This document shows positions 1 through 54,705 of a DNA stretch of 54,705 bases, in pieces (position 1 is the stretch's first letter; every line of letters begins with the position of its first letter). The notes beneath the pieces were generated by a model. The model had not been told where the DNA came from. It saw only the letters and a program-made list of their open reading frames with translations, and did no database searches. The DNA is from a virus (taxonomy: Duplodnaviria; Caudoviricetes): positions 1-54,705 of the IMG/VR virus record IMGVR_UViG_3300043444_000172; one strand, written 5' to 3'. The position numbers were made by a program, and so were the translations under genes.

Positions 1-574
1 TTGGAACCTGCTCCACTGTAATCGCTCCAAGAATATCGTAGAAGTACGGAGCTTGAATTGCAAGTTGACCCTGTAGGTAAGGACGGTATACGCCATCCTG
101 ACCCTTACGAGCCATTGCAGTGAGTACCACAGCCTCGAGAGGCTGAGTAGGGTGCATCGTTAGGTCACGTAGGTCGCGCAGAAGAGCACCCATGTGGCGA
201 AGTAACTCGCCCCACTGCTGCATTTTCATTTGCTCTGTACCAGCGATGTTGTCCATGCACTTGACCTGGAGCTCCGAGATGGAGTCAATAATCAAGGACT
301 TGAACTGGTGCTTGCCGCTCTGAAGCCATTGGAATGTCTTCATAACGACGTCATAGTCGCGAACTTGGACCACAACTGTGTCCCAAGTGCCATCTGCCTG
401 AGGTGGCTCTTCACGAATGGGGTCCCAATACTTGACGTTGATTGGGAGGAAGCGGTGTCCACCCTCTACGTCGAGCATTAGGCGTGGGTAAGGTGCTGTA
501 ACGGCAAAGGTTGATTTACCAACCTTAGATTCGCCATAAACCATAATGGTTAAGCTGCGATCGACTCCCGACAT
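1..574 (-). CDS. AAA/P-loop ATPase, Sak4-like phage recombinase (3' truncated by window edge)
   Basis: Not in the ORF track. Translated by hand from ATG at 574: MSGVDRSLTIMVYGESKVGKSTFA (Walker A), then LMLDVEGG and LIIDSISELQ (Walker B-like). Lies next to a PD-(D/E)XK exonuclease gene, as is typical for Sak4. Confidence 0.8.
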   Translation of the reverse strand, partial: MSGVDRSLTIMVYGESKVGKSTFAVTAPYPRLMLDVEGGHRFLPINVKYWDPIREEPPQADGTWDTVVVQVRDYDVVMKTFQWLQSGKHQFKSLIIDSISELQVKCMDNIAGTEQMKMQQWGELLRHMGALLRDLRDLTMHPTQPLEAVVLTAMARKGQDGVYRPYLQGQLAIQAPYFYDILGAITVEQVP

Positions 575-576
575 GC

Positions 577-1509
577 TTACTCACTTCCTTTCTTCTCTTC
601 GATTCCGTAGTAACCGTATGGGTCTGCTGACTCAAACGCATCGCTAATTGCTGCTTCAGCTGCCGAACCATCGTCAACTAGAGGGCAAATAGCGAAGAAT
701 TGGCATTTCCATTTGCAGTCGCGAGACGGCTTTGGATATGCAAGTTTATAGTGGCTTTCTCCAGCATCAAGTCCATCGCGTACTCGAAGCATATCTTCAA
801 GAGTACCCTCTAGACGCTGCCAGAAAGAGCGTAGTGCAAAAGCATTGTGGCGAACTTCAATCTGTCCGTAGAAAGGTGGCTTAGCATAAGCACCACGCTT
901 TACTTTACGAAGCATAGTAAATACGCCACCCTCAGAACGTTCACCATCTTTGTTCTGAGCTTCCTCAAGAACCATGTAGGTAAGAATCTGTTCATTCATG
1001 TGGGCAGTTGCTCCAAAGTCAGTGAACGAACCACCAACAGTCTTGAAGTCGCGGAACATACGAACGCCGTCAATCTTACGACGAACACGCATATCGATCT
1101 TGCCCTGAAGAGTTACACGGCCATCCATCATCGGACGCTCAATAATCTCTTCGGTAGAAATCATCTCAAGCTCTGCGTCAATACCCTCAATCTCCACCCA
1201 CTCTAGGTAGCCCTCAAGCATAACGCGACCAAGCTCTGCTTCAGTCTCAAGCTCAGTGGTGTCTCGGTACTGGTCAGTCAGAGTCTTCATGTCTTTAGCA
1301 ACAAGATTTGCGTGAGCCTCTAGTAGTGGAATTCCGGTTGAGTAGTACTGATCAAGTGCTTCGTGGATACGGGATCCGAGAGCAAGTGCTCCAGTGTAGT
1401 CTTTCATCTTTGGCTGTAGACGACGGTAGTAGGTAAACCACCAGCGACGACGGCAGTCTTTGAATGTTTGAATCTCTGAGTTAGAGATTCTGATTGGTTC
1501 AGTAGTCAT
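577..1509 (-). CDS. PD-(D/E)XK (RecB/Cas4-like) exonuclease
   Basis: ISNSEIQTFKDCRRRW, GSRIHEAL, GKID..., DFKT and Q...Y motifs, C-terminal C-x2-C-x5-C (CKWKCQFFAIC). Confidence 0.85.
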   Translation of the reverse strand: MTTEPIRISNSEIQTFKDCRRRWWFTYYRRLQPKMKDYTGALALGSRIHEALDQYYSTGIPLLEAHANLVAKDMKTLTDQYRDTTELETEAELGRVMLEGYLEWVEIEGIDAELEMISTEEIIERPMMDGRVTLQGKIDMRVRRKIDGVRMFRDFKTVGGSFTDFGATAHMNEQILTYMVLEEAQNKDGERSEGGVFTMLRKVKRGAYAKPPFYGQIEVRHNAFALRSFWQRLEGTLEDMLRVRDGLDAGESHYKLAYPKPSRDCKWKCQFFAICPLVDDGSAAEAAISDAFESADPYGYYGIEEKKGSE

Positions 1510-3305
1510 TATTTAACAACCTTACTTTCTTTTAGCATTTTTAGCAACTGTTCTTTGTCTCGAACAATCTGCTCAAAATTGTCTGCCTTGGTGTCCAAGG
1601 CTTGGATAACTCGCTCTTCAATTGTGTTCTCAGTTACATAGTCAGTGATGATCACGCAGTCGTGGATCTCAGAGCCAATGCGGTGTACTCGGTCAAGTGC
1701 TTGCTTGTAGTCAACAAGAGACCATGGTCGTTGTAGCATAACAAGTCTTCGTGCCGCTGTCAAGGTGACACCAACACCACCGGCTTGTGCAGTGAATAGA
1801 ATCCACTTAGTACGTCCGGACTGGAAGTCGTCAATTGCCTGCTGACGTTCGTCCTGGTCCTGAGCACCAGTAATCAACCCGTGCTCAATACCAGCCTTAG
1901 TTAGAGCAGCACTTAGCAGCTCGATTAGCTGTCGAGATACAGCACACACTGCTACTGAATCATCTCCAAAGTCACCATTCTTAATGTCATCCATCAGAGC
2001 ATCCACTTTACAGGAGGGGTCAGACAAAATAACTGACTCTTGACCGGCCTCATCTACATCGACCTCAGCATACGAGCTAGCAAACTGCAACAAGCGTAGG
2101 CTTTGAGTTAGAGGGTTAGCGGCTACAAGAGAGTCTCCAGTTTCTAAAAGTACAATCATGTGCTCAAGCATTTGCTTATAAGCCTTTGCCTGTTTAGCAC
2201 CCATCTCAACATCACGACGTTCAGTAATTACTTCTGGCAGCCAAGGTAGCACTTTCGACTTGAGCATACGGCGCATACGTGGGTTGATTGCAGCATAAAA
2301 CTCTTGCTCCATGTGAGGTTTTACACCTAGGACCATCATTCCGCCAAAAGCGTTAATCATGGTGTCAATCATGCGGTCAATCCACTTGGTCTTGCTAGGC
2401 CACTCACGAGGCTCCAACCAGTGCAAGATAGGCCACAAGTCAATTACGTTGTTAGCAATTGGGGTACCAGTAAGGGCAAAGCGAATATCTGCATCGCCAG
2501 TAGCGGCCCATAGAGCACGAGTCTGCTTAGACTTCGGATCCTTAGAACGGTGGATTTCGTCAGCAATCACAGCCTTGAAGTCAATCTCGTTTAGTTCACG
2601 CTGGTGGACCTCGCAACGAGCAGGGGTAATTCTTGAATCGTGACCTTTACAATCTACGCATCGAGCAAGAGCAATAGCTCCGTAGGAAGATAGTCTTGAA
2701 TGGGTGCGAAGTGATTCCCAGTTGATGACAATTACATCTGACTGCTGATCAAACTGAGCACGACGCTGAACTGCCGAGCCGTTGATAACTGTAACGTTTA
2801 CTCCTGGCCACCACTTGTCGAACTCACGTTCCCAGTTCTTTTTGAGGGTGTTAGGGCAAATAATTAGTGCAGGGAACACATCTTCACCGTTGTCGTGGAG
2901 ACGCTTGAGCGAACGAATGGCCTGAGCAGTCTTACCGAGGCCAGGTTCATCGGCAAGTAATGCACGGCGTGCTGTGGCTAGAAACTCAACACCAGCACGC
3001 TGGTGAGGAAATAGGTCCTGATCTCCAGATTCTTGAACATCGATGTCTCGAAGTTGGTTGGCTGGGTCAATTCTTGTAGCTTTTTCATTAGCTGCCCACG
3101 CTGCCAGTCCAGGACCGATTTCTAGGTCAGACTTAAAGGTTGAGCGTAGAGCTAGACAACCAGCCCAAGAAAGTGGGATACGCCAAACAGATGTCTTGGT
3201 GTCCCAGGAAGCTCCGGGAAGGCTTTTGCAGAGTTCTTTTAGACGCCACTCTGCGTTAATAACAATGCTGGTACCATCTGCATCGAGGTCCACAAATACT
3301 GTCAT
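1509..3305 (-). CDS. SNF2-family SF2 helicase
   Basis: ADEPGLGKT (motif I), IADEIH (DExH), LTGTP (III), GVGVTL (V), QALDRVHRIG (VI). Confidence 0.93.
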   Translation of the reverse strand: MTVFVDLDADGTSIVINAEWRLKELCKSLPGASWDTKTSVWRIPLSWAGCLALRSTFKSDLEIGPGLAAWAANEKATRIDPANQLRDIDVQESGDQDLFPHQRAGVEFLATARRALLADEPGLGKTAQAIRSLKRLHDNGEDVFPALIICPNTLKKNWEREFDKWWPGVNVTVINGSAVQRRAQFDQQSDVIVINWESLRTHSRLSSYGAIALARCVDCKGHDSRITPARCEVHQRELNEIDFKAVIADEIHRSKDPKSKQTRALWAATGDADIRFALTGTPIANNVIDLWPILHWLEPREWPSKTKWIDRMIDTMINAFGGMMVLGVKPHMEQEFYAAINPRMRRMLKSKVLPWLPEVITERRDVEMGAKQAKAYKQMLEHMIVLLETGDSLVAANPLTQSLRLLQFASSYAEVDVDEAGQESVILSDPSCKVDALMDDIKNGDFGDDSVAVCAVSRQLIELLSAALTKAGIEHGLITGAQDQDERQQAIDDFQSGRTKWILFTAQAGGVGVTLTAARRLVMLQRPWSLVDYKQALDRVHRIGSEIHDCVIITDYVTENTIEERVIQALDTKADNFEQIVRDKEQLLKMLKESKVVK

Positions 3306-3332
3306 TTGATTCCTTTGTCGTTGTGTATATCC

Positions 3333-3377
3333 ATATTAGCAGAAAAAAAGTCTGCTGTGTTTATTTTTTGCTAATAT
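3333..3377. promoter_or_regulatory. AT-rich inverted repeat overlapping a possible extended -10 promoter of the helicase gene
   Basis: atattagcagaaaa ... ttttttgctaatat arms. The minus strand reads TGCTAATAT about 30 nt upstream of the helicase ATG. Confidence 0.4.
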
Positions 3378-3379
3378 TT

Positions 3380-3850
3380 TTATTCTTTTAGTAAGTTCAC
3401 AGGTTTCCACCCTGTTTTAACAAATCTTAGCAGACCATGTCGAATTGCGTCAAGTGCATGTCCTTCGCCACCCTTGTGCCAATATCCAAGAGATTTTAGA
3501 GCTGGGTTTGGGAACAATGCTTTGGCATCGGCTGGAGCTTGAAGATATAGATCATCGGCTTTCATACCTAGATCCATCATGCATTGCTTTAGAATCCCAA
3601 TCTGCTCCAGAGAATAAGGCGACTGAGCATTCTTTACAGTCTGAGCATTGATTGTAAATCGCTCACAGGCAATCTCGATGGGAAGATTGTGCATCATTGC
3701 TTCACCAAGTGCTTTTCTGATAGGAGTTGCATATTCATCTTGTTGATACTCACCAGACCAAAGCAACTCCGGGTCCTTACCATCTTCTTTTAGAAAGAAA
3801 GCAATCCCGCTGGCTTTACCAGGGTCAACAGAAAGAACAAATTTAGACAT
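3380..3850 (-). CDS. ruvC: RuvC-like Holliday junction resolvase
   Basis: VLSVDPGKASG N-terminus, IACERF, C-terminal HALDAIRH. ATG at 3850 overlaps the polA stop, so it is preferred over the ORF-track start at 3859. Confidence 0.75.
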   Translation of the reverse strand: MSKFVLSVDPGKASGIAFFLKEDGKDPELLWSGEYQQDEYATPIRKALGEAMMHNLPIEIACERFTINAQTVKNAQSPYSLEQIGILKQCMMDLGMKADDLYLQAPADAKALFPNPALKSLGYWHKGGEGHALDAIRHGLLRFVKTGWKPVNLLKE

Positions 3851-5660
3851 ACTTAGCACCCCAGTTTTCTAGTGGACCATCGACATCGGCAGTGAGAGGC
3901 ACTGCCCAACCTTCGCGTGTAGTCATGCACTCACGAACAATCTGCTGAATTTCGGCAGCATCTTCACGAGGGGCGTTCAACACAATTTCATCGTGTACAG
4001 GGACAATTAGAAGTTCGGTGAGGTCGGCCTGGTCAAGCTTAATCAAGTTTGATTTGAAGATCTCAGCTGCACCGCCTTGGATTAGGTAGTTGACCAAGGT
4101 GTAGACGCGGTCTTCGTCGCACGGTAGGCGACGTCCAGTCCATGTGTTCACATAGCCCTGACCCTCTGAGCGGAGACGACGCATACCTACATCTTCTACA
4201 CGCTTCTGGAACATCTGCATTCCAGGGAATCGCTTATCAAACTCATTTGATACGGCACGCATCTGTTCTTCTGGTACGCCAGCGGTAAGGGCCTGCTTAG
4301 CGACACCTGCACCATAGAGGCGTCCATAAACTACACCTTTGATTAGACCACGACGCTTATCAGACTTTTGCATTGTTGGGTCCTGGTAAATCTCGCGACC
4401 AATCTCTGTGAACGGGTCAGACCCAGTAGCGTCTGCCAGGTTAAATAGGGAGATTAGGTTCGGGTCCTGAGACAAGCTCGAGAACATACGGAACTCAACC
4501 TGATCAAGGTCGGATGTGACAATGACGTGGTCATCATCTTTAGGTAGGAACGCACGACGAACGGTGTCATCTCCCTTAGGGAGAGTCTGCAGTGCAGGGT
4601 TCTGAATCGACATACGACCAGTGCGAGCACCAAGAGTCTTTACCGATGGGTGAACAAAGCCATTGACGTTGTCGTTAATGAAGTTAGAGAAGTAGGTGGA
4701 CGCAAGTTTGTCTGCCTTACGCTGCTTTAGAGCAACGTCAGCAAGTTGCTGGACTTCAGGGGTTCCATCACGAAGCAGGAGCTTCAGCTGGTCTGCAGAA
4801 GCAGACTTAGCACCGGATGGAGTGGTCTCGGTAATCATTGCACCAAGAGCCTCGAACTGACGAACCAGCTGAGCATTACTTGTGATGGCAATTCCATAGG
4901 TTGACTTAGCCCAGTCTTTGACTTGCTCTGTATAGTCGACAAGTTCCTGGTATTTACGCTTTGAGTAATCAAGGTCAAGACGAGCACCGTTGAGCTCCAT
5001 GCGGGTAACAATGCGGCGAGTGTTCATCTCGAGCTCATAGGCTTGGCTATATGGCTGCCCTGGGCCACACTTCTCCCAGAACATTTCCCAGAGACGCATT
5101 GTAAGAACCGGGTCAAGAGCACCATATGCCCAGTAAGGCTGAAAAGTAATTGGCACGGTTCCCCAGGTCCAACCGTTTTTTGCCATACCAGTATCTAGAC
5201 CATCCTGCAGTCGAGCAGCATTGGCATCAACATATTGAGAGGTCAACTTCTTTAGAGCACCAGAACCAAGCGGGTCAATGAGGTGAGCCATAATCATGGT
5301 GTCGTGAACTCGATGCCAGGGCATGCTCCAGCGCGACTGAATCTCAAACCAGCGAGCTTCGAATGCAACATTGTGACACACAATTGGACCATCAAATTTG
5401 TCCATTGCTTCATAGAAAACGCCAGACCATTCATCCCACGGAATGGCCCAGCCAGTCATAGCATCGCCAACCTGAACTAGTCGCAATTTACCGTGCCATG
5501 GCGATAGAGCATCATCTCGCTTGCCGCCTGGTAGTTCCCCTGTTTCAGTATCAATCGCGATTGCGTTATGTGGGCGACGCTCTCCTAGCCAAGTAATAAA
5601 TTCTCGTGCTTTATCGACACTATCGATTAGCTCTAGTTTCACACCTTGTAAATCTGTCAT
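3843..5660 (-). CDS. polA: Family A DNA polymerase with 3'-5' exonuclease domain
   Basis: IDTETG, HNVAFE and YGALD exonuclease motifs; TGRMS, DLDQVEFR (motif A), KGVVYGRLYG (motif B), VHDEI (motif C). Confidence 0.95.
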   Translation of the reverse strand: MTDLQGVKLELIDSVDKAREFITWLGERRPHNAIAIDTETGELPGGKRDDALSPWHGKLRLVQVGDAMTGWAIPWDEWSGVFYEAMDKFDGPIVCHNVAFEARWFEIQSRWSMPWHRVHDTMIMAHLIDPLGSGALKKLTSQYVDANAARLQDGLDTGMAKNGWTWGTVPITFQPYWAYGALDPVLTMRLWEMFWEKCGPGQPYSQAYELEMNTRRIVTRMELNGARLDLDYSKRKYQELVDYTEQVKDWAKSTYGIAITSNAQLVRQFEALGAMITETTPSGAKSASADQLKLLLRDGTPEVQQLADVALKQRKADKLASTYFSNFINDNVNGFVHPSVKTLGARTGRMSIQNPALQTLPKGDDTVRRAFLPKDDDHVIVTSDLDQVEFRMFSSLSQDPNLISLFNLADATGSDPFTEIGREIYQDPTMQKSDKRRGLIKGVVYGRLYGAGVAKQALTAGVPEEQMRAVSNEFDKRFPGMQMFQKRVEDVGMRRLRSEGQGYVNTWTGRRLPCDEDRVYTLVNYLIQGGAAEIFKSNLIKLDQADLTELLIVPVHDEIVLNAPREDAAEIQQIVRECMTTREGWAVPLTADVDGPLENWGAKYV

Positions 5661-5697
5661 TTGCGTCTTTCGTATTGGTTGTTACATAGTACTACTA

Positions 5698-6168
5698 TTA
5701 TTCGATTATTTCAAATCTATACACTTCTGCAACATCTTTATCTTTTTTGGCTGCCTCTTCCAGCAGTCTCTGAGCGACGTTAGTTAAATATCTAGCACCA
5801 TTGTCGTCGTACTTATATAGGGCATCTAAAACAGCCGAAGCTTGATCGCTAACCTGTGCCCAATATCTATCTTTTTCAGGGAAGACTAAATCAATTGTAG
5901 CATCTGGATAGCATCTTTCGCAAGTAATACTATTTTTTCTTAGCTCACTTCTGTGTACTTCTTGAAGATTGTAGTTATACACCAGCTCGCAAGCAGCTCC
6001 GTGAAAAACAATCGAGACTCCGACTCTAGATAAAACATATTGGCCGCTAGTTGTTTTATAGAGTTTAAACTCAATCCACCTAGTGGAACCATGCCTATAT
6101 GATGTTGAGCTTGCCAGCAACTCGCCATCAACATATAAAGTGCGGTTGCCGTCTTTTACGGCTATCAT
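5698..6168 (-). CDS. Hypothetical protein with possible metal-binding residues (H..C...CxxC)
   Basis: 156 aa ORF abutting its neighbours, with FHGAAC and CERC. Confidence 0.7.
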   Translation of the reverse strand: MIAVKDGNRTLYVDGELLASSTSYRHGSTRWIEFKLYKTTSGQYVLSRVGVSIVFHGAACELVYNYNLQEVHRSELRKNSITCERCYPDATIDLVFPEKDRYWAQVSDQASAVLDALYKYDDNGARYLTNVAQRLLEEAAKKDKDVAEVYRFEIIE

Positions 6169-6339
6169 TTAGTTCTTCTTTTCCTCTAGCTCAGCAATTT
6201 TTGCTTCTAGTTCAGCAGTTTTTTTGCGTTCAATAACAAGAAGAGCTTCAAGCTCGGTGGCTAAGCTCATTGATTTTGAAAGTTGATCTCTAGTAATTGC
6301 TAAAACGTTATTAAAAACTTCTTGATTGTTGTCAGACAT
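6169..6339 (-). CDS. Small coiled-coil hypothetical protein (56 aa)
   Basis: Hand-translated MSDNNQEVFNNVLAITRDQL...AELEAKIAELEEKKN. AAGGAG RBS upstream; the stop abuts the next ATG. Confidence 0.7.
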   Translation of the reverse strand: MSDNNQEVFNNVLAITRDQLSKSMSLATELEALLVIERKKTAELEAKIAELEEKKN

Positions 6340-6380
6340 TTGTATCTCCTTATATTTGTCTTTCGTATGTTTCTATTCTA

Positions 6381-6512
6381 CTACTGACGACCAAGTACGT
6401 ACTGAAAGGCTGCTTCATAGTTGTCAAACCTGGCTACTTCTTTTTTAGAGATGTTATTGAATACTACGAATACAGTAGATTCGCCATCTACAATGTTAAT
6501 TATTTTGTACAT
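6381..6512 (-). CDS. Small hypothetical protein (43 aa)
   Basis: Hand-translated MYKIINIVDGESTVFVVF...QYVLGRQ. ATG overlaps the tail fibre stop (TAATG coupling). Confidence 0.5.
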   Translation of the reverse strand: MYKIINIVDGESTVFVVFNNISKKEVARFDNYEAAFQYVLGRQ

Positions 6513-9500
6513 TAATTACCCTCTAACGCAGAAATTCTAGACTCTAGATTAGTAATTCTAGATGCCTGGTCACGAACGATTGCCTGAAGCACTACGACGT
6601 AGTGAGAGTAGCTAATACCTTCTAACTGACCGGTCTCTCCATTTTTATAGACTATTTTTTCCAAACCAGAGTCAACTAAATCTTCGGCTATAAAACCAAG
6701 AACAGTTGGAGCAGAGTTTCCTAGTTTTTCAACATCAGCTTTATATTTAAAGAATTTAGGTTCAATGTCTAAAATTAGATCTACATCTAGATCAGCAAGA
6801 ACAATATCCTGCTTCGAATCTCTATTTGATGTTAGATACCCTAAGACATATCCACCAGCAGAATCAGTTATATAGACATCTCTAGTAGTGCCGCTAATGC
6901 CAGAGTTGTAGATGGCAGAGCTAACTACGCTTCCAGCGGCGTTGCTTAATGCAACGTTTCCACCGTTAGGATTTAGGTTTAGTGTAGATGCAGCTCCATT
7001 ATTTGCTGTTTGAATTTCGTTAGCATCAATACGAATATTAGTGACAGAATCGTCACCAATTTGGAAGGCATGCGCAGTCGATGTAAGCGTTACGTCAGTA
7101 GTAGAGGTTAGTCGTACTCTAGGTGCAATAACATTTGCCCCCGTAGAGTTTAGATATAGGTCAGCAGCTGATCCGGTATCTAAGGCTTGAACTTCATTGG
7201 TGCTAATTTTTAAATTCGCACCGGCATCTGAACCAACAATAACATCCCCGCCCTGAGAGTTTAAATATAGGTCAGCAGCTGATCCGGTATCTAAGGCTTG
7301 AACGGTATTTATATCTATTCTTAAATTGGTTTCAGCATCTCCACCAATTTGAAACGCCTGACTACCATCATCAAGTAGATCTAAAGCATCTGTATTACTA
7401 AGCCTTATGTATGGAGTAGATACAGATGAAGCATAAAAATCAGCACTAACATTTACGTTAGTAGTGTTGGCTTTTATTGTGTAAACAAGCGGAAAGTCTT
7501 CTTCAACAAAACCCGAGCCTATGTATCTAAACTCATCCGCCGCGACAACTACTTTTGATTGCAATGTTGTCGCGTCATAGTAGCCGCCAACTAATGCATA
7601 GTTTGCAACAGAGGAAGTCCCATTCGAAATAATAATATCGTTTGCAATTGCAACTGATTCAAAACTAGTTTTCTTATCCGAGACCTGTAATTGAGAATAC
7701 GACTGCAATTTACTATATGAAGTTGTATTTTGTAAGTATTGATACTCACCGGAACTTGTAGTTAATGACTCAGATTCTGAGTAGTTAAGCAACCAACTAG
7801 TCTCTTGAGTAATTGCAGAGATACTAGGATTTGAGTACAGCAACTTACTAAAGTTAGTTCCCCTAAAACCGACTCGGCTTAGGTAGTTAAGCTGAGCGTC
7901 CTGGGTAGCTAGATTTATGTCAATCCAAGTCTTTGTACCCTCAACAGACGCCTGGGCCGTATTATTTACCGTGTTGTCGTACCAGTGATTGGTATCTAGA
8001 TTGTTGCCATAATATGCCTTGTTGTTTGTGGCCAGGTATAGGTTGTCTAAAACGTAACCAATTGCAGTAGACGCAGTTATCTTGGTAGAAGTTACGTTTC
8101 CTAGACCGTCGTGCTTATACAGCCAACCAGGAATTTGGAATGTGATGTCCGACTGAGCCGCGTATCCAGTCGGGTCCTGAATCTTGTAATCTGCGTCAAG
8201 TAAGTCAGCATCAATAATAATTAGATCTGACTTAGTCATTGCAGGAATTCCTACATCGGGATCTAGATACCCCTCCATAAACGCATCAGATGTAGTCAAG
8301 TAGTACTTGTTTGTGCCAGCATCCCACTGAGATTTTGTTGCAACTGAAACAACGTTTGTTAGTGGGGTCGTATTTGAGTTTGAGTACTTAAGTCGAATCT
8401 GAGAAATATCCAGTGCTGGCTGGTATGAACGATAAAAAGCTTGACTGCGACTAGAAGCGTCAAGATTTACTTTTGCTTCATAGAGATATGTTCCAGCTAA
8501 GTTGGCATATATGTCATCAGCAGAGACATAGAAAAGAGTAGAAGTTGGTGCAGGATACGAAAGAACTTTAAAGCTATGACTTGTTGTAAAACCAGTTGCT
8601 AGACTTCTTGGTGCGTAATACGGGTCAATTTCACCAAAACCATTATCTTTACCGAACTTAAAGTCAAAAAATATAGTGTCATCTGCAACAAAAGAGTGTG
8701 TAGTTGAAGTTGTTGCTTGGAATAGACCGACACTTGCAGATCCAGTTCCAGCTGAAGTTTTTGCAGTTCCAGTAGCTAATACAACAACAGTGGTCGAGTT
8801 AGCACTATAAATTTGACCTTTTGCAATATTGAAAGTAGCTGCGTTTGCTCCGGTAAAGCCTGTAACAGTAAGCCACTGACCAGCAGCAAAGTTTAGCCCA
8901 GTTCCTGTGTAGGTTATGGCAGTTGTGTTTGAAGAAGCAGAAGTAAATGTTCCAGTTAAGTTATATCTAGCAACCGAAGATTTGGCAAAGTAGGCTGGAA
9001 CATAGTAAGTGTGAATAGTTCCACCGAAATACAAAACTCTGCCACTAGCAAATATGGTGTAGTCGCTGCCAGCAGCGTAATCTAGTTTTCCTTCAAAGTA
9101 GGTGCTTAGACCGCTAGATGTCCAAGTTACACGAGCACCGTACTTACTCTCATAATCATAAGTTCGTGTACCGTACACGGAGCCACTAGTAGTGATTGCA
9201 CCTGGGTTAGAGCCAACATTTATGACAAGAGTACTTCCGGTAGTGCCAGCTAGCGCCCTCCATGTGCCATTGTATGCGGTTGGCTCTACACCAGAAATAG
9301 TTAAATACTCGTCTGGTTGAATGTTGTGTGAAGTAACTGTAGTTATAGTGATGTTTGGAGCCGAGTAGCTAGGAGTCTGAGTAAGAATTCCAGAACCATT
9401 AAGAAGAGTAAAGTTATCTAAAGTTAGAGTAAGTCCAGTCCCGGCAGTCCAGGATGTGCTGCTGCTAGTTATAACATTGGATGAACTTATGTACTCAAAG

Positions 9501-10297
9501 CTAGGGTTTTCAATGATGTTCATGTCCTCAGCTGAGACATACGCAACACCAGCACTAGAGAAGTAGCCATAGTCAAATTCACGCTTGCCATAGTCTCTTA
9601 GGTAGAGACCGGCAACATCCGGGTTATATAGCTGAGCTGTACCAGTAGCAGCTGACTCAGAAACATCAGTGCCAACATTGTCATAGCTAAAAGTATCGTT
9701 AGTTACAGCAGTTAGTAAGACTGGAACCGATCCATTGTTAAAAGTAGTGTCATCTTCCAACTCAACAGTTACATAGTCTCCGACTATATATTCGTGATTT
9801 TCTGCTGTTAAAGTAGCAACATTAGACGCTCTGTTTTTAGAAGTAACTACCAGCTCTTCTGGAGAGTATGACTTATATAGACCAACATAGGTTCCACTAG
9901 TGGTACCCTCATCTGTACTTCCAGTAGCACTGCTTTCAATAAAAGTACCGAGCAACGTGTGTGGGCCAATAACACGAGATACTGCCGGGGTGGAGATGTT
10001 CCAGTAACCAATGGTTCCAGAATAGGCATTGATATCGCCACGAACAACTACGCTTCCAAATTCAGCGTTTCCATTTCCAGAAATTCTCCAACCAGAATAA
10101 CCTTCTACATAGTTTTCCGTTTGAATAGATCTGTTAAAAATAGTCAGCTCTTCAGCAAGAGACGACTCAGTCACACTCTGGGAAGCAAGCCCCGTTGTGA
10201 GATAGTTTTGTCTAGTATTTAAGTTTGTTGCTGTTTGCTCAAGTGAGGTGAGATACGCACCAATGCTCTTATTACGTCTAAGTCTTCCACTAGCCAC
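6512..10297 (-). CDS. Tail fibre/receptor-binding protein with C-terminal intramolecular chaperone (peptidase S74-like)
   Basis: S/T/G-rich beta repeats and N-terminal GWRISGNGNAEF. C-terminus SNRDSKQDI...PKFFKYK...GFIAEDL...ISY followed by a coiled coil. Last large gene of the tail module. Confidence 0.85.
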   Translation of the reverse strand: MASGRLRRNKSIGAYLTSLEQTATNLNTRQNYLTTGLASQSVTESSLAEELTIFNRSIQTENYVEGYSGWRISGNGNAEFGSVVVRGDINAYSGTIGYWNISTPAVSRVIGPHTLLGTFIESSATGSTDEGTTSGTYVGLYKSYSPEELVVTSKNRASNVATLTAENHEYIVGDYVTVELEDDTTFNNGSVPVLLTAVTNDTFSYDNVGTDVSESAATGTAQLYNPDVAGLYLRDYGKREFDYGYFSSAGVAYVSAEDMNIIENPSFEYISSSNVITSSSTSWTAGTGLTLTLDNFTLLNGSGILTQTPSYSAPNITITTVTSHNIQPDEYLTISGVEPTAYNGTWRALAGTTGSTLVINVGSNPGAITTSGSVYGTRTYDYESKYGARVTWTSSGLSTYFEGKLDYAAGSDYTIFASGRVLYFGGTIHTYYVPAYFAKSSVARYNLTGTFTSASSNTTAITYTGTGLNFAAGQWLTVTGFTGANAATFNIAKGQIYSANSTTVVVLATGTAKTSAGTGSASVGLFQATTSTTHSFVADDTIFFDFKFGKDNGFGEIDPYYAPRSLATGFTTSHSFKVLSYPAPTSTLFYVSADDIYANLAGTYLYEAKVNLDASSRSQAFYRSYQPALDISQIRLKYSNSNTTPLTNVVSVATKSQWDAGTNKYYLTTSDAFMEGYLDPDVGIPAMTKSDLIIIDADLLDADYKIQDPTGYAAQSDITFQIPGWLYKHDGLGNVTSTKITASTAIGYVLDNLYLATNNKAYYGNNLDTNHWYDNTVNNTAQASVEGTKTWIDINLATQDAQLNYLSRVGFRGTNFSKLLYSNPSISAITQETSWLLNYSESESLTTSSGEYQYLQNTTSYSKLQSYSQLQVSDKKTSFESVAIANDIIISNGTSSVANYALVGGYYDATTLQSKVVVAADEFRYIGSGFVEEDFPLVYTIKANTTNVNVSADFYASSVSTPYIRLSNTDALDLLDDGSQAFQIGGDAETNLRIDINTVQALDTGSAADLYLNSQGGDVIVGSDAGANLKISTNEVQALDTGSAADLYLNSTGANVIAPRVRLTSTTDVTLTSTAHAFQIGDDSVTNIRIDANEIQTANNGAASTLNLNPNGGNVALSNAAGSVVSSAIYNSGISGTTRDVYITDSAGGYVLGYLTSNRDSKQDIVLADLDVDLILDIEPKFFKYKADVEKLGNSAPTVLGFIAEDLVDSGLEKIVYKNGETGQLEGISYSHYVVVLQAIVRDQASRITNLESRISALEGN
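7154..7303. repeat. Perfect 39 bp direct repeat (7154-7192 and 7265-7303) in the tail fibre gene
   Basis: atataggtcagcagctgatccggtatctaaggcttgaac occurs twice, 111 bp apart, each copy encoding VQALDTGSAADLY. Confidence 0.95.
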
Positions 10298-13200
10298 TAG
10301 TATCTACCTGCCATTCAGGAATTAGGTTTAGAGTTATTTCTTCTGGGAAAGCTGGAGAGTTCGGAACTCTTACGTTAATCGACTCAATCTTTCTAAGAAT
10401 AACGTTTTTTCTAGGTTCTAGGTAACTAGCTAGACGCTCTTTAATAAAGTCATCATTAATAATTACCTGACACCAGTCTCCAGGATTGTAAGTGCCGACT
10501 ACTGGATCTAGCGATCCGTTAATCACAATTGAGTACTCGCCCATCGGAGGTCTAGACTGCTTTAAGTATCTAGTTGCAGTCTGATATAGGTCTTCTTCAA
10601 TATCGTAGTTTCCCCAGTTATCTACGTTTAGTACATCTGTAGGCGGAACAGACCAGTCGACTTTTTCAGTGCCATCAAGAATTGGCCAACCATTAGCCAG
10701 CAACTCGGTGTCAGTAGCTGCAGAATATCGCGGACTTGACTCCGAACCAGAGCCTCCGCTATCTGCTGTAACAAACATTCGAGTAGCAGCATTTTCTGCG
10801 TTTTCTGACAAACTAACAGTGCTGATATTTCCTGGGTATTCAAAAATAAGTTTGTCTGCACCAAATGCGCTTGGCGGGGCATACTCACCCGCGGCCAAAG
10901 GATTTGCTATTAGATACTCGGTTAGGCTGTCAGGCTTTCTCGGGATAAAAACAAACATGCGTTTAAACGTACTAACACCATTTACTGTCTCCACAGAGCA
11001 GTCAATTCTATACTCAAAACCATTAATGTTCTCTGAGTACTTGTCTAGGTGCTCTCCAATATTGGTTAGATTACCACCAAGCAAAGTGTTATTTATAACT
11101 GGATAAGTGCTGTAGTCATCGCTAGAGAAAGTGATTCCACCGATATTTGCATTTCCAGGGAACTCGCCGTAGCTCTTTACATATGTAAGAGGGATCTTTG
11201 AAGCATAGGCAGCTCTTGTAAGTGTGGCTTTTGTGAGGCCAGTCAAACTTAAGGTAACACCAGGAGCAGTGTAGGTATAGGTAAATGTATCCTCATCTGG
11301 TACAGTGGCGACTTTTACTGGTTTATTGTCGTTACCAAAATAACTCTCATAGCCAGTAATTCTAACTACAACATAGTCGCCAACTCGAAGTCCGTGGTCC
11401 TCACAGGTAATAGTTCTTGTTGTTCCGGATGAGGTGCAGGCCGCGCCAGTTGGGTATAGCACAGGGCCAAAGTTACTATATGAAGTTGCAGCAAAACCTG
11501 TAGCCGCTGTAAGAGAGACTGCAGTTCCAGAGTTAGTGTAGCTAAATCTAGTGGTGGAAACTACGTCAGTAATCTTTACTGGATCCCCGTCGTTATTAAA
11601 CGTAGAGTCGCTTGAGTTGATAATTACATAATCATCTTCTAGGAACCCATGAGCAGCCGAAGTGGTTATAGTGGCAGTTTCCCCAACTCGCTGTACAAAA
11701 GTTATTGTTTTGTAGAGTTTAGAAATCGAACTAATAAGAGACTTAGTTCTGGTTACAGTACCTCCAGAATTTTGTAGAGCTACGTTAGCTGCACCAGCGG
11801 TATCTGGAGAATAGGTAAAAATTACATCACTAACCACGGAATTAATAGTCTGAGTACCGTCAAAAACAGTATCGTATCCCTTGGCCTGAATATCAACCTT
11901 TATTTGGTCGCCAACATTGAATCTATGGGGAGTTTCGGTAGTTATGTAAACTTTATTGATTCCAGCACCATTTTTGTTTTTCTTTTTATACTGGAATTTT
12001 TTAATGTTAGCTACGCTACCAGGCTCCACCGTCATGTCGTAGAGAGGCTCATACTGGAACCAGGTGGGAGTTGCCCCACCCTCAACCGCAGTAACAGTGT
12101 GGTATCCGCTATATAGCGGCTCATTCCAAGATGGATCATCTACTCCTGCAACGTAGATGTGGTCTCTCGCTACAAAGTCGTGTGGCGTAGAGTCGTATGA
12201 ATCTAACTCTAAACGCTTTCTTGGAACTGAATAGTTTACATAAGAGTTTTTAAGAACTACACCCTTAGTAGAAGTGTCAGCGGTAGCCAGTGCATAGCTA
12301 AAAGTGTACTTTGTAGGTACTGCCGTAATTACAGCTCCATAGCCTTCTTTATTTAAAACTATAGACTTTACATTTTTAGATATTTGTTTATCTTTTTCTA
12401 CGTCAACTATGATTACATCGCCGACCTTAAAAAAATGAGGCTTTGCTGTAGTAAGCGTAGCAACGTTGCTAGTAACAACTGCTCTAGTTACTGACTTTCT
12501 ACTAGTTTCTACCACTCTTCGGTACTTAAGAGGGTAGGCAGTCTCGGTAAGCTCCGAGCCGTTGATCGCTACAGTTAGCCCAGCATTTCCAGTATCAAAC
12601 TTATAGGTTGTCGAGGATGGGACCTCGGTTACTGTCCAGCTCTCATTTTTATCAATGTCATTATTTAGATCTGCATGGACATTTGTGAGTTGTACTGTTT
12701 GTCCCACGACAAGCCCATGAGCAACATTTGTGGTGATTGTAGCTACACCACTATCTACTTTTCTATAAGTAGTTCGGTAAGCATTAGTTACACCTGGCTC
12801 GACTAATTCATTTGCAAACTCGATTGAAGTAAAGTCATTGAACGCTTCTGTAATTAGTTTTCGTGCGTAGTCATAAGTATCTACTTTAGAAGTCACCGTA
12901 ATTGCAGAATAGTAGCTGTTTGGTAGCGCAGGTAATTTAGGAATCTGAACAAAAAAGTAAGATTCTATACCTTCAGTAGAAGTTATGGTTCCGGTAGCGT
13001 CCGCTATGATGACCGAACCATCGGTAGCTGCTGGTGTTAAAAGGCCACTAGTGGCACTCGTATAACTTATTGTGTCCTTAGTGACAGATGTAATGGTTCT
13101 AGAAGATTCGTTTAAACTAGTTCTACCTGAAGTAGTCACCCCAGAGATATTAACAACATCACCGATTCTAAACAGGTGGTTAGGGATCGTCAATAAGACG

Positions 13201-13787
13201 CTAGTCCCTACACGATAAGAAGATTCAATGCCTATCGAGTAAGCACCTTCTAAATCGTAGTAGTCGTTAAAATATCCGCCAATACCAGTCTGAGCAAAAG
13301 ACAATTTTACTTTTGTTCTATTACCTTTAGCATCTGTAGCAGGAAAATCTATGCTTTGGTTTTTCATAACAATTCGGACTTTAGAGCCAGTCTTCTTTTT
13401 AAAAGCAATTGCCTCTATGTCATAGTTAAATGTTTTCCACACAAACCTGTGCTGCAAATAGCTTGTAAATTCAGACGCACTGATGACTAGCGTTCTATCG
13501 ACTAGTGTGTAGTCTCTTGACCAAATCATTCCGCCCCAAACACAGATACCATTCCTAGTAACATATAGGGCAGTTTTTCCAGGCATTGTGTTTTCGTATA
13601 GATTTAAATCTTTAGTATCTGGAGCAATAGCAATAGTTCCAGAAAAAGCTCCAGCACTCTTTAGAGCACGCTCAAAGCTGACATCAGCAAAAGGGATTTC
13701 AGCTAAGACTTCATTAGTGACCATATCTACAGCAAAGTACCTGTAGTTAGCAACCTTTGCTGAAAAGTCATTAGTAGTAATTGGCAT
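10290..13787 (-). CDS. Minor tail protein (Tal/baseplate hub-like) with about seven inserted beta-sandwich repeats
   Basis: N-terminal LAEIPF...GAFSGTI...VWGGMIWSR and C-terminal FEYPGNI...GWPILD...YNPGDW resemble actinophage minor tail proteins. Located two genes after the tape measure gene. Confidence 0.8.
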   Translation of the reverse strand: MPITTNDFSAKVANYRYFAVDMVTNEVLAEIPFADVSFERALKSAGAFSGTIAIAPDTKDLNLYENTMPGKTALYVTRNGICVWGGMIWSRDYTLVDRTLVISASEFTSYLQHRFVWKTFNYDIEAIAFKKKTGSKVRIVMKNQSIDFPATDAKGNRTKVKLSFAQTGIGGYFNDYYDLEGAYSIGIESSYRVGTSVLLTIPNHLFRIGDVVNISGVTTSGRTSLNESSRTITSVTKDTISYTSATSGLLTPAATDGSVIIADATGTITSTEGIESYFFVQIPKLPALPNSYYSAITVTSKVDTYDYARKLITEAFNDFTSIEFANELVEPGVTNAYRTTYRKVDSGVATITTNVAHGLVVGQTVQLTNVHADLNNDIDKNESWTVTEVPSSTTYKFDTGNAGLTVAINGSELTETAYPLKYRRVVETSRKSVTRAVVTSNVATLTTAKPHFFKVGDVIIVDVEKDKQISKNVKSIVLNKEGYGAVITAVPTKYTFSYALATADTSTKGVVLKNSYVNYSVPRKRLELDSYDSTPHDFVARDHIYVAGVDDPSWNEPLYSGYHTVTAVEGGATPTWFQYEPLYDMTVEPGSVANIKKFQYKKKNKNGAGINKVYITTETPHRFNVGDQIKVDIQAKGYDTVFDGTQTINSVVSDVIFTYSPDTAGAANVALQNSGGTVTRTKSLISSISKLYKTITFVQRVGETATITTSAAHGFLEDDYVIINSSDSTFNNDGDPVKITDVVSTTRFSYTNSGTAVSLTAATGFAATSYSNFGPVLYPTGAACTSSGTTRTITCEDHGLRVGDYVVVRITGYESYFGNDNKPVKVATVPDEDTFTYTYTAPGVTLSLTGLTKATLTRAAYASKIPLTYVKSYGEFPGNANIGGITFSSDDYSTYPVINNTLLGGNLTNIGEHLDKYSENINGFEYRIDCSVETVNGVSTFKRMFVFIPRKPDSLTEYLIANPLAAGEYAPPSAFGADKLIFEYPGNISTVSLSENAENAATRMFVTADSGGSGSESSPRYSAATDTELLANGWPILDGTEKVDWSVPPTDVLNVDNWGNYDIEEDLYQTATRYLKQSRPPMGEYSIVINGSLDPVVGTYNPGDWCQVIINDDFIKERLASYLEPRKNVILRKIESINVRVPNSPAFPEEITLNLIPEWQVDTSG

Positions 13788-13825
13788 TGTCTAACCCTAT
13801 GTCTGAACGTCGTTATACAACTATT

Positions 13826-15490
13826 TTAACCTATCCAACCAGATCGGTATTTGATGGTCAGATCTGTAGTACCGCCGGAGTCAGTAAAAGTTATTGTGTT
13901 GTCATCCGGAGCAAGGACAATCCAGTCAACTAGCGGGTCAATAAATGACCTAGCACTTATTGCTCCACCGTTATAGAACGCCGAACCATTAAACAGGGCA
14001 GTTTTATTGTAGGTGTCAACCTCTAGGGTGTCCGCTGAATCAAGCCCTATATCTCCGTCAGTAACTAGATCGGCCAGAGTTCCGCTATTTGCACTCGTAT
14101 AAGTGATAGTGGTCTCAGTAGTATCAGTAATAGTGACGGCTGCTTCGTTTAATCCAGTTCTACCGGAAGTTGTAATGTTCGCGATAGTTACAATATCTCC
14201 CGTATAAAAACTATGACCAGCGGTAGTTAAAGTAACCGTGTTTCCAGTTCTCTCGGATCGAGTTATATTGACCGAATAGTTTGCAGCACGAAGAGTTTTA
14301 ACTATAGTAAGTGTTTGATCTAGCGTGGTGTTATTTACTGTAATCGGAGCAGTTAAGTTAGCAGTAGCTCCGCCAGTGATCGTAAAAACAATAGGGACGT
14401 TGGTATTTCCATCGTTAGGGAGGTCCGCGCTAGAGCCATTAGTTACAGTTCTAGTTACATAGCCATCGGCATCTTCCCAGTTCCACAAATACTTGATTGG
14501 ATTGGCAGCACGAAGACCAATAGAGAAATTAATTCGCCCACGAGCATTGACATTTTCTATCTCTGGACGTCCACTTATTCTCACAAAAGCAGCTTTTGTA
14601 GGCGATTCATTAACCAGTAACCACCCACCTTTGTGGATAAGATCAATAGCTTCAATTAGTTTGTTTCTAGCAACCGCAGCGGCGTTAGCACTTGGAGCTA
14701 AGAGTGATCCAGTGAAGGTTAGGTTTCTAGCGGAGTACCTACCGCGAACATCGTATGACCCATCATCAAGACCACGAGTAAGATCAGGGACCTCGGAATC
14801 GGGGAGATTCCACCAACCCTGAATATCGCTACAGACCCAAACAACATCGTTTTCGTCAATGGTGTTAAAAACAATATCATTTAGCATAATGTCAGCATTA
14901 AGCTGCATTCCAGTGATGTGCGGAATTGGAACAGGGCTAAGGGCAATGTTGACCCTTTTGTTTTCTTCGCCCTGGTCACGAGACTCGATAAACTGAGTAA
15001 CTGTTGCAGAGTTTTCCAGCTTTACAGCATCTACTAAAAAGTAGTTTCCTATAGTTTTAAGTCCGCTGTCTTGGTAAACAACTACGTCTGCAAAAGCAGT
15101 GCTGGTAGGGGCAGTTGCGTTTTCAGCAGTTAACCTGACCCAACCATCGGAACTAGTTACAGTAGTTAAAGTTCCAGCTGTAGTACTGAGATGAGAACCA
15201 CCTGAGTCATACCATCTAATGCTAGCTCTAGCTTCAATTGTTTCTTGTCCGGCAAGAACTTTTACGTACGCTGAACCACTGTAAACACTTGCGGCAGTGG
15301 CTACTGCTTTGTATCCGGCTGCACTATATACACCAGCATCATCTGTAGCAGATGATTTTGTGAATTTAACACAGGCGTCGCCAATAAAAGAGTCGGCAGT
15401 GTAAGCAGCAATACTTCCAGAAGTAAAAGCTGTCCATCCTGTAGTTCCGTTTTTAAAGGACGGGTTATAAAGTAAATTATCTCTAATCAT
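13826..15490 (-). CDS. Distal tail (Dit-like) protein with N-terminal carbohydrate-binding-like domain
   Basis: NLLYNPSFKNGTTGW...GWVRLT CBM-like domain, IQGWWNLP...YSARNLTFTG Dit core, YRSGW C-terminus. Directly follows the tape measure gene. Confidence 0.8.
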   Translation of the reverse strand: MIRDNLLYNPSFKNGTTGWTAFTSGSIAAYTADSFIGDACVKFTKSSATDDAGVYSAAGYKAVATAASVYSGSAYVKVLAGQETIEARASIRWYDSGGSHLSTTAGTLTTVTSSDGWVRLTAENATAPTSTAFADVVVYQDSGLKTIGNYFLVDAVKLENSATVTQFIESRDQGEENKRVNIALSPVPIPHITGMQLNADIMLNDIVFNTIDENDVVWVCSDIQGWWNLPDSEVPDLTRGLDDGSYDVRGRYSARNLTFTGSLLAPSANAAAVARNKLIEAIDLIHKGGWLLVNESPTKAAFVRISGRPEIENVNARGRINFSIGLRAANPIKYLWNWEDADGYVTRTVTNGSSADLPNDGNTNVPIVFTITGGATANLTAPITVNNTTLDQTLTIVKTLRAANYSVNITRSERTGNTVTLTTAGHSFYTGDIVTIANITTSGRTGLNEAAVTITDTTETTITYTSANSGTLADLVTDGDIGLDSADTLEVDTYNKTALFNGSAFYNGGAISARSFIDPLVDWIVLAPDDNTITFTDSGGTTDLTIKYRSGWIG

Positions 15491-18369
15491 TACTTACCTC
15501 CCTTTCTCATAGTAAATGCAAGTCTACGAGAAACTTCAGTAGCTAACTCGTTAATATCCATTTCTGGGGTTGCCATTACAGTCATATTTATAGTGACGCC
15601 ACTGTTGTAGCCGGTGGCCATGCTATTGATCAGATCCTGATCCCTTTGAGTTAGCTGAGACATCTGATCTGGGCTAAAAGTAGAAGGCATAGATGCCCCC
15701 AAAGATGCTGCCCCAGCGACAGCGGATAAACCTTGATTTCCTTCGGTTTGTCTAATAGAGACACCGCTAGCAGGTTCCGCAAATTGTTGGTCTATATTCC
15801 TAGCAGCATCTTTAGTCCACTCGACTTTCTCGATACGAGGAATTGTAAGCTTTGCTGGATCAAGGCCTACACCTTTTAATAGGTTTCCAAAAAATGGTAT
15901 GGATCCCCAGTTTTTAATCTGACCTTCGATAACAGTACCAAAGAAGTTTAATACGTCAATAATACCGTTTACAAAGAACTGTACGATTCCAAGAAGCATG
16001 ATAGCTATGCCTCCAAAAATTCTAGCCATACCAGACTCAAATTTTCCTTGGAATAGATCTATAACACCCTGAAATAGCTGGTTAAGTCCAGGGCCAAACG
16101 CATTAAAAAGAGTCCCGAGGAGGTCGGTGATAAGAGTAATTGAGGCTATGATTGCAGTTGCTAACTGCCCAAAAACCGGAACTAATATATAAATAACAAA
16201 ATCGGAGATCGCGTTAAGAATACCCATCAAACCAGTATCGGAACCACCTGTTCCTTGCCCGATACCAAATACAACTTTAATCGATTCCCAGAGTTCCCCC
16301 AGTGATGTCATTAATTTATTAAAAGCATTGCTTATAGAATCACCAATTTGACCAAGCATATCTTTAAATTCTTGGCTTATCTGTAGTAATTCTATAAATC
16401 TTATGATTAAGGTAAGAGCAATTGTCAATGCTCCACCAATTTTTAGTAGTTTTCCAACACTACCTATTTTTGCCCATAGTCCACTAAATCTCTCTGCCCA
16501 CGTTAGAGCTTTACCTCCAGGACCCTTAGGCAGGAATAAGTCAAAGAATTTACCTGCCGGCTTAAAGACTGCTATAACGTTTCCAACAATAACCTTAAAG
16601 AAGAAACTGATGGCCTTGGCAATGGTACCAAAAGCTGCAGTAAAGGCAAAAATTCTTCCGGTGAACTGAAGTAATTTTTGACCCGTCTCTGTTTCAAGAA
16701 CTGCGTTTAATTGCTTTAAAGCACCTGTTAAGGTTTCAAAAAATATTTTTGGTGCTTCAGAGTCGCTAACTAGTTTTAAGAACTTAGCAATCTGAACTAC
16801 AAACTCTGCAAAAGCTGGACCAGCCTCTACAGAATTTTTAAGAATATCTCCAATATATGGAGCAGCCTCTTGAAGAATTGTAAATGTTTCGCCAATGGCA
16901 GGGTTTGTGCCAATGCCTTTTAATTCTTCAAAGAATTTTCCAATTGTTTGGAAAATAATTTTTGCATTTTTAGCAACACCTTTAAAGTATGTCTCTAGAC
17001 TTTTTTTGCCTGCAATAGTGTCATTAAGCGCAGCCCACTGGCCAGTAGCATCTTTAAGCCAATCAAGTAGGTACTGGCCACCAGAATCAGGGCCAAAGTT
17101 TGCCTCTACAATGCCGCCTAGTGCGTCAAAGACGTTACCAAAAACTTCCCCGAAGTCAGCAGCAATGTCGCCAGATCTTGCAAAGTATGCCTCTAGATCA
17201 ATTGATTGAAGTAGATTATTAAAGTCAGTAACCTTGGTAATTAAGAAGTCTAGGAATCTTTCCGCCTGCGGCTGAGCAGCACCTAGAGCAATTAAGAATC
17301 CTTCAAAAAGTCCCGAAAGAAGATCGCCAACTTTTTCAATAATTATTGCGCTGTCATCAAACAGAGTTTTAATTCTTGATATGTTTTCAGACTTAGTTAG
17401 CATGTTGGTAATGCTCTCTACCGCACCACCAACAGCTTCACCAATCTTCTGAAAACCTTCAACTAGAATTGGAAAATAGGAAGCATTAATTCTTTCGAGC
17501 TGCTGTTGCAAGATAGGAAGAAATCCCGAAGCAGCAGCTTCTTTTAACGCTTTTAGTCGATCTTGAATTGTTAATAGATACTCAGCAAATTTTCTTTGGC
17601 TAGGAGTTAGATTCCCAAAAGGATCATTTGCTCCACCAGCAGCCCCTCGCTTCTTGGCCTTCTGAGCCTCTTTGTCGGCTTCCTGAGCACGTCTATATGC
17701 TAGATCGGCTTCTTCATACGCGAGCTCTGCTTCTCGACGTGCTCTAGAGTTTGGTGGCAACTGCTGCGCTGCAAGTAGATTTTCCCTGGCTTGCTCTAGA
17801 TTTAATCCAGCTCGACGTAAGTTCAGGGAAGCTGCTTCAGCATCAAAAGCTAATTGTTTAATCTGTCTGGCAACCGCAGATGCAACGCTTCCATATTGCT
17901 TCGTCAACTGAGTTGCTTGCTGAACAGCTTCGCCAACCCCGCCAAGAGCGAGTTTAGCAACACCAAGGCCGATCCTCAGACCGACCATAATATTAGCTAG
18001 AGATACAAAAGAAGGAAGCGCGGCTACTGCCGTTCCACCAAGAGCAACGATTCCACCACCGACAGCAGCGAGTGCTCCAACTAGTACGCTAAGACCGGTT
18101 TGTAGGTAGTAACCAGTTTTTACTAGCCTTCTAAACTGCTCTCTAGCCTGCTCTGCGTCCGGTACTAGTGTTCGTAGGCCGTCACTAATTCGCCCAAATA
18201 TATTGCCAGAGCCACTGCTATTGAATCCTCTAAAAAAGGAATTACCAAGTTCGCGGCCAGCACGACCAGCGACAGAGTCGTCGATGTTATTAAACCCTCG
18301 TTTAATATCATCAGCGACCCCTGTCGTGATCGCTCTAACAATAATATGGGCTTCGCCTACCAGTGCCAT
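15490..18369 (-). CDS. Tape measure protein
   Basis: 959 aa helical Ala/Gly/Leu-rich protein with hydrophobic segments, MALVGEAHIIVRA start, located after the chaperone pair. Confidence 0.9.
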   Translation of the reverse strand: MALVGEAHIIVRAITTGVADDIKRGFNNIDDSVAGRAGRELGNSFFRGFNSSGSGNIFGRISDGLRTLVPDAEQAREQFRRLVKTGYYLQTGLSVLVGALAAVGGGIVALGGTAVAALPSFVSLANIMVGLRIGLGVAKLALGGVGEAVQQATQLTKQYGSVASAVARQIKQLAFDAEAASLNLRRAGLNLEQARENLLAAQQLPPNSRARREAELAYEEADLAYRRAQEADKEAQKAKKRGAAGGANDPFGNLTPSQRKFAEYLLTIQDRLKALKEAAASGFLPILQQQLERINASYFPILVEGFQKIGEAVGGAVESITNMLTKSENISRIKTLFDDSAIIIEKVGDLLSGLFEGFLIALGAAQPQAERFLDFLITKVTDFNNLLQSIDLEAYFARSGDIAADFGEVFGNVFDALGGIVEANFGPDSGGQYLLDWLKDATGQWAALNDTIAGKKSLETYFKGVAKNAKIIFQTIGKFFEELKGIGTNPAIGETFTILQEAAPYIGDILKNSVEAGPAFAEFVVQIAKFLKLVSDSEAPKIFFETLTGALKQLNAVLETETGQKLLQFTGRIFAFTAAFGTIAKAISFFFKVIVGNVIAVFKPAGKFFDLFLPKGPGGKALTWAERFSGLWAKIGSVGKLLKIGGALTIALTLIIRFIELLQISQEFKDMLGQIGDSISNAFNKLMTSLGELWESIKVVFGIGQGTGGSDTGLMGILNAISDFVIYILVPVFGQLATAIIASITLITDLLGTLFNAFGPGLNQLFQGVIDLFQGKFESGMARIFGGIAIMLLGIVQFFVNGIIDVLNFFGTVIEGQIKNWGSIPFFGNLLKGVGLDPAKLTIPRIEKVEWTKDAARNIDQQFAEPASGVSIRQTEGNQGLSAVAGAASLGASMPSTFSPDQMSQLTQRDQDLINSMATGYNSGVTINMTVMATPEMDINELATEVSRRLAFTMRKGGK

Positions 18370-18375
18370 GGATTC

Positions 18376-18760
18376 CTACCTAAGCGGAGCTTCTATATTC
18401 CTACCAAATTGGAGACCGACTTCCGGATCAAATTCGGTTGGTGGAATGTAAGGTTTAGTTTCGTTTGAATCATAGGCAGGTCCAGAGGTATTATTAGTGG
18501 TGTTATTGGATCCGGATGCTCCATATCTAAACTTTGTTTTATACATAGTCTGATATAGAGCGGTTCGCATAGCATCAAGACCCTTTGCCTCTTCAGCTGA
18601 GTGATATCTATGATCTTCTTCAAAAAAGAAATGGATAACGTCTAACATGTCAGATGCCTCCATTTCTTTTAAATCTAATCCGAATACTAAAGCTTTACCA
18701 TTTATAAAAGGCCAGAGATCTGCAGCCCACTCTGCTAGACCTCTGGCTGCGATTCCGGGC
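18376..18760 (-). CDS. Tail assembly chaperone, downstream (-1 frameshift) part
   Basis: Open frame is -1 relative to 18735..19070, overlaps its 3' end, lacks a convincing start of its own and lies just before the tape measure gene. Confidence 0.65.
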
Positions 18761-19070
18761 GGTTTGTAAGCTGCTCCACAACCCACGCGGTAATTTCGCC
18801 AAGTGTTTCTACAGTTACAATTTTGTCTTTGTCTGCCAGCAATGCATTAAATCGAACTAGGCTCTCATCAACCAAAACACGAGAGAAAAATTCTTCTACG
18901 ACTCGAGCCGCCGCCACTGGATCGCTGCTCGCTGAGTCCTTTACTAGGTTCAGTAGAACCTTGCCTTGGATTGCTTTTACGCAAGTGAATGTTTCTCCGT
19001 AAAGCTGAAAAGTTACTTCTTCTAGCTCAGATAGGTCTGGACCAGCACCAAAATCTTTAAATTTAGACAT
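18735..19070 (-). CDS. Tail assembly chaperone
   Basis: 111 aa, position in the tail module, ends ...WVVEQLTNRPESQPEV as in G/GT-type chaperones. Confidence 0.75.
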   Translation of the reverse strand: MSKFKDFGAGPDLSELEEVTFQLYGETFTCVKAIQGKVLLNLVKDSASSDPVAAARVVEEFFSRVLVDESLVRFNALLADKDKIVTVETLGEITAWVVEQLTNRPESQPEV

Positions 19071-19163
19071 TCGTACTACTTTCTATGTGTCGTTTGAAAT
19101 TTGAAATAGGGTATTTTACCCTCTTATATATTCTACCAAGCCCGAGTATCAATGATTTAAGAC

Positions 19164-19694
19164 CTACTTGAAGAAATGATGTAGTTGAGCTCTCAGGTAT
19201 GGGTTTGGTCTAGTTCCAGGATGTTTTACAACAGGAGAGTGGACCAACACTCTGCTTCTTTTACCTCTAAATACCAATTCTTTTCCAGGCTTAGCAGCAA
19301 TAACGTGGGGTTTAGTCCCCTCATGGTGGTAGTAAGCATAGGGGAGTTTAGATCCAATCCAAATGTACTGACCTGTAGGATTTCCCAGGTGTTTCATATG
19401 AATAGATCTTTTTAGAGCTCCAGTGCGCACTCCAACCATTGCCTGAGCACCAGCAACAGCTAGTTTTCCACGACTATGTAGGTATGGCCAAAGATCGCCA
19501 GAAGGCGTGGTAAGGTATTCTCTTAGTTCATTTTCATATAAATTAAGATGACTAAATTTATATGAAAAACCCCTACTTCTACTGCCTAATGTTATTTTTC
19601 CAGAGCCTCGGCCTTTGGCAGCTCGCTTTAGGGCCCTGCTAGCTTTACCAATACCGTAGGTAGCCCAGCTATCTGGAATAACAAAAAATGGCAT
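19164..19694 (-). CDS. HK97 gp10-like tail completion/neck protein
   Basis: VRTGALKRSI, YAYYHHEGT and HPGTRPNPYL motifs; basic protein. Confidence 0.75.
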   Translation of the reverse strand: MPFFVIPDSWATYGIGKASRALKRAAKGRGSGKITLGSRSRGFSYKFSHLNLYENELREYLTTPSGDLWPYLHSRGKLAVAGAQAMVGVRTGALKRSIHMKHLGNPTGQYIWIGSKLPYAYYHHEGTKPHVIAAKPGKELVFRGKRSRVLVHSPVVKHPGTRPNPYLRAQLHHFFK

Positions 19695-19695
19695 T

Positions 19696-20199
19696 TTATG
19701 GAACCGCCATTGTGATGGTCAGCACTGTCGTCTGGAATCCGCCCTCGGGAGCACCAGCTTCAAGCGTAGCTACAACACCAATTCCATAACCAGTATCGTC
19801 CCACTGGTCCAGTAGGTTTACAGACTGCATCAAAACCCAAGAGTCAATTGCCTGAACAGAAGAAGCTAGCTCTATCTTGTCTGGTGAAGGTGGTCTACCA
19901 TTTTGACCAACAATTGGAGTGCTTCTAGAAATTGAAACTGTTAAAGTAGCACTTCTAGGAACATTGCACCTCATTGGCTCACCGATCTGGGAGCCTGGTG
20001 CGCCTAGGTACATCTGTAAAAACGATACGACAAGTTGCTCGCAGTCAACTGCCGGCTGGGACATAGACCAGTAGCAGCGACTAGGAAGCTCTACGTTGTA
20101 TGACTGAAATACAGTCTGTACCCTCTCCAGAACTCCCTCCATCATATTCTTCAGATTCAGAGAATCTTCAGACACATTTCGAAGGTCGTAAATAGCCAT
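19696..20199 (-). CDS. Putative tail terminator/head-tail joining protein
   Basis: 167 aa, PAVDCEQLVVS and GAPEGG, position between adaptor and gp10-like gene. Confidence 0.55.
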   Translation of the reverse strand: MAIYDLRNVSEDSLNLKNMMEGVLERVQTVFQSYNVELPSRCYWSMSQPAVDCEQLVVSFLQMYLGAPGSQIGEPMRCNVPRSATLTVSISRSTPIVGQNGRPPSPDKIELASSVQAIDSWVLMQSVNLLDQWDDTGYGIGVVATLEAGAPEGGFQTTVLTITMAVP

Positions 20200-20204
20200 T
20201 TATA

Positions 20205-20399
20205 TTACTCCTCAGTAGGAGCGGCTACCTCTTCAACAACGTCCTCGACAACTGGAGCAACGGTCTCTTCAACTACAACTGGTGCAGCTTTTGGAGCCTT
20301 AGCCTTAGGTGCAGGAGCAGCCTTTTTTTCTACGACAACCTCAGCTGGCTTTGCAGCTCCAGGCATGTCTACAGCACGGAAGTTTGTTTGAACTGCCAT
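20205..20399 (-). CDS. Small low-complexity (Ala/Pro/Lys/Glu/Val) protein
   Basis: 64 aa ORF with upstream AAGGA RBS and codon usage like the structural genes. Confidence 0.7.
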   Translation of the reverse strand: MAVQTNFRAVDMPGAAKPAEVVVEKKAAPAPKAKAPKAAPVVVEETVAPVVEDVVEEVAAPTEE

Positions 20400-20410
20400 T
20401 TTATTTTTCC

Positions 20411-21520
20411 TTAACTATAAAGTTTGATCTGGAGATTTCCAGATGCTATTTCTACTACGTTCTCTGTACCAGCAATTGTCTTGGTGGCAAAGAGAGTCCA
20501 GGTTCCTGGATCTACCATACCCAAAGCTGAGAAAGCCTTGTCGTATGAAACCGTGAATGATACAACGTTAGAGGTTGTATTTACTGTAATGCTAGAAGAA
20601 TCTAGATCAACGGTAGTCCCACCGCTGTAGTTGTAGAGAGTAACTTCAGCTGCCCATCCCGAGTCAGGGAAGAAGTTACTAAGGTCAGCGTCTGTTCCAG
20701 TTGATGTCCAGGTTGCTGCAGTTGATTTGACAACTTCTAAATCGTAATCAGCATCGGCTGTAAGAGAAAGAGCTTTTGGAGTGTAGCGACGAGCACGAGG
20801 GTTGTCAACCGAGAATACCTTTGCCTTGCGACGAGCGTTATCTGGGTTGACAGTTTTAAGGAACAGGTCAACTGCGTAAAGACCAGTGCGAAGTTCGTCA
20901 ATGAACTCCTGATTGTCGAGGATTGTGTAAGAAACACCCTGACGAGATACAGAGGTCACACGCTGCGGGAGCATACACTCTTCGTCGCCAGACCAAAGTT
21001 TTGCGAACTCAATGGCTAGTGTGCGAGCTGCCATCTTACCTGCCATTGGAACGGCAGCCCCATATTCATAAGTGACTTCAGTGTTACATGGCGTCCATGG
21101 TGTGCCAGCCACGATGTGGATCGTAGAGTGGTCAACCAAGTAGTAGTTAGATGGATCAAGAATCTTTCCGTGCTTATTACGGATCGAGTGAATCTTAAGA
21201 ACTGGACGACCACGGAGCTTGATACGAGCATCTGGAGACATACCATCAGTCATAAGTTCCGAGTATTCGTCATAGTCATCAGTCGGAATGTTGTAGACAT
21301 CTCCACCGAAAAGAATAGGACTGTTGGTTTTTACAGAAGGACCCATTCGGTTGTTGCGTAGGGTACAGGTGTATCGCTCTGTAACAATGGTAGTTCCGGT
21401 ATATTTACGGCCAGACATTGCCCAGAGTAGGTAAGAAGCTGTCTTGGCTGCTTCGTCAGCGTACTGAGTATTAGCGTAATCGCCAAGCTCTTCTGGTTGG
21501 ACCCAGTAGTTAACACCCAT
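20411..21520 (-). CDS. Head-to-tail adaptor with C-terminal Ig-like extension
   Basis: ASYLLWAMSGRKY and CMLPQRVTSVSRQGVS motifs typical of actinophage adaptors. Confidence 0.75.
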   Translation of the reverse strand: MGVNYWVQPEELGDYANTQYADEAAKTASYLLWAMSGRKYTGTTIVTERYTCTLRNNRMGPSVKTNSPILFGGDVYNIPTDDYDEYSELMTDGMSPDARIKLRGRPVLKIHSIRNKHGKILDPSNYYLVDHSTIHIVAGTPWTPCNTEVTYEYGAAVPMAGKMAARTLAIEFAKLWSGDEECMLPQRVTSVSRQGVSYTILDNQEFIDELRTGLYAVDLFLKTVNPDNARRKAKVFSVDNPRARRYTPKALSLTADADYDLEVVKSTAATWTSTGTDADLSNFFPDSGWAAEVTLYNYSGGTTVDLDSSSITVNTTSNVVSFTVSYDKAFSALGMVDPGTWTLFATKTIAGTENVVEIASGNLQIKLYS

Positions 21521-21545
21521 GAGACTCTTCTCCTAGATAAGAATT

Positions 21546-21586
21546 AAGCGGCTGGTTGGCATGCTCGCACACCAACCATGCCGCTT
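21546..21586 (-). terminator. Stem-loop downstream of the major tail protein gene
   Basis: aagcggc-tggttgg ... ccaacca-t-gccgctt inverted repeat, followed on the minus strand by aattcttatct (weak U tract). Confidence 0.6.
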
Positions 21587-21599
21587 CATTCTTAGTTTA

Positions 21600-22727
21600 T
21601 TACTCTTCGTTGCTCTTGATAATAAAGTCGATGTTGTTATCAGAGTTGTAGTCAGCGTTACCAGGAACGTTGTAGGTACCAGTACCAGTTCCGTTAGCGT
21701 AAGCTGTGTCGATTGCAGCCGAGGTAACAGCTGCGTAAGCAGGAGCCTCTGCAGCACTGTCAACTACAGTAACGCGGCTATCCTTGGTAAGGGTAGCAGT
21801 GATCTGAGTTGTTCCAACGTTAGCGACTGTGTAGGTAAGAGTGTTACCGCTAGCAGTAGCCGATACACCATCAGATCCAGTGTTGAATGGGTCTCCAACA
21901 TTAGTTACCATGATGAAGTCACCAGTAGCGACCTCTGCCGAAGAAGCTGAAGCGCTGAGTGTAATGGTGGCTGTAGTGTTAACAGCTGTAATGCTGCTAA
22001 CAGTAATCGTGGTAGCACCCTGGATTCCAGACTTGGTGAAGTAAATCTGCTGATCAACCGAGTTGTCAGACCAGGTGTAGAAGCCCTGAAGACCCTGAGG
22101 AGCCCAGCTTGTACGTGCGTATGAGTAAGGACGCTCAGCAGCAACTGGGAACTCCCAGCGGCCATCTGCACCGGCACCAAAGTTAACGTTTCCAAGACCG
22201 TAGCCTTCGAAGGTGGTTGCAAGCATACCGTTTTCAATAACACGGTCGCCAGACTGACGCATCTTAGCAAATGGAAATACCCAGTGGAAGTAAGGAAGAA
22301 CGCTTGCACGCTTTCCATCCTTAACAGCGTGTGACCAAACTTCGATAGCGACACCGTTACCTGCTGGGTCGTCCCCAACACCTGGAGCAGCCCAACCGAC
22401 AGACTTTGAAACGCCATCGATAGTCTTGCGAAGAAGTAGACCACCAGAAAGCAACTGTGAAAGCTCAGAGTCTGGCTCACAGATAGCAAGTTCCATGGTG
22501 ATACGCTTTAGTACGTCTGGAGACTTGTAGGTCACACAAACGATACCGTTAGCGTTCTTCTCGGTGATTTCGTCACCTTCTTCATACTCTGGTGTAAACG
22601 ATACACGCATGAAAGCTGATGTTACGTAGCTGTCACCTGCACCGTTCAGTAGGTTGCCAGCGGCGTCCAGGCGGGTGACGCGGATCGACACACCCTGAAT
22701 GCTGGCTGCATATTCTTGAGTAGCCAT
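21600..22727 (-). CDS. Major tail protein with C-terminal beta-rich appendage
   Basis: IRVTRLD..G, EYEEGDEITEKNANG..C, IEVWS and YFHWVFP motifs; highly biased codon usage. Confidence 0.8.
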   Translation of the reverse strand: MATQEYAASIQGVSIRVTRLDAAGNLLNGAGDSYVTSAFMRVSFTPEYEEGDEITEKNANGIVCVTYKSPDVLKRITMELAICEPDSELSQLLSGGLLLRKTIDGVSKSVGWAAPGVGDDPAGNGVAIEVWSHAVKDGKRASVLPYFHWVFPFAKMRQSGDRVIENGMLATTFEGYGLGNVNFGAGADGRWEFPVAAERPYSYARTSWAPQGLQGFYTWSDNSVDQQIYFTKSGIQGATTITVSSITAVNTTATITLSASASSAEVATGDFIMVTNVGDPFNTGSDGVSATASGNTLTYTVANVGTTQITATLTKDSRVTVVDSAAEAPAYAAVTSAAIDTAYANGTGTGTYNVPGNADYNSDNNIDFIIKSNEE

Positions 22728-22746
22728 AAGGCTTTTCTCCTTATTG

Positions 22747-23832
22747 TTAGGCTGTTAGATCGACTCGAACAGCTAGGTGGATTGACGTATCAAAGTAAAC
22801 CGCAGCTGGGCGGATTGCCTTGAGACGCATGTCATTCGCGTTACCCGACACGTCATAAGCCTGTGCCAAGTTATCGTTTACGATATCTACATCGCCCAAG
22901 TAGACTTTGACGGTGCCAGTAGCGTAAATCCATTTTGCAGAGTTGGTTGCCAACATCTGTACATACCCAGTGACTGCTTCTTGGCTCTGGTTTGTAGCCG
23001 TAGCAATAGTCACAGTAATTGTGTCAGCATCTACCTTAGTGGCAACTGTTCCAGTTCCAGTCTGACTAATATTTTCTCCAACAATGGAGTACTTGATGCT
23101 ATCCCCGGCAGACAAGTAGTGAGCTGCAGATGTATTAATAGTTAGAGTCGTGGTTCCGCTAATTGTTGCAGTAGCTGCAGTAATACGAGGTCCATTGCCA
23201 GTGTAACCAGAACCTACGATAACAGGTGTCCCACCCATGGTTTGTAGGTGGTCTTTTTCAGTTTCGTGGAAAAGCATGTTTGAGTTGCTTGAAAGGAGTG
23301 CAACTACGTCGCGAGTAGCGTGAACAATACCTTGCTCACCAGCGTGAGACGCTCGGGCAATGCCGTGCTCAAGGATCGCTAGAGCACGCTTTGCGGAAAG
23401 TCCAGTGCCATCCAGTACTGTAACAGTAGGAGAAACTAAAGCTTTATTATCGTGGCTAGTTGCAATTCTAATTGCGCCATCCCAGAGCTCTTCTTCAACT
23501 GCTCTTTGGCTGGCATATTCACACTGACGCTTGATACGTGCAATACGGTCAATACCTAGGAATCCTAGAGTAGAACGGTCTTCTTGGACTTCAATGAAGA
23601 ATGGCTTAATTTCATCGTAATAGTTTACGGTTGTGTCGCCAGCAATCTGAGTCTCATTTGAGTCTGTATCGTCCACATTGTACAGAGCGTAAAGATCAGT
23701 CTCCCACTCCTGGGAGAATCCACGGACCCACTTGTCTTCTGGACCCGTGATAGGTTCAACTACGGCAAGTAGACCAAAAGCGGAGGGCACAATCTTTGGT
23801 GCCTCTACAACGCCATTTCTTGGAAAAGCCAT
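22747..23832 (-). CDS. Minor capsid/decoration protein
   Basis: Directly after the MCP. FGLLAV, AVEEELW, GIVH and TPVIVGSGY conserved-looking blocks with an inserted beta domain. Confidence 0.6.
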   Translation of the reverse strand: MAFPRNGVVEAPKIVPSAFGLLAVVEPITGPEDKWVRGFSQEWETDLYALYNVDDTDSNETQIAGDTTVNYYDEIKPFFIEVQEDRSTLGFLGIDRIARIKRQCEYASQRAVEEELWDGAIRIATSHDNKALVSPTVTVLDGTGLSAKRALAILEHGIARASHAGEQGIVHATRDVVALLSSNSNMLFHETEKDHLQTMGGTPVIVGSGYTGNGPRITAATATISGTTTLTINTSAAHYLSAGDSIKYSIVGENISQTGTGTVATKVDADTITVTIATATNQSQEAVTGYVQMLATNSAKWIYATGTVKVYLGDVDIVNDNLAQAYDVSGNANDMRLKAIRPAAVYFDTSIHLAVRVDLTA

Positions 23833-23876
23833 CTTGAAAATCCTTAAATTTAAAAGTCTGTTTTATTTTTCGTATT

Positions 23877-23902
23877 GGGGGAGCCCGTTACCAGGCTCCC
23901 CC
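23877..23902 (-). terminator. GC-rich hairpin after the major capsid gene (no U tract)
   Basis: gggggagcc-N8-ggctccccc, 9 bp perfect stem about 30 nt after the MCP stop. Confidence 0.6.
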
Positions 23903-23929
23903 TCAACGATTTCGCTATTTCTACTAGGC

Positions 23930-25888
23930 TTAGAGCTCGATAGTAGCGGCAGCGGTGTTACCGGTGGTGTCGCGTAGAGCGGCTGCAGCACCGTTGACGT
24001 TGATAGTCGAGGTGATTGCAAGCGACTCAATACCAACCTTTGCGACAGCTTCGAAGGTCTCAACGAACATCTTGTAGTCGTTGGTGCCGACGAGTGTCGA
24101 GTCGCGGATGATACCTAGGTCCAGAGTTCCACCGTCGAGGAACAAGAATGTTCCCTCCGAGAACAAGAACCAACGGAAGGTGTCTGGGAACTCGTTAAGA
24201 GCTGCAGAACCTGCCTGGTACATGTTTAGCGACTGAGCAAGGGTGCCAGTGCTGTCTAGAACGGTGACAACGTCAACGTTTAGAGCTGCTAGGTAGCCAT
24301 CGATTTCCGACTTCGAAACCGAGAGAGTACCGTCACCAGGCATAGCCAAGGTCAGGTCAGCTGCCATTGCGTCGTAAACCCAAACAGGGATTACAACCTT
24401 TAGGCGAGCCTCAGGGTTGAGACGGTGACGTGCACGGTAAGCAGCAGCGGCACGACGAACCTGGACCAAGAAGTCACGACCAAAACCGATTAGGTTAGTG
24501 GTTGTAACAGCTGTCGAACCCGAAGCAATCTGAGAAACTAGGTTCTCCTCTGCCTCACGAGCGTGCTGTACAAGAGCAAGCTCGTTGTGGCGAGCGATAA
24601 GCTCTGGGTAAGCACGGGTCATCAGGTTACCAAACTGTAGCTGTAGGGTAACAGCGTCAGTCTGGGCTGTGGTCTCGCTAGCAGCAGCAACGGTAAGCGA
24701 AAGCTTAGCCGATGGGCTAGGAGTCTCAGCCGAGTCGTTTGACGATGTCCAAACACCAACAGCACCTGCGTAGGTGGTGGTGTTCGAGGTTACGTTTGCA
24801 AACGTTGGTGGAACGATGTAACGGATACCGCCACGGTCAGCCTGGAAGCGAGGCAGAGCATCGCGTAGAGGACGGATCGAAGTGGAACCGATGCTGTAGA
24901 TGTCGTACTTGACCTCGAAAGGAGCCGAGTGACCACCCGAAGCAACAAGTGCCTCTGGGCCAGCTACTGCGGCAATCTTCTGAGCGTTCGACTCAGCGTC
25001 GGTGGTGAGGACGCGCTCCTCAGGGTACTGAGTGGTGAAGGATGCAACGATGTGCTGCTCTCCATCTCCACCGTTAACACGACGAAGCGAGTGAAGGCGC
25101 TTCTCCATAGCCGTAGCTACTTCGTTCATGCTTGATAATGCGGTGCCAGCTGTGTAGCCAGGGATGTCAGCACCAGCAGTAATTGCTACTGGAGCCTCGG
25201 TAACCTGAACAACAGGCTGACGGTCAGCTGGGGCCTCGAAAGGCTGTTCTGCTGCGGCGGTCACTGGGGCCTGCTCTTCCTGCTGAACTTCTTCAGCGGT
25301 AGTTGTTTCTTGGGTGGATGTTTCGTCAGTTGACAGTTCAGATCCGTCTTCCTGAGCAATCGATGCGTCCTCGGTTGCTTCGTCAGTTGTCGAAAGCTCT
25401 GCTTCTACAGAAACTTCCTCTACTGCCTCTACAACGTCGGCTGTTGCGGCCACTTCTTCTTCCGAAGCGTACTCAGACATTTTCTTCTCCTCGTCCTCTT
25501 CAGCAGGCATCTCCTCTACAGGAGCTTCCTCTTCAGCGACAGGGGCCTCTTCCATAGGAACTTCCTCTGCAGGAACTTCCTCTTCCATAGGCTCGTCTTC
25601 GTTCATAGCCATTTCCTCTCCAGTACTCTCAGCAGTACCCTTGACACGTGCGGTGGCTTCTGCAGCCTGAGCTGCTAGCTGTTCGGCTAGAGCCTCTCGG
25701 CGAGCTAGCTCACCACGCACGATGTCTAACGAGTCTGCAAGAGTCGTCATCGCGTCGACTGTCTCAGGAGTAGGGTCTTCGCCCTCAACCGTCTCGAACT
25801 CGCTGATGATAGCGTTCTGAAGCTCAGCGACTTGGTCGTCACTTAGCTCTGCTACGCCATCAAGCTGAGTCTTGATTTGGTCGTACAC
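23930..25888 (-). CDS. Major capsid protein with N-terminal acidic scaffold domain
   Basis: GTG at 25888 with AGGAGG RBS (ORF-track start 25930 is less likely). Coiled-coil and Glu-rich N-terminus; C-terminal FLFLDGGTLDLGIIRDS..N.Y..F.E.FE block; strong codon bias. Confidence 0.88.
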   Translation of the reverse strand: MYDQIKTQLDGVAELSDDQVAELQNAIISEFETVEGEDPTPETVDAMTTLADSLDIVRGELARREALAEQLAAQAAEATARVKGTAESTGEEMAMNEDEPMEEEVPAEEVPMEEAPVAEEEAPVEEMPAEEDEEKKMSEYASEEEVAATADVVEAVEEVSVEAELSTTDEATEDASIAQEDGSELSTDETSTQETTTAEEVQQEEQAPVTAAAEQPFEAPADRQPVVQVTEAPVAITAGADIPGYTAGTALSSMNEVATAMEKRLHSLRRVNGGDGEQHIVASFTTQYPEERVLTTDAESNAQKIAAVAGPEALVASGGHSAPFEVKYDIYSIGSTSIRPLRDALPRFQADRGGIRYIVPPTFANVTSNTTTYAGAVGVWTSSNDSAETPSPSAKLSLTVAAASETTAQTDAVTLQLQFGNLMTRAYPELIARHNELALVQHAREAEENLVSQIASGSTAVTTTNLIGFGRDFLVQVRRAAAAYRARHRLNPEARLKVVIPVWVYDAMAADLTLAMPGDGTLSVSKSEIDGYLAALNVDVVTVLDSTGTLAQSLNMYQAGSAALNEFPDTFRWFLFSEGTFLFLDGGTLDLGIIRDSTLVGTNDYKMFVETFEAVAKVGIESLAITSTINVNGAAAALRDTTGNTAAATIEL

Positions 25889-25985
25889 TAGACCTCCTAA
25901 GGTCAGTTTGGTTGATGAATGTTTTACCATTCATGGTGAACAATCAAGGCCGAGGGACTCTACAAAAATTTGCGAGGCGCTCTAC

Positions 25986-26001
25986 CTATTAGTAATTTTA
26001 C
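25986..26001 (-). promoter_or_regulatory. Putative promoter (-10 TAAAAT), copy 1 of GTAAAATTACTARTAG
   Basis: Minus strand GTAAAATTACTAATAG upstream of the MCP; near-identical copy at 39101-39116. Confidence 0.6.
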
Positions 26002-26009
26002 CTTACTTT

Positions 26010-29000
26010 TTAGGTAAGGAGTCGGAGCAGCTTACTCATCTGGGACTGAATCTGTCCCTGAGAGTAAACATCTGCGCCAGACATGTAGGACTTCAACTCT
26101 GCAGTTGCAATGTCTGCGTCCTCTTTACCGATTTTTGCCTCGACTCGAGTAATCATCCCATCGATGAGATCCTTGAGTCCAGACGGTAAATCGCTAAATC
26201 TTAGTTTTTCCGCTTCAGCACCGAAAGGTAGCGGAAGGTTGGAAATTACACGACCTAATTCACGGGCCGAGTTTTGAACGTTCTCTAGAGCCTGTGGGTT
26301 TAGAGCACCAGTATCTAGGCGGTCAATCATGTCTAGAAGTTCCGCACTAGCACCAGCCGACTTAGAGTAGTTTCCAGCAAAGTCCAGGTTCTCTGCTTCT
26401 TCAGCCTTTGTAAGAGCTTTCTGAAGACCGGCAACACCGAGGTCCTGCTTTAGGCGGGCAAGAACCTTGCGGTACTTTCCACGAGCGTCGCGAGGCTGGG
26501 TCTTTGGAGTGTACTTTGCTCGACCATCTTCGTCGTACTTGTCTTCGACTGTAGTCTTGCCAGCAGCAATGTCTTCAGCAATCTTGATCTCTTCTGCAGT
26601 CTGCTTCTCCGCTTCGGTCTTTGCCTCTACAAGTTTTTCTAGATCTGCATCAGAAATTTCTTCTCCTTCCGGAGCAGCAAACTCCGAAGAAAGCGAAGCA
26701 ATGACCGAACGCATCCTGTCAATGTTCTGAGCAGCCTGCATTGAGTGAGCGTTCTTCCACTGATCTGGAATTAGATCTGCGGCCTTCAGCTGACGAGCAC
26801 GCTTCATAATGTGGCGACGAACTACAGGACGGTCTTCTTCTTTAGCACGACCAAATGCCTTTACAGCATTCTTAAGGTCCTCGACGTTGCGGATTGGGAA
26901 GGAACCATCTGCAAGAGCCTGGCCCTTCTTAGCAAGAGATGAACGCTCTTCTTCGCCAATCTTGGCAAGTTCTGCAACAGCAGAAGCTACTAGAGCACGC
27001 TCACGAATGTCGTCCAAAGCAGCAGACGCAGCTACTGTCTTAGGCTTCTTCCACTCGTCTGGAATCAGGTCATACTTACCAAGAGCACGAGCACGCTTGA
27101 TGATGTGCCTCTTTGCGGCAGCAATGTCTTTAGCACGACCGTGAGCTTGAATAGCGTTCTTTAGATCTTCTACGTTGCGGATAGGGAAAGAGCCATCCTT
27201 CATGGCTTTACCTTCTTTAGCAAGAACATCACGCTTTTCACGGTTGATGTAGCCAAACTGAGTCTCAAAACGAGTCATAACGTCAGCAGAAGCTGCGCTC
27301 AGTTCGTTTAGCTTTGCAGCACGATCTACAAGACTAGTGACGTGCTGGCTCTTCATAATTGCAAAGTAGCTAGCACCAGCGGCAACCAGAGCCATGACCT
27401 TACCAGAAGCAACCATTGCACGAGCGATTGGGAAACCTGGAACGTTGACCTGGCAGACAGCAACAAGCTCAAGTGAGCCGTTGATTGGACGCCAGTCACC
27501 CGAAGGAGCAGATGCACGAAGTGCACGAATCTGCATCTCGTTAGCGTCTGGGCGTAGCGAACCTGCTACCCAGATACCGTACTGGTCTTCTCCAGCGTGG
27601 ACGTCAGCGATAGCTGATGCGGTGTCGTCGTAGTGCTTGGCTGCCGATATAGCATCTGCCTGAAGCGGTGCGTGACCACCAGCAAGAGTTAGCTGACCAA
27701 CAGGAACGTCCTTACCAGTGTCGGTGCGAACAACACCAGTGTGGAAGTACGAGTAGTTACTCTTCGAACGAGGAGGACGAGTCGAGCGAGGCATACCGAT
27801 GTGGTTTACATGCCAGGCTGCAATGTGTCCGTAGATTCGACCGTTAGGCTCTACTGTGATAGGAGTCGGCTTAGTTAGTCCAGGGTTACCAAACCAGTCG
27901 GTTGGCGGGGTCATCGGAATCTCTGACTCTAGGAATCCCGATGCTGTGAGTGCTTCAGCGGCAACAAAAGAGTCGATGGACTCTTCGTATATTCCGTCTT
28001 CAGGAATCAACTGATCCTCCTGGTTATTTGAGTAGCCCTCGTTAATAGAAATTGTGCACTCTTGAAATGCGGGCTTAGCTACAATTGTAGCAGCCATTAC
28101 ACGTGCGTGATTTATGGTAAGTTTCTGCTTACCTACCTCATCCTCGTTCGCATTCTCGTTCTTGTGCTCTTTGGCCTCAAACTGGTCAAGATCAGCAGAA
28201 ACTCCACGAATAAACCCATTACGGACTAGACGCTCTGCCTCACGGCCGTAAGGTCCGGTATCGAAAACACCATAAGCGTTTCCAATACCGTTGTCGATAC
28301 GCTCCATGTAGTCGATACGACCGACTACTACAGAACCCGAGTGACCTTCAGCGGTTTTGATTTGCCACAGGAGAGGAAGTGGTAATTCTCTAAAATGGAC
28401 TGCATCCTTCTTGAATTTACGTCCATCGCCAGATTCTAGATCTTCTGGGAGCAACAAAGGAATAGAGAACTTTGCACCAGACTCCATCGAGGCACCAGCC
28501 ACGATTCCGGTGATTCTCTCCTTTGCGGCCTTAGCCGAAGCGACTAAGTACGCCTTATTGATTACAGAATCTACGTACTCGTCTTCCATAGAAAACTGCT
28601 GTCCAAAGTTGTTATCGTTGCCTGGGTTGAAACGGCTGCCAGTGTAGACGCCAGTAACTTCCTTGTGACGAAGCTGGCAGTAACCCTTAGCGCGTGGGCC
28701 CATATACTTTGAAAGTTGACGGACGCAGCGAGTCCAGTCGCCAGGAGTACCCCAGCGAATCTTGGCAGCACCCTTACCTACAGTCCAGTAGCGGCGAAGC
28801 TCTTCAGCGTTACCGCGGTTACGGTCTAGGCCACCGGCTGCAAGAATCGAATCCTGATCGCCATACCAGAAACTGAGAAGGTGTTCGTAGGCAGCAGAAG
28901 CTGTAGTCGACTCTTCTTCTCCAGACTCGGTGGCTCCAATGCCATCTACTTGCTTAAGGATGTTGTCTACAAGTTCCTTAGTGTCAAGTTTGACAATAGG

Positions 29001-30482
29001 AGGAGGGGTAGCAGACTGAAGGTCTAGAAGAATCTGCTCGTCTAGTACCCACTGCTTATCTACTCTTTTGTAGACAGTAGGCTCGGTTGTGGTCGCTGTC
29101 TTAGGGACCAGAGCAATAACATCCATAACGGCCTGAGGGTCGTCAGGAGAAACAATAGCAATGTACTTAGGCTCCACATCGCTAGTCTTTGGAGTCATTG
29201 GTGGCTCTTCTTCAGCAAGCTCTTCTGCAGAAGCAATCATGGTTGACTTCTGACGAAGCTCTGCTACAGCATTAGACCACTGCACAAACATCTCGCCAAT
29301 TTCCTGCTTTGTCATAGGAGCAGGGCCTTCAGAGAGTACAGCTCTAGGAGTCAGAGTCTCAACCTTAGGCTGTCCTAGGATGCCCTTCGTGCTGATTGGC
29401 TTAATTGGAGGAAGAACCTTAACTGGAGTTACGTCAGCGTCGCTGTCTTCCATCTTTGTGTCAGAGATTCCGGCTGCAGTCATAACAGTGTCATAGAAAC
29501 TAGCATCTAGCTGACCCATTGCAGTAGCAAACATCTGCGCCTCTTCAGAGTCGATGTCTTCTAGCTGAATCTTCCTGTACGGAGCCTCCTGCATAAGAGC
29601 AGAAATAACTACAGCAGAGCTAGGGTCGACCATTACGTGAGTCTTTTCAACCCGGTCGTATGGGTCATCTAGTGCAGAATCGTAAGCATAGATGTCACCA
29701 TCTACGTAACCTAGGTCATCCCACGAGCAGTCGTCCCAGACATAGACATGTCCATCGATCTCGATCTTGTAAAGCCTATCGATTCCAGAACCATCTAGGC
29801 AAACACGAATTAGGAACTCTGGACCGTAGTTTGCTTCTAGGTCATATGCACTCTTAAATGCATCTACATCCGACTCGTAGTCATCTTCATAGTGATCTAG
29901 GTGGTCTTCGTAGCCGGGAATGTTGTATCCGCCAGCTGTGACCGAAAGTTCTTTTTCTCTCTCAACGATTGCCTTAGCCCAACGCCATGCAGCGTCACCG
30001 CCCCACAAGGCCCACGCGATTCGTCCGTTGCTAGGAAAGCCATCTTCTCCTGGCTCCCAGCCCTTGCCCTGCTTGTCTACTTCGTGACGAGGGAAGTACT
30101 TTGCGATGTGGCGAACCTTGGCTAGGCCAATCTGACCACCCTTAGCAAGAGTGCGAGCGGTGTTGAGACCTACAGGAGTTCCACCACGCTTGTGCTCTTT
30201 ACGCCACTTAAGTGCTTTGACAGCTTCGTTCTTTACGCCATCTGGAATGGTGTACATTCTGCTAGCAGATGCGACGATTGGGTTAGCAAAGTCGTAAAGA
30301 GCAACAGTAGCCAATTCCATGGCTGTGTCTGGAGTCTCTGGGTTAACAGTCCAGCCGCTCTTTCTAATGTTAGAAAGTGCACCAATTTCTGTAACCATGT
30401 TCAAATCGGTGTCCACAATTACGCTGTAGTTTCCGACAGCAAAAAGTGATAGGTTACCTATACTTCCTAGATACTCAACCAT
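26010..30482 (-). CDS. Multi-domain capsid maturation (prohead) protease
   Basis: Central ESGDGR...PLPLLWQ..EGHSGSVVVGRI...GVSADLD protease-like core (~28040-28480), immediately upstream of the MCP, with several accessory domains. Confidence 0.78.
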   Translation of the reverse strand: MVEYLGSIGNLSLFAVGNYSVIVDTDLNMVTEIGALSNIRKSGWTVNPETPDTAMELATVALYDFANPIVASASRMYTIPDGVKNEAVKALKWRKEHKRGGTPVGLNTARTLAKGGQIGLAKVRHIAKYFPRHEVDKQGKGWEPGEDGFPSNGRIAWALWGGDAAWRWAKAIVEREKELSVTAGGYNIPGYEDHLDHYEDDYESDVDAFKSAYDLEANYGPEFLIRVCLDGSGIDRLYKIEIDGHVYVWDDCSWDDLGYVDGDIYAYDSALDDPYDRVEKTHVMVDPSSAVVISALMQEAPYRKIQLEDIDSEEAQMFATAMGQLDASFYDTVMTAAGISDTKMEDSDADVTPVKVLPPIKPISTKGILGQPKVETLTPRAVLSEGPAPMTKQEIGEMFVQWSNAVAELRQKSTMIASAEELAEEEPPMTPKTSDVEPKYIAIVSPDDPQAVMDVIALVPKTATTTEPTVYKRVDKQWVLDEQILLDLQSATPPPIVKLDTKELVDNILKQVDGIGATESGEEESTTASAAYEHLLSFWYGDQDSILAAGGLDRNRGNAEELRRYWTVGKGAAKIRWGTPGDWTRCVRQLSKYMGPRAKGYCQLRHKEVTGVYTGSRFNPGNDNNFGQQFSMEDEYVDSVINKAYLVASAKAAKERITGIVAGASMESGAKFSIPLLLPEDLESGDGRKFKKDAVHFRELPLPLLWQIKTAEGHSGSVVVGRIDYMERIDNGIGNAYGVFDTGPYGREAERLVRNGFIRGVSADLDQFEAKEHKNENANEDEVGKQKLTINHARVMAATIVAKPAFQECTISINEGYSNNQEDQLIPEDGIYEESIDSFVAAEALTASGFLESEIPMTPPTDWFGNPGLTKPTPITVEPNGRIYGHIAAWHVNHIGMPRSTRPPRSKSNYSYFHTGVVRTDTGKDVPVGQLTLAGGHAPLQADAISAAKHYDDTASAIADVHAGEDQYGIWVAGSLRPDANEMQIRALRASAPSGDWRPINGSLELVAVCQVNVPGFPIARAMVASGKVMALVAAGASYFAIMKSQHVTSLVDRAAKLNELSAASADVMTRFETQFGYINREKRDVLAKEGKAMKDGSFPIRNVEDLKNAIQAHGRAKDIAAAKRHIIKRARALGKYDLIPDEWKKPKTVAASAALDDIRERALVASAVAELAKIGEEERSSLAKKGQALADGSFPIRNVEDLKNAVKAFGRAKEEDRPVVRRHIMKRARQLKAADLIPDQWKNAHSMQAAQNIDRMRSVIASLSSEFAAPEGEEISDADLEKLVEAKTEAEKQTAEEIKIAEDIAAGKTTVEDKYDEDGRAKYTPKTQPRDARGKYRKVLARLKQDLGVAGLQKALTKAEEAENLDFAGNYSKSAGASAELLDMIDRLDTGALNPQALENVQNSARELGRVISNLPLPFGAEAEKLRFSDLPSGLKDLIDGMITRVEAKIGKEDADIATAELKSYMSGADVYSQGQIQSQMSKLLRLLT
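26755..27245 (-). repeat. Tandem ~63 aa protein repeat in the protease
   Basis: AMKDGSFPIRNVEDLKNAIQAHGRAK...RHIIKRAR...DLIPDEW and ALADGSFPIRNVEDLKNAVKAFGRAK...RHIMKRAR...DLIPDQW. Confidence 0.9.
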
Positions 30483-30881
30483 TTATTGCAACTTTCCTAC
30501 CGAGGGATAATTAGCAAGAATCGTGTTTTCTTCTAGCCACTGCTCATCGAGAGTGCCGTCAGAGTACTTTATTAGTGCTAAAGATTTGTTATTTTTGTCA
30601 AAGCCGTTTTTATTAGACCAGTCAACAACGTAGTCAATTGACTCGTTGAATAGTCCAGTTATTCTCCAAGTGTCCTCTGGGTGAGAAGCTACCCACACCT
30701 GTTCTTCTTTGTCGTACTCAGATACTCCAAAAGGGTCGTCCGAAATTATTGCTTCGACTGCCTTTGTTTCTGGGTTCAACAAGATGTGAATAGACACTCC
30801 CAGTGTCTTCCTATTAGAGATAGGAGAGTCATCAGCTAGGAGAGGTTCCTTGCTTAGTTTTTCGCTTTTGATGATTGCCAT
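30483..30881 (-). CDS. Hypothetical protein (132 aa)
   Basis: ORF whose stop abuts the protease ATG. Confidence 0.7.
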   Translation of the reverse strand: MAIIKSEKLSKEPLLADDSPISNRKTLGVSIHILLNPETKAVEAIISDDPFGVSEYDKEEQVWVASHPEDTWRITGLFNESIDYVVDWSNKNGFDKNNKSLALIKYSDGTLDEQWLEENTILANYPSVGKLQ

Positions 30882-30899
30882 AATATACTCTATTCTATT

Positions 30900-31274
30900 C
30901 TAATATATCCTGGGACTCTTGTTCTTGTCGTAGTCTTCTCCGCCAAGCCCCATCTCTTCCATAGTTGGAGCCTCGCCCACTACTTGAATGTCCGTGTCTC
31001 CGTACAAAGCATTTGCAGCCCACACAAAGGTGTATGGGTCTGTAATATCGTTGATTAGAAATGGACCTACAGGAGTTACGGCAATTTCATACTCGTAGTT
31101 GCACCACTTGTTAGCAAAATCTTCTAGAGAGTCTGCTATTGCTGCAGCTTTTTCGCTCGTGGGATCAAAAATCAAGTCTAGTTGTCCAGGGACCCAGCTA
31201 ATTTTCTCACCCAGTATGGTCAGGTTAAAAGATTTGGTGAAATCTCTATATGCATCATCATTAGTGAACGCCAT
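30900..31274 (-). CDS. Acidic hypothetical protein (124 aa), candidate immunity/partner protein
   Basis: AAGGAG RBS; immediately downstream of the 2587 aa protein. Confidence 0.7.
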   Translation of the reverse strand: MAFTNDDAYRDFTKSFNLTILGEKISWVPGQLDLIFDPTSEKAAAIADSLEDFANKWCNYEYEIAVTPVGPFLINDITDPYTFVWAANALYGDTDIQVVGEAPTMEEMGLGGEDYDKNKSPRIY

Positions 31275-31284
31275 TGGTATCTCC

Positions 31285-34200
31285 TTATAATCCTAGAATC
31301 TTGGCCAGGTAGTTCTTTACTGCTCTGACTTGAGAAGCAGCGTATCCAGAACCGGAACCAAACTCCTCTGTTAGATAGTCTAGCAACTCAGCGTACTCTT
31401 CTCTAGTTAGATTGGTACCTCCACCAAACTTAGACAAGATAGTAGCCAAGAAACCAGCATCTGGCTTTGACGATTCTTTTTGAAGAATAGACTGTACAGC
31501 TGCACTAGGCTTTGGAACACTAACATCTGCCGCTTGAGCAGATGCTCCGCCACCCGGAGGTGGGTTAATTCCAGAGCCAGAGCCGCCACCAGGACCCTGC
31601 GGTCTATTGGCTAGCGAGAACACCATGCCATAAGCAAAGTCTCTAGCATCGTTGTCGATGCCAGTCTTTGGATCCCTACCGAATGCCATTATGACATTGT
31701 CGATTGGAGTCTGCAAAGTGTCATCGGTGTAGTATCTACCACTCTTTGGGTCGAAGTGGACGTCAGAAATAACTTTTCTAGTGCCGTCAAGCTCGAAGTC
31801 AGTGGTTGCTACAGTCAAACCACGACCTCTAGATGCGATTCCAAAGTCAGACATAATCTCCTGCATCAAAACTGTTGACACTTCAAAGTGTCCGTCGTTT
31901 GGATTTAGGATGTGCTTCTTGTCTTCTGGGTACTGCTTGCTCATGTAGCCCAAAGCTAGTCCAGGTACAGCAAGTGCTCGTTCGCCGCGTCCCATTCTCT
32001 GACCAGATAGGAAGGCAAAGTTTGGCAATGTCTCATCTTCTGTACCAGGGAACATAACTGCTCGGTCGTAGAGCCAAGCATGTTGAAGAGCACCAATGTT
32101 AGGCATGATGTGCTCTAGAACGTGCTGTACCTCATGCACCGCTGCGTCAGTTGCACTCGTGACATCGTCGTACTGCCTGCTTCTCTTGTTAGAGAGGTGT
32201 ACAGCGTAACCATCTGGCTCATCGGTCATATAGGCTCGCTTAACACCAGACATGATGTAAAGCTTCTTATCTTCAGCTTTCAGCTGAGCCAGAAGTCCTC
32301 GAATTACAGACGATGGGAGACCATCAAAGAACTCCTCAAGGGCCTCTTTCGACTTAAATGTGTCAACAGAGCGTAGCTTTAGCTTCCTCTTTAGGCTGTA
32401 GAGGTGGCCATCAAACTCATCAACAGATACATTGTCGAGTTCAACGCCTTCTTCAGCCATCACTTCTCTGTAAGCATCTCTAGCAGCCTTACCAACTACC
32501 GCGCCCATATTCATGTGCTTCTTTGCGGCATCAGTACTTGCTCGCTTAGCAGCTTCGAGTGCTTTCTGCGCAGTCTTAACTTTTGCATTTGTAGCGGGGT
32601 CATTTAGCGCAGTGTATGCATATGCAAACAGCGACTCGTTTTTATCAGTAGCTTCTTCTACTAATGCAGCCAGACTTCCTAGTCGCTTACCAGCGAGTTC
32701 TTTAGCTAACTTATCTCTATCTACTACACCATTAGGTAGAACAAACCCGTCAGCTGCCAACTTAGCCATTGTTGTTTTTCTAGAGGCAGCTGTAGAGAAT
32801 ACCTTTACGCCACTATCGTGGATAGCACGTACATCTTTCTTAGCCTGTTTAGTTGCATCCGAAGCCTTCCGAGAAACATCTGCAACTTCCTTGAATATTG
32901 TGTCGACATCAGCTGCGCTAGAGACATTGAGCTTTTCTCTATTTCTTAGAATGTCAATAAGCTTGTCATCTACTCTAGCTCGGATGTCAGAACCAACTCC
33001 AACAATATCGTTCTTAGCTTCTCTAGCTTCGTCAGTAGGCTTAACAGCGCGGAATTGACTGTCCTTTACTGGAGAGGTGTTGTCATCATTTAGATCTGCT
33101 GTCTTGTGGATAGCAAGAGTTCTTGATGCTGCTCCAGTAGTTGGGTCGATTCCAAGTCCGAGATCTCTAGCAGTCTCTCCTAGTGGAGTTAGAGGCTCAG
33201 CCTGCTTTGGACCTGGAGGCGATGAAGATAGAACCTTGTCAGTAGCAGGGAAGGTTACCTTGCTACCGTCAGAGAACGTAACCTGAACAACTCTGTTACC
33301 ATTCTTTGCTGTTCCAGTTCTAACACCCTTAATGGTCCCCATTCGACCACCATTAGGGTCCCAGAGGGTGTCGCCAGGGTTGACATCAGTTATTGGTGTC
33401 TCCTTTGTTGCCTTAGGGCCTCCAATAATTTGCTCTGCATACTTGGTAAAATCGATTGCACCGAAGTCAATAAAGTCGGGGTCAAAACCAATATTAGGAA
33501 TCGGTTCTCCGGTCTTACCGCTAATAATTTCTCCAGTATCGAAGTTGACAGAGTCACCTTCAGATAGCGAACGCTCTACCACACGCTGACCAAGCTTGAC
33601 AGTTCTTCTTCCAGATGTAGGTTCCTGATCTGGACTTGCTTTAGTTAGGTGGAATGTACTCAGCTTGATTGGGTTGTCAATTCCAGGGAACGATACGTAA
33701 ACATAGTTTCCGTATCCATAGTTTCCACTGTCATCTCGTTCAGCCTGAAGTTTCTGAACTACTCGACCGTAGCAGTACTCCTTTTGGTTGTTACCCCAGC
33801 GGACAACGTCTCCAACCTGAGAAATTTCTCCGCTAACGTAACGGTGAGGAATAACCTTAGTACCAGCGGCAGGAAGTACCTGTCGGTTGATAGAGTGGTC
33901 AATCCTAGCCAAAAGGTGCTCTAGTTCATTCTTGTCTAGATACGGGAACTTCTCCTGAACTGATCTCTTAACTACAGATCTAGCCACTTCTTTAGCTGCG
34001 TTTGTGTCAGGAATGCTTTCTACATAACCAAGAAGTGCCTGGAATGCAGCCAGCGAATCTTTCTGATCCAAGGCATCGTATAGTGAAGGCATTTCTTTTC
34101 GCATAACGCGACGGAAATTTTCACCATTTCTAGAAGTAGAGAGGTTGTGACGCTGATCTCTACCATTTAGTATGATGATCGCTTCTTCTTCTGGAGTTCT

Positions 34201-37200
34201 GAAGACGAACTTGGTGTCATCAAATGCTTTGTCGTTCAAAATAGAAGACAACTTACCAGTGCGAAGACGCTTTAGCGAGCCCTGAATACCGCCGTAGTAG
34301 CGGATGTATTGCTGACGCTGCTTTAGTGACTTTCCAGGAGCCGGGATCTTGCCAAAGTTTCTGTCAAAGAACATGTCAAGAAGACGCTCAACACCCGCAG
34401 ACTTTGTCTTAGCAAGTGGGTTGTCAACTACACCCAGCACACTGTCTAGCGACTTGTGAGGTGAGTAGTGGTTGAACAACTGAGTGTACTCGTCATCTTC
34501 AACAAACTGACCATTCGGGGTCTCAACCAGTTTCTTTGGTGCGTTAGAGTCTCGAAGTGCAGCTACTACACGTAGAGTTCCGCTCTGAGAAGGAACGATT
34601 CGAAGCTCGAAGTCTACCTTGTCACCAGCAAAATCCTTTGAAGTTTCTGGCTCTTCGTAGTTAGAGACTCGGTACCAGACAATTGAACCATCGGGTCTAA
34701 CCTTTGCATCAGGATTTAGCTGAAGCAAAGCGTCGATCATCTGAGAAACTGTTTCTGTTCCACCAGCACGAATAAACTGGTCGCGCTTTGCTGGAGTTAT
34801 GCCAGCTCTTCCGACATCCTTTCCGTCGTCTTGACGGGTAGGGTTACTGTTAAACAGTGAAGCACTCGATCCAGGAGGAAGTAGTGTAACCTTTCCTGGT
34901 TTTCTTGGCTGAGGGTTTCTAGGCTTTCTTAGCTTCTTAGAATCATTTGCAGACAGACTTCTACCGTTGTTTAGCTTGTCAAGAGCGGCCATAAGGGTAG
35001 ATAGGCTGACGTCGTTGTCTTCGATAGCGTCAAGCATTGCCTGAGTCTTTATGATCTCGTCAAAGACTTCGTCACCGCTTGCGCCATTGTCGATCATCTT
35101 TGCCAACTTGCCAGTTGGATCAATGCCTAGGTCGTTAATTGCCTTTTTAGCATTTTCTCTGTTGTTCTTGACACCATCGTTGCGAGTCTTCTTGAAGTCA
35201 GCTTCTAAGCTGCTTAGGTTGCTGTACTTCTTAGACGGTACAGAAGAGTCACTTCTGTTTCTTAGAAGAACGCTTCCATCGCTGTTTAAGGTAATTTCCC
35301 AACGAACGCCTTCGATCTTCTTGCTGTACTGCTTACGATCTCCGGCACCAACTCGCACCCAACCATCTAGGAAGTTAGGTGGAACGTTACCACCATCAGA
35401 AGGGCCCTGTCTGAGGACAGTCACCGGACCTTCGTCCTTGATGCGACCCTTTCGGTCACTAGAGCTTAGAGCAGCACCAATCTTCTTTTTCTTGGTTGGA
35501 TTGACTTCCGCCATTTCTGCTTTACGCTCTTCGCGGTAGTCCCAGGCGTCCATACCAAAGTCTTTAGGACGATCTAAAATCTCGTTAGCTAAAGTGAGAC
35601 CTTCTCTTCCTTCAAACTGACGAACCCAGTCTAATGTACCTAGGTAGAGTCTCTTTCTTGCTCGAGATGCGGCAACATAAGCAAGTCTAAGTGCATCTGC
35701 ACCAAGAGGATCTTCTTTTGATTCACTCTGATCGCCTTCAGGAGTTGCCCAGTCTTCACCGATGCTAACGTCATCCCACTCAAGGCCTTTGGCTCGGTGA
35801 GCTGTAGAAACAATTACATCTGGAACTTCTTCATTGATGTTTAGTCGGTTAGGAATTAGAGCAGCAAGCTCATCTAATTCTTTTTGACGCTCGTCGTCAT
35901 CATAGAATAGTTTTGCCCAGCCGGTAAATGAAGATCTACCTCTTTCTTCATCATTCCATGAATAGCCGCGGTCTTTTAGAATTTGACCGAATTTTTCTCC
36001 ATTTACATAGGCCAAGGTACCGTCGTTATTGAATACCATGGTTCCATTGTCAAATACTTCGTAGTCTAGAGGCTTTCCATCTGCAGCAATCCACATGCGA
36101 CCAGATGAACCTTTTGTAGCATCTAGCGTACTGTCAACATCTCCAACGTCAGAGCGGTCAACAATGATGTTGTCAATGATTTTGCCAATGTTTTCAAATT
36201 CCCCCATGTCGTAGCCTTTTTTCCACCTAGCAACGATTGACTTAGGGTCACGCTTAGCGGCACGAGCCCAGTCGCCCATGTTTTTAAGTCGACTAAAGTC
36301 ACAGTCTTGGATAGGGGATCCATCAGGGAATCTAGGGCCCTTCTTTCTTTCAGGGTCGCTAAACTCTCTTTGTAACCACTGAACGTAGTAGTAGTTGCTT
36401 CGAAGTTCGTTGTAGAAAACGCTTAGAGCACCAACTTTTTTACCCTCGACCATGAATTCGATGATGTCCTTCATGCCCTGCCAGTTGGATCGGGTAAGGT
36501 GGGCTCTGGACGGGCCAAATTCTAGATCGTCTTCGTCTTCTACAATCGCGCCTTCGGAGTCAGTACCGATCATTCTTGTATTGTGACCAAGTATGTTTAA
36601 GAATCCGTTTGCTGGGCCAGTTAAAGCGTCACCAAAACGATACGTCATGGTCAGTGGAATTACTGCATCGGCAGTTGCCTTTGCTTCCCTAAGAGCATTT
36701 TCACTTCCTCGGAAACCGAAGATGTTCTGGTTAGTATCACCAACATATGAGATCTGTAGGCGTCCCTTGTTACCCTTTAGGACTGTAGCCACAGTAGGGT
36801 TTGTGTCCTGAGCCTCATCCATGAGGATAACCTTTACTGGCTTACCTTTTACTGTAAGTTTAGATAAGTCTGGGTTACCTAGCTGCCATAGCTTGAGGTA
36901 GTGATCGTGATCGATCTTGATACGCTTTTCGCCAACAAACTTCTTTTTTACTTTGTCGTAGTAGCCAGGCTTAATGTCGCTCTCAATGTTGCCCCAGAAC
37001 TTTTCGGCCCACTTCAGCCACTTGGGATCAATCTTGTATAGGCCAGGACCGTCTCCAAAGTCTTCCTTAGGCATGCCAAAGAACTTAGAGAATCCTGATA
37101 AAACATGATCACTTGATAGTTTTGTAGCATTTGAGTTGCAGTACTCAGTAATAATCTTTCTAACAAGCATCGCGGCTGCTTCAGCATCAATAGGCTGCTT

Positions 37201-39048
37201 GTCCGGGCCGGGAGTGTCGTCAGTCTCTAAAAATAAAGCTAGATCTTTATCACTGTTAATAATTGCTGCTTTGCCGCCCTTTAGAGCAGACCTCTGAGTT
37301 TTAGAAAGAGCAGTCTTTCTTGCCAACTTGTGGGTAGTCATCGCATCTGCGTTTTCACGAGGAAGTCTAACCTTGGCATCAGCAGCATTTTTAGTTCCAA
37401 AGCAAAGAACTAGAACACCATCGTTAGGGCGCAAACGAGCGATTGTCCTAGCAGCACCAACTACAACCGAAGTCTTTCCAGCACCAGCAAGAGCTTCCAT
37501 AACAGTATCTACGTTGGCTACAGCAATTGCAGCAAGTGCTCGTGCTTGCTCAACACTGGGGGTGAATCCGCCCATGTCCTGGGTGAAGTCGTTTGCGGCA
37601 GCAATCTTGTCAAGCTCTTCGTCACTCATCTTGCCGACAGTTTCAAATGCCTCAAGTAGAGCTTCGGCACTTAAGCTAGGGTCTGGTTTTGCAGGAGATA
37701 CCTTATCGGCAGTCTCAGGGTCACCAGTTCTTTCGCTCTCTGGAATGTCTAGAGGGACATCCTGCTCTGTCTTAGGGTTGACAGGAGTTACATCTCCCTC
37801 TTCCTCTACAAACTCTTCGCCTGGGACAGGTTCTTTTTCTTCCTCGGGAGTTGGAGTAACTTCCCCCTCGTCATCCCAGGTGATGTCTTCGTCTTCTGGC
37901 TGCTGTGGAGCACCCTTACGCTTACCAGATGGCTTAGCGTTGTCAATTACATCATCAACGCTGACAAGCTTGCCGTCCATTGCGTCTTTGATGGCTTTTT
38001 CTACTGCATCTTCAACCTGGCTAGGCTCTGCTTCTTTGGATGATCTACGCCTGTCTTCGACGACGCCACTATTTGGCTTAAATGCATCGAAAGCCATCTT
38101 TGGAATCTCAATAAATGTTCTAAGATCCGAGTCTGTATAGACTCCAAATTTTTGACCAGTAACTATCGGATTAGCATTGTCATCGTACTTAACTACGTCG
38201 TAGGCTGTTACTCCGTAAGATTTGTTCTCTAAAAAGTCGCGCAGAGTGGTAACTTCGCCGTTTATACGAATTGGCTTACCAATCGCGGCATTCATCTTTC
38301 CAATGGCCTTCGGGTCCATTCCAGTGGTGTCAAAAGTTCCACCAATGCCCGACTCTGCCTCAGGCTCTACCTTTTCAGGCTCTACCTCTGGCTCTGCTTC
38401 TTTAGCTGGCTCCGCTTCTGGCTCTGCCTTTTCAGGCTCTGCTTCTGCAGCAGGGGCTTGAGTCTTGCCCTCGAGTAAGTCAGCAACTTCCTGCTCTGAC
38501 ATCTTACCTTCGGTGCCTGGAGGCAGCTGGGCAAGAGGAGACTTAGCACGCTCTTCCTCAAGAATCTTGCGCTCTTCTGGAGTAGGAACTGCTTCAGCTA
38601 GGCGGTAGTCCTCTTCAGTAGGCTCTTCGCTAAATGCCTCGCTGAGGTTGATGATGTCATTCTCATCAAAGTCTTTTGGCTGTACAGGGTTTCCGGCACT
38701 GTCCACCGGTAGGCCAGGCTTGATTCCCTGACGTTTTAGAACCTCTTCTGGAATTTCAGCTTGAATCATCTGCATCTTGGCAGGGTCAAGTTCGTAAATT
38801 CTGTCTGGACGGCCTTTTCTACCCTTTATAAGGAAGCGACCAAGTCCTGGAACCCTCTGAGATGGTCCAACGTACTTAGCGCGGATAGGGAAAGGTGGCA
38901 GCCCGTGAGCGATACGGGCCATCATTAGAGCCTCGAGACCCATCTCCATCCACTGACCGAGCTTGTCGCGGAGCTGGCGCATCCAGAAGCCCTTGTTGGC
39001 ACCTAAGCCTACAGCTACGATTGGGTCGAGGTCTCTATCTTGTGACAT
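31285..39048 (-). CDS. Giant polyvalent protein: leader + UvrD/SF1 helicase + SH3-like modules + HExxH metallopeptidase
   Basis: ALAGAGKT, DEAQD, VGDTNQNIFGFRG, TYRF, STAHRAKGLEW, YVAASRAR (~35620-37560); AVHEVQHVLEH...HFEV (~31860-32140). Confidence 0.85.
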   Translation of the reverse strand: MSQDRDLDPIVAVGLGANKGFWMRQLRDKLGQWMEMGLEALMMARIAHGLPPFPIRAKYVGPSQRVPGLGRFLIKGRKGRPDRIYELDPAKMQMIQAEIPEEVLKRQGIKPGLPVDSAGNPVQPKDFDENDIINLSEAFSEEPTEEDYRLAEAVPTPEERKILEEERAKSPLAQLPPGTEGKMSEQEVADLLEGKTQAPAAEAEPEKAEPEAEPAKEAEPEVEPEKVEPEAESGIGGTFDTTGMDPKAIGKMNAAIGKPIRINGEVTTLRDFLENKSYGVTAYDVVKYDDNANPIVTGQKFGVYTDSDLRTFIEIPKMAFDAFKPNSGVVEDRRRSSKEAEPSQVEDAVEKAIKDAMDGKLVSVDDVIDNAKPSGKRKGAPQQPEDEDITWDDEGEVTPTPEEEKEPVPGEEFVEEEGDVTPVNPKTEQDVPLDIPESERTGDPETADKVSPAKPDPSLSAEALLEAFETVGKMSDEELDKIAAANDFTQDMGGFTPSVEQARALAAIAVANVDTVMEALAGAGKTSVVVGAARTIARLRPNDGVLVLCFGTKNAADAKVRLPRENADAMTTHKLARKTALSKTQRSALKGGKAAIINSDKDLALFLETDDTPGPDKQPIDAEAAAMLVRKIITEYCNSNATKLSSDHVLSGFSKFFGMPKEDFGDGPGLYKIDPKWLKWAEKFWGNIESDIKPGYYDKVKKKFVGEKRIKIDHDHYLKLWQLGNPDLSKLTVKGKPVKVILMDEAQDTNPTVATVLKGNKGRLQISYVGDTNQNIFGFRGSENALREAKATADAVIPLTMTYRFGDALTGPANGFLNILGHNTRMIGTDSEGAIVEDEDDLEFGPSRAHLTRSNWQGMKDIIEFMVEGKKVGALSVFYNELRSNYYYVQWLQREFSDPERKKGPRFPDGSPIQDCDFSRLKNMGDWARAAKRDPKSIVARWKKGYDMGEFENIGKIIDNIIVDRSDVGDVDSTLDATKGSSGRMWIAADGKPLDYEVFDNGTMVFNNDGTLAYVNGEKFGQILKDRGYSWNDEERGRSSFTGWAKLFYDDDERQKELDELAALIPNRLNINEEVPDVIVSTAHRAKGLEWDDVSIGEDWATPEGDQSESKEDPLGADALRLAYVAASRARKRLYLGTLDWVRQFEGREGLTLANEILDRPKDFGMDAWDYREERKAEMAEVNPTKKKKIGAALSSSDRKGRIKDEGPVTVLRQGPSDGGNVPPNFLDGWVRVGAGDRKQYSKKIEGVRWEITLNSDGSVLLRNRSDSSVPSKKYSNLSSLEADFKKTRNDGVKNNRENAKKAINDLGIDPTGKLAKMIDNGASGDEVFDEIIKTQAMLDAIEDNDVSLSTLMAALDKLNNGRSLSANDSKKLRKPRNPQPRKPGKVTLLPPGSSASLFNSNPTRQDDGKDVGRAGITPAKRDQFIRAGGTETVSQMIDALLQLNPDAKVRPDGSIVWYRVSNYEEPETSKDFAGDKVDFELRIVPSQSGTLRVVAALRDSNAPKKLVETPNGQFVEDDEYTQLFNHYSPHKSLDSVLGVVDNPLAKTKSAGVERLLDMFFDRNFGKIPAPGKSLKQRQQYIRYYGGIQGSLKRLRTGKLSSILNDKAFDDTKFVFRTPEEEAIIILNGRDQRHNLSTSRNGENFRRVMRKEMPSLYDALDQKDSLAAFQALLGYVESIPDTNAAKEVARSVVKRSVQEKFPYLDKNELEHLLARIDHSINRQVLPAAGTKVIPHRYVSGEISQVGDVVRWGNNQKEYCYGRVVQKLQAERDDSGNYGYGNYVYVSFPGIDNPIKLSTFHLTKASPDQEPTSGRRTVKLGQRVVERSLSEGDSVNFDTGEIISGKTGEPIPNIGFDPDFIDFGAIDFTKYAEQIIGGPKATKETPITDVNPGDTLWDPNGGRMGTIKGVRTGTAKNGNRVVQVTFSDGSKVTFPATDKVLSSSPPGPKQAEPLTPLGETARDLGLGIDPTTGAASRTLAIHKTADLNDDNTSPVKDSQFRAVKPTDEAREAKNDIVGVGSDIRARVDDKLIDILRNREKLNVSSAADVDTIFKEVADVSRKASDATKQAKKDVRAIHDSGVKVFSTAASRKTTMAKLAADGFVLPNGVVDRDKLAKELAGKRLGSLAALVEEATDKNESLFAYAYTALNDPATNAKVKTAQKALEAAKRASTDAAKKHMNMGAVVGKAARDAYREVMAEEGVELDNVSVDEFDGHLYSLKRKLKLRSVDTFKSKEALEEFFDGLPSSVIRGLLAQLKAEDKKLYIMSGVKRAYMTDEPDGYAVHLSNKRSRQYDDVTSATDAAVHEVQHVLEHIMPNIGALQHAWLYDRAVMFPGTEDETLPNFAFLSGQRMGRGERALAVPGLALGYMSKQYPEDKKHILNPNDGHFEVSTVLMQEIMSDFGIASRGRGLTVATTDFELDGTRKVISDVHFDPKSGRYYTDDTLQTPIDNVIMAFGRDPKTGIDNDARDFAYGMVFSLANRPQGPGGGSGSGINPPPGGGASAQAADVSVPKPSAAVQSILQKESSKPDAGFLATILSKFGGGTNLTREEYAELLDYLTEEFGSGSGYAASQVRAVKNYLAKILGL

Positions 39049-39100
39049 CTAGATCGGGTCCTTCTTTAACAGGCAAAATATTGAATATCTAGTATGATTT

Positions 39101-39116
39101 CTACTAGTAATTTTAC
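39101..39116 (-). promoter_or_regulatory. Putative promoter, copy 2 of GTAAAATTACTARTAG
   Basis: Minus strand GTAAAATTACTAGTAG about 53 nt upstream of the 2587 aa gene. Confidence 0.6.
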
Positions 39117-39147
39117 ACGTTGTTTAGTTAGTGTGATTTGGGGGGAA

Positions 39148-39969
39148 TTACAGGGTGTCGAGATCTTTGATCGAATTAACAGTTGCTAGAAACTCATTCC
39201 ATTTTTTAGACTGAGCGTATCTCGCGGTGTCAACAAAATCTCTAGTTAAGAAGTCCGAGGCGTCCTCGATCCACTTAGCATTAGAGTCAAGAGCATCGAA
39301 GATCTCGGTGGACTTTGCACCTTCGTCAATCATCTTGGCGATGCTTCCAAACTCGTCATACTCTTTGAGGTTGTTTTTAGCAATCTCGGCGAAGTTGATT
39401 GGCTCTTCAAGGTCGACTAGGTCATCTAGTGCGTCTGAAAGCTCGTTGTACTTAAAAGCAACCAGCTGCGAATCAAAGTCATCATTTTCTGGTTTTGCTT
39501 CCGCGAACTCTCTTAGTGCGGTGAACACAGTGCTCGACTCTAGGTAGCGTCGTATCTGCTCGATTGAGTCTCCACGCTCGATGCGGTACGCTAGCTCGCC
39601 AGTCGGGTCAAGTAGGTTGCCTTCATCGCCATTTATAACAAACATGTCTAGAGCAGCAACTAGGTTTAGGCGAGACAAGTCGTACGCACTGTAGTTGAGT
39701 TCTTTTGTAGGCTTAGACTCTTCAACTTCAAATGTGGCAACATTTCCAAGTCGCTCAGAAACGACTCCAGAAGCAACTAGAGCAGAGAGTCGAGCCTTAG
39801 AGTGTAGGTACTCGATGGAGTCTTTGTCATAGCTAAAAACTCGGTGGATTAGGCGGGATTCCCGTGGGTCAAGCGAGTATAGCTCTTCAAATAGAGCCTT
39901 AGCACCACTCTCTCCATAGAAAAAGTTAGATCTACGTGAAAATTCGTTATTGAATTCTGCATCTAACAT
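39148..39969 (-). CDS. Acidic helical hypothetical protein (273 aa) with two internal repeats
   Basis: TAATG-coupled to the upstream gene; DPTGELAYRIERGDS and DEFGSIAKMIDEGAK. Confidence 0.75.
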   Translation of the reverse strand: MLDAEFNNEFSRRSNFFYGESGAKALFEELYSLDPRESRLIHRVFSYDKDSIEYLHSKARLSALVASGVVSERLGNVATFEVEESKPTKELNYSAYDLSRLNLVAALDMFVINGDEGNLLDPTGELAYRIERGDSIEQIRRYLESSTVFTALREFAEAKPENDDFDSQLVAFKYNELSDALDDLVDLEEPINFAEIAKNNLKEYDEFGSIAKMIDEGAKSTEIFDALDSNAKWIEDASDFLTRDFVDTARYAQSKKWNEFLATVNSIKDLDTL

Positions 39970-41858
39970 TAAAGCTCCTTTGGAAGAAGGTCGGCATCTT
40001 TACTTTCATATAAAGATGTTGCAAGCTCTTTAGCTCTGTCAAACGGACTCTCATTGGAACCGATTGCTCTGTTCCATGCTGCATCTAGTGCTGGGATTAT
40101 TTCGTATCCAGCATCTGAGTACTCAGCAAGAGCAAAGATAGCTTGTTCTCTACTAGTATACTCTGTTTCTGGCAATAGTGTTATGGTCAACTCGCCAGAG
40201 TAGTCGTCTTCATAGTTAGTAGTCTGGTCTTCTGGCGTAAGAGTTGGAACTCCAGACGCCCTTACTGACTTCTTAGAAGACTTAGGGTGGGAAGCTGGAA
40301 GCAAGTCGTTATCAGTTGTGTACTTGCTGTTCTTAGGCGAGCCAGACTTGAGTAGGTGTAGGAATGCATTTACGCGAGCCATAGCCCATGAGTTACGGTT
40401 CTGGTCTGGGCGGTGGGAGGAGGAGAAGGCTCCAGCACCACGACGATAAACAGCCTTGAGCATACGCAAGCTAGCCTTGCGGTCAGACTTCTCGTTGTGG
40501 TTCTTAACCTTTTCAGAAAGAGCGTCTTCAACTTTCTTCGAGAAGTTGACGGTCTTTGAGCCGGAAGCAGAACCCTTAGGGTTTTTCTTCGAGCCGTAGA
40601 TTCGGTCTTTCTTAGGAGCTGGCTTTGAACCGGCAGTAGCAGTAATCGGCTCGTCGGTAAACGAATAAACCTCTGCTTCGATCTTGTTTTTGCCTTGTAG
40701 CTTGTGAGCAACAGTTCTGTGGTGGCCGTCAATTACTCGGTAGCCTGTGGAGGTTAGCCAGACTTTGATTGGCTTGTTCGAGTCGTAGGCGTCTTTTACG
40801 CGACGCATGTTTACAGTCCGCTGAGTAGGTGAAAGCTCGTTGACATCAACTTCATACTTGTCGTATGGTGGCTCTTCGTCGGCACGAGCCTTAACTTCAT
40901 CGCTAATCTTCTGGTATCTCTTATTGAAGTAGACGCCAGTACTGACATCCTCGTCATCGCCAACAGGAGCCTTAGAGATGTCAACTACACCATCTGGAAT
41001 TACTGCAAAACGGCATTTTCCTTCAGGCTCGACTTCGAAGTCGATGATGGCACATTCTGAGCCACCACGATAGAGAACGCAGTTACCACACTTGACGCCC
41101 ATCTCGGCGTACTTGTTGTCCTTACCTGGCTTGTAGCCGGCCCAGATTCCTGTACGGTCTTCGTTAAACTTTCCGTGCTCTTCAGCGATTTCAACAAGAG
41201 CGTCAGCTAGGTCCCACTCTTCTTCAACAATGTAACCGCCTGCAGCTACTGGCTCTTCTTTCTTGACATCCTCTGTGATTGGTCCGCCAGCTGCCCAGGC
41301 GTTGCAAGTGCGGCTTGCGGCACACTTGAAGTCAAGAGCGGTGCAGTAGCCAAGCTCAGCCTGGTCGATTGCGTCCCAAGCACTTTGCTCGCCAGAGCCA
41401 CCTTCGGCAATGCCGGTTTCGATGCAGTCTAGGGTCTTTGGACGGCGGTCAAAGAACACGCAGTTGCCGCAAATGCTCTTCTTTGCATCCTCTGTGTTAA
41501 CAAGGTCCCAGCGGTCAGCTTTATCTTCCCAGAAATCTTCGTTTGGCTCGTTTGGGTTGAGCGGGCCATATCCAACATTGTCGATCGCATTCTGACGGTT
41601 CTCGATATTAAGGACAATGTCCTGAGTTGCTGGAGGACACTTGCCTCCGTAGTCGGCATCAGCAATGATTACAGGTAGAAGTTGTCTAGGCTTGACAACA
41701 TTGTCTAGGTAGCTGGACGCCGTAACTGGCTTTTTCTTTGGAACTGGTTTAGCTATTTCGGAAAGAAGAACCCACTTACCGTCCCTGAGAACACGCATAC
41801 CACCGATGTCGCTCATGCGTTCACCGAGTGATGATTTTTCCTTTTTTTCTTCAGCCAT
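39969..41858 (-). CDS. Multi-domain head-associated protein: two Cys-rich domains, ParB-like domain, basic C-terminal domain
   Basis: CGNCVFF...GYC....FKC....TCNAW; CGNCVLY...C...GKCRF; ELSPTQ...IDGHHR; KAVYRRGAGAFSSSHRP...WAMARVNAF. Confidence 0.75.
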   Translation of the reverse strand: MAEEKKEKSSLGERMSDIGGMRVLRDGKWVLLSEIAKPVPKKKPVTASSYLDNVVKPRQLLPVIIADADYGGKCPPATQDIVLNIENRQNAIDNVGYGPLNPNEPNEDFWEDKADRWDLVNTEDAKKSICGNCVFFDRRPKTLDCIETGIAEGGSGEQSAWDAIDQAELGYCTALDFKCAASRTCNAWAAGGPITEDVKKEEPVAAGGYIVEEEWDLADALVEIAEEHGKFNEDRTGIWAGYKPGKDNKYAEMGVKCGNCVLYRGGSECAIIDFEVEPEGKCRFAVIPDGVVDISKAPVGDDEDVSTGVYFNKRYQKISDEVKARADEEPPYDKYEVDVNELSPTQRTVNMRRVKDAYDSNKPIKVWLTSTGYRVIDGHHRTVAHKLQGKNKIEAEVYSFTDEPITATAGSKPAPKKDRIYGSKKNPKGSASGSKTVNFSKKVEDALSEKVKNHNEKSDRKASLRMLKAVYRRGAGAFSSSHRPDQNRNSWAMARVNAFLHLLKSGSPKNSKYTTDNDLLPASHPKSSKKSVRASGVPTLTPEDQTTNYEDDYSGELTITLLPETEYTSREQAIFALAEYSDAGYEIIPALDAAWNRAIGSNESPFDRAKELATSLYESKDADLLPKEL

Positions 41859-41872
41859 TTCTCTATTGTACC

Positions 41873-42097
41873 TTAGTCTGGTTGCTTGGATAGTTTTGCT
41901 AATTCCCTCAGGTACTCGTAAACTTCAAGTCGAAGGTCCTTGGGCATTGCTTTGGAAGCAGGAAGAGTTAAGAATTCTTCTACACTGTCTGAGGTAAATC
42001 CGATTACGCTCAAGAGGCCATCTAGTGTTGTAGGTAGGTCCCAGTAACGACCTTTGGTCCAATCAGAATTTTTTAAGTTTCCATCTATGTCGATCAT
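41873..42097 (-). CDS. Small hypothetical protein (74 aa), candidate immunity/partner protein
   Basis: Tightly packed ORF downstream of the ART-rich giant gene. Confidence 0.65.
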   Translation of the reverse strand: MIDIDGNLKNSDWTKGRYWDLPTTLDGLLSVIGFTSDSVEEFLTLPASKAMPKDLRLEVYEYLRELAKLSKQPD

Positions 42098-42101
42098 TTG
42101 A

Positions 42102-42290
42102 CTACTTATCCCTTTCCGGCTTAGGGTTTATAAAATAAGGCTCGTTTAAAAACTTCTGTAGCTCGGGGGATAAGTCATCTTCAGACTCGGATGTCTCAAT
42201 CTCGACTGCCCAGTCAAAACCTATATCTAGAGGCACCTTGTATTTGTTGAAAAGGCGTGCTGCTTTTCTGCTTAACTCAGGATTTGCCAT
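42102..42290 (-). CDS. Small hypothetical protein (~62 aa), candidate immunity/partner protein
   Basis: MANPELSRKAARLF... overlapping the end of the giant gene. Start uncertain (ORF track gives 42308). Confidence 0.6.
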   Translation of the reverse strand: MANPELSRKAARLFNKYKVPLDIGFDWAVEIETSESEDDLSPELQKFLNEPYFINPKPERDK

Positions 42291-45200
42291 TGATAAATAC
42301 CTTTCCACGATTGAGTATGATTGTGTAATACTCGTTGTCAGGAGTTAGAGGAACTTTAAATCTGATTGCATCAATACCGAGCATGATGGCAATATTTGTG
42401 TAATCAGTCTCGTTGAAAAGTCGCCACTCAGCATCCTGAGATTCTTCGAAGGTGACCCCAGACTTATCGTATCCTCTAAAAAACTCTTGTAATTTTTCTG
42501 TAGCCCACTCACGTAGATCAGTAGCCTCATCGAAAGAAATTACATTAGCATCAGACATTAGTTTCATTTCCATAATACGATCTTCTCGATTAGAGTCATC
42601 ATCGCCTGTGTAAGTAAATGTAGTTTCTTTTTTATTAGTAGAGTAAGTTCCATTTCCAAAATAACCCTCTCCGGCAAACGGTGTATCCGAGGTTATATAG
42701 TCATCCATAAACTCCGCTGAAGTAAATCCACGATAGATAGACTCGCCGGACGCGGCATCGAACTCTTCTTGGCTCAGAACCTGAGGCTTATCGTTAAATC
42801 CTGATTTTTCCAGGAATACTGATTGAAGTACATTTCCCCTAGATTCGTCATAGTCTTCGTCGGCTTCAGTGAATATGTCTTTAATCTTCTTGTACCAGTT
42901 TTTAAACCCAGGTTCTATGCGCTCTTTTTTCTTCGTAGCTGTCTCTAGTCCGGTTTGTGCATCCCAATCCTCTTGGACTTTTAGATCCTTCTTAACTACA
43001 GAATCCTTTAACTCACGGTTTCTCATTACTTGAATTAGGTTATCTTCTTTAACGGCACCTACGGCTTCTACCTTCATTTCGCCGCCAATGACAACCATTT
43101 CTCTCTCGTCATAGGAGCCGACACCAGTAAATGAGTTGGATAGGATTTGCTCTACCGGGATTACGCGTCTCAGTAGGACTGCCCCCTTGTGATCGTCCTC
43201 TGGGTTAAACTTATCTATACCAGTTGCCTCTGAATCGTATCCTCCAGTAGCAAACCAATAAGCATGACCGTCAGACGTACTCCAAGAAGACAGAGGTCTT
43301 GACTGGACATCAACTTCCGTGAGTTTGTCATCAGACAAAGTCTTACCTAGGGACGCATCATCGATTCCTCTATAGAGGACAACTTCCGTAACACCGGCTT
43401 CCTTGAAACGTTTCTGGGTCTGCTCGTACTGAGCCTGTAAAAATGCTGAAAGAACGCCACCGTACTCTTGCTTAATTTTTTCAACTTCGGCTTTAGTCTT
43501 TGGAGCGGAGTTCCAATCACGGGCATTCTTAGTATCAAAAACTACTTCAGCTATGTCTTGAATAGCTAATGAACGAATATTACTTCCGTTAGACGAAGTG
43601 GCCCAGTCAGTAATCAATGTAGAGGCTGCCATAGTTGCACGTTCAAATTCTGTCAGCTCTTTATATAATTTAAATTCTGTAACTGCATCTTCGGAAGAGT
43701 TAGCTTTTTCAAGTATCTTTCGTACGTCTTCCGTAGTGAAATTAAAATCACCAGTGCTTGACATAGCTTTTATATCGGCGTCATTAAGAGGGAATCTACG
43801 TAGTGCCCTAGCTAGAGGAACAAAACCAATTGCCCCATCTGTTACCATAATTTGACCAAACGGAACACTACCCTCCCATTCGGTAACGTATGGATCATTT
43901 GTGCCAGTATCATACGTGCTCACCAGGCTTTGGTTGAGTGCATCAAGCTGCTCGATGCTGATACCGTTGTCCAACATGCTCTTAGCAGTTTCAGTTGCAA
44001 CCTCGGATTTTAGTTCTCCTGGAGTCTTGTCGGTCTTCCAGAACTCTTCTGAACTGCCGTCTGTAGTTCTAAGCGTCTTGCTCTCTACAGCTTTTTCAAC
44101 TTCGGGTTTTTCAGGCTCGGCTTCTGTAGGTGCTTCTCTTTGCAACATAGGGTCAAATGTCCCTACATGGCGAATCTTTACCTTAGTAGGCACATCTGGG
44201 TCGTCACTCTTCTCAACCGAAACAACTTCATATCTACCAGCAGATACAAACTCACCAGGAATGGCCTGAGGGTCGAAAGCAATTAATGGAAGCGACCTTG
44301 AACCAGGCTCAAGCTCATACTCAACAGCAATACCTCCGCCGGCAATATCAGAACGCCTCATCTCCCAATACTGCTCAGCAGCGGAACGTACAACAGAAAA
44401 AGATGAGAAGGGGAGCTCGATAGTTGCTCCAGGCTGGTAACTATCTAATGTTGCCTGGTTTGTTCTAATGCCTCTAAACAAGGATTCGTTGATTTCGGGA
44501 GATGCCTGAATTAGCTCCAGTCCAGCAATGATTTCTCTAGTTTTGCTTGGAAGTTTGGTGATGTCCTTTGGATTTATCTCCGTATCACCCTGAAGCAGCT
44601 CTTTAAAAGCGGCATTGGTGTCAGAAACATACTCAAAACTTGAAGGCCAGCCTTGAACAAACCATGCAGCGTATTTATCTCGGAACTCTAGGTCTTTAGC
44701 TGCATCACTCTGAGGGTCAGAGATGATGTTGCCTTCTTCATCAATCTCCTGCGGGGTATCCCAGCCTGCTTGACGAGCAGCCTCGACTGCAGTCTCTAAA
44801 ATGTCCTGCAAAGCAGGAGTACCGCTACGTACATCTATAGGGTCCATCTTTCGACCATAAGCACTGATTGCTCTACTATCTGCTTCTTCTTTTTCGTCTA
44901 ATCCAGTCAGGGCTTCTGGCTTACCCTTCGGCTGCAATTCAGCTTCAACAAAGTAGTTAAAAAAACCGTTCTCTTCGCCATCTTCGTCAATGTGAGGCAC
45001 TTTACGAATACCAACAATTTTTAATTCTGACCCTCTTGGCAGAACTACTTCGTCTTCCAAACTCGCATAACCATATCCAGCCCTCGGGACCCCTAGAGCT
45101 TTACTGCCAGCTGGCAGGTTAATCACCCAAAACGAGGTGTTTCTCATGCTAGGTTCGGAAGCTTTGATAGCTCCATCTCCAGCCCCGAGACCAGGTCCAA

Positions 45201-48200
45201 AACTACGTAGTGCAATATCTTTATTGCTGCTAGTAGACATAAAACCTGGATCAGAGAATACATCACCTGGGTTTAAGCTCTCTAGTAAATCAGTCATCGT
45301 AACGTCTTTATCTTCAAACTTACCTAGGTCAGTCATCCCTCTAAATACATAAGTACCTCTGGAGATGTCACCATATGTGTCAATAAGTTCGTCTAGATTA
45401 GCAATCTTTTCTTTGACATCTTCGACTTTTTCTGGACTCATGTCTTCAGGCCCGTAGCGGAGAAGGTTGTTGAAGTTTCTAAACTGGGTACTAGCGTAGG
45501 CTTGTAGTGCAGCGTGTTGGTCGCTAGGAATATCAGACTGCTCGAAATTACGAGGAACTTCACCATCATCTACACTGTCAATGTCTAGGTAGTCGCCATC
45601 AACAAAAGCATCTAGAAGTCGGGACTCACCCTTACCTGTTGTTAAACCTTCTTTAGGCTCCCAATCGGTGGTTGAAGCCTCTGGGGTAGAGTCTGAAGAC
45701 TCCTTACTTGCAAGTTCTGGGTGGCAAATAGTACATTTACTACTCTGACCATTGTGTAGATTGTTCTCGTTGAGCGATCCTGGGGGGCCATCGACTACCG
45801 GTAGGTGGCCTAGATGTTCTAATTCACCAGGCTTAATTGTACGTTCTACATATAAGTTATCACCATTACGTGTATAAGGATCTATCCGGAGCTCGTCTTT
45901 AGGGACTGATATACGGAATATATCTGCACCATCGCCAGCTTCACCAGATGTATATCCATTTGCTAGAAATACACCGTATCTAGTTTTAGTGTAGTTATCT
46001 GTTCCAACCTTATCCGTGATTTTTGGTTTAATTCCATTTTTTTCAATTTCATCAAACCTTGCCGGAGGAGCCGAGTGTCTAAGTTCCTTTATTTCGATCT
46101 TATCTCCGGTACGTTTTTCCATATCGTCAACGAATTCAGTCGGGCTTACCTTATAGGATGTATAGGACCCACCACTCAACTTACTCATATATTCAGTAAG
46201 CGCCCTCATACGGCGATTATGTTCTTTCCCCTCTTCTTCAGTGACATCCCTAGCTCCAGCTTCACCAGAAGAGGCGTACCAACGAGCTTTTCTTAGTTCA
46301 TCAGGAGTGAAGTGGTAATCCTTTCCATTGAAGATGTAATCTATACCATCCTCTTCACCAGGTATAAGAAGTTCTGAAGACTTTTCTTCTGTTTCCGTAG
46401 GTACTGAATATTTTTCTGGATTTTTTTCAATATCATCCAGTATGCTCTGTACCGAAGGAGCATTCTCTTCAGTACTATCAGTAAGTTTATTTTTATAATC
46501 AATTAGATATTGACGACGAGCCTTAAGTTTTTTCTTGAGCTCCCTATTATCATTAGGGTCAGAAATATATTGATCAACAAGCTCATCAATACGCTCGGGA
46601 GTAATATTTTCTACTCTATCGATACTTTCGTTCTCTGCCTCAGGTGTTATGTCTTCAAAAACTACAGAGGTAGCCATATTTTTAGTCTCGTCCTTAAGAC
46701 TCTCGATCTCCGGGACAGTGTCCCCGAACTCTGCACCCTTTCGCTTACCCTGCGCCCTATATAGTAGAGAACCTCCAGAATCGATGCGTACAGGCTTATT
46801 GTCTTTATCAAAAGATAGGTTATCTAAACCTAGACCAACTACGTCCCAGTTTGCGAGCCATGCATCAACAGCAAATCCATCGTGAGCCGAATCAGAGACT
46901 AGACCAGAGCTACCATCCCTAATCTTATCCATATATGATGTAAGACCAGACTCTACCCAGTCCCTGTAGGTCACCGGGAATTCATCAATTACACCTTCTT
47001 TAACTTCTAGAGCATCAATCCTTGCTTCTCTATATAGTGCAGATGCTAGGCGCTCATTGTCACCGCGCTCTTTAGCCTGAATCTTTACATAGTACTGCTT
47101 ACCAGTTTTAGGGTCTTTGTAGATACCGCCTGGGTTGGAGCCTAGGTTGCCAGAAACCTTCTCGAAGTTGGAGAAATCGAGCGGCTGATCAGCGGTATCT
47201 ACTTTAGGCTCTTCAGTTAAATCTTTAAATCCATCCCAGCGGATTTCTTCACTAAGAATCCATTTTCCTAAGTTGTAATCCCCCGTCTTGAGATTGGCAA
47301 CATCTAATGGAGTTGGGTAGTCATTGTCGCCAAACTTAGAGCTCTCAAACTTTGCCTTGATATTTCTTAGGACCTTAAGTATGTCTTCCTTGTCTTTTTC
47401 CGGGAAAGAGCTACCTGGCTGCGTGAGTATGTTGATGTTGTAGTCAATATTAGATATAACATTCTTAGGCTCGGTCTTCCACTGGAATCCAGCCTTGGCC
47501 CATGCATATGAACCACTTTGCTCTCCGGCCGTAAGTTCAATTTTTGAAATACCTAGATCTTTGTACACCTCTTCGGATAGTTTTCCGAATTCTGTACCAA
47601 AACCTTTTCCGCGATATTCTGGTTTAAGGCTGATTCCGTCGTGAACTACAGAGTAAGTGCCATCTTGGTTCTTATAGATATAGCGACTAAATCTACCTAT
47701 AATATTGTCGTCTTGCTCTACCACCCCAGAGAACTCAACTACATCAATATCTTTACCATTAATAGTTTTTGTTATCTTTCGACCGGTAGTTACTCTTACA
47801 TCAAAATCACCAATTTTTCTATTTCCAAGTTTTTCCTCGAAAATAGAGAGAATCTTTTTATTATCTTCTACAGCAAAAATATCTTCTACAGACTCTACTG
47901 GTTTTTCTACTTCTTTAGACGTAGTTTCTTTAGCTTGTCCGTAATCAAGATCTATGCGTAAGATCCCATCCGAGTCCCTGTAAACATTAGTTACAGTGAA
48001 TTTTGGCATCATGGGAAGTAGAACTTCTTTTTCTAATCCAAATACTGTGTTGTCGAACTCGAATGGGGTTCCAGTTGCTCCGTCTTTAGTGGTTATTTTC
48101 ATAACTACCGCCGAGTTTGTTCTGTCTTTGTTTGAGCCTAGGGTAGCAAATTCTTCAGCTTTTACTTGGTCCAGAGTCGTGGACGTGAACCATCCTGGGC

Positions 48201-50280
48201 TGGTTAGTCTATCGCCAGGCTTTAGGTTAGATAGATACTCCTCCCAGTCGGCAGCGTCCTCACCCATTGCACCAAGGTCTAACCCCCTATATAGAACCGT
48301 ACCTTTTGGTAGCGGCTCGGTAGAAGTTAGTTGATCTAAGTTATCTATATGCTTTTGTAGCTCTGCCTGCTCTTCTTGACTTCGACTTGCAGTGTTGTAT
48401 TTGTCTTCCATGAAATTCTTTAGTTCCATGTAGCCCCAGCCGCGATACATAGATATAGCGTCTTTTTCATCCTGAGTGCGTTCTGGAATAGGGAGATCTG
48501 GAATGCCACTTATATCTGAATAGGTGTATTCAAGATCTTCTGGTATGAACTCTTCTGGAGTACGTATGCTCGATCCAAGCAGTGGGTGGTACGACTCGCC
48601 ATCTATTTCAACCACTACTGGTGCATAGCGTCTAGGTCTCATGTCGCGGGCTGCTAAAAGCCTAGAGGTATCCATCTCTGGATCTTTAAATAAGTATTTA
48701 CCTTCACCCTTGTCGTAGATTAAAGTCACAGGAGAGGTGAAGCCGTTCTCCGCTATCTCTTTCTTCTGAGCCTCTACAAGATCCTTGTTGTATGTAAAGT
48801 TTTCTTTATCGAGATCTAGCACATCCTGGGCATTAACATAGCCAACAGCACCAAGCTTGCTACCTGGAAGAGTGGCATTGGTGGCAGCCGAATTTTTAGT
48901 TGATTCGACATCTAAGTTTGGATCTATTTTGGAATATTTATTTTCTGCATCCGCAATTTCTTTTCCGCCACTGTCGACTATTTTTTGTTTGCGGTAGAAC
49001 CCTTTTTCCTCTAAAACATTGTCTATATTGTCTATGTCTTCAGTTTCGAATATCTTCGCTACTTCTGGATCATCCAGTATGTCTTTAACATAGAGCTTTA
49101 ATTTTCTGAGCTCGAGTCTGTCCCAGGTGCTTAATTCTTTTTTCTCACCCTGGGCTGGTTTTTCTGGTTCAACGTCTAAGCGCTTTAGACCCTCCCACTC
49201 GACGTTGCTATTTAAAACTTCTTTGCCGATAGGCAGATCTGCAATCTCTTTTGGAGTTGGGTAGTTTGGAGAGCCAGGCTCGTTATTATCAAAGCGTTCT
49301 AATATGCCTTTAAGAGCTTCCATTTGGTCTGGATCATATTTCCAGGCCTCGCCTAGCATCTTTCTAATGCTGCTGATTACAACAGATGGCTTTCCATTCC
49401 AGTCATATCCAGCCTTGGCCCAGGTGTAAGCGCCATTTTCATCTGCTGCAGTTATTTCTATCTTAGAAATACCAAGTTTTTTATACATTGCTTCGGAAAG
49501 TTTGCTGAACTTTGTACCAAAGCCAGTGCCTCTACTCTCTTCTTCGATATTTAGAGAGGTGTGTCCAGCGCTATATGATCCGTCTTTGTTTTTAGTTATT
49601 CTGCGGAAGAAGTATCCGACTTTATTGTCATTTTCATCTAGAATCTCTCCGTTGACGAATACATCATCCGGGTAGCCATCAGACTTTACAATGCTGACGT
49701 TTCTAACTTTTAGCTTTCCATAGTCAGTGTTTTCGAGTAGATCTACTATCTCTTTTACTGTCTTGTTGTCGAGATTTCTAGTATTCTCATTCGCTGGTAG
49801 AGCCAGTAAGTCTTCGACCGTTCCGGTTATGGAGTCAGCGTTCGGCTCGGGCTCAGGCTCTGTTGTCTTGGAAGAGTCTTTTTTGTTTAAAGCTGCTTTA
49901 GTTGCTTTAGCTATTCGCTCGTAGTCTTCATCAGGAATGATGGCATCGACTACCTCAAACTGGGTTGACGGGATTGGCAGATCGATGTCGCCTAGAATCG
50001 GGTGGCCTTCTATGCGAATCAATGCTACGTTAGGCGCAACAGCGTCGATAATTTTTCCATGGCCGGAAACGCGGCCTATGTTTTCTAGCTCAACGTCGAA
50101 TAATGCGTTGCCATACATTTTGGCAAATCGCATGAAACGGTCTTTTAGCTGCTTACGCCAAAAGCCTTTGTTAGCACCCTCTCCGCCTGGAATGTCCGGC
50201 CCGACATCTGCAACCAGTCCTTGGGGCTGAGCAGAAGAGGAGTTACCAGCACCTAAGACGTCTCTTAGGTATTCAGACAT
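42277..50280 (-). CDS. Giant polyvalent effector protein: 2 GNAT-like, ParB-like, kinase-like and up to 6 ADP-ribosyltransferase-fold domains
   Basis: R-S-E motifs LYRG/FTSTT/EKEVLLP, VFRG/FMSTSS/EDEVVLPRG, LFRG/FSSFS/GEFV and LYRG/LSSWST/DEREMV; RGxGFG...WAKAG twice; DAWLANWD..RIDSG. ATG at 50280 follows the Dps stop. Confidence 0.85.
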   Translation of the reverse strand: MSEYLRDVLGAGNSSSAQPQGLVADVGPDIPGGEGANKGFWRKQLKDRFMRFAKMYGNALFDVELENIGRVSGHGKIIDAVAPNVALIRIEGHPILGDIDLPIPSTQFEVVDAIIPDEDYERIAKATKAALNKKDSSKTTEPEPEPNADSITGTVEDLLALPANENTRNLDNKTVKEIVDLLENTDYGKLKVRNVSIVKSDGYPDDVFVNGEILDENDNKVGYFFRRITKNKDGSYSAGHTSLNIEEESRGTGFGTKFSKLSEAMYKKLGISKIEITAADENGAYTWAKAGYDWNGKPSVVISSIRKMLGEAWKYDPDQMEALKGILERFDNNEPGSPNYPTPKEIADLPIGKEVLNSNVEWEGLKRLDVEPEKPAQGEKKELSTWDRLELRKLKLYVKDILDDPEVAKIFETEDIDNIDNVLEEKGFYRKQKIVDSGGKEIADAENKYSKIDPNLDVESTKNSAATNATLPGSKLGAVGYVNAQDVLDLDKENFTYNKDLVEAQKKEIAENGFTSPVTLIYDKGEGKYLFKDPEMDTSRLLAARDMRPRRYAPVVVEIDGESYHPLLGSSIRTPEEFIPEDLEYTYSDISGIPDLPIPERTQDEKDAISMYRGWGYMELKNFMEDKYNTASRSQEEQAELQKHIDNLDQLTSTEPLPKGTVLYRGLDLGAMGEDAADWEEYLSNLKPGDRLTSPGWFTSTTLDQVKAEEFATLGSNKDRTNSAVVMKITTKDGATGTPFEFDNTVFGLEKEVLLPMMPKFTVTNVYRDSDGILRIDLDYGQAKETTSKEVEKPVESVEDIFAVEDNKKILSIFEEKLGNRKIGDFDVRVTTGRKITKTINGKDIDVVEFSGVVEQDDNIIGRFSRYIYKNQDGTYSVVHDGISLKPEYRGKGFGTEFGKLSEEVYKDLGISKIELTAGEQSGSYAWAKAGFQWKTEPKNVISNIDYNINILTQPGSSFPEKDKEDILKVLRNIKAKFESSKFGDNDYPTPLDVANLKTGDYNLGKWILSEEIRWDGFKDLTEEPKVDTADQPLDFSNFEKVSGNLGSNPGGIYKDPKTGKQYYVKIQAKERGDNERLASALYREARIDALEVKEGVIDEFPVTYRDWVESGLTSYMDKIRDGSSGLVSDSAHDGFAVDAWLANWDVVGLGLDNLSFDKDNKPVRIDSGGSLLYRAQGKRKGAEFGDTVPEIESLKDETKNMATSVVFEDITPEAENESIDRVENITPERIDELVDQYISDPNDNRELKKKLKARRQYLIDYKNKLTDSTEENAPSVQSILDDIEKNPEKYSVPTETEEKSSELLIPGEEDGIDYIFNGKDYHFTPDELRKARWYASSGEAGARDVTEEEGKEHNRRMRALTEYMSKLSGGSYTSYKVSPTEFVDDMEKRTGDKIEIKELRHSAPPARFDEIEKNGIKPKITDKVGTDNYTKTRYGVFLANGYTSGEAGDGADIFRISVPKDELRIDPYTRNGDNLYVERTIKPGELEHLGHLPVVDGPPGSLNENNLHNGQSSKCTICHPELASKESSDSTPEASTTDWEPKEGLTTGKGESRLLDAFVDGDYLDIDSVDDGEVPRNFEQSDIPSDQHAALQAYASTQFRNFNNLLRYGPEDMSPEKVEDVKEKIANLDELIDTYGDISRGTYVFRGMTDLGKFEDKDVTMTDLLESLNPGDVFSDPGFMSTSSNKDIALRSFGPGLGAGDGAIKASEPSMRNTSFWVINLPAGSKALGVPRAGYGYASLEDEVVLPRGSELKIVGIRKVPHIDEDGEENGFFNYFVEAELQPKGKPEALTGLDEKEEADSRAISAYGRKMDPIDVRSGTPALQDILETAVEAARQAGWDTPQEIDEEGNIISDPQSDAAKDLEFRDKYAAWFVQGWPSSFEYVSDTNAAFKELLQGDTEINPKDITKLPSKTREIIAGLELIQASPEINESLFRGIRTNQATLDSYQPGATIELPFSSFSVVRSAAEQYWEMRRSDIAGGGIAVEYELEPGSRSLPLIAFDPQAIPGEFVSAGRYEVVSVEKSDDPDVPTKVKIRHVGTFDPMLQREAPTEAEPEKPEVEKAVESKTLRTTDGSSEEFWKTDKTPGELKSEVATETAKSMLDNGISIEQLDALNQSLVSTYDTGTNDPYVTEWEGSVPFGQIMVTDGAIGFVPLARALRRFPLNDADIKAMSSTGDFNFTTEDVRKILEKANSSEDAVTEFKLYKELTEFERATMAASTLITDWATSSNGSNIRSLAIQDIAEVVFDTKNARDWNSAPKTKAEVEKIKQEYGGVLSAFLQAQYEQTQKRFKEAGVTEVVLYRGIDDASLGKTLSDDKLTEVDVQSRPLSSWSTSDGHAYWFATGGYDSEATGIDKFNPEDDHKGAVLLRRVIPVEQILSNSFTGVGSYDEREMVVIGGEMKVEAVGAVKEDNLIQVMRNRELKDSVVKKDLKVQEDWDAQTGLETATKKKERIEPGFKNWYKKIKDIFTEADEDYDESRGNVLQSVFLEKSGFNDKPQVLSQEEFDAASGESIYRGFTSAEFMDDYITSDTPFAGEGYFGNGTYSTNKKETTFTYTGDDDSNREDRIMEMKLMSDANVISFDEATDLREWATEKLQEFFRGYDKSGVTFEESQDAEWRLFNETDYTNIAIMLGIDAIRFKVPLTPDNEYYTIILNRGKVFINGKS

Positions 50281-50282
50281 GG

Positions 50283-50735
50283 TTATCGAGTACCGAGTGA
50301 AGAGCGGAGCTGCCAGCCCCACTTCTTGTGCATATCGTCACGGCCGGCTAGAAAATCAGCAATGCCCTGCTCGTTGCACATCGATGCAAGCTCGAAAGCT
50401 CCAAGCACACATGCATTTAGAGATGTGTTGATGTTGACTAGAGACTCGAGCATCTCGACGCAGTCGCCAAAAAGACGAGGCTCGTTTCCAATGCATGTCA
50501 TCTCAACGAAATCAGTTAGGAAGTAAGGAGCGTCATATCCGAGTTTGCGGATGCTTTCAGCGAGCGGGTCAATGGCACTCTCGAAGTCTTCGTAGATTTC
50601 ACCGAAGAAGTCATGCATCTGAGTAAACTCGACGCCCTTAACGTTCCAGTGGTAGCCCTGGGCGATAGCCTTTGCAGTTACTACGTCAGAAAGTAGGTGG
50701 CTAAGCTTCTCTACTAGTTCAACTTTGTGTTCCAT
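50283..50735 (-). CDS. dps: Dps family ferritin-like DNA protection protein
   Basis: YHWNVKG.EF..MH.FF.EIY......D.LAE.IRKLG and C-terminal HKKWGWQLRS. Confidence 0.92.
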   Translation of the reverse strand: MEHKVELVEKLSHLLSDVVTAKAIAQGYHWNVKGVEFTQMHDFFGEIYEDFESAIDPLAESIRKLGYDAPYFLTDFVEMTCIGNEPRLFGDCVEMLESLVNINTSLNACVLGAFELASMCNEQGIADFLAGRDDMHKKWGWQLRSSLGTR

Positions 50736-50738
50736 TTG

Positions 50739-52493
50739 TTATACCTCGGGTTCAGCCAGTGGAATTGGCGGTTGGGCGGGTGGAGGAGTTCCTTCTACTA
50801 CAGGAGTGGCTGGTTGTGCTCCTGGAATAGGACCACCCTCTAGAAGTTGTTCAATGTCAGGTGTCATTGGAGCTGGGTTGCTAGCCTGAGATGTCGATCG
50901 AACTAGCTCCATAATTTCTGGGGATACTGCCGACAACATTGCCTCTGTGAGCTCAGGTGTAATCATACCCTTACTGATGATGAGGCGAAGTCCGAGCTCC
51001 TGAGGGGTAGGAGCGTCCTGGTCAGAGAAGCCGTGGGCACGACGCCATGCGTCATACGAAACAGCCATCTTCTCGAAGCCCGAGTCAGCATCTGCTGCAC
51101 GGTCGTTACGAGTAGCAATTAGGCTAGGGTCATACCAAACGTGAAGACGCTTTACATCTGCCTCGGAGTAGCCATTGGCAATTAGGTATGGACGCAAGTA
51201 AACAACAGTTAGTGCGTCTGCAATGAGAAGCATCATAGGCTCGATGTGCGCCTTGTAGAGGGCTTCATCGATCTGAAGAGCGTTAGAGTACTTAACGTTC
51301 GCAAGACCCGTCACAACGTCTTTAGGGACGTCTAGACCCTGCATGATGCGCTCTAGTACACGGTCAGCACGAGCAACTAGGGATGCGTCGAATGAACGCT
51401 CGAACTTGAACTGCTTGATCTTATCACCAAGCTCAGCTGGACCACGAATAATCAGCGGAACAACAGCCGAAGCCGAGTCTTCGTCCTTGATTGGGGTGGT
51501 CATAGCGTCAATCAGCTGGTCCTCAAAGTCGTCAGCTGACTCCTCTGGGTTGTACTGCTCGTTGTAGTTACCATCCTCGTCGTATGGGTAGTCTGGGTCT
51601 GGAGCAGCTGCAACAGAAAGACCATCTGGCAAGTACAAAGCACCTGCGTTGAGGCGTGAGCGGGCTGTAGCACGGAATGTGCGGTTAAGTAGGAGTAGTT
51701 CCGCACAAAGGTCCAAAAGGCCGCGTAGCGAGCTGTCAGACTCCTGGGAGTAGCGAGGGTGGGCTCTCCAAACGCGACCAATGAAAGCATCCTTAGGCAG
51801 GACAATGGCACCCTTACCAGATGACATGGCAGAAGGAACTCCACCACCAACTTCGCGGCGAGGCTGGATAACGTAGTTACCCTTCGAGTCAACCTGAAGC
51901 TCGTCAACCGAACGGATGTCCCAGCTCTCTGGTAGCCCAGTGCCGATACGCTCTGGAACCTGAACGAGATAGCACTCGCCAGTAACCTGCAAGTTAAGAG
52001 CAGCGTCCTTGAGAAGACCTGACTGGCCTCCGTAGGCAGAGTCAAGACGAGCAAGAGCACGCTTAGCTGCGGCAGCCAGCTGAGGATCGATGGCTAGTGA
52101 TTTGTCTACAGAGATCGGAGCCTCTGCTGGGTCATCTACAACAGCTGCGTAAAGGCGGATACGTGATACGACAGACGCCACAAGGTTAAACGCATATTTA
52201 ATTTCACCAATTGAGTCATAGTACTCCCATGCTTCGGTTTGCCAGCTAGAAGAAGCTGACTGGCGGCGAGATTTGAAAAGCTCTGCTTCGCCCTTGTCGC
52301 CGATCTTAATCTGAGCTGCAGCAGCTGTAAGCGGGCGAGGCGAGTTGTAAGAGACTGGTTCGGCGTAAACAAGTCCAAAAGAGTCTACAGAGATCCCAGG
52401 GGCAACCGGCGTAGCGGTTCTTGGTGCCGATGCACGCAAACCGGTGGCAGTTCTACGCTTAGGCTGCTCTGCGTTCTTTTTAAAAATTCCCAA
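50739..52493 (-). CDS. Portal protein
   Basis: WQTEAWEYYDSIGEIKYA...SRIRLYAA, LQVTGECYL, RVWRAHP....DS, SRL.AG.LY.P motifs of actinophage portals; located downstream of the terminase. Confidence 0.85.
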   Translation of the reverse strand: MGIFKKNAEQPKRRTATGLRASAPRTATPVAPGISVDSFGLVYAEPVSYNSPRPLTAAAAQIKIGDKGEAELFKSRRQSASSSWQTEAWEYYDSIGEIKYAFNLVASVVSRIRLYAAVVDDPAEAPISVDKSLAIDPQLAAAAKRALARLDSAYGGQSGLLKDAALNLQVTGECYLVQVPERIGTGLPESWDIRSVDELQVDSKGNYVIQPRREVGGGVPSAMSSGKGAIVLPKDAFIGRVWRAHPRYSQESDSSLRGLLDLCAELLLLNRTFRATARSRLNAGALYLPDGLSVAAAPDPDYPYDEDGNYNEQYNPEESADDFEDQLIDAMTTPIKDEDSASAVVPLIIRGPAELGDKIKQFKFERSFDASLVARADRVLERIMQGLDVPKDVVTGLANVKYSNALQIDEALYKAHIEPMMLLIADALTVVYLRPYLIANGYSEADVKRLHVWYDPSLIATRNDRAADADSGFEKMAVSYDAWRRAHGFSDQDAPTPQELGLRLIISKGMITPELTEAMLSAVSPEIMELVRSTSQASNPAPMTPDIEQLLEGGPIPGAQPATPVVEGTPPPAQPPIPLAEPEV

Positions 52494-52508
52494 CGGGGGC
52501 TCCTAGGG

Positions 52509-52790
52509 TCAACGATTCGCCAGTAGACCAATAATTGCAGATATGGACAGTACTAATGATACCACATATACAATTGCTGGGACTAGCAGGTAAGCGACTA
52601 CGAACAAGATGGAGATATAGAATCCAGTACACCAGTCGCAGGTGATTAAGTATCCAAAACCCTTAGATGGTGGAAACTTTTTCCAGATTCTTTCTCGTAC
52701 CGACTCAAAAACGGTGTCGGTTGTTATAACTCTAGTGACTCTAAAGGCAGCAAGAGCAAGAATTGCAAAAGTTAGGGCGTCCAGCGTCAT
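52509..52790 (-). CDS. DUF1360-like small membrane protein
   Basis: LAAFRVTRVITTD...GYLITCDWC plus hydrophobic helices. Confidence 0.75.
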   Translation of the reverse strand: MTLDALTFAILALAAFRVTRVITTDTVFESVRERIWKKFPPSKGFGYLITCDWCTGFYISILFVVAYLLVPAIVYVVSLVLSISAIIGLLANR

Positions 52791-53146
52791 TATTTAGCTT
52801 TCAACGTGTTTAAAGTTCGGGTTGGGTTCCAACTTCTAAGTCTAGACCCACATCCGCAGTTTGTGTCGCGCTTGAAAGCGAGCATTTTGCCACTTTTAGT
52901 GACAATTTTGCTCTCACCCTTCAAATCTTTCTCAAAGATATCATATTCTTCTTGAAAAATCACCCTCGCACCCTCTGGAGAGTCGACTGCAACCATAATT
53001 AGGTCGCTGTCGATGACAATTCGACACTTGTCGACCATAAATGAGCCCTCAGTGGGCGGGGCAACTGTAACTTCTTCTAGTGTTTCGACCAATCCAGGTG
53101 CAACTGCAACAAGAATAGACGGAAATACGTCAAAAATGATTCTCAA
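52790..53146 (-). CDS. Hypothetical protein (118 aa) with CGCG motif
   Basis: Overlap-coupled to the terminase stop and to the next gene; C-terminal NCGCGSRLRSWNP. Confidence 0.65.
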   Translation of the reverse strand: MRIIFDVFPSILVAVAPGLVETLEEVTVAPPTEGSFMVDKCRIVIDSDLIMVAVDSPEGARVIFQEEYDIFEKDLKGESKIVTKSGKMLAFKRDTNCGCGSRLRSWNPTRTLNTLKAK

Positions 53147-54528
53147 CGGACTCTAAACCCCTTTCCGGTTCCGATTTTACGGTCTGCAAGGCTCTTGGCA
53201 CGGATTTTTCCACCCGAGAAGCCAGCTGGAGGCTTAATTAGTAGTGCAGTAAGGGCGTGAACCAGTGCGTCGACGCGGTCCGGGGACTTTCCCTCGCCTG
53301 GAATCCAGGTAATCATCTGAGTTTCGAGGTCAGTCAATGCGTGACCGATGTGGTGGACGCGTTCCTGCTGATAGGCCATCGTAATTGGCTCAGCACGGAG
53401 CTGTTTACCCTGTTTTGAGTGAACTTCAAGCACTTTGATGGTCGGATCGATGGTATTGATAGCATTTCGGACCAAAGCACCACCCTGGTTGACCTCAGCG
53501 ATGACTGGGCAGCCCCATTTACGAGCCATGCGAACAACTTGGTTGGCCCAAACGTCTGGAGAGCCATGAACGGAGGCATCTTCGAGCACCCAAGCCTGAC
53601 GCTTGTACAAATCGTGCTCTGCAGTAGACGCAACTACAACAATTCCACATTCGTCGCGAGGATTTTCGGCAACAGAGGGGTCAACGCCGATACAACGGAG
53701 TGGAGTTGAGGTTGGAAGATAGAGTTGGCGGCCAGCTTCGATCATTTCTTCTGTCCACATCGCTCCTTCCATCGCTTCGAGCATTTCACCGAAGAGTTCC
53801 TGGCGAGCGAGGGCTGTACCCTCGTAAACGCCAAGCATTGTGTCTAGATATGTGCCAGAGAGGTTTCCAGCGTTGTCCATAGTCGAACCACGAGTAATCA
53901 CTACTCGGTCAGTGCGGGACTCTTCAATAAGTTTGTAGAGAAGCGGAGTACGCTTCGGGGTGGTGGTAACCAGAATCTTTGGGTGAGCACCAAGACGAGT
54001 ACCAACACGCAAGTTATCAAACGCGGTCATGCCTGCAGCGTCAGGAGTCTGACGCCAGGCTGCAATCTCATCGCCCCAGGCGTGGGTGAACTGAGGACCA
54101 CGAAGCGAGTCTGGCTCGTCAGCTGTGAATAGCGAAGCTACGTTTCCATTGGGCCAGGTTAGGCGTCGCTTGGACGGCTCGTAGAGCGGACGCTCGGATG
54201 GAGGCGTGACATTCATAATGCCCGACTCACCTTCAACGATAACGTCACGCACGTCACCCGCGGTACGGGCTACAAGTGCGAAACGACGTTGGCCGGTATT
54301 GGTATATCTGGCTTGCTCTCTCACCCATTCAGACGCGAGTCTTGTTTTACCAAAACCACGTCCGGCAAGTACAAGCCAGATATTCCAATCTCCGGGTGGA
54401 GCTTGCTGCTCTGGTCTTCCCCAAACGGACCAGTCCCACATAAGTGCTTCTGGATCCATTCCGGCAAGGGCAGCTAGTTGCTCTTCAGGTGGCAGAAGAG
54501 CAATGTGCTCCATGATTGATTTACCCAT
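53143..54528 (-). CDS. terL: Terminase large subunit
   Basis: AGRGFGKT (Walker A), LRGPQF..AWGDE (Walker B), TTTP, IGVDP and SPDRVDA nuclease motifs. Confidence 0.95.
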   Translation of the reverse strand: MGKSIMEHIALLPPEEQLAALAGMDPEALMWDWSVWGRPEQQAPPGDWNIWLVLAGRGFGKTRLASEWVREQARYTNTGQRRFALVARTAGDVRDVIVEGESGIMNVTPPSERPLYEPSKRRLTWPNGNVASLFTADEPDSLRGPQFTHAWGDEIAAWRQTPDAAGMTAFDNLRVGTRLGAHPKILVTTTPKRTPLLYKLIEESRTDRVVITRGSTMDNAGNLSGTYLDTMLGVYEGTALARQELFGEMLEAMEGAMWTEEMIEAGRQLYLPTSTPLRCIGVDPSVAENPRDECGIVVVASTAEHDLYKRQAWVLEDASVHGSPDVWANQVVRMARKWGCPVIAEVNQGGALVRNAINTIDPTIKVLEVHSKQGKQLRAEPITMAYQQERVHHIGHALTDLETQMITWIPGEGKSPDRVDALVHALTALLIKPPAGFSGGKIRAKSLADRKIGTGKGFRVR

Positions 54529-54563
54529 AGGTACATTCTAATCCTGTTTTGTAGGACGTAGAT

Positions 54564-54704
54564 TTAAACCTCGGCAGACGGGCAGTAATCAATCTGTCGG
54601 CTCTCCTTGTAAAAGAGCTGACCGTCTGGGTGGTATTCGACTTTGATAATCTCTTCGTGCATCCACTTACCCTCGTGAAGCGAGTTGTTAACACGCTCTC
54701 CGCA
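54564..54704 (-). CDS. 3' end of a hypothetical gene running off the window
   Basis: Open frame CGERVNNSLHEGKWMHEE...YCPSAEV-stop. Confidence 0.4.
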   Translation of the reverse strand, partial: CGERVNNSLHEGKWMHEEIIKVEYHPDGQLFYKESRQIDYCPSAEV

Positions 54705-54705
54705 G

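Follow-up and report, generated by a model that had tools for sequence, protein, structure and literature searches.

The window is a 54,705-nucleotide stretch of a Caudoviricetes virus (IMG/VR record IMGVR_UViG_3300043444_000172). On its minus strand, positions 30483-50735 lie between the portal gene and the gene of a 1490-aa protease/scaffold polyprotein. This cassette encodes a Dps-like protein, two giant proteins, A (2681 aa) and B (2587 aa), a 629-aa Cys-rich protein with a predicted ParB/sulfiredoxin (Srx) fold and five small ORFs (Table 1). Read along the minus strand, the genes are TerL, a 118-aa ORF, DUF1360, portal, Dps, giant A, ORFs of 68 and 74 aa, the 629-aa protein, a 273-aa ORF, giant B, ORFs of 124 and 132 aa, the 1490-aa polyprotein and the major capsid protein (MCP). 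The slot sits inside the morphogenesis gene block, which extends from terminase through tape measure. Intergenic gaps in the cassette are 0-18 nt or overlaps, the sole exception being 99 nt before giant B. Between 30450 and 50400, neither promoter-like sites (24, against 24.9 in shuffled sequences) nor terminator-like sites (20 against 17.6) are in excess.

Both flanks belong to conserved head genes. Portal homologues are 72-92% identical in 80 IMG/VR loci, and the portal search matched 877 phage records. The 1490-aa polyprotein has homologues in Atuin (gp75) and DSL-LC01, both named 'capsid maturation protease', and is present in 5 of 5 long relatives. Giant B and the 273-aa and 629-aa genes are contiguous in freshwater metagenome contigs from other studies (pieces of 8410, 6668 and 6214 nt), so the layout is not an assembly artefact. 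ORF layout, family matches and these contigs together confirm a sequence-only reading of this DNA, which had placed a co-oriented, tightly packed cassette between portal and prohead protease. The protease it named is there, by the phrog_18402 match, but as a domain within the polyprotein and not as a separate gene.

Table 1. Positions of genes, domains and segments in the window
Feature	Coordinates	Strand	Evidence or remark
TerL	53143-54528	minus	
DUF1360	52509-52790	minus	
Portal, upstream fixed flank	50739-52493	minus	phrog_776, 1.7e-105
Dps-like ferritin-fold protein, 150 aa	50283-50735	minus	PF00210, 54.5 bits (cut-off 24.5)
Giant A, polyvalent protein	42277-50322	minus	2681 aa from GTG
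A N-terminal module, residues 38-152 (P0001)	49867-50211	minus	HMM match 1.1e-35
A repeat unit 1, residues 145-403, with GNAT-like segment	49114-49890	minus	internal repeat
A ART domain 1, residues 596-800	47923-48537	minus	second ADPrib_exo_Tox stretch; repeats ART domain 2
A repeat unit 2, residues 792-1056, with GNAT domain	47155-47949	minus	PF00583
A kinase-like segment, residues 1030-1270 (lead only)	46513-47235	minus	recurs, position shifted, in homologues
A strain-variable segment, ~residues 807-1552	45669-47902	minus	metagenome contigs
A ART domain 2, residues 1575-1795	44938-45600	minus	best ADPrib_exo_Tox stretch 1597-1784; phrog_3895
A C-terminal third, residues 1940-2681	42280-44505	minus	three further putative R...S...E-like motif sets
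68-aa ORF, travels with A	42102-42308	minus	86% identical homologue behind A homologue in L010
74-aa ORF, travels with A	41873-42097	minus	80% identical homologue in L010
629-aa modular protein	39969-41858	minus	PF19141, 29.3 bits (cut-off 25)
273-aa ORF, precedes B-type giants	39148-39969	minus	homologues directly upstream of B-type genes
Giant B, 2587 aa	31285-39048	minus	full-length orthologues of 2394-2720 aa; covered by independent contigs
B N-terminal module, residues 1-137	38638-39048	minus	HMM match 2.6e-65; BLASTP against A
B SF1 (UvrD-type) helicase, residues 476-1139	35632-37623	minus	PF00580, PF13361
B HExxH motif, residue 2305, possible zincin	32122-32136	minus	motif alone, no family match
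124-aa ORF, after B-type giants	30900-31274	minus	37% identical homologue behind B homologue in L042
132-aa ORF, after B-type giants	30483-30881	minus	41% identical homologue in L042
1490-aa protease/scaffold polyprotein, downstream fixed flank	26010-30482	minus	phrog_18402, 7.6e-60
Protease domain, ~residues 860-1056 of the polyprotein	27315-27905	minus	
MCP	23930-25930	minus	phrog_777, 1.5e-84; NF033847, 1.5e-101

Proteins of the slot

The Dps-like protein falls below the cut-offs of the NCBIfam Dps equivalogs (39.9 bits against 114, 38.9 against 170 and 34.8 against 300), so we regard it as a diverged Dps-like protein. Across 53 distinct homologues its HW..G..F...H / D..AE motif is maintained, and we take the H...H / D...E pattern to be the ferroxidase-centre residues. 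A Dps gene directly follows the portal gene in 71 of 73 loci.

The 629-aa protein is modular. A Cys-rich (HiPIP-like) region, which contains all 11 of its cysteines (residues 74-282), is followed by the ParB/Srx-fold region, DUF5824 (439-518) and a helical C-terminus. The family alignment shows that the Cys-rich block and the ParB block can each be absent or sit elsewhere. The Pfam family ParBc_2 scores below threshold (E 0.25; 11.9 bits against a cut-off of 23.6). The AlphaFold2 (AF2) model has pLDDT 73-88 at residues 320-400 and low confidence elsewhere. Foldseek aligns this domain with ParB (6sdk, E 1.1e-4; 6t1f_B, rmsd 2.7 A over 75 columns) and with sulfiredoxin (6ky4, rmsd 2.0 A over 76 columns, TMt 0.65), and the model supports a ParB/sulfiredoxin fold for residues ~320-400. 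The earlier label 'Cys/ParB protein' therefore holds for the cysteines and for the fold but not for the ParB sequence family. A relationship of the 629-aa family to the protease polyprotein was considered and rejected (hhalign 0.4%), although both touch phrog_2859. Homologues of the 629-aa type occur in 32 of 56 loci. Both this protein and Dps are conserved fixtures of the slot and not variable parts of the arsenal in which the sequence-only reading had placed them.

Giant A likelier starts at an ATG at 50280, giving 2667 aa, than at the GTG used in Table 1. It has no transmembrane (TM) segment and a net charge of -172. The exoenzyme family ADPrib_exo_Tox (PF03496) matches at 108.9 bits against a cut-off of 23.4, in two stretches (whole-protein E 2.6e-31). 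Each carries R-S-ExE motifs, YRG677 / STT714 / EKE764 in ADP-ribosyltransferase (ART) domain 1 and FRG1659 / STS1696 / EDE1756 in ART domain 2, and catalysis of the R-S-E type is plausible for both from these motifs. PF01129 also matches weakly within ART domain 1 (residues 710-793). The GNAT family PF00583 matches residues 866-946 (27 bits, cut-off 20.7). A windowed comparison was needed to reveal the internal repeats of A, whole-protein self-BLAST having shown none: residues 145-403 resemble 792-1056, and 596-800 resemble 1575-1795. The sub-segments 227-319 and 867-959 are 53% identical (E 1e-32).

The rest of giant A is less clear. The kinase-like segment has LepB_N, PI3_PI4_kinase and HipA_2 as its nearest named Atlas clusters, all at 0.91-0.92, and no Pfam match in giant A itself (hmmscan, E<=5). 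The extra R...S...E-like sets of the C-terminal third come from a motif scan, and the Pfam family DRAT is below threshold at residues 2299-2357 (E 0.12). Over this third, identity with the C-terminal part of the homologue in L010 is 74%. A phmmer search of the PDB gave no match for giant A or for the protease polyprotein. Counted by the test of at least two effector-type domains, giant A is polyvalent (two ART, one GNAT and one GNAT-like repeat).

For giant B, the UvrD-type helicase is recognised by PF00580 (53.7 bits, cut-off 23), PF13361 (37.9, cut-off 25.6) and phrog_1967 (2.8e-58), and phmmer against the PDB matched helicases alone (FBH1, 2.9e-11). The rest of the protein matches no family. 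The description of both giants as packed with enzyme domains thus suits A better, since B has one confirmed domain. B is also very acidic (net charge -55), and A and B are ~290 kDa each. The 68-aa, 74-aa and 273-aa ORFs match no family; in L008, L042, L050 and L106-L109 a homologue of the last immediately precedes the B-type gene.

The N-terminal module and its distribution

By BLASTP, A and B resemble each other significantly in one place alone, their N-termini (A 39-136 against B 6-106, E 2e-5; next best 0.43). The shared module is ~100 aa long and consists of a conserved helix followed by an SH3-like barrel, after which comes a low-complexity linker. The helix, basic and rich in Arg, has the consensus G-A-N-x-G-F-W-R-x-Q-L-R-D-x-x-G-x-W-x-x-M-G (GANKGFWxxQLxD in giant A). 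In the AF2 model the module core has pLDDT 75-91. The best VIA scores (Z up to 8.0) are to KOW, Tudor and SH3-like barrels, a level that the tool calls common. Foldseek found no match in the PDB at E<=1e-3; in BFVD it found one 805-aa viral protein at E 7.3e-4 and an 'SH3-like domain protein'. The fold is a generic SH3/KOW/Tudor-like barrel and is thus uninformative about partner or function. No family in Pfam, NCBIfam or PHROGs matched the module.

The helix motif without the barrel also heads Atuin gp74, the gene before the protease. Parts of the window's protease/scaffold polyprotein are homologues of gp74 (hhalign 92.8%, E 4e-7), which ties the module to prohead-core proteins. A predicted complex of the module with one portal subunit, run without controls, scored 0.00 in two runs. 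A cleavage site [ILV]P[ED]x at the module end was considered and rejected: it is found in 76 of 162 modules, and other counts are near chance. A and B have the motif twice each and the protease polyprotein has it 3 times, near a rough chance estimate, and the MCP lacks it.

It is very improbable that the cassette has a MuF domain diverged beyond detection, which would make this an ordinary MuF polymorphic-toxin locus. Such a reading would explain the gene position, which is that of SPP1 gene 7 and of the MuF-like genes described for Microbacterium phages (PMC7302621), and ART domains are known MuF cargo. Against it, a six-frame scan of the whole window with PF04233 gave 0 matches at E<=10, while a control matched in 8 of 14 genomes. 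Pfam hmmscan found no MuF in A, B, the 629-aa or the 273-aa protein (E<=5) or in the five small ORFs (E<=0.01), and none of 61 module-bearing relatives has one (E<=1e-3). The module profile aligned to SPP1 gp7 gave an hhalign probability of 0.2% (E 0.32), and the module is N-terminal, ~100 aa long and built on a beta-barrel core. The absence of a recognisable MuF domain, asserted earlier together with the HMM search that would check it, is borne out by all three kinds of comparison (Pfam, six-frame scan and gp7 profile).

A five-sequence module profile, searched against 1.84 billion representatives at E<=1e-3, matches 218 protein clusters (77 at E<=1e-10) with proteins of 94-5432 aa. The module begins in the first 50 residues of 147 out of 162 stored proteins; in 13 others it begins at 150-320, and in the last 2 elsewhere. 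A module ORF lies downstream of the portal in 55 of the 56 portal-anchored IMG/VR loci with at least 3 kb beyond the portal. Where a locus was found through the module only, portal, Dps, protease or 629-aa homologues were within 10 kb in 34 of 37 cases. Genomes carry one to two copies of the module giants, and some relatives have a single protein of ~900-1500 aa; related complete or near-complete phage records are 125-194 kb long. Some module proteins are encoded elsewhere. The complete relative G002 has a 481-aa module+ART protein ~108 kb from the portal in record coordinates (~45 kb if the ends are joined), and L104 and L105 have module proteins with no head gene within reach.

Cultured relatives include Arthrobacter phage Atuin and Microbacterium phage Pumpernickel. 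In Atuin the module heads gp71 (E 3.2e-13), a 3113-aa protein encoded directly after the portal that holds an ART and a UvrD helicase in one chain. Searched by tblastn against cultured phages, single modules matched 5 records and ART domain 2 matched 1. GMA2 orf10, a 'putative structural protein' encoded after the portal in a distant cultured relative, has no module. One narrow pattern scan of 185,579 species genomes confirmed 0 of 117 candidates and found no prophage copy.

The cargo behind the module varies widely. Among 45 module proteins of 600-1600 aa, 19 have ADPrib_exo_Tox and one each has MPTase-PolyVal, ArdC-N, UvrD and DUF3626; MPTase-PolyVal and ArdC-N are both found in one module-bearing relative. 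Sixteen giants yielded 4 ART, 3 UvrD, 2 Zeta toxin, 2 RNase_T, 2 PI3_PI4_kinase, 1 PIF1, 1 NUDIX and 1 WYL. An ADP-ribosyltransferase is present in 23 of the 61 module proteins scanned. Three long relatives (L019, L045 and L069) have in-slot module proteins that lack any Pfam domain, so the typical member is at most a putative effector.

Cargo also turns over among close relatives. In A homologues from phages with 87-92% identical portals, the module stays first while the other segments are permuted or lost. Among phages with near-identical heads, lengths are 1819, 2681, 2819 and >3400 aa, and domain order differs greatly. In other lake populations an internal segment of A of 2234 nt is replaced by ~1505 other bases with exact junctions: one X6 contig joins 45668 to 47903 through 1505 other letters, and X4 and X8 contigs have loose ends at these two positions, so that the evidence for replacement spans two studies. 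With one B orthologue, P0012, identity is 76-80% in the cargo and 45% in the module. A module less conserved than its cargo fits a swappable handle and also a fast-evolving domain with another role. The synteny comparison proposed earlier came out as predicted in the IMG/VR relatives, with fixed flanks and varying slot content.

Head packaging and alternative explanations

We consider it an even call that the giants are polyvalent effectors packaged in the head and co-injected, like T4 Alt or MuF toxins, by way of a new, lineage-specific handle. Packaging and injection are argued here from gene position and analogy. The slot of this siphovirus of freshwater Actinobacteria would be a bay among the head genes for internal virion proteins delivered with the DNA. 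The slot contains two fixtures, Dps and the Cys-rich ParB/Srx-fold protein, and at least one large module-first protein with interchangeable enzymatic cargo. In the window, giant A contributes two ART domains, two GNAT-type repeats and a kinase-like segment to this cargo; giant B contributes a UvrD-type helicase and an HExxH region.

The module would be the address through which the giants enter the prohead as it assembles, its partner being a conserved part of the head (portal, scaffold/protease polyprotein or capsid interior). It would then do the job of the MuF domain in SPP1-type heads and of the N-terminal targeting peptide of Alt and the internal proteins in T4. Since only the handle must fit the head, the cargo would be free to be shuffled, duplicated and replaced. 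After ejection the cargo may act early on the host, through ADP-ribosylation and acetylation of proteins and helicase action on DNA, in the service of takeover or counter-defence. Takeover enzymes made late are useful mainly if carried to the next cell, as Iyer et al. argued (2017, PMC5512222). For the non-MuF loading signal postulated earlier there is now a candidate, the N-terminal module common to A and B. More tentatively, and with the balance somewhat against it, we propose that the module is an undescribed, lineage-wide address for capsid loading and delivery, by which any polypeptide of ~350 to >5000 residues placed behind it would enter the prohead of these actinobacterial phages and be injected. 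The slot would then be a plug-in bay for takeover or counter-defence enzymes that are swapped even among strains of a single lake, with Dps and the Cys-rich ParB-fold protein as possible co-packaged partners.

Some observations count against packaging. At ~290 kDa and strongly acidic, A and B are unlike the small basic internal proteins of T4, and both their charge and their size would be awkward beside packed DNA and for exit through the tail channel. In G002, L104 and L105, moreover, module proteins have their genes outside the head cluster.

It is rather unlikely, in our judgement, that the giants are packaged by some other feature while the module has a different role inside the virion, such as binding the DNA end, plugging the portal, guiding the protein along the tail during ejection or oligomerisation. 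SPP1 gp7 binds both DNA and portal. Nucleic acids or peptides are common ligands of SH3/KOW/Tudor-like barrels, a basic, Arg-rich helix stands out in an otherwise acidic protein, and Atuin gp74, with the helix and without the barrel, suggests that the two halves of the module may differ in function. However, an N-terminal position on more than 200 otherwise unrelated proteins is what a targeting tag predicts, as is co-occurrence with one head type. Taken as a whole, the findings fit a loading tag and another module role alike. The giants could also be structural in the main, with enzyme domains secondary: a DNA-organising inner body or core, or an ejectosome that crosses the thick actinobacterial envelope in the manner of T7 gp14-16. 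Their size and portal adjacency and the precedents of very large virion proteins (N4 virion RNA polymerase and Burro) would suit this. We think it improbable, given that the giants have no hydrophobic or TM segments, vary greatly in length and domain order among near-identical heads and are present in one to two copies per genome, and that relatives manage with one protein of ~900-1500 aa.

That the giants are not virion proteins at all, but late cytoplasmic enzymes or toxins released at lysis whose position among head genes reflects co-regulation only, we judge to be unlikely. One form of this explanation is a 'Trojan horse' in which VIP2-like ARTs poison protist grazers that eat infected cells. 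Kavagutti et al. (2019, PMC6802176) described 24 freshwater phages with a VIP2-like ART, some of them assigned to Actinobacteria, and proposed such an anti-grazer role. The ARTs here bear the R-S-ExE signature of the exoenzyme family, and some module+ART genes are outside the head cluster. But the targets of the other cargoes, namely helicases, NUDIX, RNase T, Zeta toxin and ArdC-N with an MPTase zincin, are bacterial or are nucleic acids, and because the VIP2-like ART is one of many cargoes on a common handle, a bacterial target is favoured over the anti-grazer reading. Neither a signal peptide nor a TM segment is present in A or B, scans of the cassette for known families show no B-type translocation component of a binary toxin, and the position between portal and protease is fixed across portal identities from 92% to ~47%.

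If the module is a loading tag, it would explain how widespread large actinophages of fresh water and soil arm their virions without MuF. Injected proteins could then be read from sequence across more than 200 protein clusters, and the module would offer a compact handle that might, with cultured relatives such as Atuin and Pumpernickel, deliver chosen proteins into Actinobacteria. The replacement of the 2.2-kb block in A is a case of natural turnover of effector domains that can be tracked in lake time series.

Comparison with known systems

T4 Alt is a takeover enzyme carried in the head and injected; the T4 core holds ~40 copies of it, and small N-terminal peptides are removed by the protease (PMC9958956). 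Like T4 Alt and IPI-III, the present system has an ART, an N-terminal element shared by otherwise unrelated proteins and a gene association with portal, protease and scaffold. This likeness is drawn by description, and head carriage here is predicted from the genes. The shared element differs from that of T4 in being a folded domain of ~100 aa with a linker instead of a short peptide, and the proteins are 4-8 times larger and multi-enzyme.

MuF toxins, including the MuF-VIP2 fusions of Microbacterium clusters EH and EJ, are predicted virion components (PMC7302621; PMC5576092). As in those, a constant domain is joined to variable cargo that includes a VIP2-type ART. With MuF proteins in general (SPP1 gp7 and Mu gp30) the likeness is positional only, the gene lying directly after the portal. 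Here the constant domain is instead SH3-like and N-terminal, each chain carries many domains in a much larger cargo, and the lineage is one of large phages.

N4 virion RNA polymerase and gp27 of Microbacterium phage Burro are also giant products encoded next to the portal. In purified Burro virions a protein of ~250 kDa was assigned to gp27, which is >4400 aa long (PMC7302621). Both phages are podoviruses, each with one giant protein to which a different function or none is assigned, and the comparison is by description.

The polyvalent proteins of Iyer, Burroughs, Anand, de Souza and Aravind (2017, PMC5512222) are multi-domain, encoded beside portal-terminase genes and proposed to be injected. 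The giants share with them several conflict-related domains per chain, the portal-terminase context and an ART beside a GNAT, a pairing described there; one module-bearing relative also shares MPTase-PolyVal and ArdC-N with them. In the cases considered from that paper, the link to the head is MuF, a portal fusion or gene neighbourhood; here it would be a shared N-terminal module. The sequence-only reading had called the cassette the best candidate in the window for an undescribed system, and this is half right: the concept is published (PMC5512222, PMC9958956 and PMC7302621), and the handle is probably new. With multi-enzyme, portal-adjacent proteins of proposed injection already in print, the novelty of this locus lies in its handle and not in the concept.

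Layout and synteny of the portal-protease interval

The sequence-only reading had described a tightly packed, co-oriented cassette between portal and protease and had proposed a synteny comparison. Both held up. The cassette lies on the minus strand throughout, with intergenic distances of 0–18 nt or overlaps except for 99 nt ahead of giant B. Across portal relatives in IMG/VR and cultured phages, the flanks are fixed and the cargo varies. The cassette order is Dps, giant A, 68-aa, 74-aa, 629-aa, 273-aa, giant B, 124-aa and 132-aa genes. Promoter- and terminator-like sites showed no excess over shuffled expectation. Downstream of the major capsid protein (MCP) come a head-tail adaptor, major tail protein, tape measure and minor tail proteins, then DNA polymerase, helicase and exonuclease. 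With head genes before it and head and tail genes after it, the cassette therefore sits inside a siphovirus morphogenesis block. The window is a 54.7-kb IMG/VR viral contig fragment (completeness estimate ~33%).

Genes of the cassette and its flanks; all genes discussed are on the minus strand
Feature	Position (nt)	Strand	Place	Profile match
Large terminase, T4-type		minus	first in transcription order	PF03237/PF17289
118-aa ORF		minus	between terminase and DUF1360 gene	
DUF1360 membrane protein		minus	between 118-aa ORF and portal	
Portal	50739-52493	minus		phrog_776, 1.7e-105
Cassette	30483-50735	minus	between portal and 1490-aa polyprotein	
Giant A	42277-50322	minus	in cassette	
Giant B	31285-39048	minus	in cassette	
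1490-aa polyprotein	26010-30482	minus		head-maturation protease mid-protein, residues 860-1056, phrog_18402 7.6e-60
Major capsid protein		minus	after 1490-aa polyprotein	phrog_777; NF033847, 1.5e-101

The window portal has >596 IMG/VR relatives, and we examined the best 80 of these (72–92% identity) up to 10 kb either side. TerL, the 118-aa ORF, DUF1360 and portal are present in every one of the 80 loci whose contig extends that far. Of 73 loci reaching at least 500 nt beyond the portal, 71 have Dps as the very next gene. Where at least 3 kb lies past the portal (56 loci), an ORF bearing the N-terminal module shared by the two giants is found downstream in 55 and a homologue of the 629-aa protein in 32; three loci have an additional module ORF upstream of terminase. 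The portal-to-protease interval spans 4.9–9.5 kb in 27 environmental loci with both flanks reached, a range censored by the 10-kb flank and including several near-duplicates. It is 7.6 kb in Microbacterium phage Pumpernickel, 13.6 kb in a further relative, DSL-LC01, 20.3 kb in the window and, by arithmetic, ~22.5 kb in the closest long relative. The commonest content is a single module protein of ~900–1500 aa; the window and a long related record, G001, each have two, of ~2600–3600 aa. Giant A travels with the 68-aa, 74-aa and 629-aa genes (e.g. locus L010), and giant B follows the 273-aa gene and precedes the 124-aa and 132-aa genes (e.g. L042).

It is unusual for a head-gene block to include a ferritin-fold DNA-binding protein as a constant member (50283–50735; loci L003–L082). 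This protein may be packaged, as ferritin-like cargo is in HK97-fold encapsulins. The DUF1360 protein, with two hydrophobic stretches, and the 118-aa ORF (52509–53146) separate terminase from portal and have homologues in nearly all 80 related loci; a role in membrane-associated portal assembly is possible. Terminase ORFs reach 2.4–3.5 kb in some relatives (L024, L025, L075, L099, L110 and Pumpernickel, L002) versus 1.4 kb in the window, and in Pumpernickel a 2364-nt 'terminase' is accompanied by a second, distinct gene labelled 'terminase, ATPase domain'; these features suggest an intein or inserted gene. Past its protease domain, the 1490-aa protein carries a ~75-aa tandem repeat, 'DGSFPIRNVEDLKNA...RHIxKRA...LIPDxWK' (residues 1079–1243; 26754–27248), that also occurs in gp74 of Arthrobacter phage Atuin. 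Its protease region (residues 666–1073; 27258–28487) matches phrog_859, labelled 'portal protein' (9e-94). The true portal is phrog_776; the label probably stems from fused or mis-annotated members. The ~150–190 N-terminal residues of the MCP (residues 1–190; 25361–25930), preceding the capsid-profile match, are very acidic and Glu/Ala/Pro-rich and may be a delta-domain or scaffold-like region.

A common N-terminal module

The only significant match between the giants is at their N-termini (A 39–136, B 6–106, E 2e-5; next best E 0.43). This ~100-aa module also begins the full-length orthologues of B and, by eye and HMM, heads the post-portal gene of cultured relatives: Pumpernickel gp82 (E 8.5e-10), Atuin gp71 (E 3.2e-13) and a 466-aa protein of DSL-LC01 (E 6.9e-7). 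A profile built from five sequences, searched against 1.84 billion representative proteins, matched 218 clusters at E ≤ 1e-3, of which 77 also pass ≤ 1e-10; the proteins range in length from 94 to 5432 residues. The module starts within the first 50 residues in 147 of 162 proteins, at 150–320 in 13 and elsewhere in 2. No family in Pfam, NCBIfam or PHROG covers it. An AF2 model from a 21-sequence alignment (mean pLDDT 70.7; core 75–91) predicts a short helix that leads into a five-stranded barrel, and fold searches returned only generic SH3/KOW/Tudor-like matches.

As far as sampled, the module is confined to this head type. Searching IMG/VR by the module itself gave 45 loci, 37 of them additional to the earlier set; portal, Dps, protease or 629-aa homologues lie within 10 kb in 34 of the 37. 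An exception is the complete 153.7-kb record G002, where a 481-aa protein comprising only the module and an ADP-ribosyltransferase (ART) domain is encoded far from head genes (L095 9995–11440; ~13.3 kb in G002), adjoining a fragment that resembles the 629-aa protein. A narrow pattern scan of prokaryotic genomes, one per species, confirmed 0 of 117 candidates. Atuin gp74 (799 aa, encoded directly before the protease) carries the module's helix half at its start (HMM E 1e-8; hhalign 92.8%, E 4e-7). Since gp74 shares homology with segments of the protease/scaffold polyprotein in the window, this places the helix motif on a protein expected inside the prohead.

The post-portal gene of a distant cultured relative, Gordonia phage GMA2 (orf10; L083 7981–10632), carries the annotation 'putative structural protein'. 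The module was not found in it, and its match to Acb1-like proteins (2H phosphoesterase, anti-CBASS) is weak (E 7.9e-4, under the family cut-off).

Domains and turnover of the cargo

Dps (150 aa) has a ferritin fold (PF00210, 54.5 bits) and scores under the NCBIfam Dps equivalog cut-offs. Giant A is 2681 aa counted from GTG; a start at the ATG at 50280, just beyond the Dps stop, is more likely and gives 2667 aa. It contains two exoenzyme-family ART domains (PF03496, 108.9 bits, two stretches), both with R-S-ExE motifs, and one above-threshold GNAT domain. An internal duplication (145–403 with 792–1056; 596–800 with 1575–1795) adds a second GNAT-like unit. Weak leads point to a putative kinase-like segment at 1030–1270, and the final third has three more candidate R...S...E-like motif sets. 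Giant B (2587 aa) has a UvrD-type SF1 helicase at 476–1139 and a single HExxH motif at residue 2305; nothing else in B matches a family. The 629-aa protein matches DUF5824 and has 11 cysteines, every one in residues 74–282. Its residues ~320–400 are modelled by AF2 as a ParB/sulfiredoxin fold, the rest of the model being of low confidence. No cassette protein has a hydrophobic segment, and both giants are strongly acidic.

Pfam searches of relatives used non-random samples, picked by length and rank among the 150 matches listed, with the 5432-aa protein omitted for size. Among 45 such module proteins of 600–1600 aa, 19 have ART, and MPTase-PolyVal, ArdC-N, UvrD and DUF3626 occur once each. The 16 giants sampled (1721–4706 aa) have ART (4), UvrD (3), Zeta toxin, RNase_T, PI3_PI4_kinase and DUF3626 (2 each), and PIF1, NUDIX and WYL (1 each). 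In-slot module proteins of three long relatives had zero Pfam matches. Atuin gp71 has both ART and UvrD helicase behind the module.

Homologues of A at loci with portals 87–92% identical always have the module first, with lengths of 1819, 2819 and >3400 aa. Segment order differs among them (A 379–786 matches L010 1553–1964), and the putative kinase-like segment lies at 535–765, 1445–1681 or 554–797. Freshwater metagenome contigs from other studies corroborate B together with the adjacent genes, as uninterrupted pieces of 6.2–8.4 kb. Such contigs have ~1505 other bases in place of 45669–47902 (~A residues 807–1552, between the two ART domains); one contig bridges the replacement, and two from another study break at both same points. 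Near the 3' end of A (42552–43013), contigs of two runs (X4 and X6) skip or diverge over two further short stretches (166 and 271 nt), and those of a third (X3) stop at both places. In distant orthologues of B (~30% overall identity) the module is the best-conserved part (40–54% versus 22–44% elsewhere). One close orthologue has cargo 76–80% identical and a module only 45% identical. The histories of module and cargo are therefore separable.

Interpretation and precedents

The giants combine a shared module, N-terminal placement, a fixed slot and variable, shuffled cargo. We see about an even chance that they reside inside the head and are injected along with the DNA, with the module as incorporation determinant. 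Module-bearing proteins would then be packaged in the head, perhaps with some processing, the module would bind a partner, and the cargo would act in the next host. Counting against a head-internal role are the generic fold of the module, the large size and acidity of the giants, the few module genes outside the head cluster, and the typical smaller module protein, which has no recognisable enzyme domain. It is unlikely that the proteins are packaged and the module serves otherwise, for example in DNA-end binding, portal plugging or ejection piloting. That they are unpackaged is also unlikely; this would include the published proposal that ARTs of freshwater phages act against grazers as a 'Trojan horse' (PMC6802176). 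A chiefly structural role seems improbable.

The absence of a recognisable MuF domain, claimed from sequence alone, was confirmed by search. With hmmscan, PF04233 was not found in A, B, the 629-aa or 273-aa proteins at E ≤ 5, nor in the five small ORFs at E ≤ 0.01. Scanning the full window in six frames gave 0 matches at E ≤ 10; the same search was positive in 8 of 14 control genomes. PF04233 is also absent among the families found in 61 relatives of the giants (E ≤ 1e-3), and profile comparison of the module with the MuF prototype, SPP1 gp7, gave a probability of 0.2%. We regard a cryptic MuF domain in the locus as very improbable.

An N-terminal module as common handle was found neither in Pfam, NCBIfam or PHROG nor in the accessible parts of the precedent literature. 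A search of openly accessible main texts turned up no publication about the portal-protease slot in this lineage. The concept of head-packaged effectors is already established by four precedents. These are T4 Alt and internal proteins (PMC9958956); MuF-toxin fusions, such as the MuF-VIP2 genes of Microbacterium phages, whose products were predicted by the authors describing them to be part of the virion (PMC7302621); polyvalent proteins (PMC5512222); and giant virion-associated proteins, such as that of Microbacterium phage Burro (~250 kDa; PMC7302621).

Follow-up and report, generated by a model that had tools for sequence, protein, structure and literature searches.

The question raised by this locus is what a single, very large phage protein with several ADP-ribosyltransferase (ART) domains of different classes is, and what it may do during infection. 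The window, a stretch of 54,705 nucleotides from a tailed virus (Duplodnaviria; Caudoviricetes; IMG/VR record IMGVR_UViG_3300043444_000172), encodes the protein on its minus strand, and the claim of the earlier note that the region holds one polypeptide is borne out by the open reading frame (ORF) list and the translation (Table 1). The gene probably starts with the ATG at 50280, because this codon lies 2 nt past the stop codon of the Dps-like gene upstream, because the database form P0002 (2667 aa) begins there, and because homologue alignments begin at residue 15; reading from the GTG at 50322 instead gives 2681 aa, with the stop at 42277. Residues are numbered in the 2681-aa frame (P0001), in which residue i lies at nucleotide 50322-3(i-1) and the ATG is residue 15.

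Six ART-fold domains of three classes, two GNAT modules and one kinase-like module are found in the polypeptide. Four of the ARTs are of the R-S-E class (at least three subfamilies), one is H-type, and one is a C-terminal domain resembling diphtheria toxin, PARPs and ART-PolyVal. The earlier note had proposed up to six ART-fold domains of different classes; all six are supported, with strengths that differ (Pfam, hhalign or AF2 neighbours), and every motif it quoted was found where it had been placed. These motifs exceed chance, since two domains pass the curated Pfam cut-off and the other four are backed by profile or fold comparison. Judged from the sequence, the catalytic-type residues are intact in every ART.

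Table 1 Features of the giant gene and its product, in order from the N-terminus (motif positions in residues)
Feature	Nucleotides	Strand	Residues	Key residues and motifs	Basis or remark
Polyvalent-protein gene	42277..50280	minus	2667 aa		Single ORF, from ORF list and translation
N-terminal domain	49705..50280	minus	15-206	Invariant G-x-N-x-G-F-W-x-x-Q-x-x-D	
GNAT1 acetyltransferase	49156..49725	minus	~200-389		PHROG acetyltransferase at 228-296
m1 module	48493..49125	minus	400-610		Always N-terminal to an R-S-E ART in relatives
ART1	47923..48495	minus	610-800	R679, S714-T715, E764-x-E766; LYRG 677, FTSTT 712, EKEVLLP 764	R-S-ExE; Pfam ADPrib_exo_Tox
GNAT2 acetyltransferase	47197..47817	minus	~836-1042		Pfam Acetyltransf_1
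Kinase-like domain	46429..47202	minus	1041-1298	K1080, E1090, D1153/N1158/D1160, D1181-x-G-G	Conserved kinase-type motif set; sequence basis only
H-type ART-fold domain	45673..46323	minus	1334-1550 (block); beta core ~1410-1510	H1416, F1452, E1493, E1500 (invariant); LRHSAP 1414, YGVFLA 1449	AF2 and structural comparison
ART3	44914..45591	minus	1578-1803	R1661, S1696-T-S, E1756-x-E1758; VFRG 1659, FMSTSS 1694, EDEVVLPRG 1756	R-S-ExE; Pfam ADPrib_exo_Tox, PHROG 3895
ART4	44131..44874	minus	1817-2064	R1950, S1973/S1974/S1976, E2024; LFRG 1948, FSSFS 1972, GEFV 2023	Divergent R-S-E; hhalign, ESM Atlas
m3 module	43636..44115	minus	2070-2229		Goes with ART5 type in many relatives
ART5	43021..43638	minus	2229-2434	R2318, S2345-S2346, E2406-x-E2408; LYRG 2316, LSSWST 2344, DEREMV 2405	R-S-ExE, large DraT-related family; hhalign, Pfam DRAT below cut-off
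C-terminal ART-fold domain	42280..42933	minus	2464-2681	R2531, Y2560, D2651 (R-Y-D); IYRG 2529, YFGNGTY 2554	AF2, VIA-align, BFVD, ESM Atlas

ART1 matches Pfam ADPrib_exo_Tox with an E-value of 1.1e-13 (51.4 bits, cut-off 23.4), and ART3 provides the best stretch for this model (1597-1784; whole-protein E 2.6e-31, 108.9 bits) and also matches PHROG 3895, ADP-ribosyltransferase exoenzyme toxin. The R and E columns of the ART1/3 family are each conserved in 51/51 sequences. Neither ART4 nor ART5 matches ADPrib_exo_Tox at E<=10, and ART4 has no match to any Pfam model; both are supported as ART-fold domains by sequence and profile comparison. Aligned with the ART1 family by hhalign, ART4 scores 96.1% (E 2.8e-9) with the R, S and E regions in register, and ART5 scores 91.8%, its R, S-x-S and E residues likewise in register. 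ART4, for which only three relatives were found, is matched weakly by the ART1 and ART3 family HMMs (iE 0.016 and 0.008), and ADPrib_exo_Tox occurs in 24/30 of its nearest ESM Atlas clusters (score 0.96). It has no ExE or QxE, and its single glutamate follows P-G, so it fits the R/S-T-S/ExE-QxE feature in part only. ART5 belongs to a family in which 193/194 members keep the R and 192/194 the E. Its match to Pfam DRAT (PF07357) has 20.6 bits and an E-value of 2.8e-4, under the 25-bit gathering cut-off, and 11 of 24 ART5 relatives match the same model at E<=0.01 (best 2.6e-7); by these profile scores ART5 is a relative of the DRAT family but falls outside its formal membership.

The H-type and C-terminal domains had been ranked in the earlier note below the four R-S-E domains, and that ranking does not survive folding as regards ART4 and ART5, whose support the two now equal. 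For these two domains, structure prediction followed by Foldseek and VIA-align returned ART-fold neighbours almost exclusively. The VIA Z-scores of both models reach 7.5 at most, a range that according to the tool's own warning may reflect a common arrangement only, so the argument for the ART fold rests on the uniformity of the match lists, in which nearly all structural neighbours of either model are ART-fold proteins. The H-type block was modelled with moderate quality (pLDDT 72.8; the other four models 41-63), and its best VIA-align matches are KptA (Z 6.5), mouse Tpt1 (5.7) and Scabin (5.2). The KptA match (rmsd 2.6 over 86 residues, ~16% identity) covers the NAD-binding C-lobe only, with residues 35-172 of the model against 82-180 of the chain, and Foldseek against the PDB gave nothing at E<=1e-3, the best match (3.6e-3) again being to KptA. 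The model thus supports an ART fold nearest to KptA/Tpt1 and PARPs, and a nucleic-acid target would fit this neighbour list. KptA/Tpt1 RNA 2'-phosphotransferases have two lobes and a catalytic Arg-His-Arg-Arg tetrad; the H-type domain shares the conserved His in the first core strand, and the part of KptA that it matches is the C-lobe. Stand-alone homologues of the domain also occur (P0172-P0178).

The C-terminal domain was modelled with a pLDDT of 88.1. Its best VIA-align matches are chain B of the cyanophage A4 pre-ejectosome (Z 7.5), diphtheria toxin (7.2), cholix (6.7) and ExoA (6.5). Foldseek found 26 matches in BFVD at E<=1e-3, among them proteins named ART-PolyVal or PolyVal ART at ranks 16, 17, 18, 23, 24 and 26 (E 2.8e-4 to 8.4e-4), and none in the PDB at that threshold, where the A4 chain was again best (3.2e-3). 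ART-PolyVal is found in 24/30 of the nearest ESM Atlas clusters. The domain has no match to any Pfam model, and neither it nor any of 13 family members matches Pfam ART-PolyVal (PF18760) in a library that does detect P0022. In its family Y2560 is conserved in 53/53 and D2651 in 52/53 sequences, and the strand-1 position, as placed by the AF2 secondary structure, holds R in 46/53 and H in 1/53. The model supports a domain of the diphtheria-toxin/PARP/ART-PolyVal kind in which R-Y-D replaces H-Y-D, and it recurs across the family as the conserved module at the terminus. The A4 match spans 148 residues (chain B residues ~1263-1602) at 14% identity and rmsd 6.2. That chain (PDB 9k3a) is described, in the available part of its report, as a giant, capsid-internal podovirus ejection protein, and the term "ADP-ribosyl" is absent from the report's main text (PMC12002296).

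The earlier note passed over both GNATs, the kinase-like domain and the N-terminal domain. GNAT2 matches Pfam Acetyltransf_1 at residues 866-946 (E 5.9e-6, 27 bits, cut-off 20.7) and is paralogous to GNAT1 (38% identity, E 6e-43). Residues 1041-1298 are called kinase-like from their motif set, a Gly-rich loop followed by invariant residues (conserved columns 26/26), and this is the module most widely shared among relatives. The m1 module forms with ART1 a BLAST block (393-800) common to P0003, P0005 and P0006, and many matches of the representative search span m3 and ART5 (e.g., P0029, P0038, P0051, P0071). Neither m1, the kinase-like domain nor the N-terminal domain has a Pfam match. A local HMM of the N-terminal domain matches both giant proteins of the window (3e-45, 2e-18), as well as three ORFs in the head module of phage DSL-LC01; the domain is presumably a capsid-targeting or anchoring module. 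Compared with MuF by hhalign, a weak two-sequence test, it showed no similarity. The Pfam search recognised no packaging domain in the protein, and MuF (SPP1 gp7, Phage_Mu_F, PF04233) was found neither in the whole protein nor in its segments with a model that does detect P0013 and P0020.

The gene sits in the head module of an actinophage-like virus, in the order terminase, portal, Dps, giant gene, 629-aa ORF, second giant, protease, major capsid and tail; the second giant ORF combines the same N-terminal domain with a UvrD helicase and HExxH, and tape-measure and major tail protein genes are present. In the relative L003, whose portal is 87% identical, synteny is kept and the middle modules of the corresponding protein (P0003) are changed in kind and order. 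Nineteen of 177 proteins examined have the same N-terminal and C-terminal domains with 0 to 8 ART modules in between, the smallest being P0047 (341 aa), which consists of the two domains alone. The giant protein belongs to this metagenomic family, in which the N-terminal domain and the C-terminal ART are fixed and the ART modules between them are shuffled. The C-terminal third of the protein has 1,462 representative matches at E<=1e-3. The related giants P0013 and P0020 carry MuF at the N-terminus and the same kinase-like module.

The reading preferred here, with a probability of roughly 0.65, is that of a packaged and injected phage polyvalent effector in which conserved terminal domains flank reshuffled host-modifying modules. 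Packaging would be favoured by the head-module position and by analogy with polyvalent proteins; injection and enzyme activity we infer. The protein would be made late, join the capsid via its terminal domains, and enter the host alongside the DNA, whole or cut by the prohead protease. There it would act on several host macromolecules simultaneously, using NAD+ together with acetyl-CoA and ATP to modify them, with protein arginines as the probable acceptors of the three ExE domains (ART1, ART3, ART5), probably other acceptors for ART4 and the C-terminal domain, and perhaps nucleic-acid ends for the KptA-like H-type domain. The functional proposal of the earlier note, which took T4 Alt as its model and suggested several host targets that may include nucleic acids, is thus kept as a hypothesis. 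A bolder form of this reading, tentative and on balance doubtful, is that proteins with this layout are distinct, widespread capsid-borne "cassette carriers", whose N-terminal and R-Y-D domains help to form a body inside the capsid, a possibility hinted at by the A4 gp27-like match, and which bear up to about a dozen swapped ART modules of three clades, the KptA-like one ADP-ribosylating nucleic-acid ends. One injected polypeptide would then strike protein and nucleic-acid targets together.

The same A4 match, as top neighbour of the C-terminal domain, could point to a mainly structural internal-core or ejection protein that builds, with the second giant, a capsid-internal body or trans-envelope conduit in which most ART-like domains are architectural or binding modules. 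Conserved termini around a dispensable enzymatic middle (P0047) and the head-module location would suit such a protein. However, the R/S/ExE and Y/D residues are kept in hundreds of family members, which is unexpected if the modules are purely structural, a phage with a tape-measure and a major tail protein is no podovirus in need of an ejectosome, and structural termini are compatible with enzymatic cargo; this explanation is considered distinctly unlikely. It is very unlikely that the protein stays unpackaged and acts in the producing cell in the manner of T4 ModA/ModB, for example in late modification of host or phage proteins or in a superinfection block. Co-transcription with late genes fits that action equally, and no packaging signal was recognised by Pfam, but virion association is indicated by the location between portal and protease/capsid, by the N-terminal domain common to several head-module ORFs, and by the analogous giants P0013 and P0020 with their N-terminal MuF.

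Two further explanations concern the purpose of the cargo. Quick module turnover between close relatives (portals 87% identical) is typical of arms-race genes, and the neighbours of the C-terminal domain include 6kyf_A (Z 4.6, within the range subject to the tool's warning), titled "anti-CRISPR protein", which we take to be the ART AcrIF11. The protein may accordingly be chiefly an anti-defence arsenal whose ARTs would ADP-ribosylate host immune components or nucleic acids linked to defence instead of taking over transcription and translation; this is unlikely, and is a sub-case of the preferred explanation that differs by its targets alone. A polymorphic-toxin-like cargo for inter-bacterial competition, delivered in the MuF-toxin manner and not as an infection effector, is highly improbable. 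The modular variability towards the C-terminus recalls polymorphic toxins, and the related giant P0013 carries MuF plus an ART, but the protein itself has no MuF, its ART modules lie inside one ORF with no small immunity-like ORFs after them, and the contig looks like a complete virion module from a tailed phage.

To our knowledge, experimentally known head-packaged ARTs comprise almost only T4 Alt, which modifies RNA polymerase. The family described here suggests that phages whose hosts are actinobacteria, probably freshwater ones, deliver whole sets of domains for ADP-ribosylation, acetylation and phosphorylation in a single protein chain. Six naturally diverged ARTs with clear catalytic residues offer a resource for target discovery, and the conserved terminal scaffold a testable handle on encapsidation.

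T4 Alt is, in the available text of two reports (PMC5512222, PMC9503650), the model of an ART that is packaged in the head, injected and active on several host proteins. The giant protein likewise has R-S-E ARTs encoded among late genes; in contrast to the one ART domain of Alt it has six, and its packaging is presumed from the gene context. No likeness to T4 Alt was seen at BLAST level, none of the 24 phage records matched being listed as T4-type, and the parts of the protein that they match are the kinase-like, ART5 and GNAT regions. MuF (SPP1 gp7)-ART fusions, described in the available part of PMC9503650 as an Alt/VIP2-type ART on a head-associated domain beside portal and terminase, share the ART type and gene location, and relatives P0013 and P0020 carry MuF, whereas the giant protein lacks Pfam Phage_Mu_F. 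Its C-terminal domain resembles the ART-PolyVal/H-Y-E/D clade in its neighbours (diphtheria toxin, cholix, ExoA, PARPs, RES/ParT toxins), in a G-x-G-x-Y motif and in a conserved Asp just ahead of a late strand. The ART-PolyVal active site, as given in the available text of Iyer et al. 2017 (PMC5512222), consists of H (strand 1), Y (strand 2) and D (strand 5); the C-terminal domain differs in having Arg for the strand-1 His and in lacking a PF18760 match.

Closest overall are the polyvalent proteins, a published concept that already covers multi-ART phage polypeptides and is missing from the earlier note. In the available part of that survey they combine ART, GNAT and kinase domains, are predicted to be packaged and injected, include a prophage protein with 12 ARTs, and are said to be without R-S-E ARTs (Iyer et al. 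2017, PMC5512222). The giant protein is likewise a very large phage protein with multiple ARTs, GNATs and a kinase-type domain. Pfam, profile, fold and motif evidence places several unrelated effector-type domains in one polypeptide. Its gene stands among virion genes (terminase, portal, protease, major head, tail and tape-measure), and related elements carry mosaic, rapidly changing versions of the protein, as L003/P0003 and the architectures of the family show. It differs from the proteins in the available text of the survey (PMC5512222) in that R-S-E domains make up four of its six ARTs, another ART resembles KptA and PARPs, and the HYD2-like one carries R-Y-D, and in that the zincin peptidase is absent from this ORF, an HExxH motif lying in the neighbouring giant. 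By the definition of Iyer et al. 2017 the giant protein counts as polyvalent, though most of its ARTs are R-S-E, and it suggests, against that part of the 2017 survey (PMC5512222), that polyvalent proteins do carry ARTs of this class.

The giant multi-ART protein is encoded in the phage head module, and its residues are numbered here in the 2681-aa frame that begins at the GTG (nucleotide = 50322 - 3(i - 1) for residue i). The ATG is the probable start because it lies 2 nt past the stop codon of the ferritin/Dps-like gene, the database form of the protein (P0002) has 2667 aa, and homologue alignments begin at residue 15. By DNA, the closest deposited phages are Microbacterium phage Pumpernickel (66% identity over 59% of a terminase-portal query) and Actinomycetia phage DSL-LC01, a metagenome-assembled genome in which a 3,289-aa hypothetical protein sits between portal and protease.

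Features of the giant protein locus
Feature	Coordinates	Strand	Remarks
Terminase large subunit	53143..54528	-	
Portal	50739..52493	-	
Ferritin/Dps-like gene	50283..50735	-	Pfam Ferritin, 1.6e-14; between portal and giant
Giant multi-ART ORF	42277..50322 (from GTG) or 42277..50280 (from ATG)	-	
Kinase-like module of the giant	46429..47202	-	Residues 1041-1298
629-aa ORF	39969..41858	-	Pfam DUF5824; DGHHR motif at residue 377
273-aa ORF		-	After the 629-aa ORF, before the second giant
Second giant ORF	31285..39048	-	2587 aa
Protease-containing ORF	26010..30482	-	1490 aa
Major head protein, major tail protein, adaptor, tape-measure and tail-fibre genes		-	Follow the protease-containing ORF

A Dps-like gene is unusual in a head module, and the order portal, Dps, giant was found again in two other contigs, L003 and L006. 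Homologues of the 629-aa ORF adjoin the giant gene in L003, L004 and L005, and its DGHHR motif is one that we take to be ParB/sulfiredoxin-like. The second giant contains a UvrD-like SF1 helicase (Pfam, residues 505-1136) and an HEVQH (HExxH) motif at residue 2305 (nucleotide about 32136), and would seem to be a second polyvalent protein at this locus. Residues about 670-1080 of the 1490-aa ORF match PHROGs for portal protein, head maturation protease and virion structural protein, and phrog_2859 is common to this ORF and the 629-aa ORF; the 1490-aa ORF is an unusually large protease-containing fusion.

The earlier note had read six ART-fold domains of different classes in this single polypeptide. 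All sixteen motifs quoted in it are located where it placed them, and the ART fold was supported in each of the six regions, by Pfam for ART1 and ART3, by profiles for ART4 and ART5, and by predicted folds for the H-type block and the C-terminal (CT) domain. A search with the whole giant against PDB sequences gave a best E-value of 0.62, to an unrelated chain. ART1 (610-800) and ART3 (1578-1803) score far above the curated cut-off of Pfam ADPrib_exo_Tox (E 1.1e-13 and, for the whole protein, 2.6e-31, respectively), share 24% identity (E 9e-12), and each has the complete R / S-T-S / ExE set. Arginine is the usual acceptor of R-S-E ARTs of this ExE type. ART5 (2229-2434) matches Pfam DRAT at 20.6 bits, below the cut-off of 25, and belongs to a very large family with 194 domain instances in our sample, in which the Arg is conserved in 193 and the second Glu of ExE in 192; 11 of 24 short relatives match DRAT at E<=0.01 (best 2.6e-7). 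The family profile aligned with the ART1 family by hhalign at 91.8% probability with LYRG, S-x-S and ExE in register, and gave no matches to PDB sequences at E<=10.

ART4 (1817-2064) has no Pfam match, and its single sequence as query against viral contigs found no relatives. The gathered set contained three, including P0033 (52% identical) and P0086 (33%), and the resulting small profile aligned with the ART1 family in the Arg, S-x-S and Glu regions (hhalign, 96.1% probability, E 2.8e-9). In a small database, the ART1 and ART3 family HMMs match ART4 weakly (iE 0.016 and 0.008). Of its 30 nearest ESM Atlas clusters, 24 carry ADPrib_exo_Tox (score 0.96), and a close relative of the giant, P0003, has a Pfam-type ART at the same position, directly before the m3-ART5-CT block. 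The residues of ART4 are R1950, S-S-F-S and a single Glu (P-G-E2024); with only one Glu, its acceptor chemistry may differ.

The H-type block (1334-1550) has seven stand-alone homologues of 230-298 aa (42-57% identical), in which L-R-H-S-A-P, G-V-F-L-A-N, E-R-T and E-x-E-H are invariant, and its single sequence as query against viral contigs found no relatives. Sequence methods gave no link to other ARTs: Pfam had none, hhalign against the ART1 and ART3 families gave a probability of about 1%, and the profile had no matches to PDB sequences at E<=10. An AlphaFold2 model built from an 8-row alignment had a mean pLDDT of 72.8, with core blocks at 71-95 (the other four models gave 41-63). Foldseek against the PDB returned nothing at E<=1e-3, and its best rows were KptA/Tpt1 (3.6e-3), the TASOR pseudo-PARP, PARP13, PARP12/14, PARP1, DarT1, TreTu and cholera toxin. 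In an independent VIA-align search of 48,161 chains, 67 had Z>=2. The highest scores were those of KptA (Z 6.5, rmsd 2.6, 86 aligned), mouse Tpt1 (5.7) and Scabin (5.2), values that alone are in the "middling" range of the program's own scale. Judged by their titles, at least about 40 of the best 50 of the 67 rows are ARTs, PARPs, Tpt1/KptA or ADP-ribosylating toxins, and it is because of this uniform neighbour list, rather than the Z values alone, that an ART fold is supported for the block, from the predicted fold alone. Nucleic-acid phosphates are the site of action of KptA/Tpt1 enzymes.

The CT domain (2464-2681) ends many of the relatives, and among its 53 instances R2531 is conserved in 46, G-N-G-T-Y2560 in 53 and G-x-D2651 in 52, together with N-R-G. 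It has no Pfam match, its profile had one match to PDB sequences at E<=10, which was unrelated, and by hhalign the family aligns with the ART1 family over the first four strands only (81%) and with a two-sequence MuF alignment and a single ART-PolyVal sequence at <=2.3% probability, a weak test given these very shallow targets. An AF2 model from 22 rows was good (pLDDT 88.1, pTM 0.83). Foldseek found no PDB match at E<=1e-3; chain B of the cyanophage A4 pre-ejectosome came closest (3.2e-3), and the next rows were PE-like toxins, exotoxin A, diphtheria toxin, tankyrases and PARPs. In VIA-align, 59 chains reached Z>=2 and 21 of these Z>=5, among them A4 chain B (7.5), diphtheria toxin (7.2/7.0), cholix (6.7), exotoxin A (6.5), ParT (6.0), MbcT (5.7), tankyrase (5.6), RES toxin (5.5) and PARPs. 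Predicted viral structures gave 26 matches at E<=1e-3, with uncharacterised phage proteins at the top (1.5e-11) and, lower, six proteins named ART-PolyVal or PolyVal ART and the "capsid maturation protease and MuF-like fusion protein" of Microbacterium phage Schubert; ART-PolyVal occurs in 24 of the 30 nearest ESM Atlas clusters (score 0.92).

In the CT model, R2531 and Y2560 fall in the first two core strands, while D2651 immediately precedes a late strand (segment positions 213-217), and from these positions in the secondary structure we infer an R-Y-D site, a variant of the H-Y-D site described for polyvalent-protein ARTs (Iyer et al. 2017, PMC5512222). The best-matching domain comprises residues about 1263-1602 of PDB 9k3a chain B. 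This chain is presumably gp27, since the residue numbering fits and Cys1715 is mentioned in gp27 in the cyanophage A4 paper (PMC12002296). "ADP-ribosyl" is absent from the main text of that paper, and an ART-like domain in this ejection protein may therefore have gone unremarked. By analogy, the match to a capsid-internal protein favours residence of the giant in the capsid.

Modules that the earlier note had not mentioned are two GNATs, a kinase-like module and the N-domain. GNAT2 matches Pfam Acetyltransf_1 at 866-946, and GNAT1 (about 200-389) is its paralogue (38% identity). The kinase-like module has no Pfam match, and its invariant columns (23-26 of 26), comprising a Gly-rich loop, K1080, E1090, D1153/N1158/D1160 and D1181-x-G-G, fit a protein-kinase-like ATP site as a reading of motifs. 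It is the module of the giant most widely common to other phages (of Gordonia, Pseudomonas, Yersinia, Aeromonas, Escherichia and Morganella), and also occurs in proteins bearing ADPrib_exo_Tox or MuF. These phages are of about 90-120 kb, and the proteins that host it are often annotated only as ADP-ribosyltransferase. The N-domain (15-206), with a conserved G-x-N-x-G-F-W-x-x-Q-x-x-D, is also found at the start of the second giant (HMM 2e-18) and of three DSL-LC01 head-module ORFs, and is almost never stand-alone (1 protein of 105-336 aa); hhalign against the two-sequence MuF alignment gave <=2.3% probability, again a weak test with a very shallow target.

With residues 1810-2681 as query, exhaustive searching retrieved 1,462 representative proteins at E<=1e-3. 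A local HMM for each module was scanned over 177 gathered proteins, a biased sample picked by similarity to parts of the query, and 176 had at least one module. The shared terminal domains define an N...CT layout in 19 of the 177 (query included), with 0 to 8 ART modules inside, the smallest being P0047 (341 aa, N and CT only). The largest ART counts were 12 in P0027, 9 in P0005 (4285 aa, in which Pfam counts 7 ADPrib_exo_Tox stretches), 7 in P0003 and 6 in the query. P0027, a metagenomic protein of 7059 aa, has 11 ART5-type domains, two GNATs and a CT domain. L006 has a gene of N and CT only (898..3102) upstream of the terminase, and its Dps gene is followed by a separate giant with an N-domain. 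A mis-assembly or fused-ORF artefact was rejected because the layout of the giant recurs in independent contigs.

In L003, the contig encoding P0003, the portal is 87% identical to that of the window and the order portal, Dps, giant, 629-aa ORF, second giant is kept. Its giant is without GNATs, its ART modules differ in order and number, and its N-domain is only 41% identical, with a last third (m3-ART5-CT) that is 74% identical to the query. Such mosaic turnover is what one expects of conflict genes.

The domain identities, the conservation of catalytic-type residues, the location in the head module, the sharing of the terminal domains and the mosaicism are established, and a plausible functional reading of the giant is that of a predicted host-modifying effector. 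It would be incorporated into the capsid via its conserved termini, would enter the cell together with the phage DNA, and could there modify several host targets by ADP-ribosylation, acetylation and phosphorylation; several host targets of the ART domains had also been proposed in the earlier note. T4 Alt is packaged and injected, and targets RNA polymerase and other proteins (PMC5512222, PMC9503650).

Literature searches for multi-ART phage proteins mostly turned up host-range "polyvalent phage" papers, and no description of the N...CT frame was found, including under ART-PolyVal and DSL-LC01; proteins of this kind might be listed among the supplementary and FTP architectures of Iyer et al. 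2017. For polyvalent proteins, that paper describes ART, GNAT and kinase domains, with as many as 12 ARTs per polypeptide (PMC5512222), and a 2022 survey describes Alt/VIP2 ARTs as MuF fusions whose genes lie near portal and terminase (PMC9503650). The giant fits with the polyvalent proteins as described there, and differs from them in that its ARTs are mostly of the R-S-E type, three ART clades are combined in one protein, its HYD2-like domain is predicted from the model to bear an R-Y-D site, and it has an N...CT frame of its own, without MuF.
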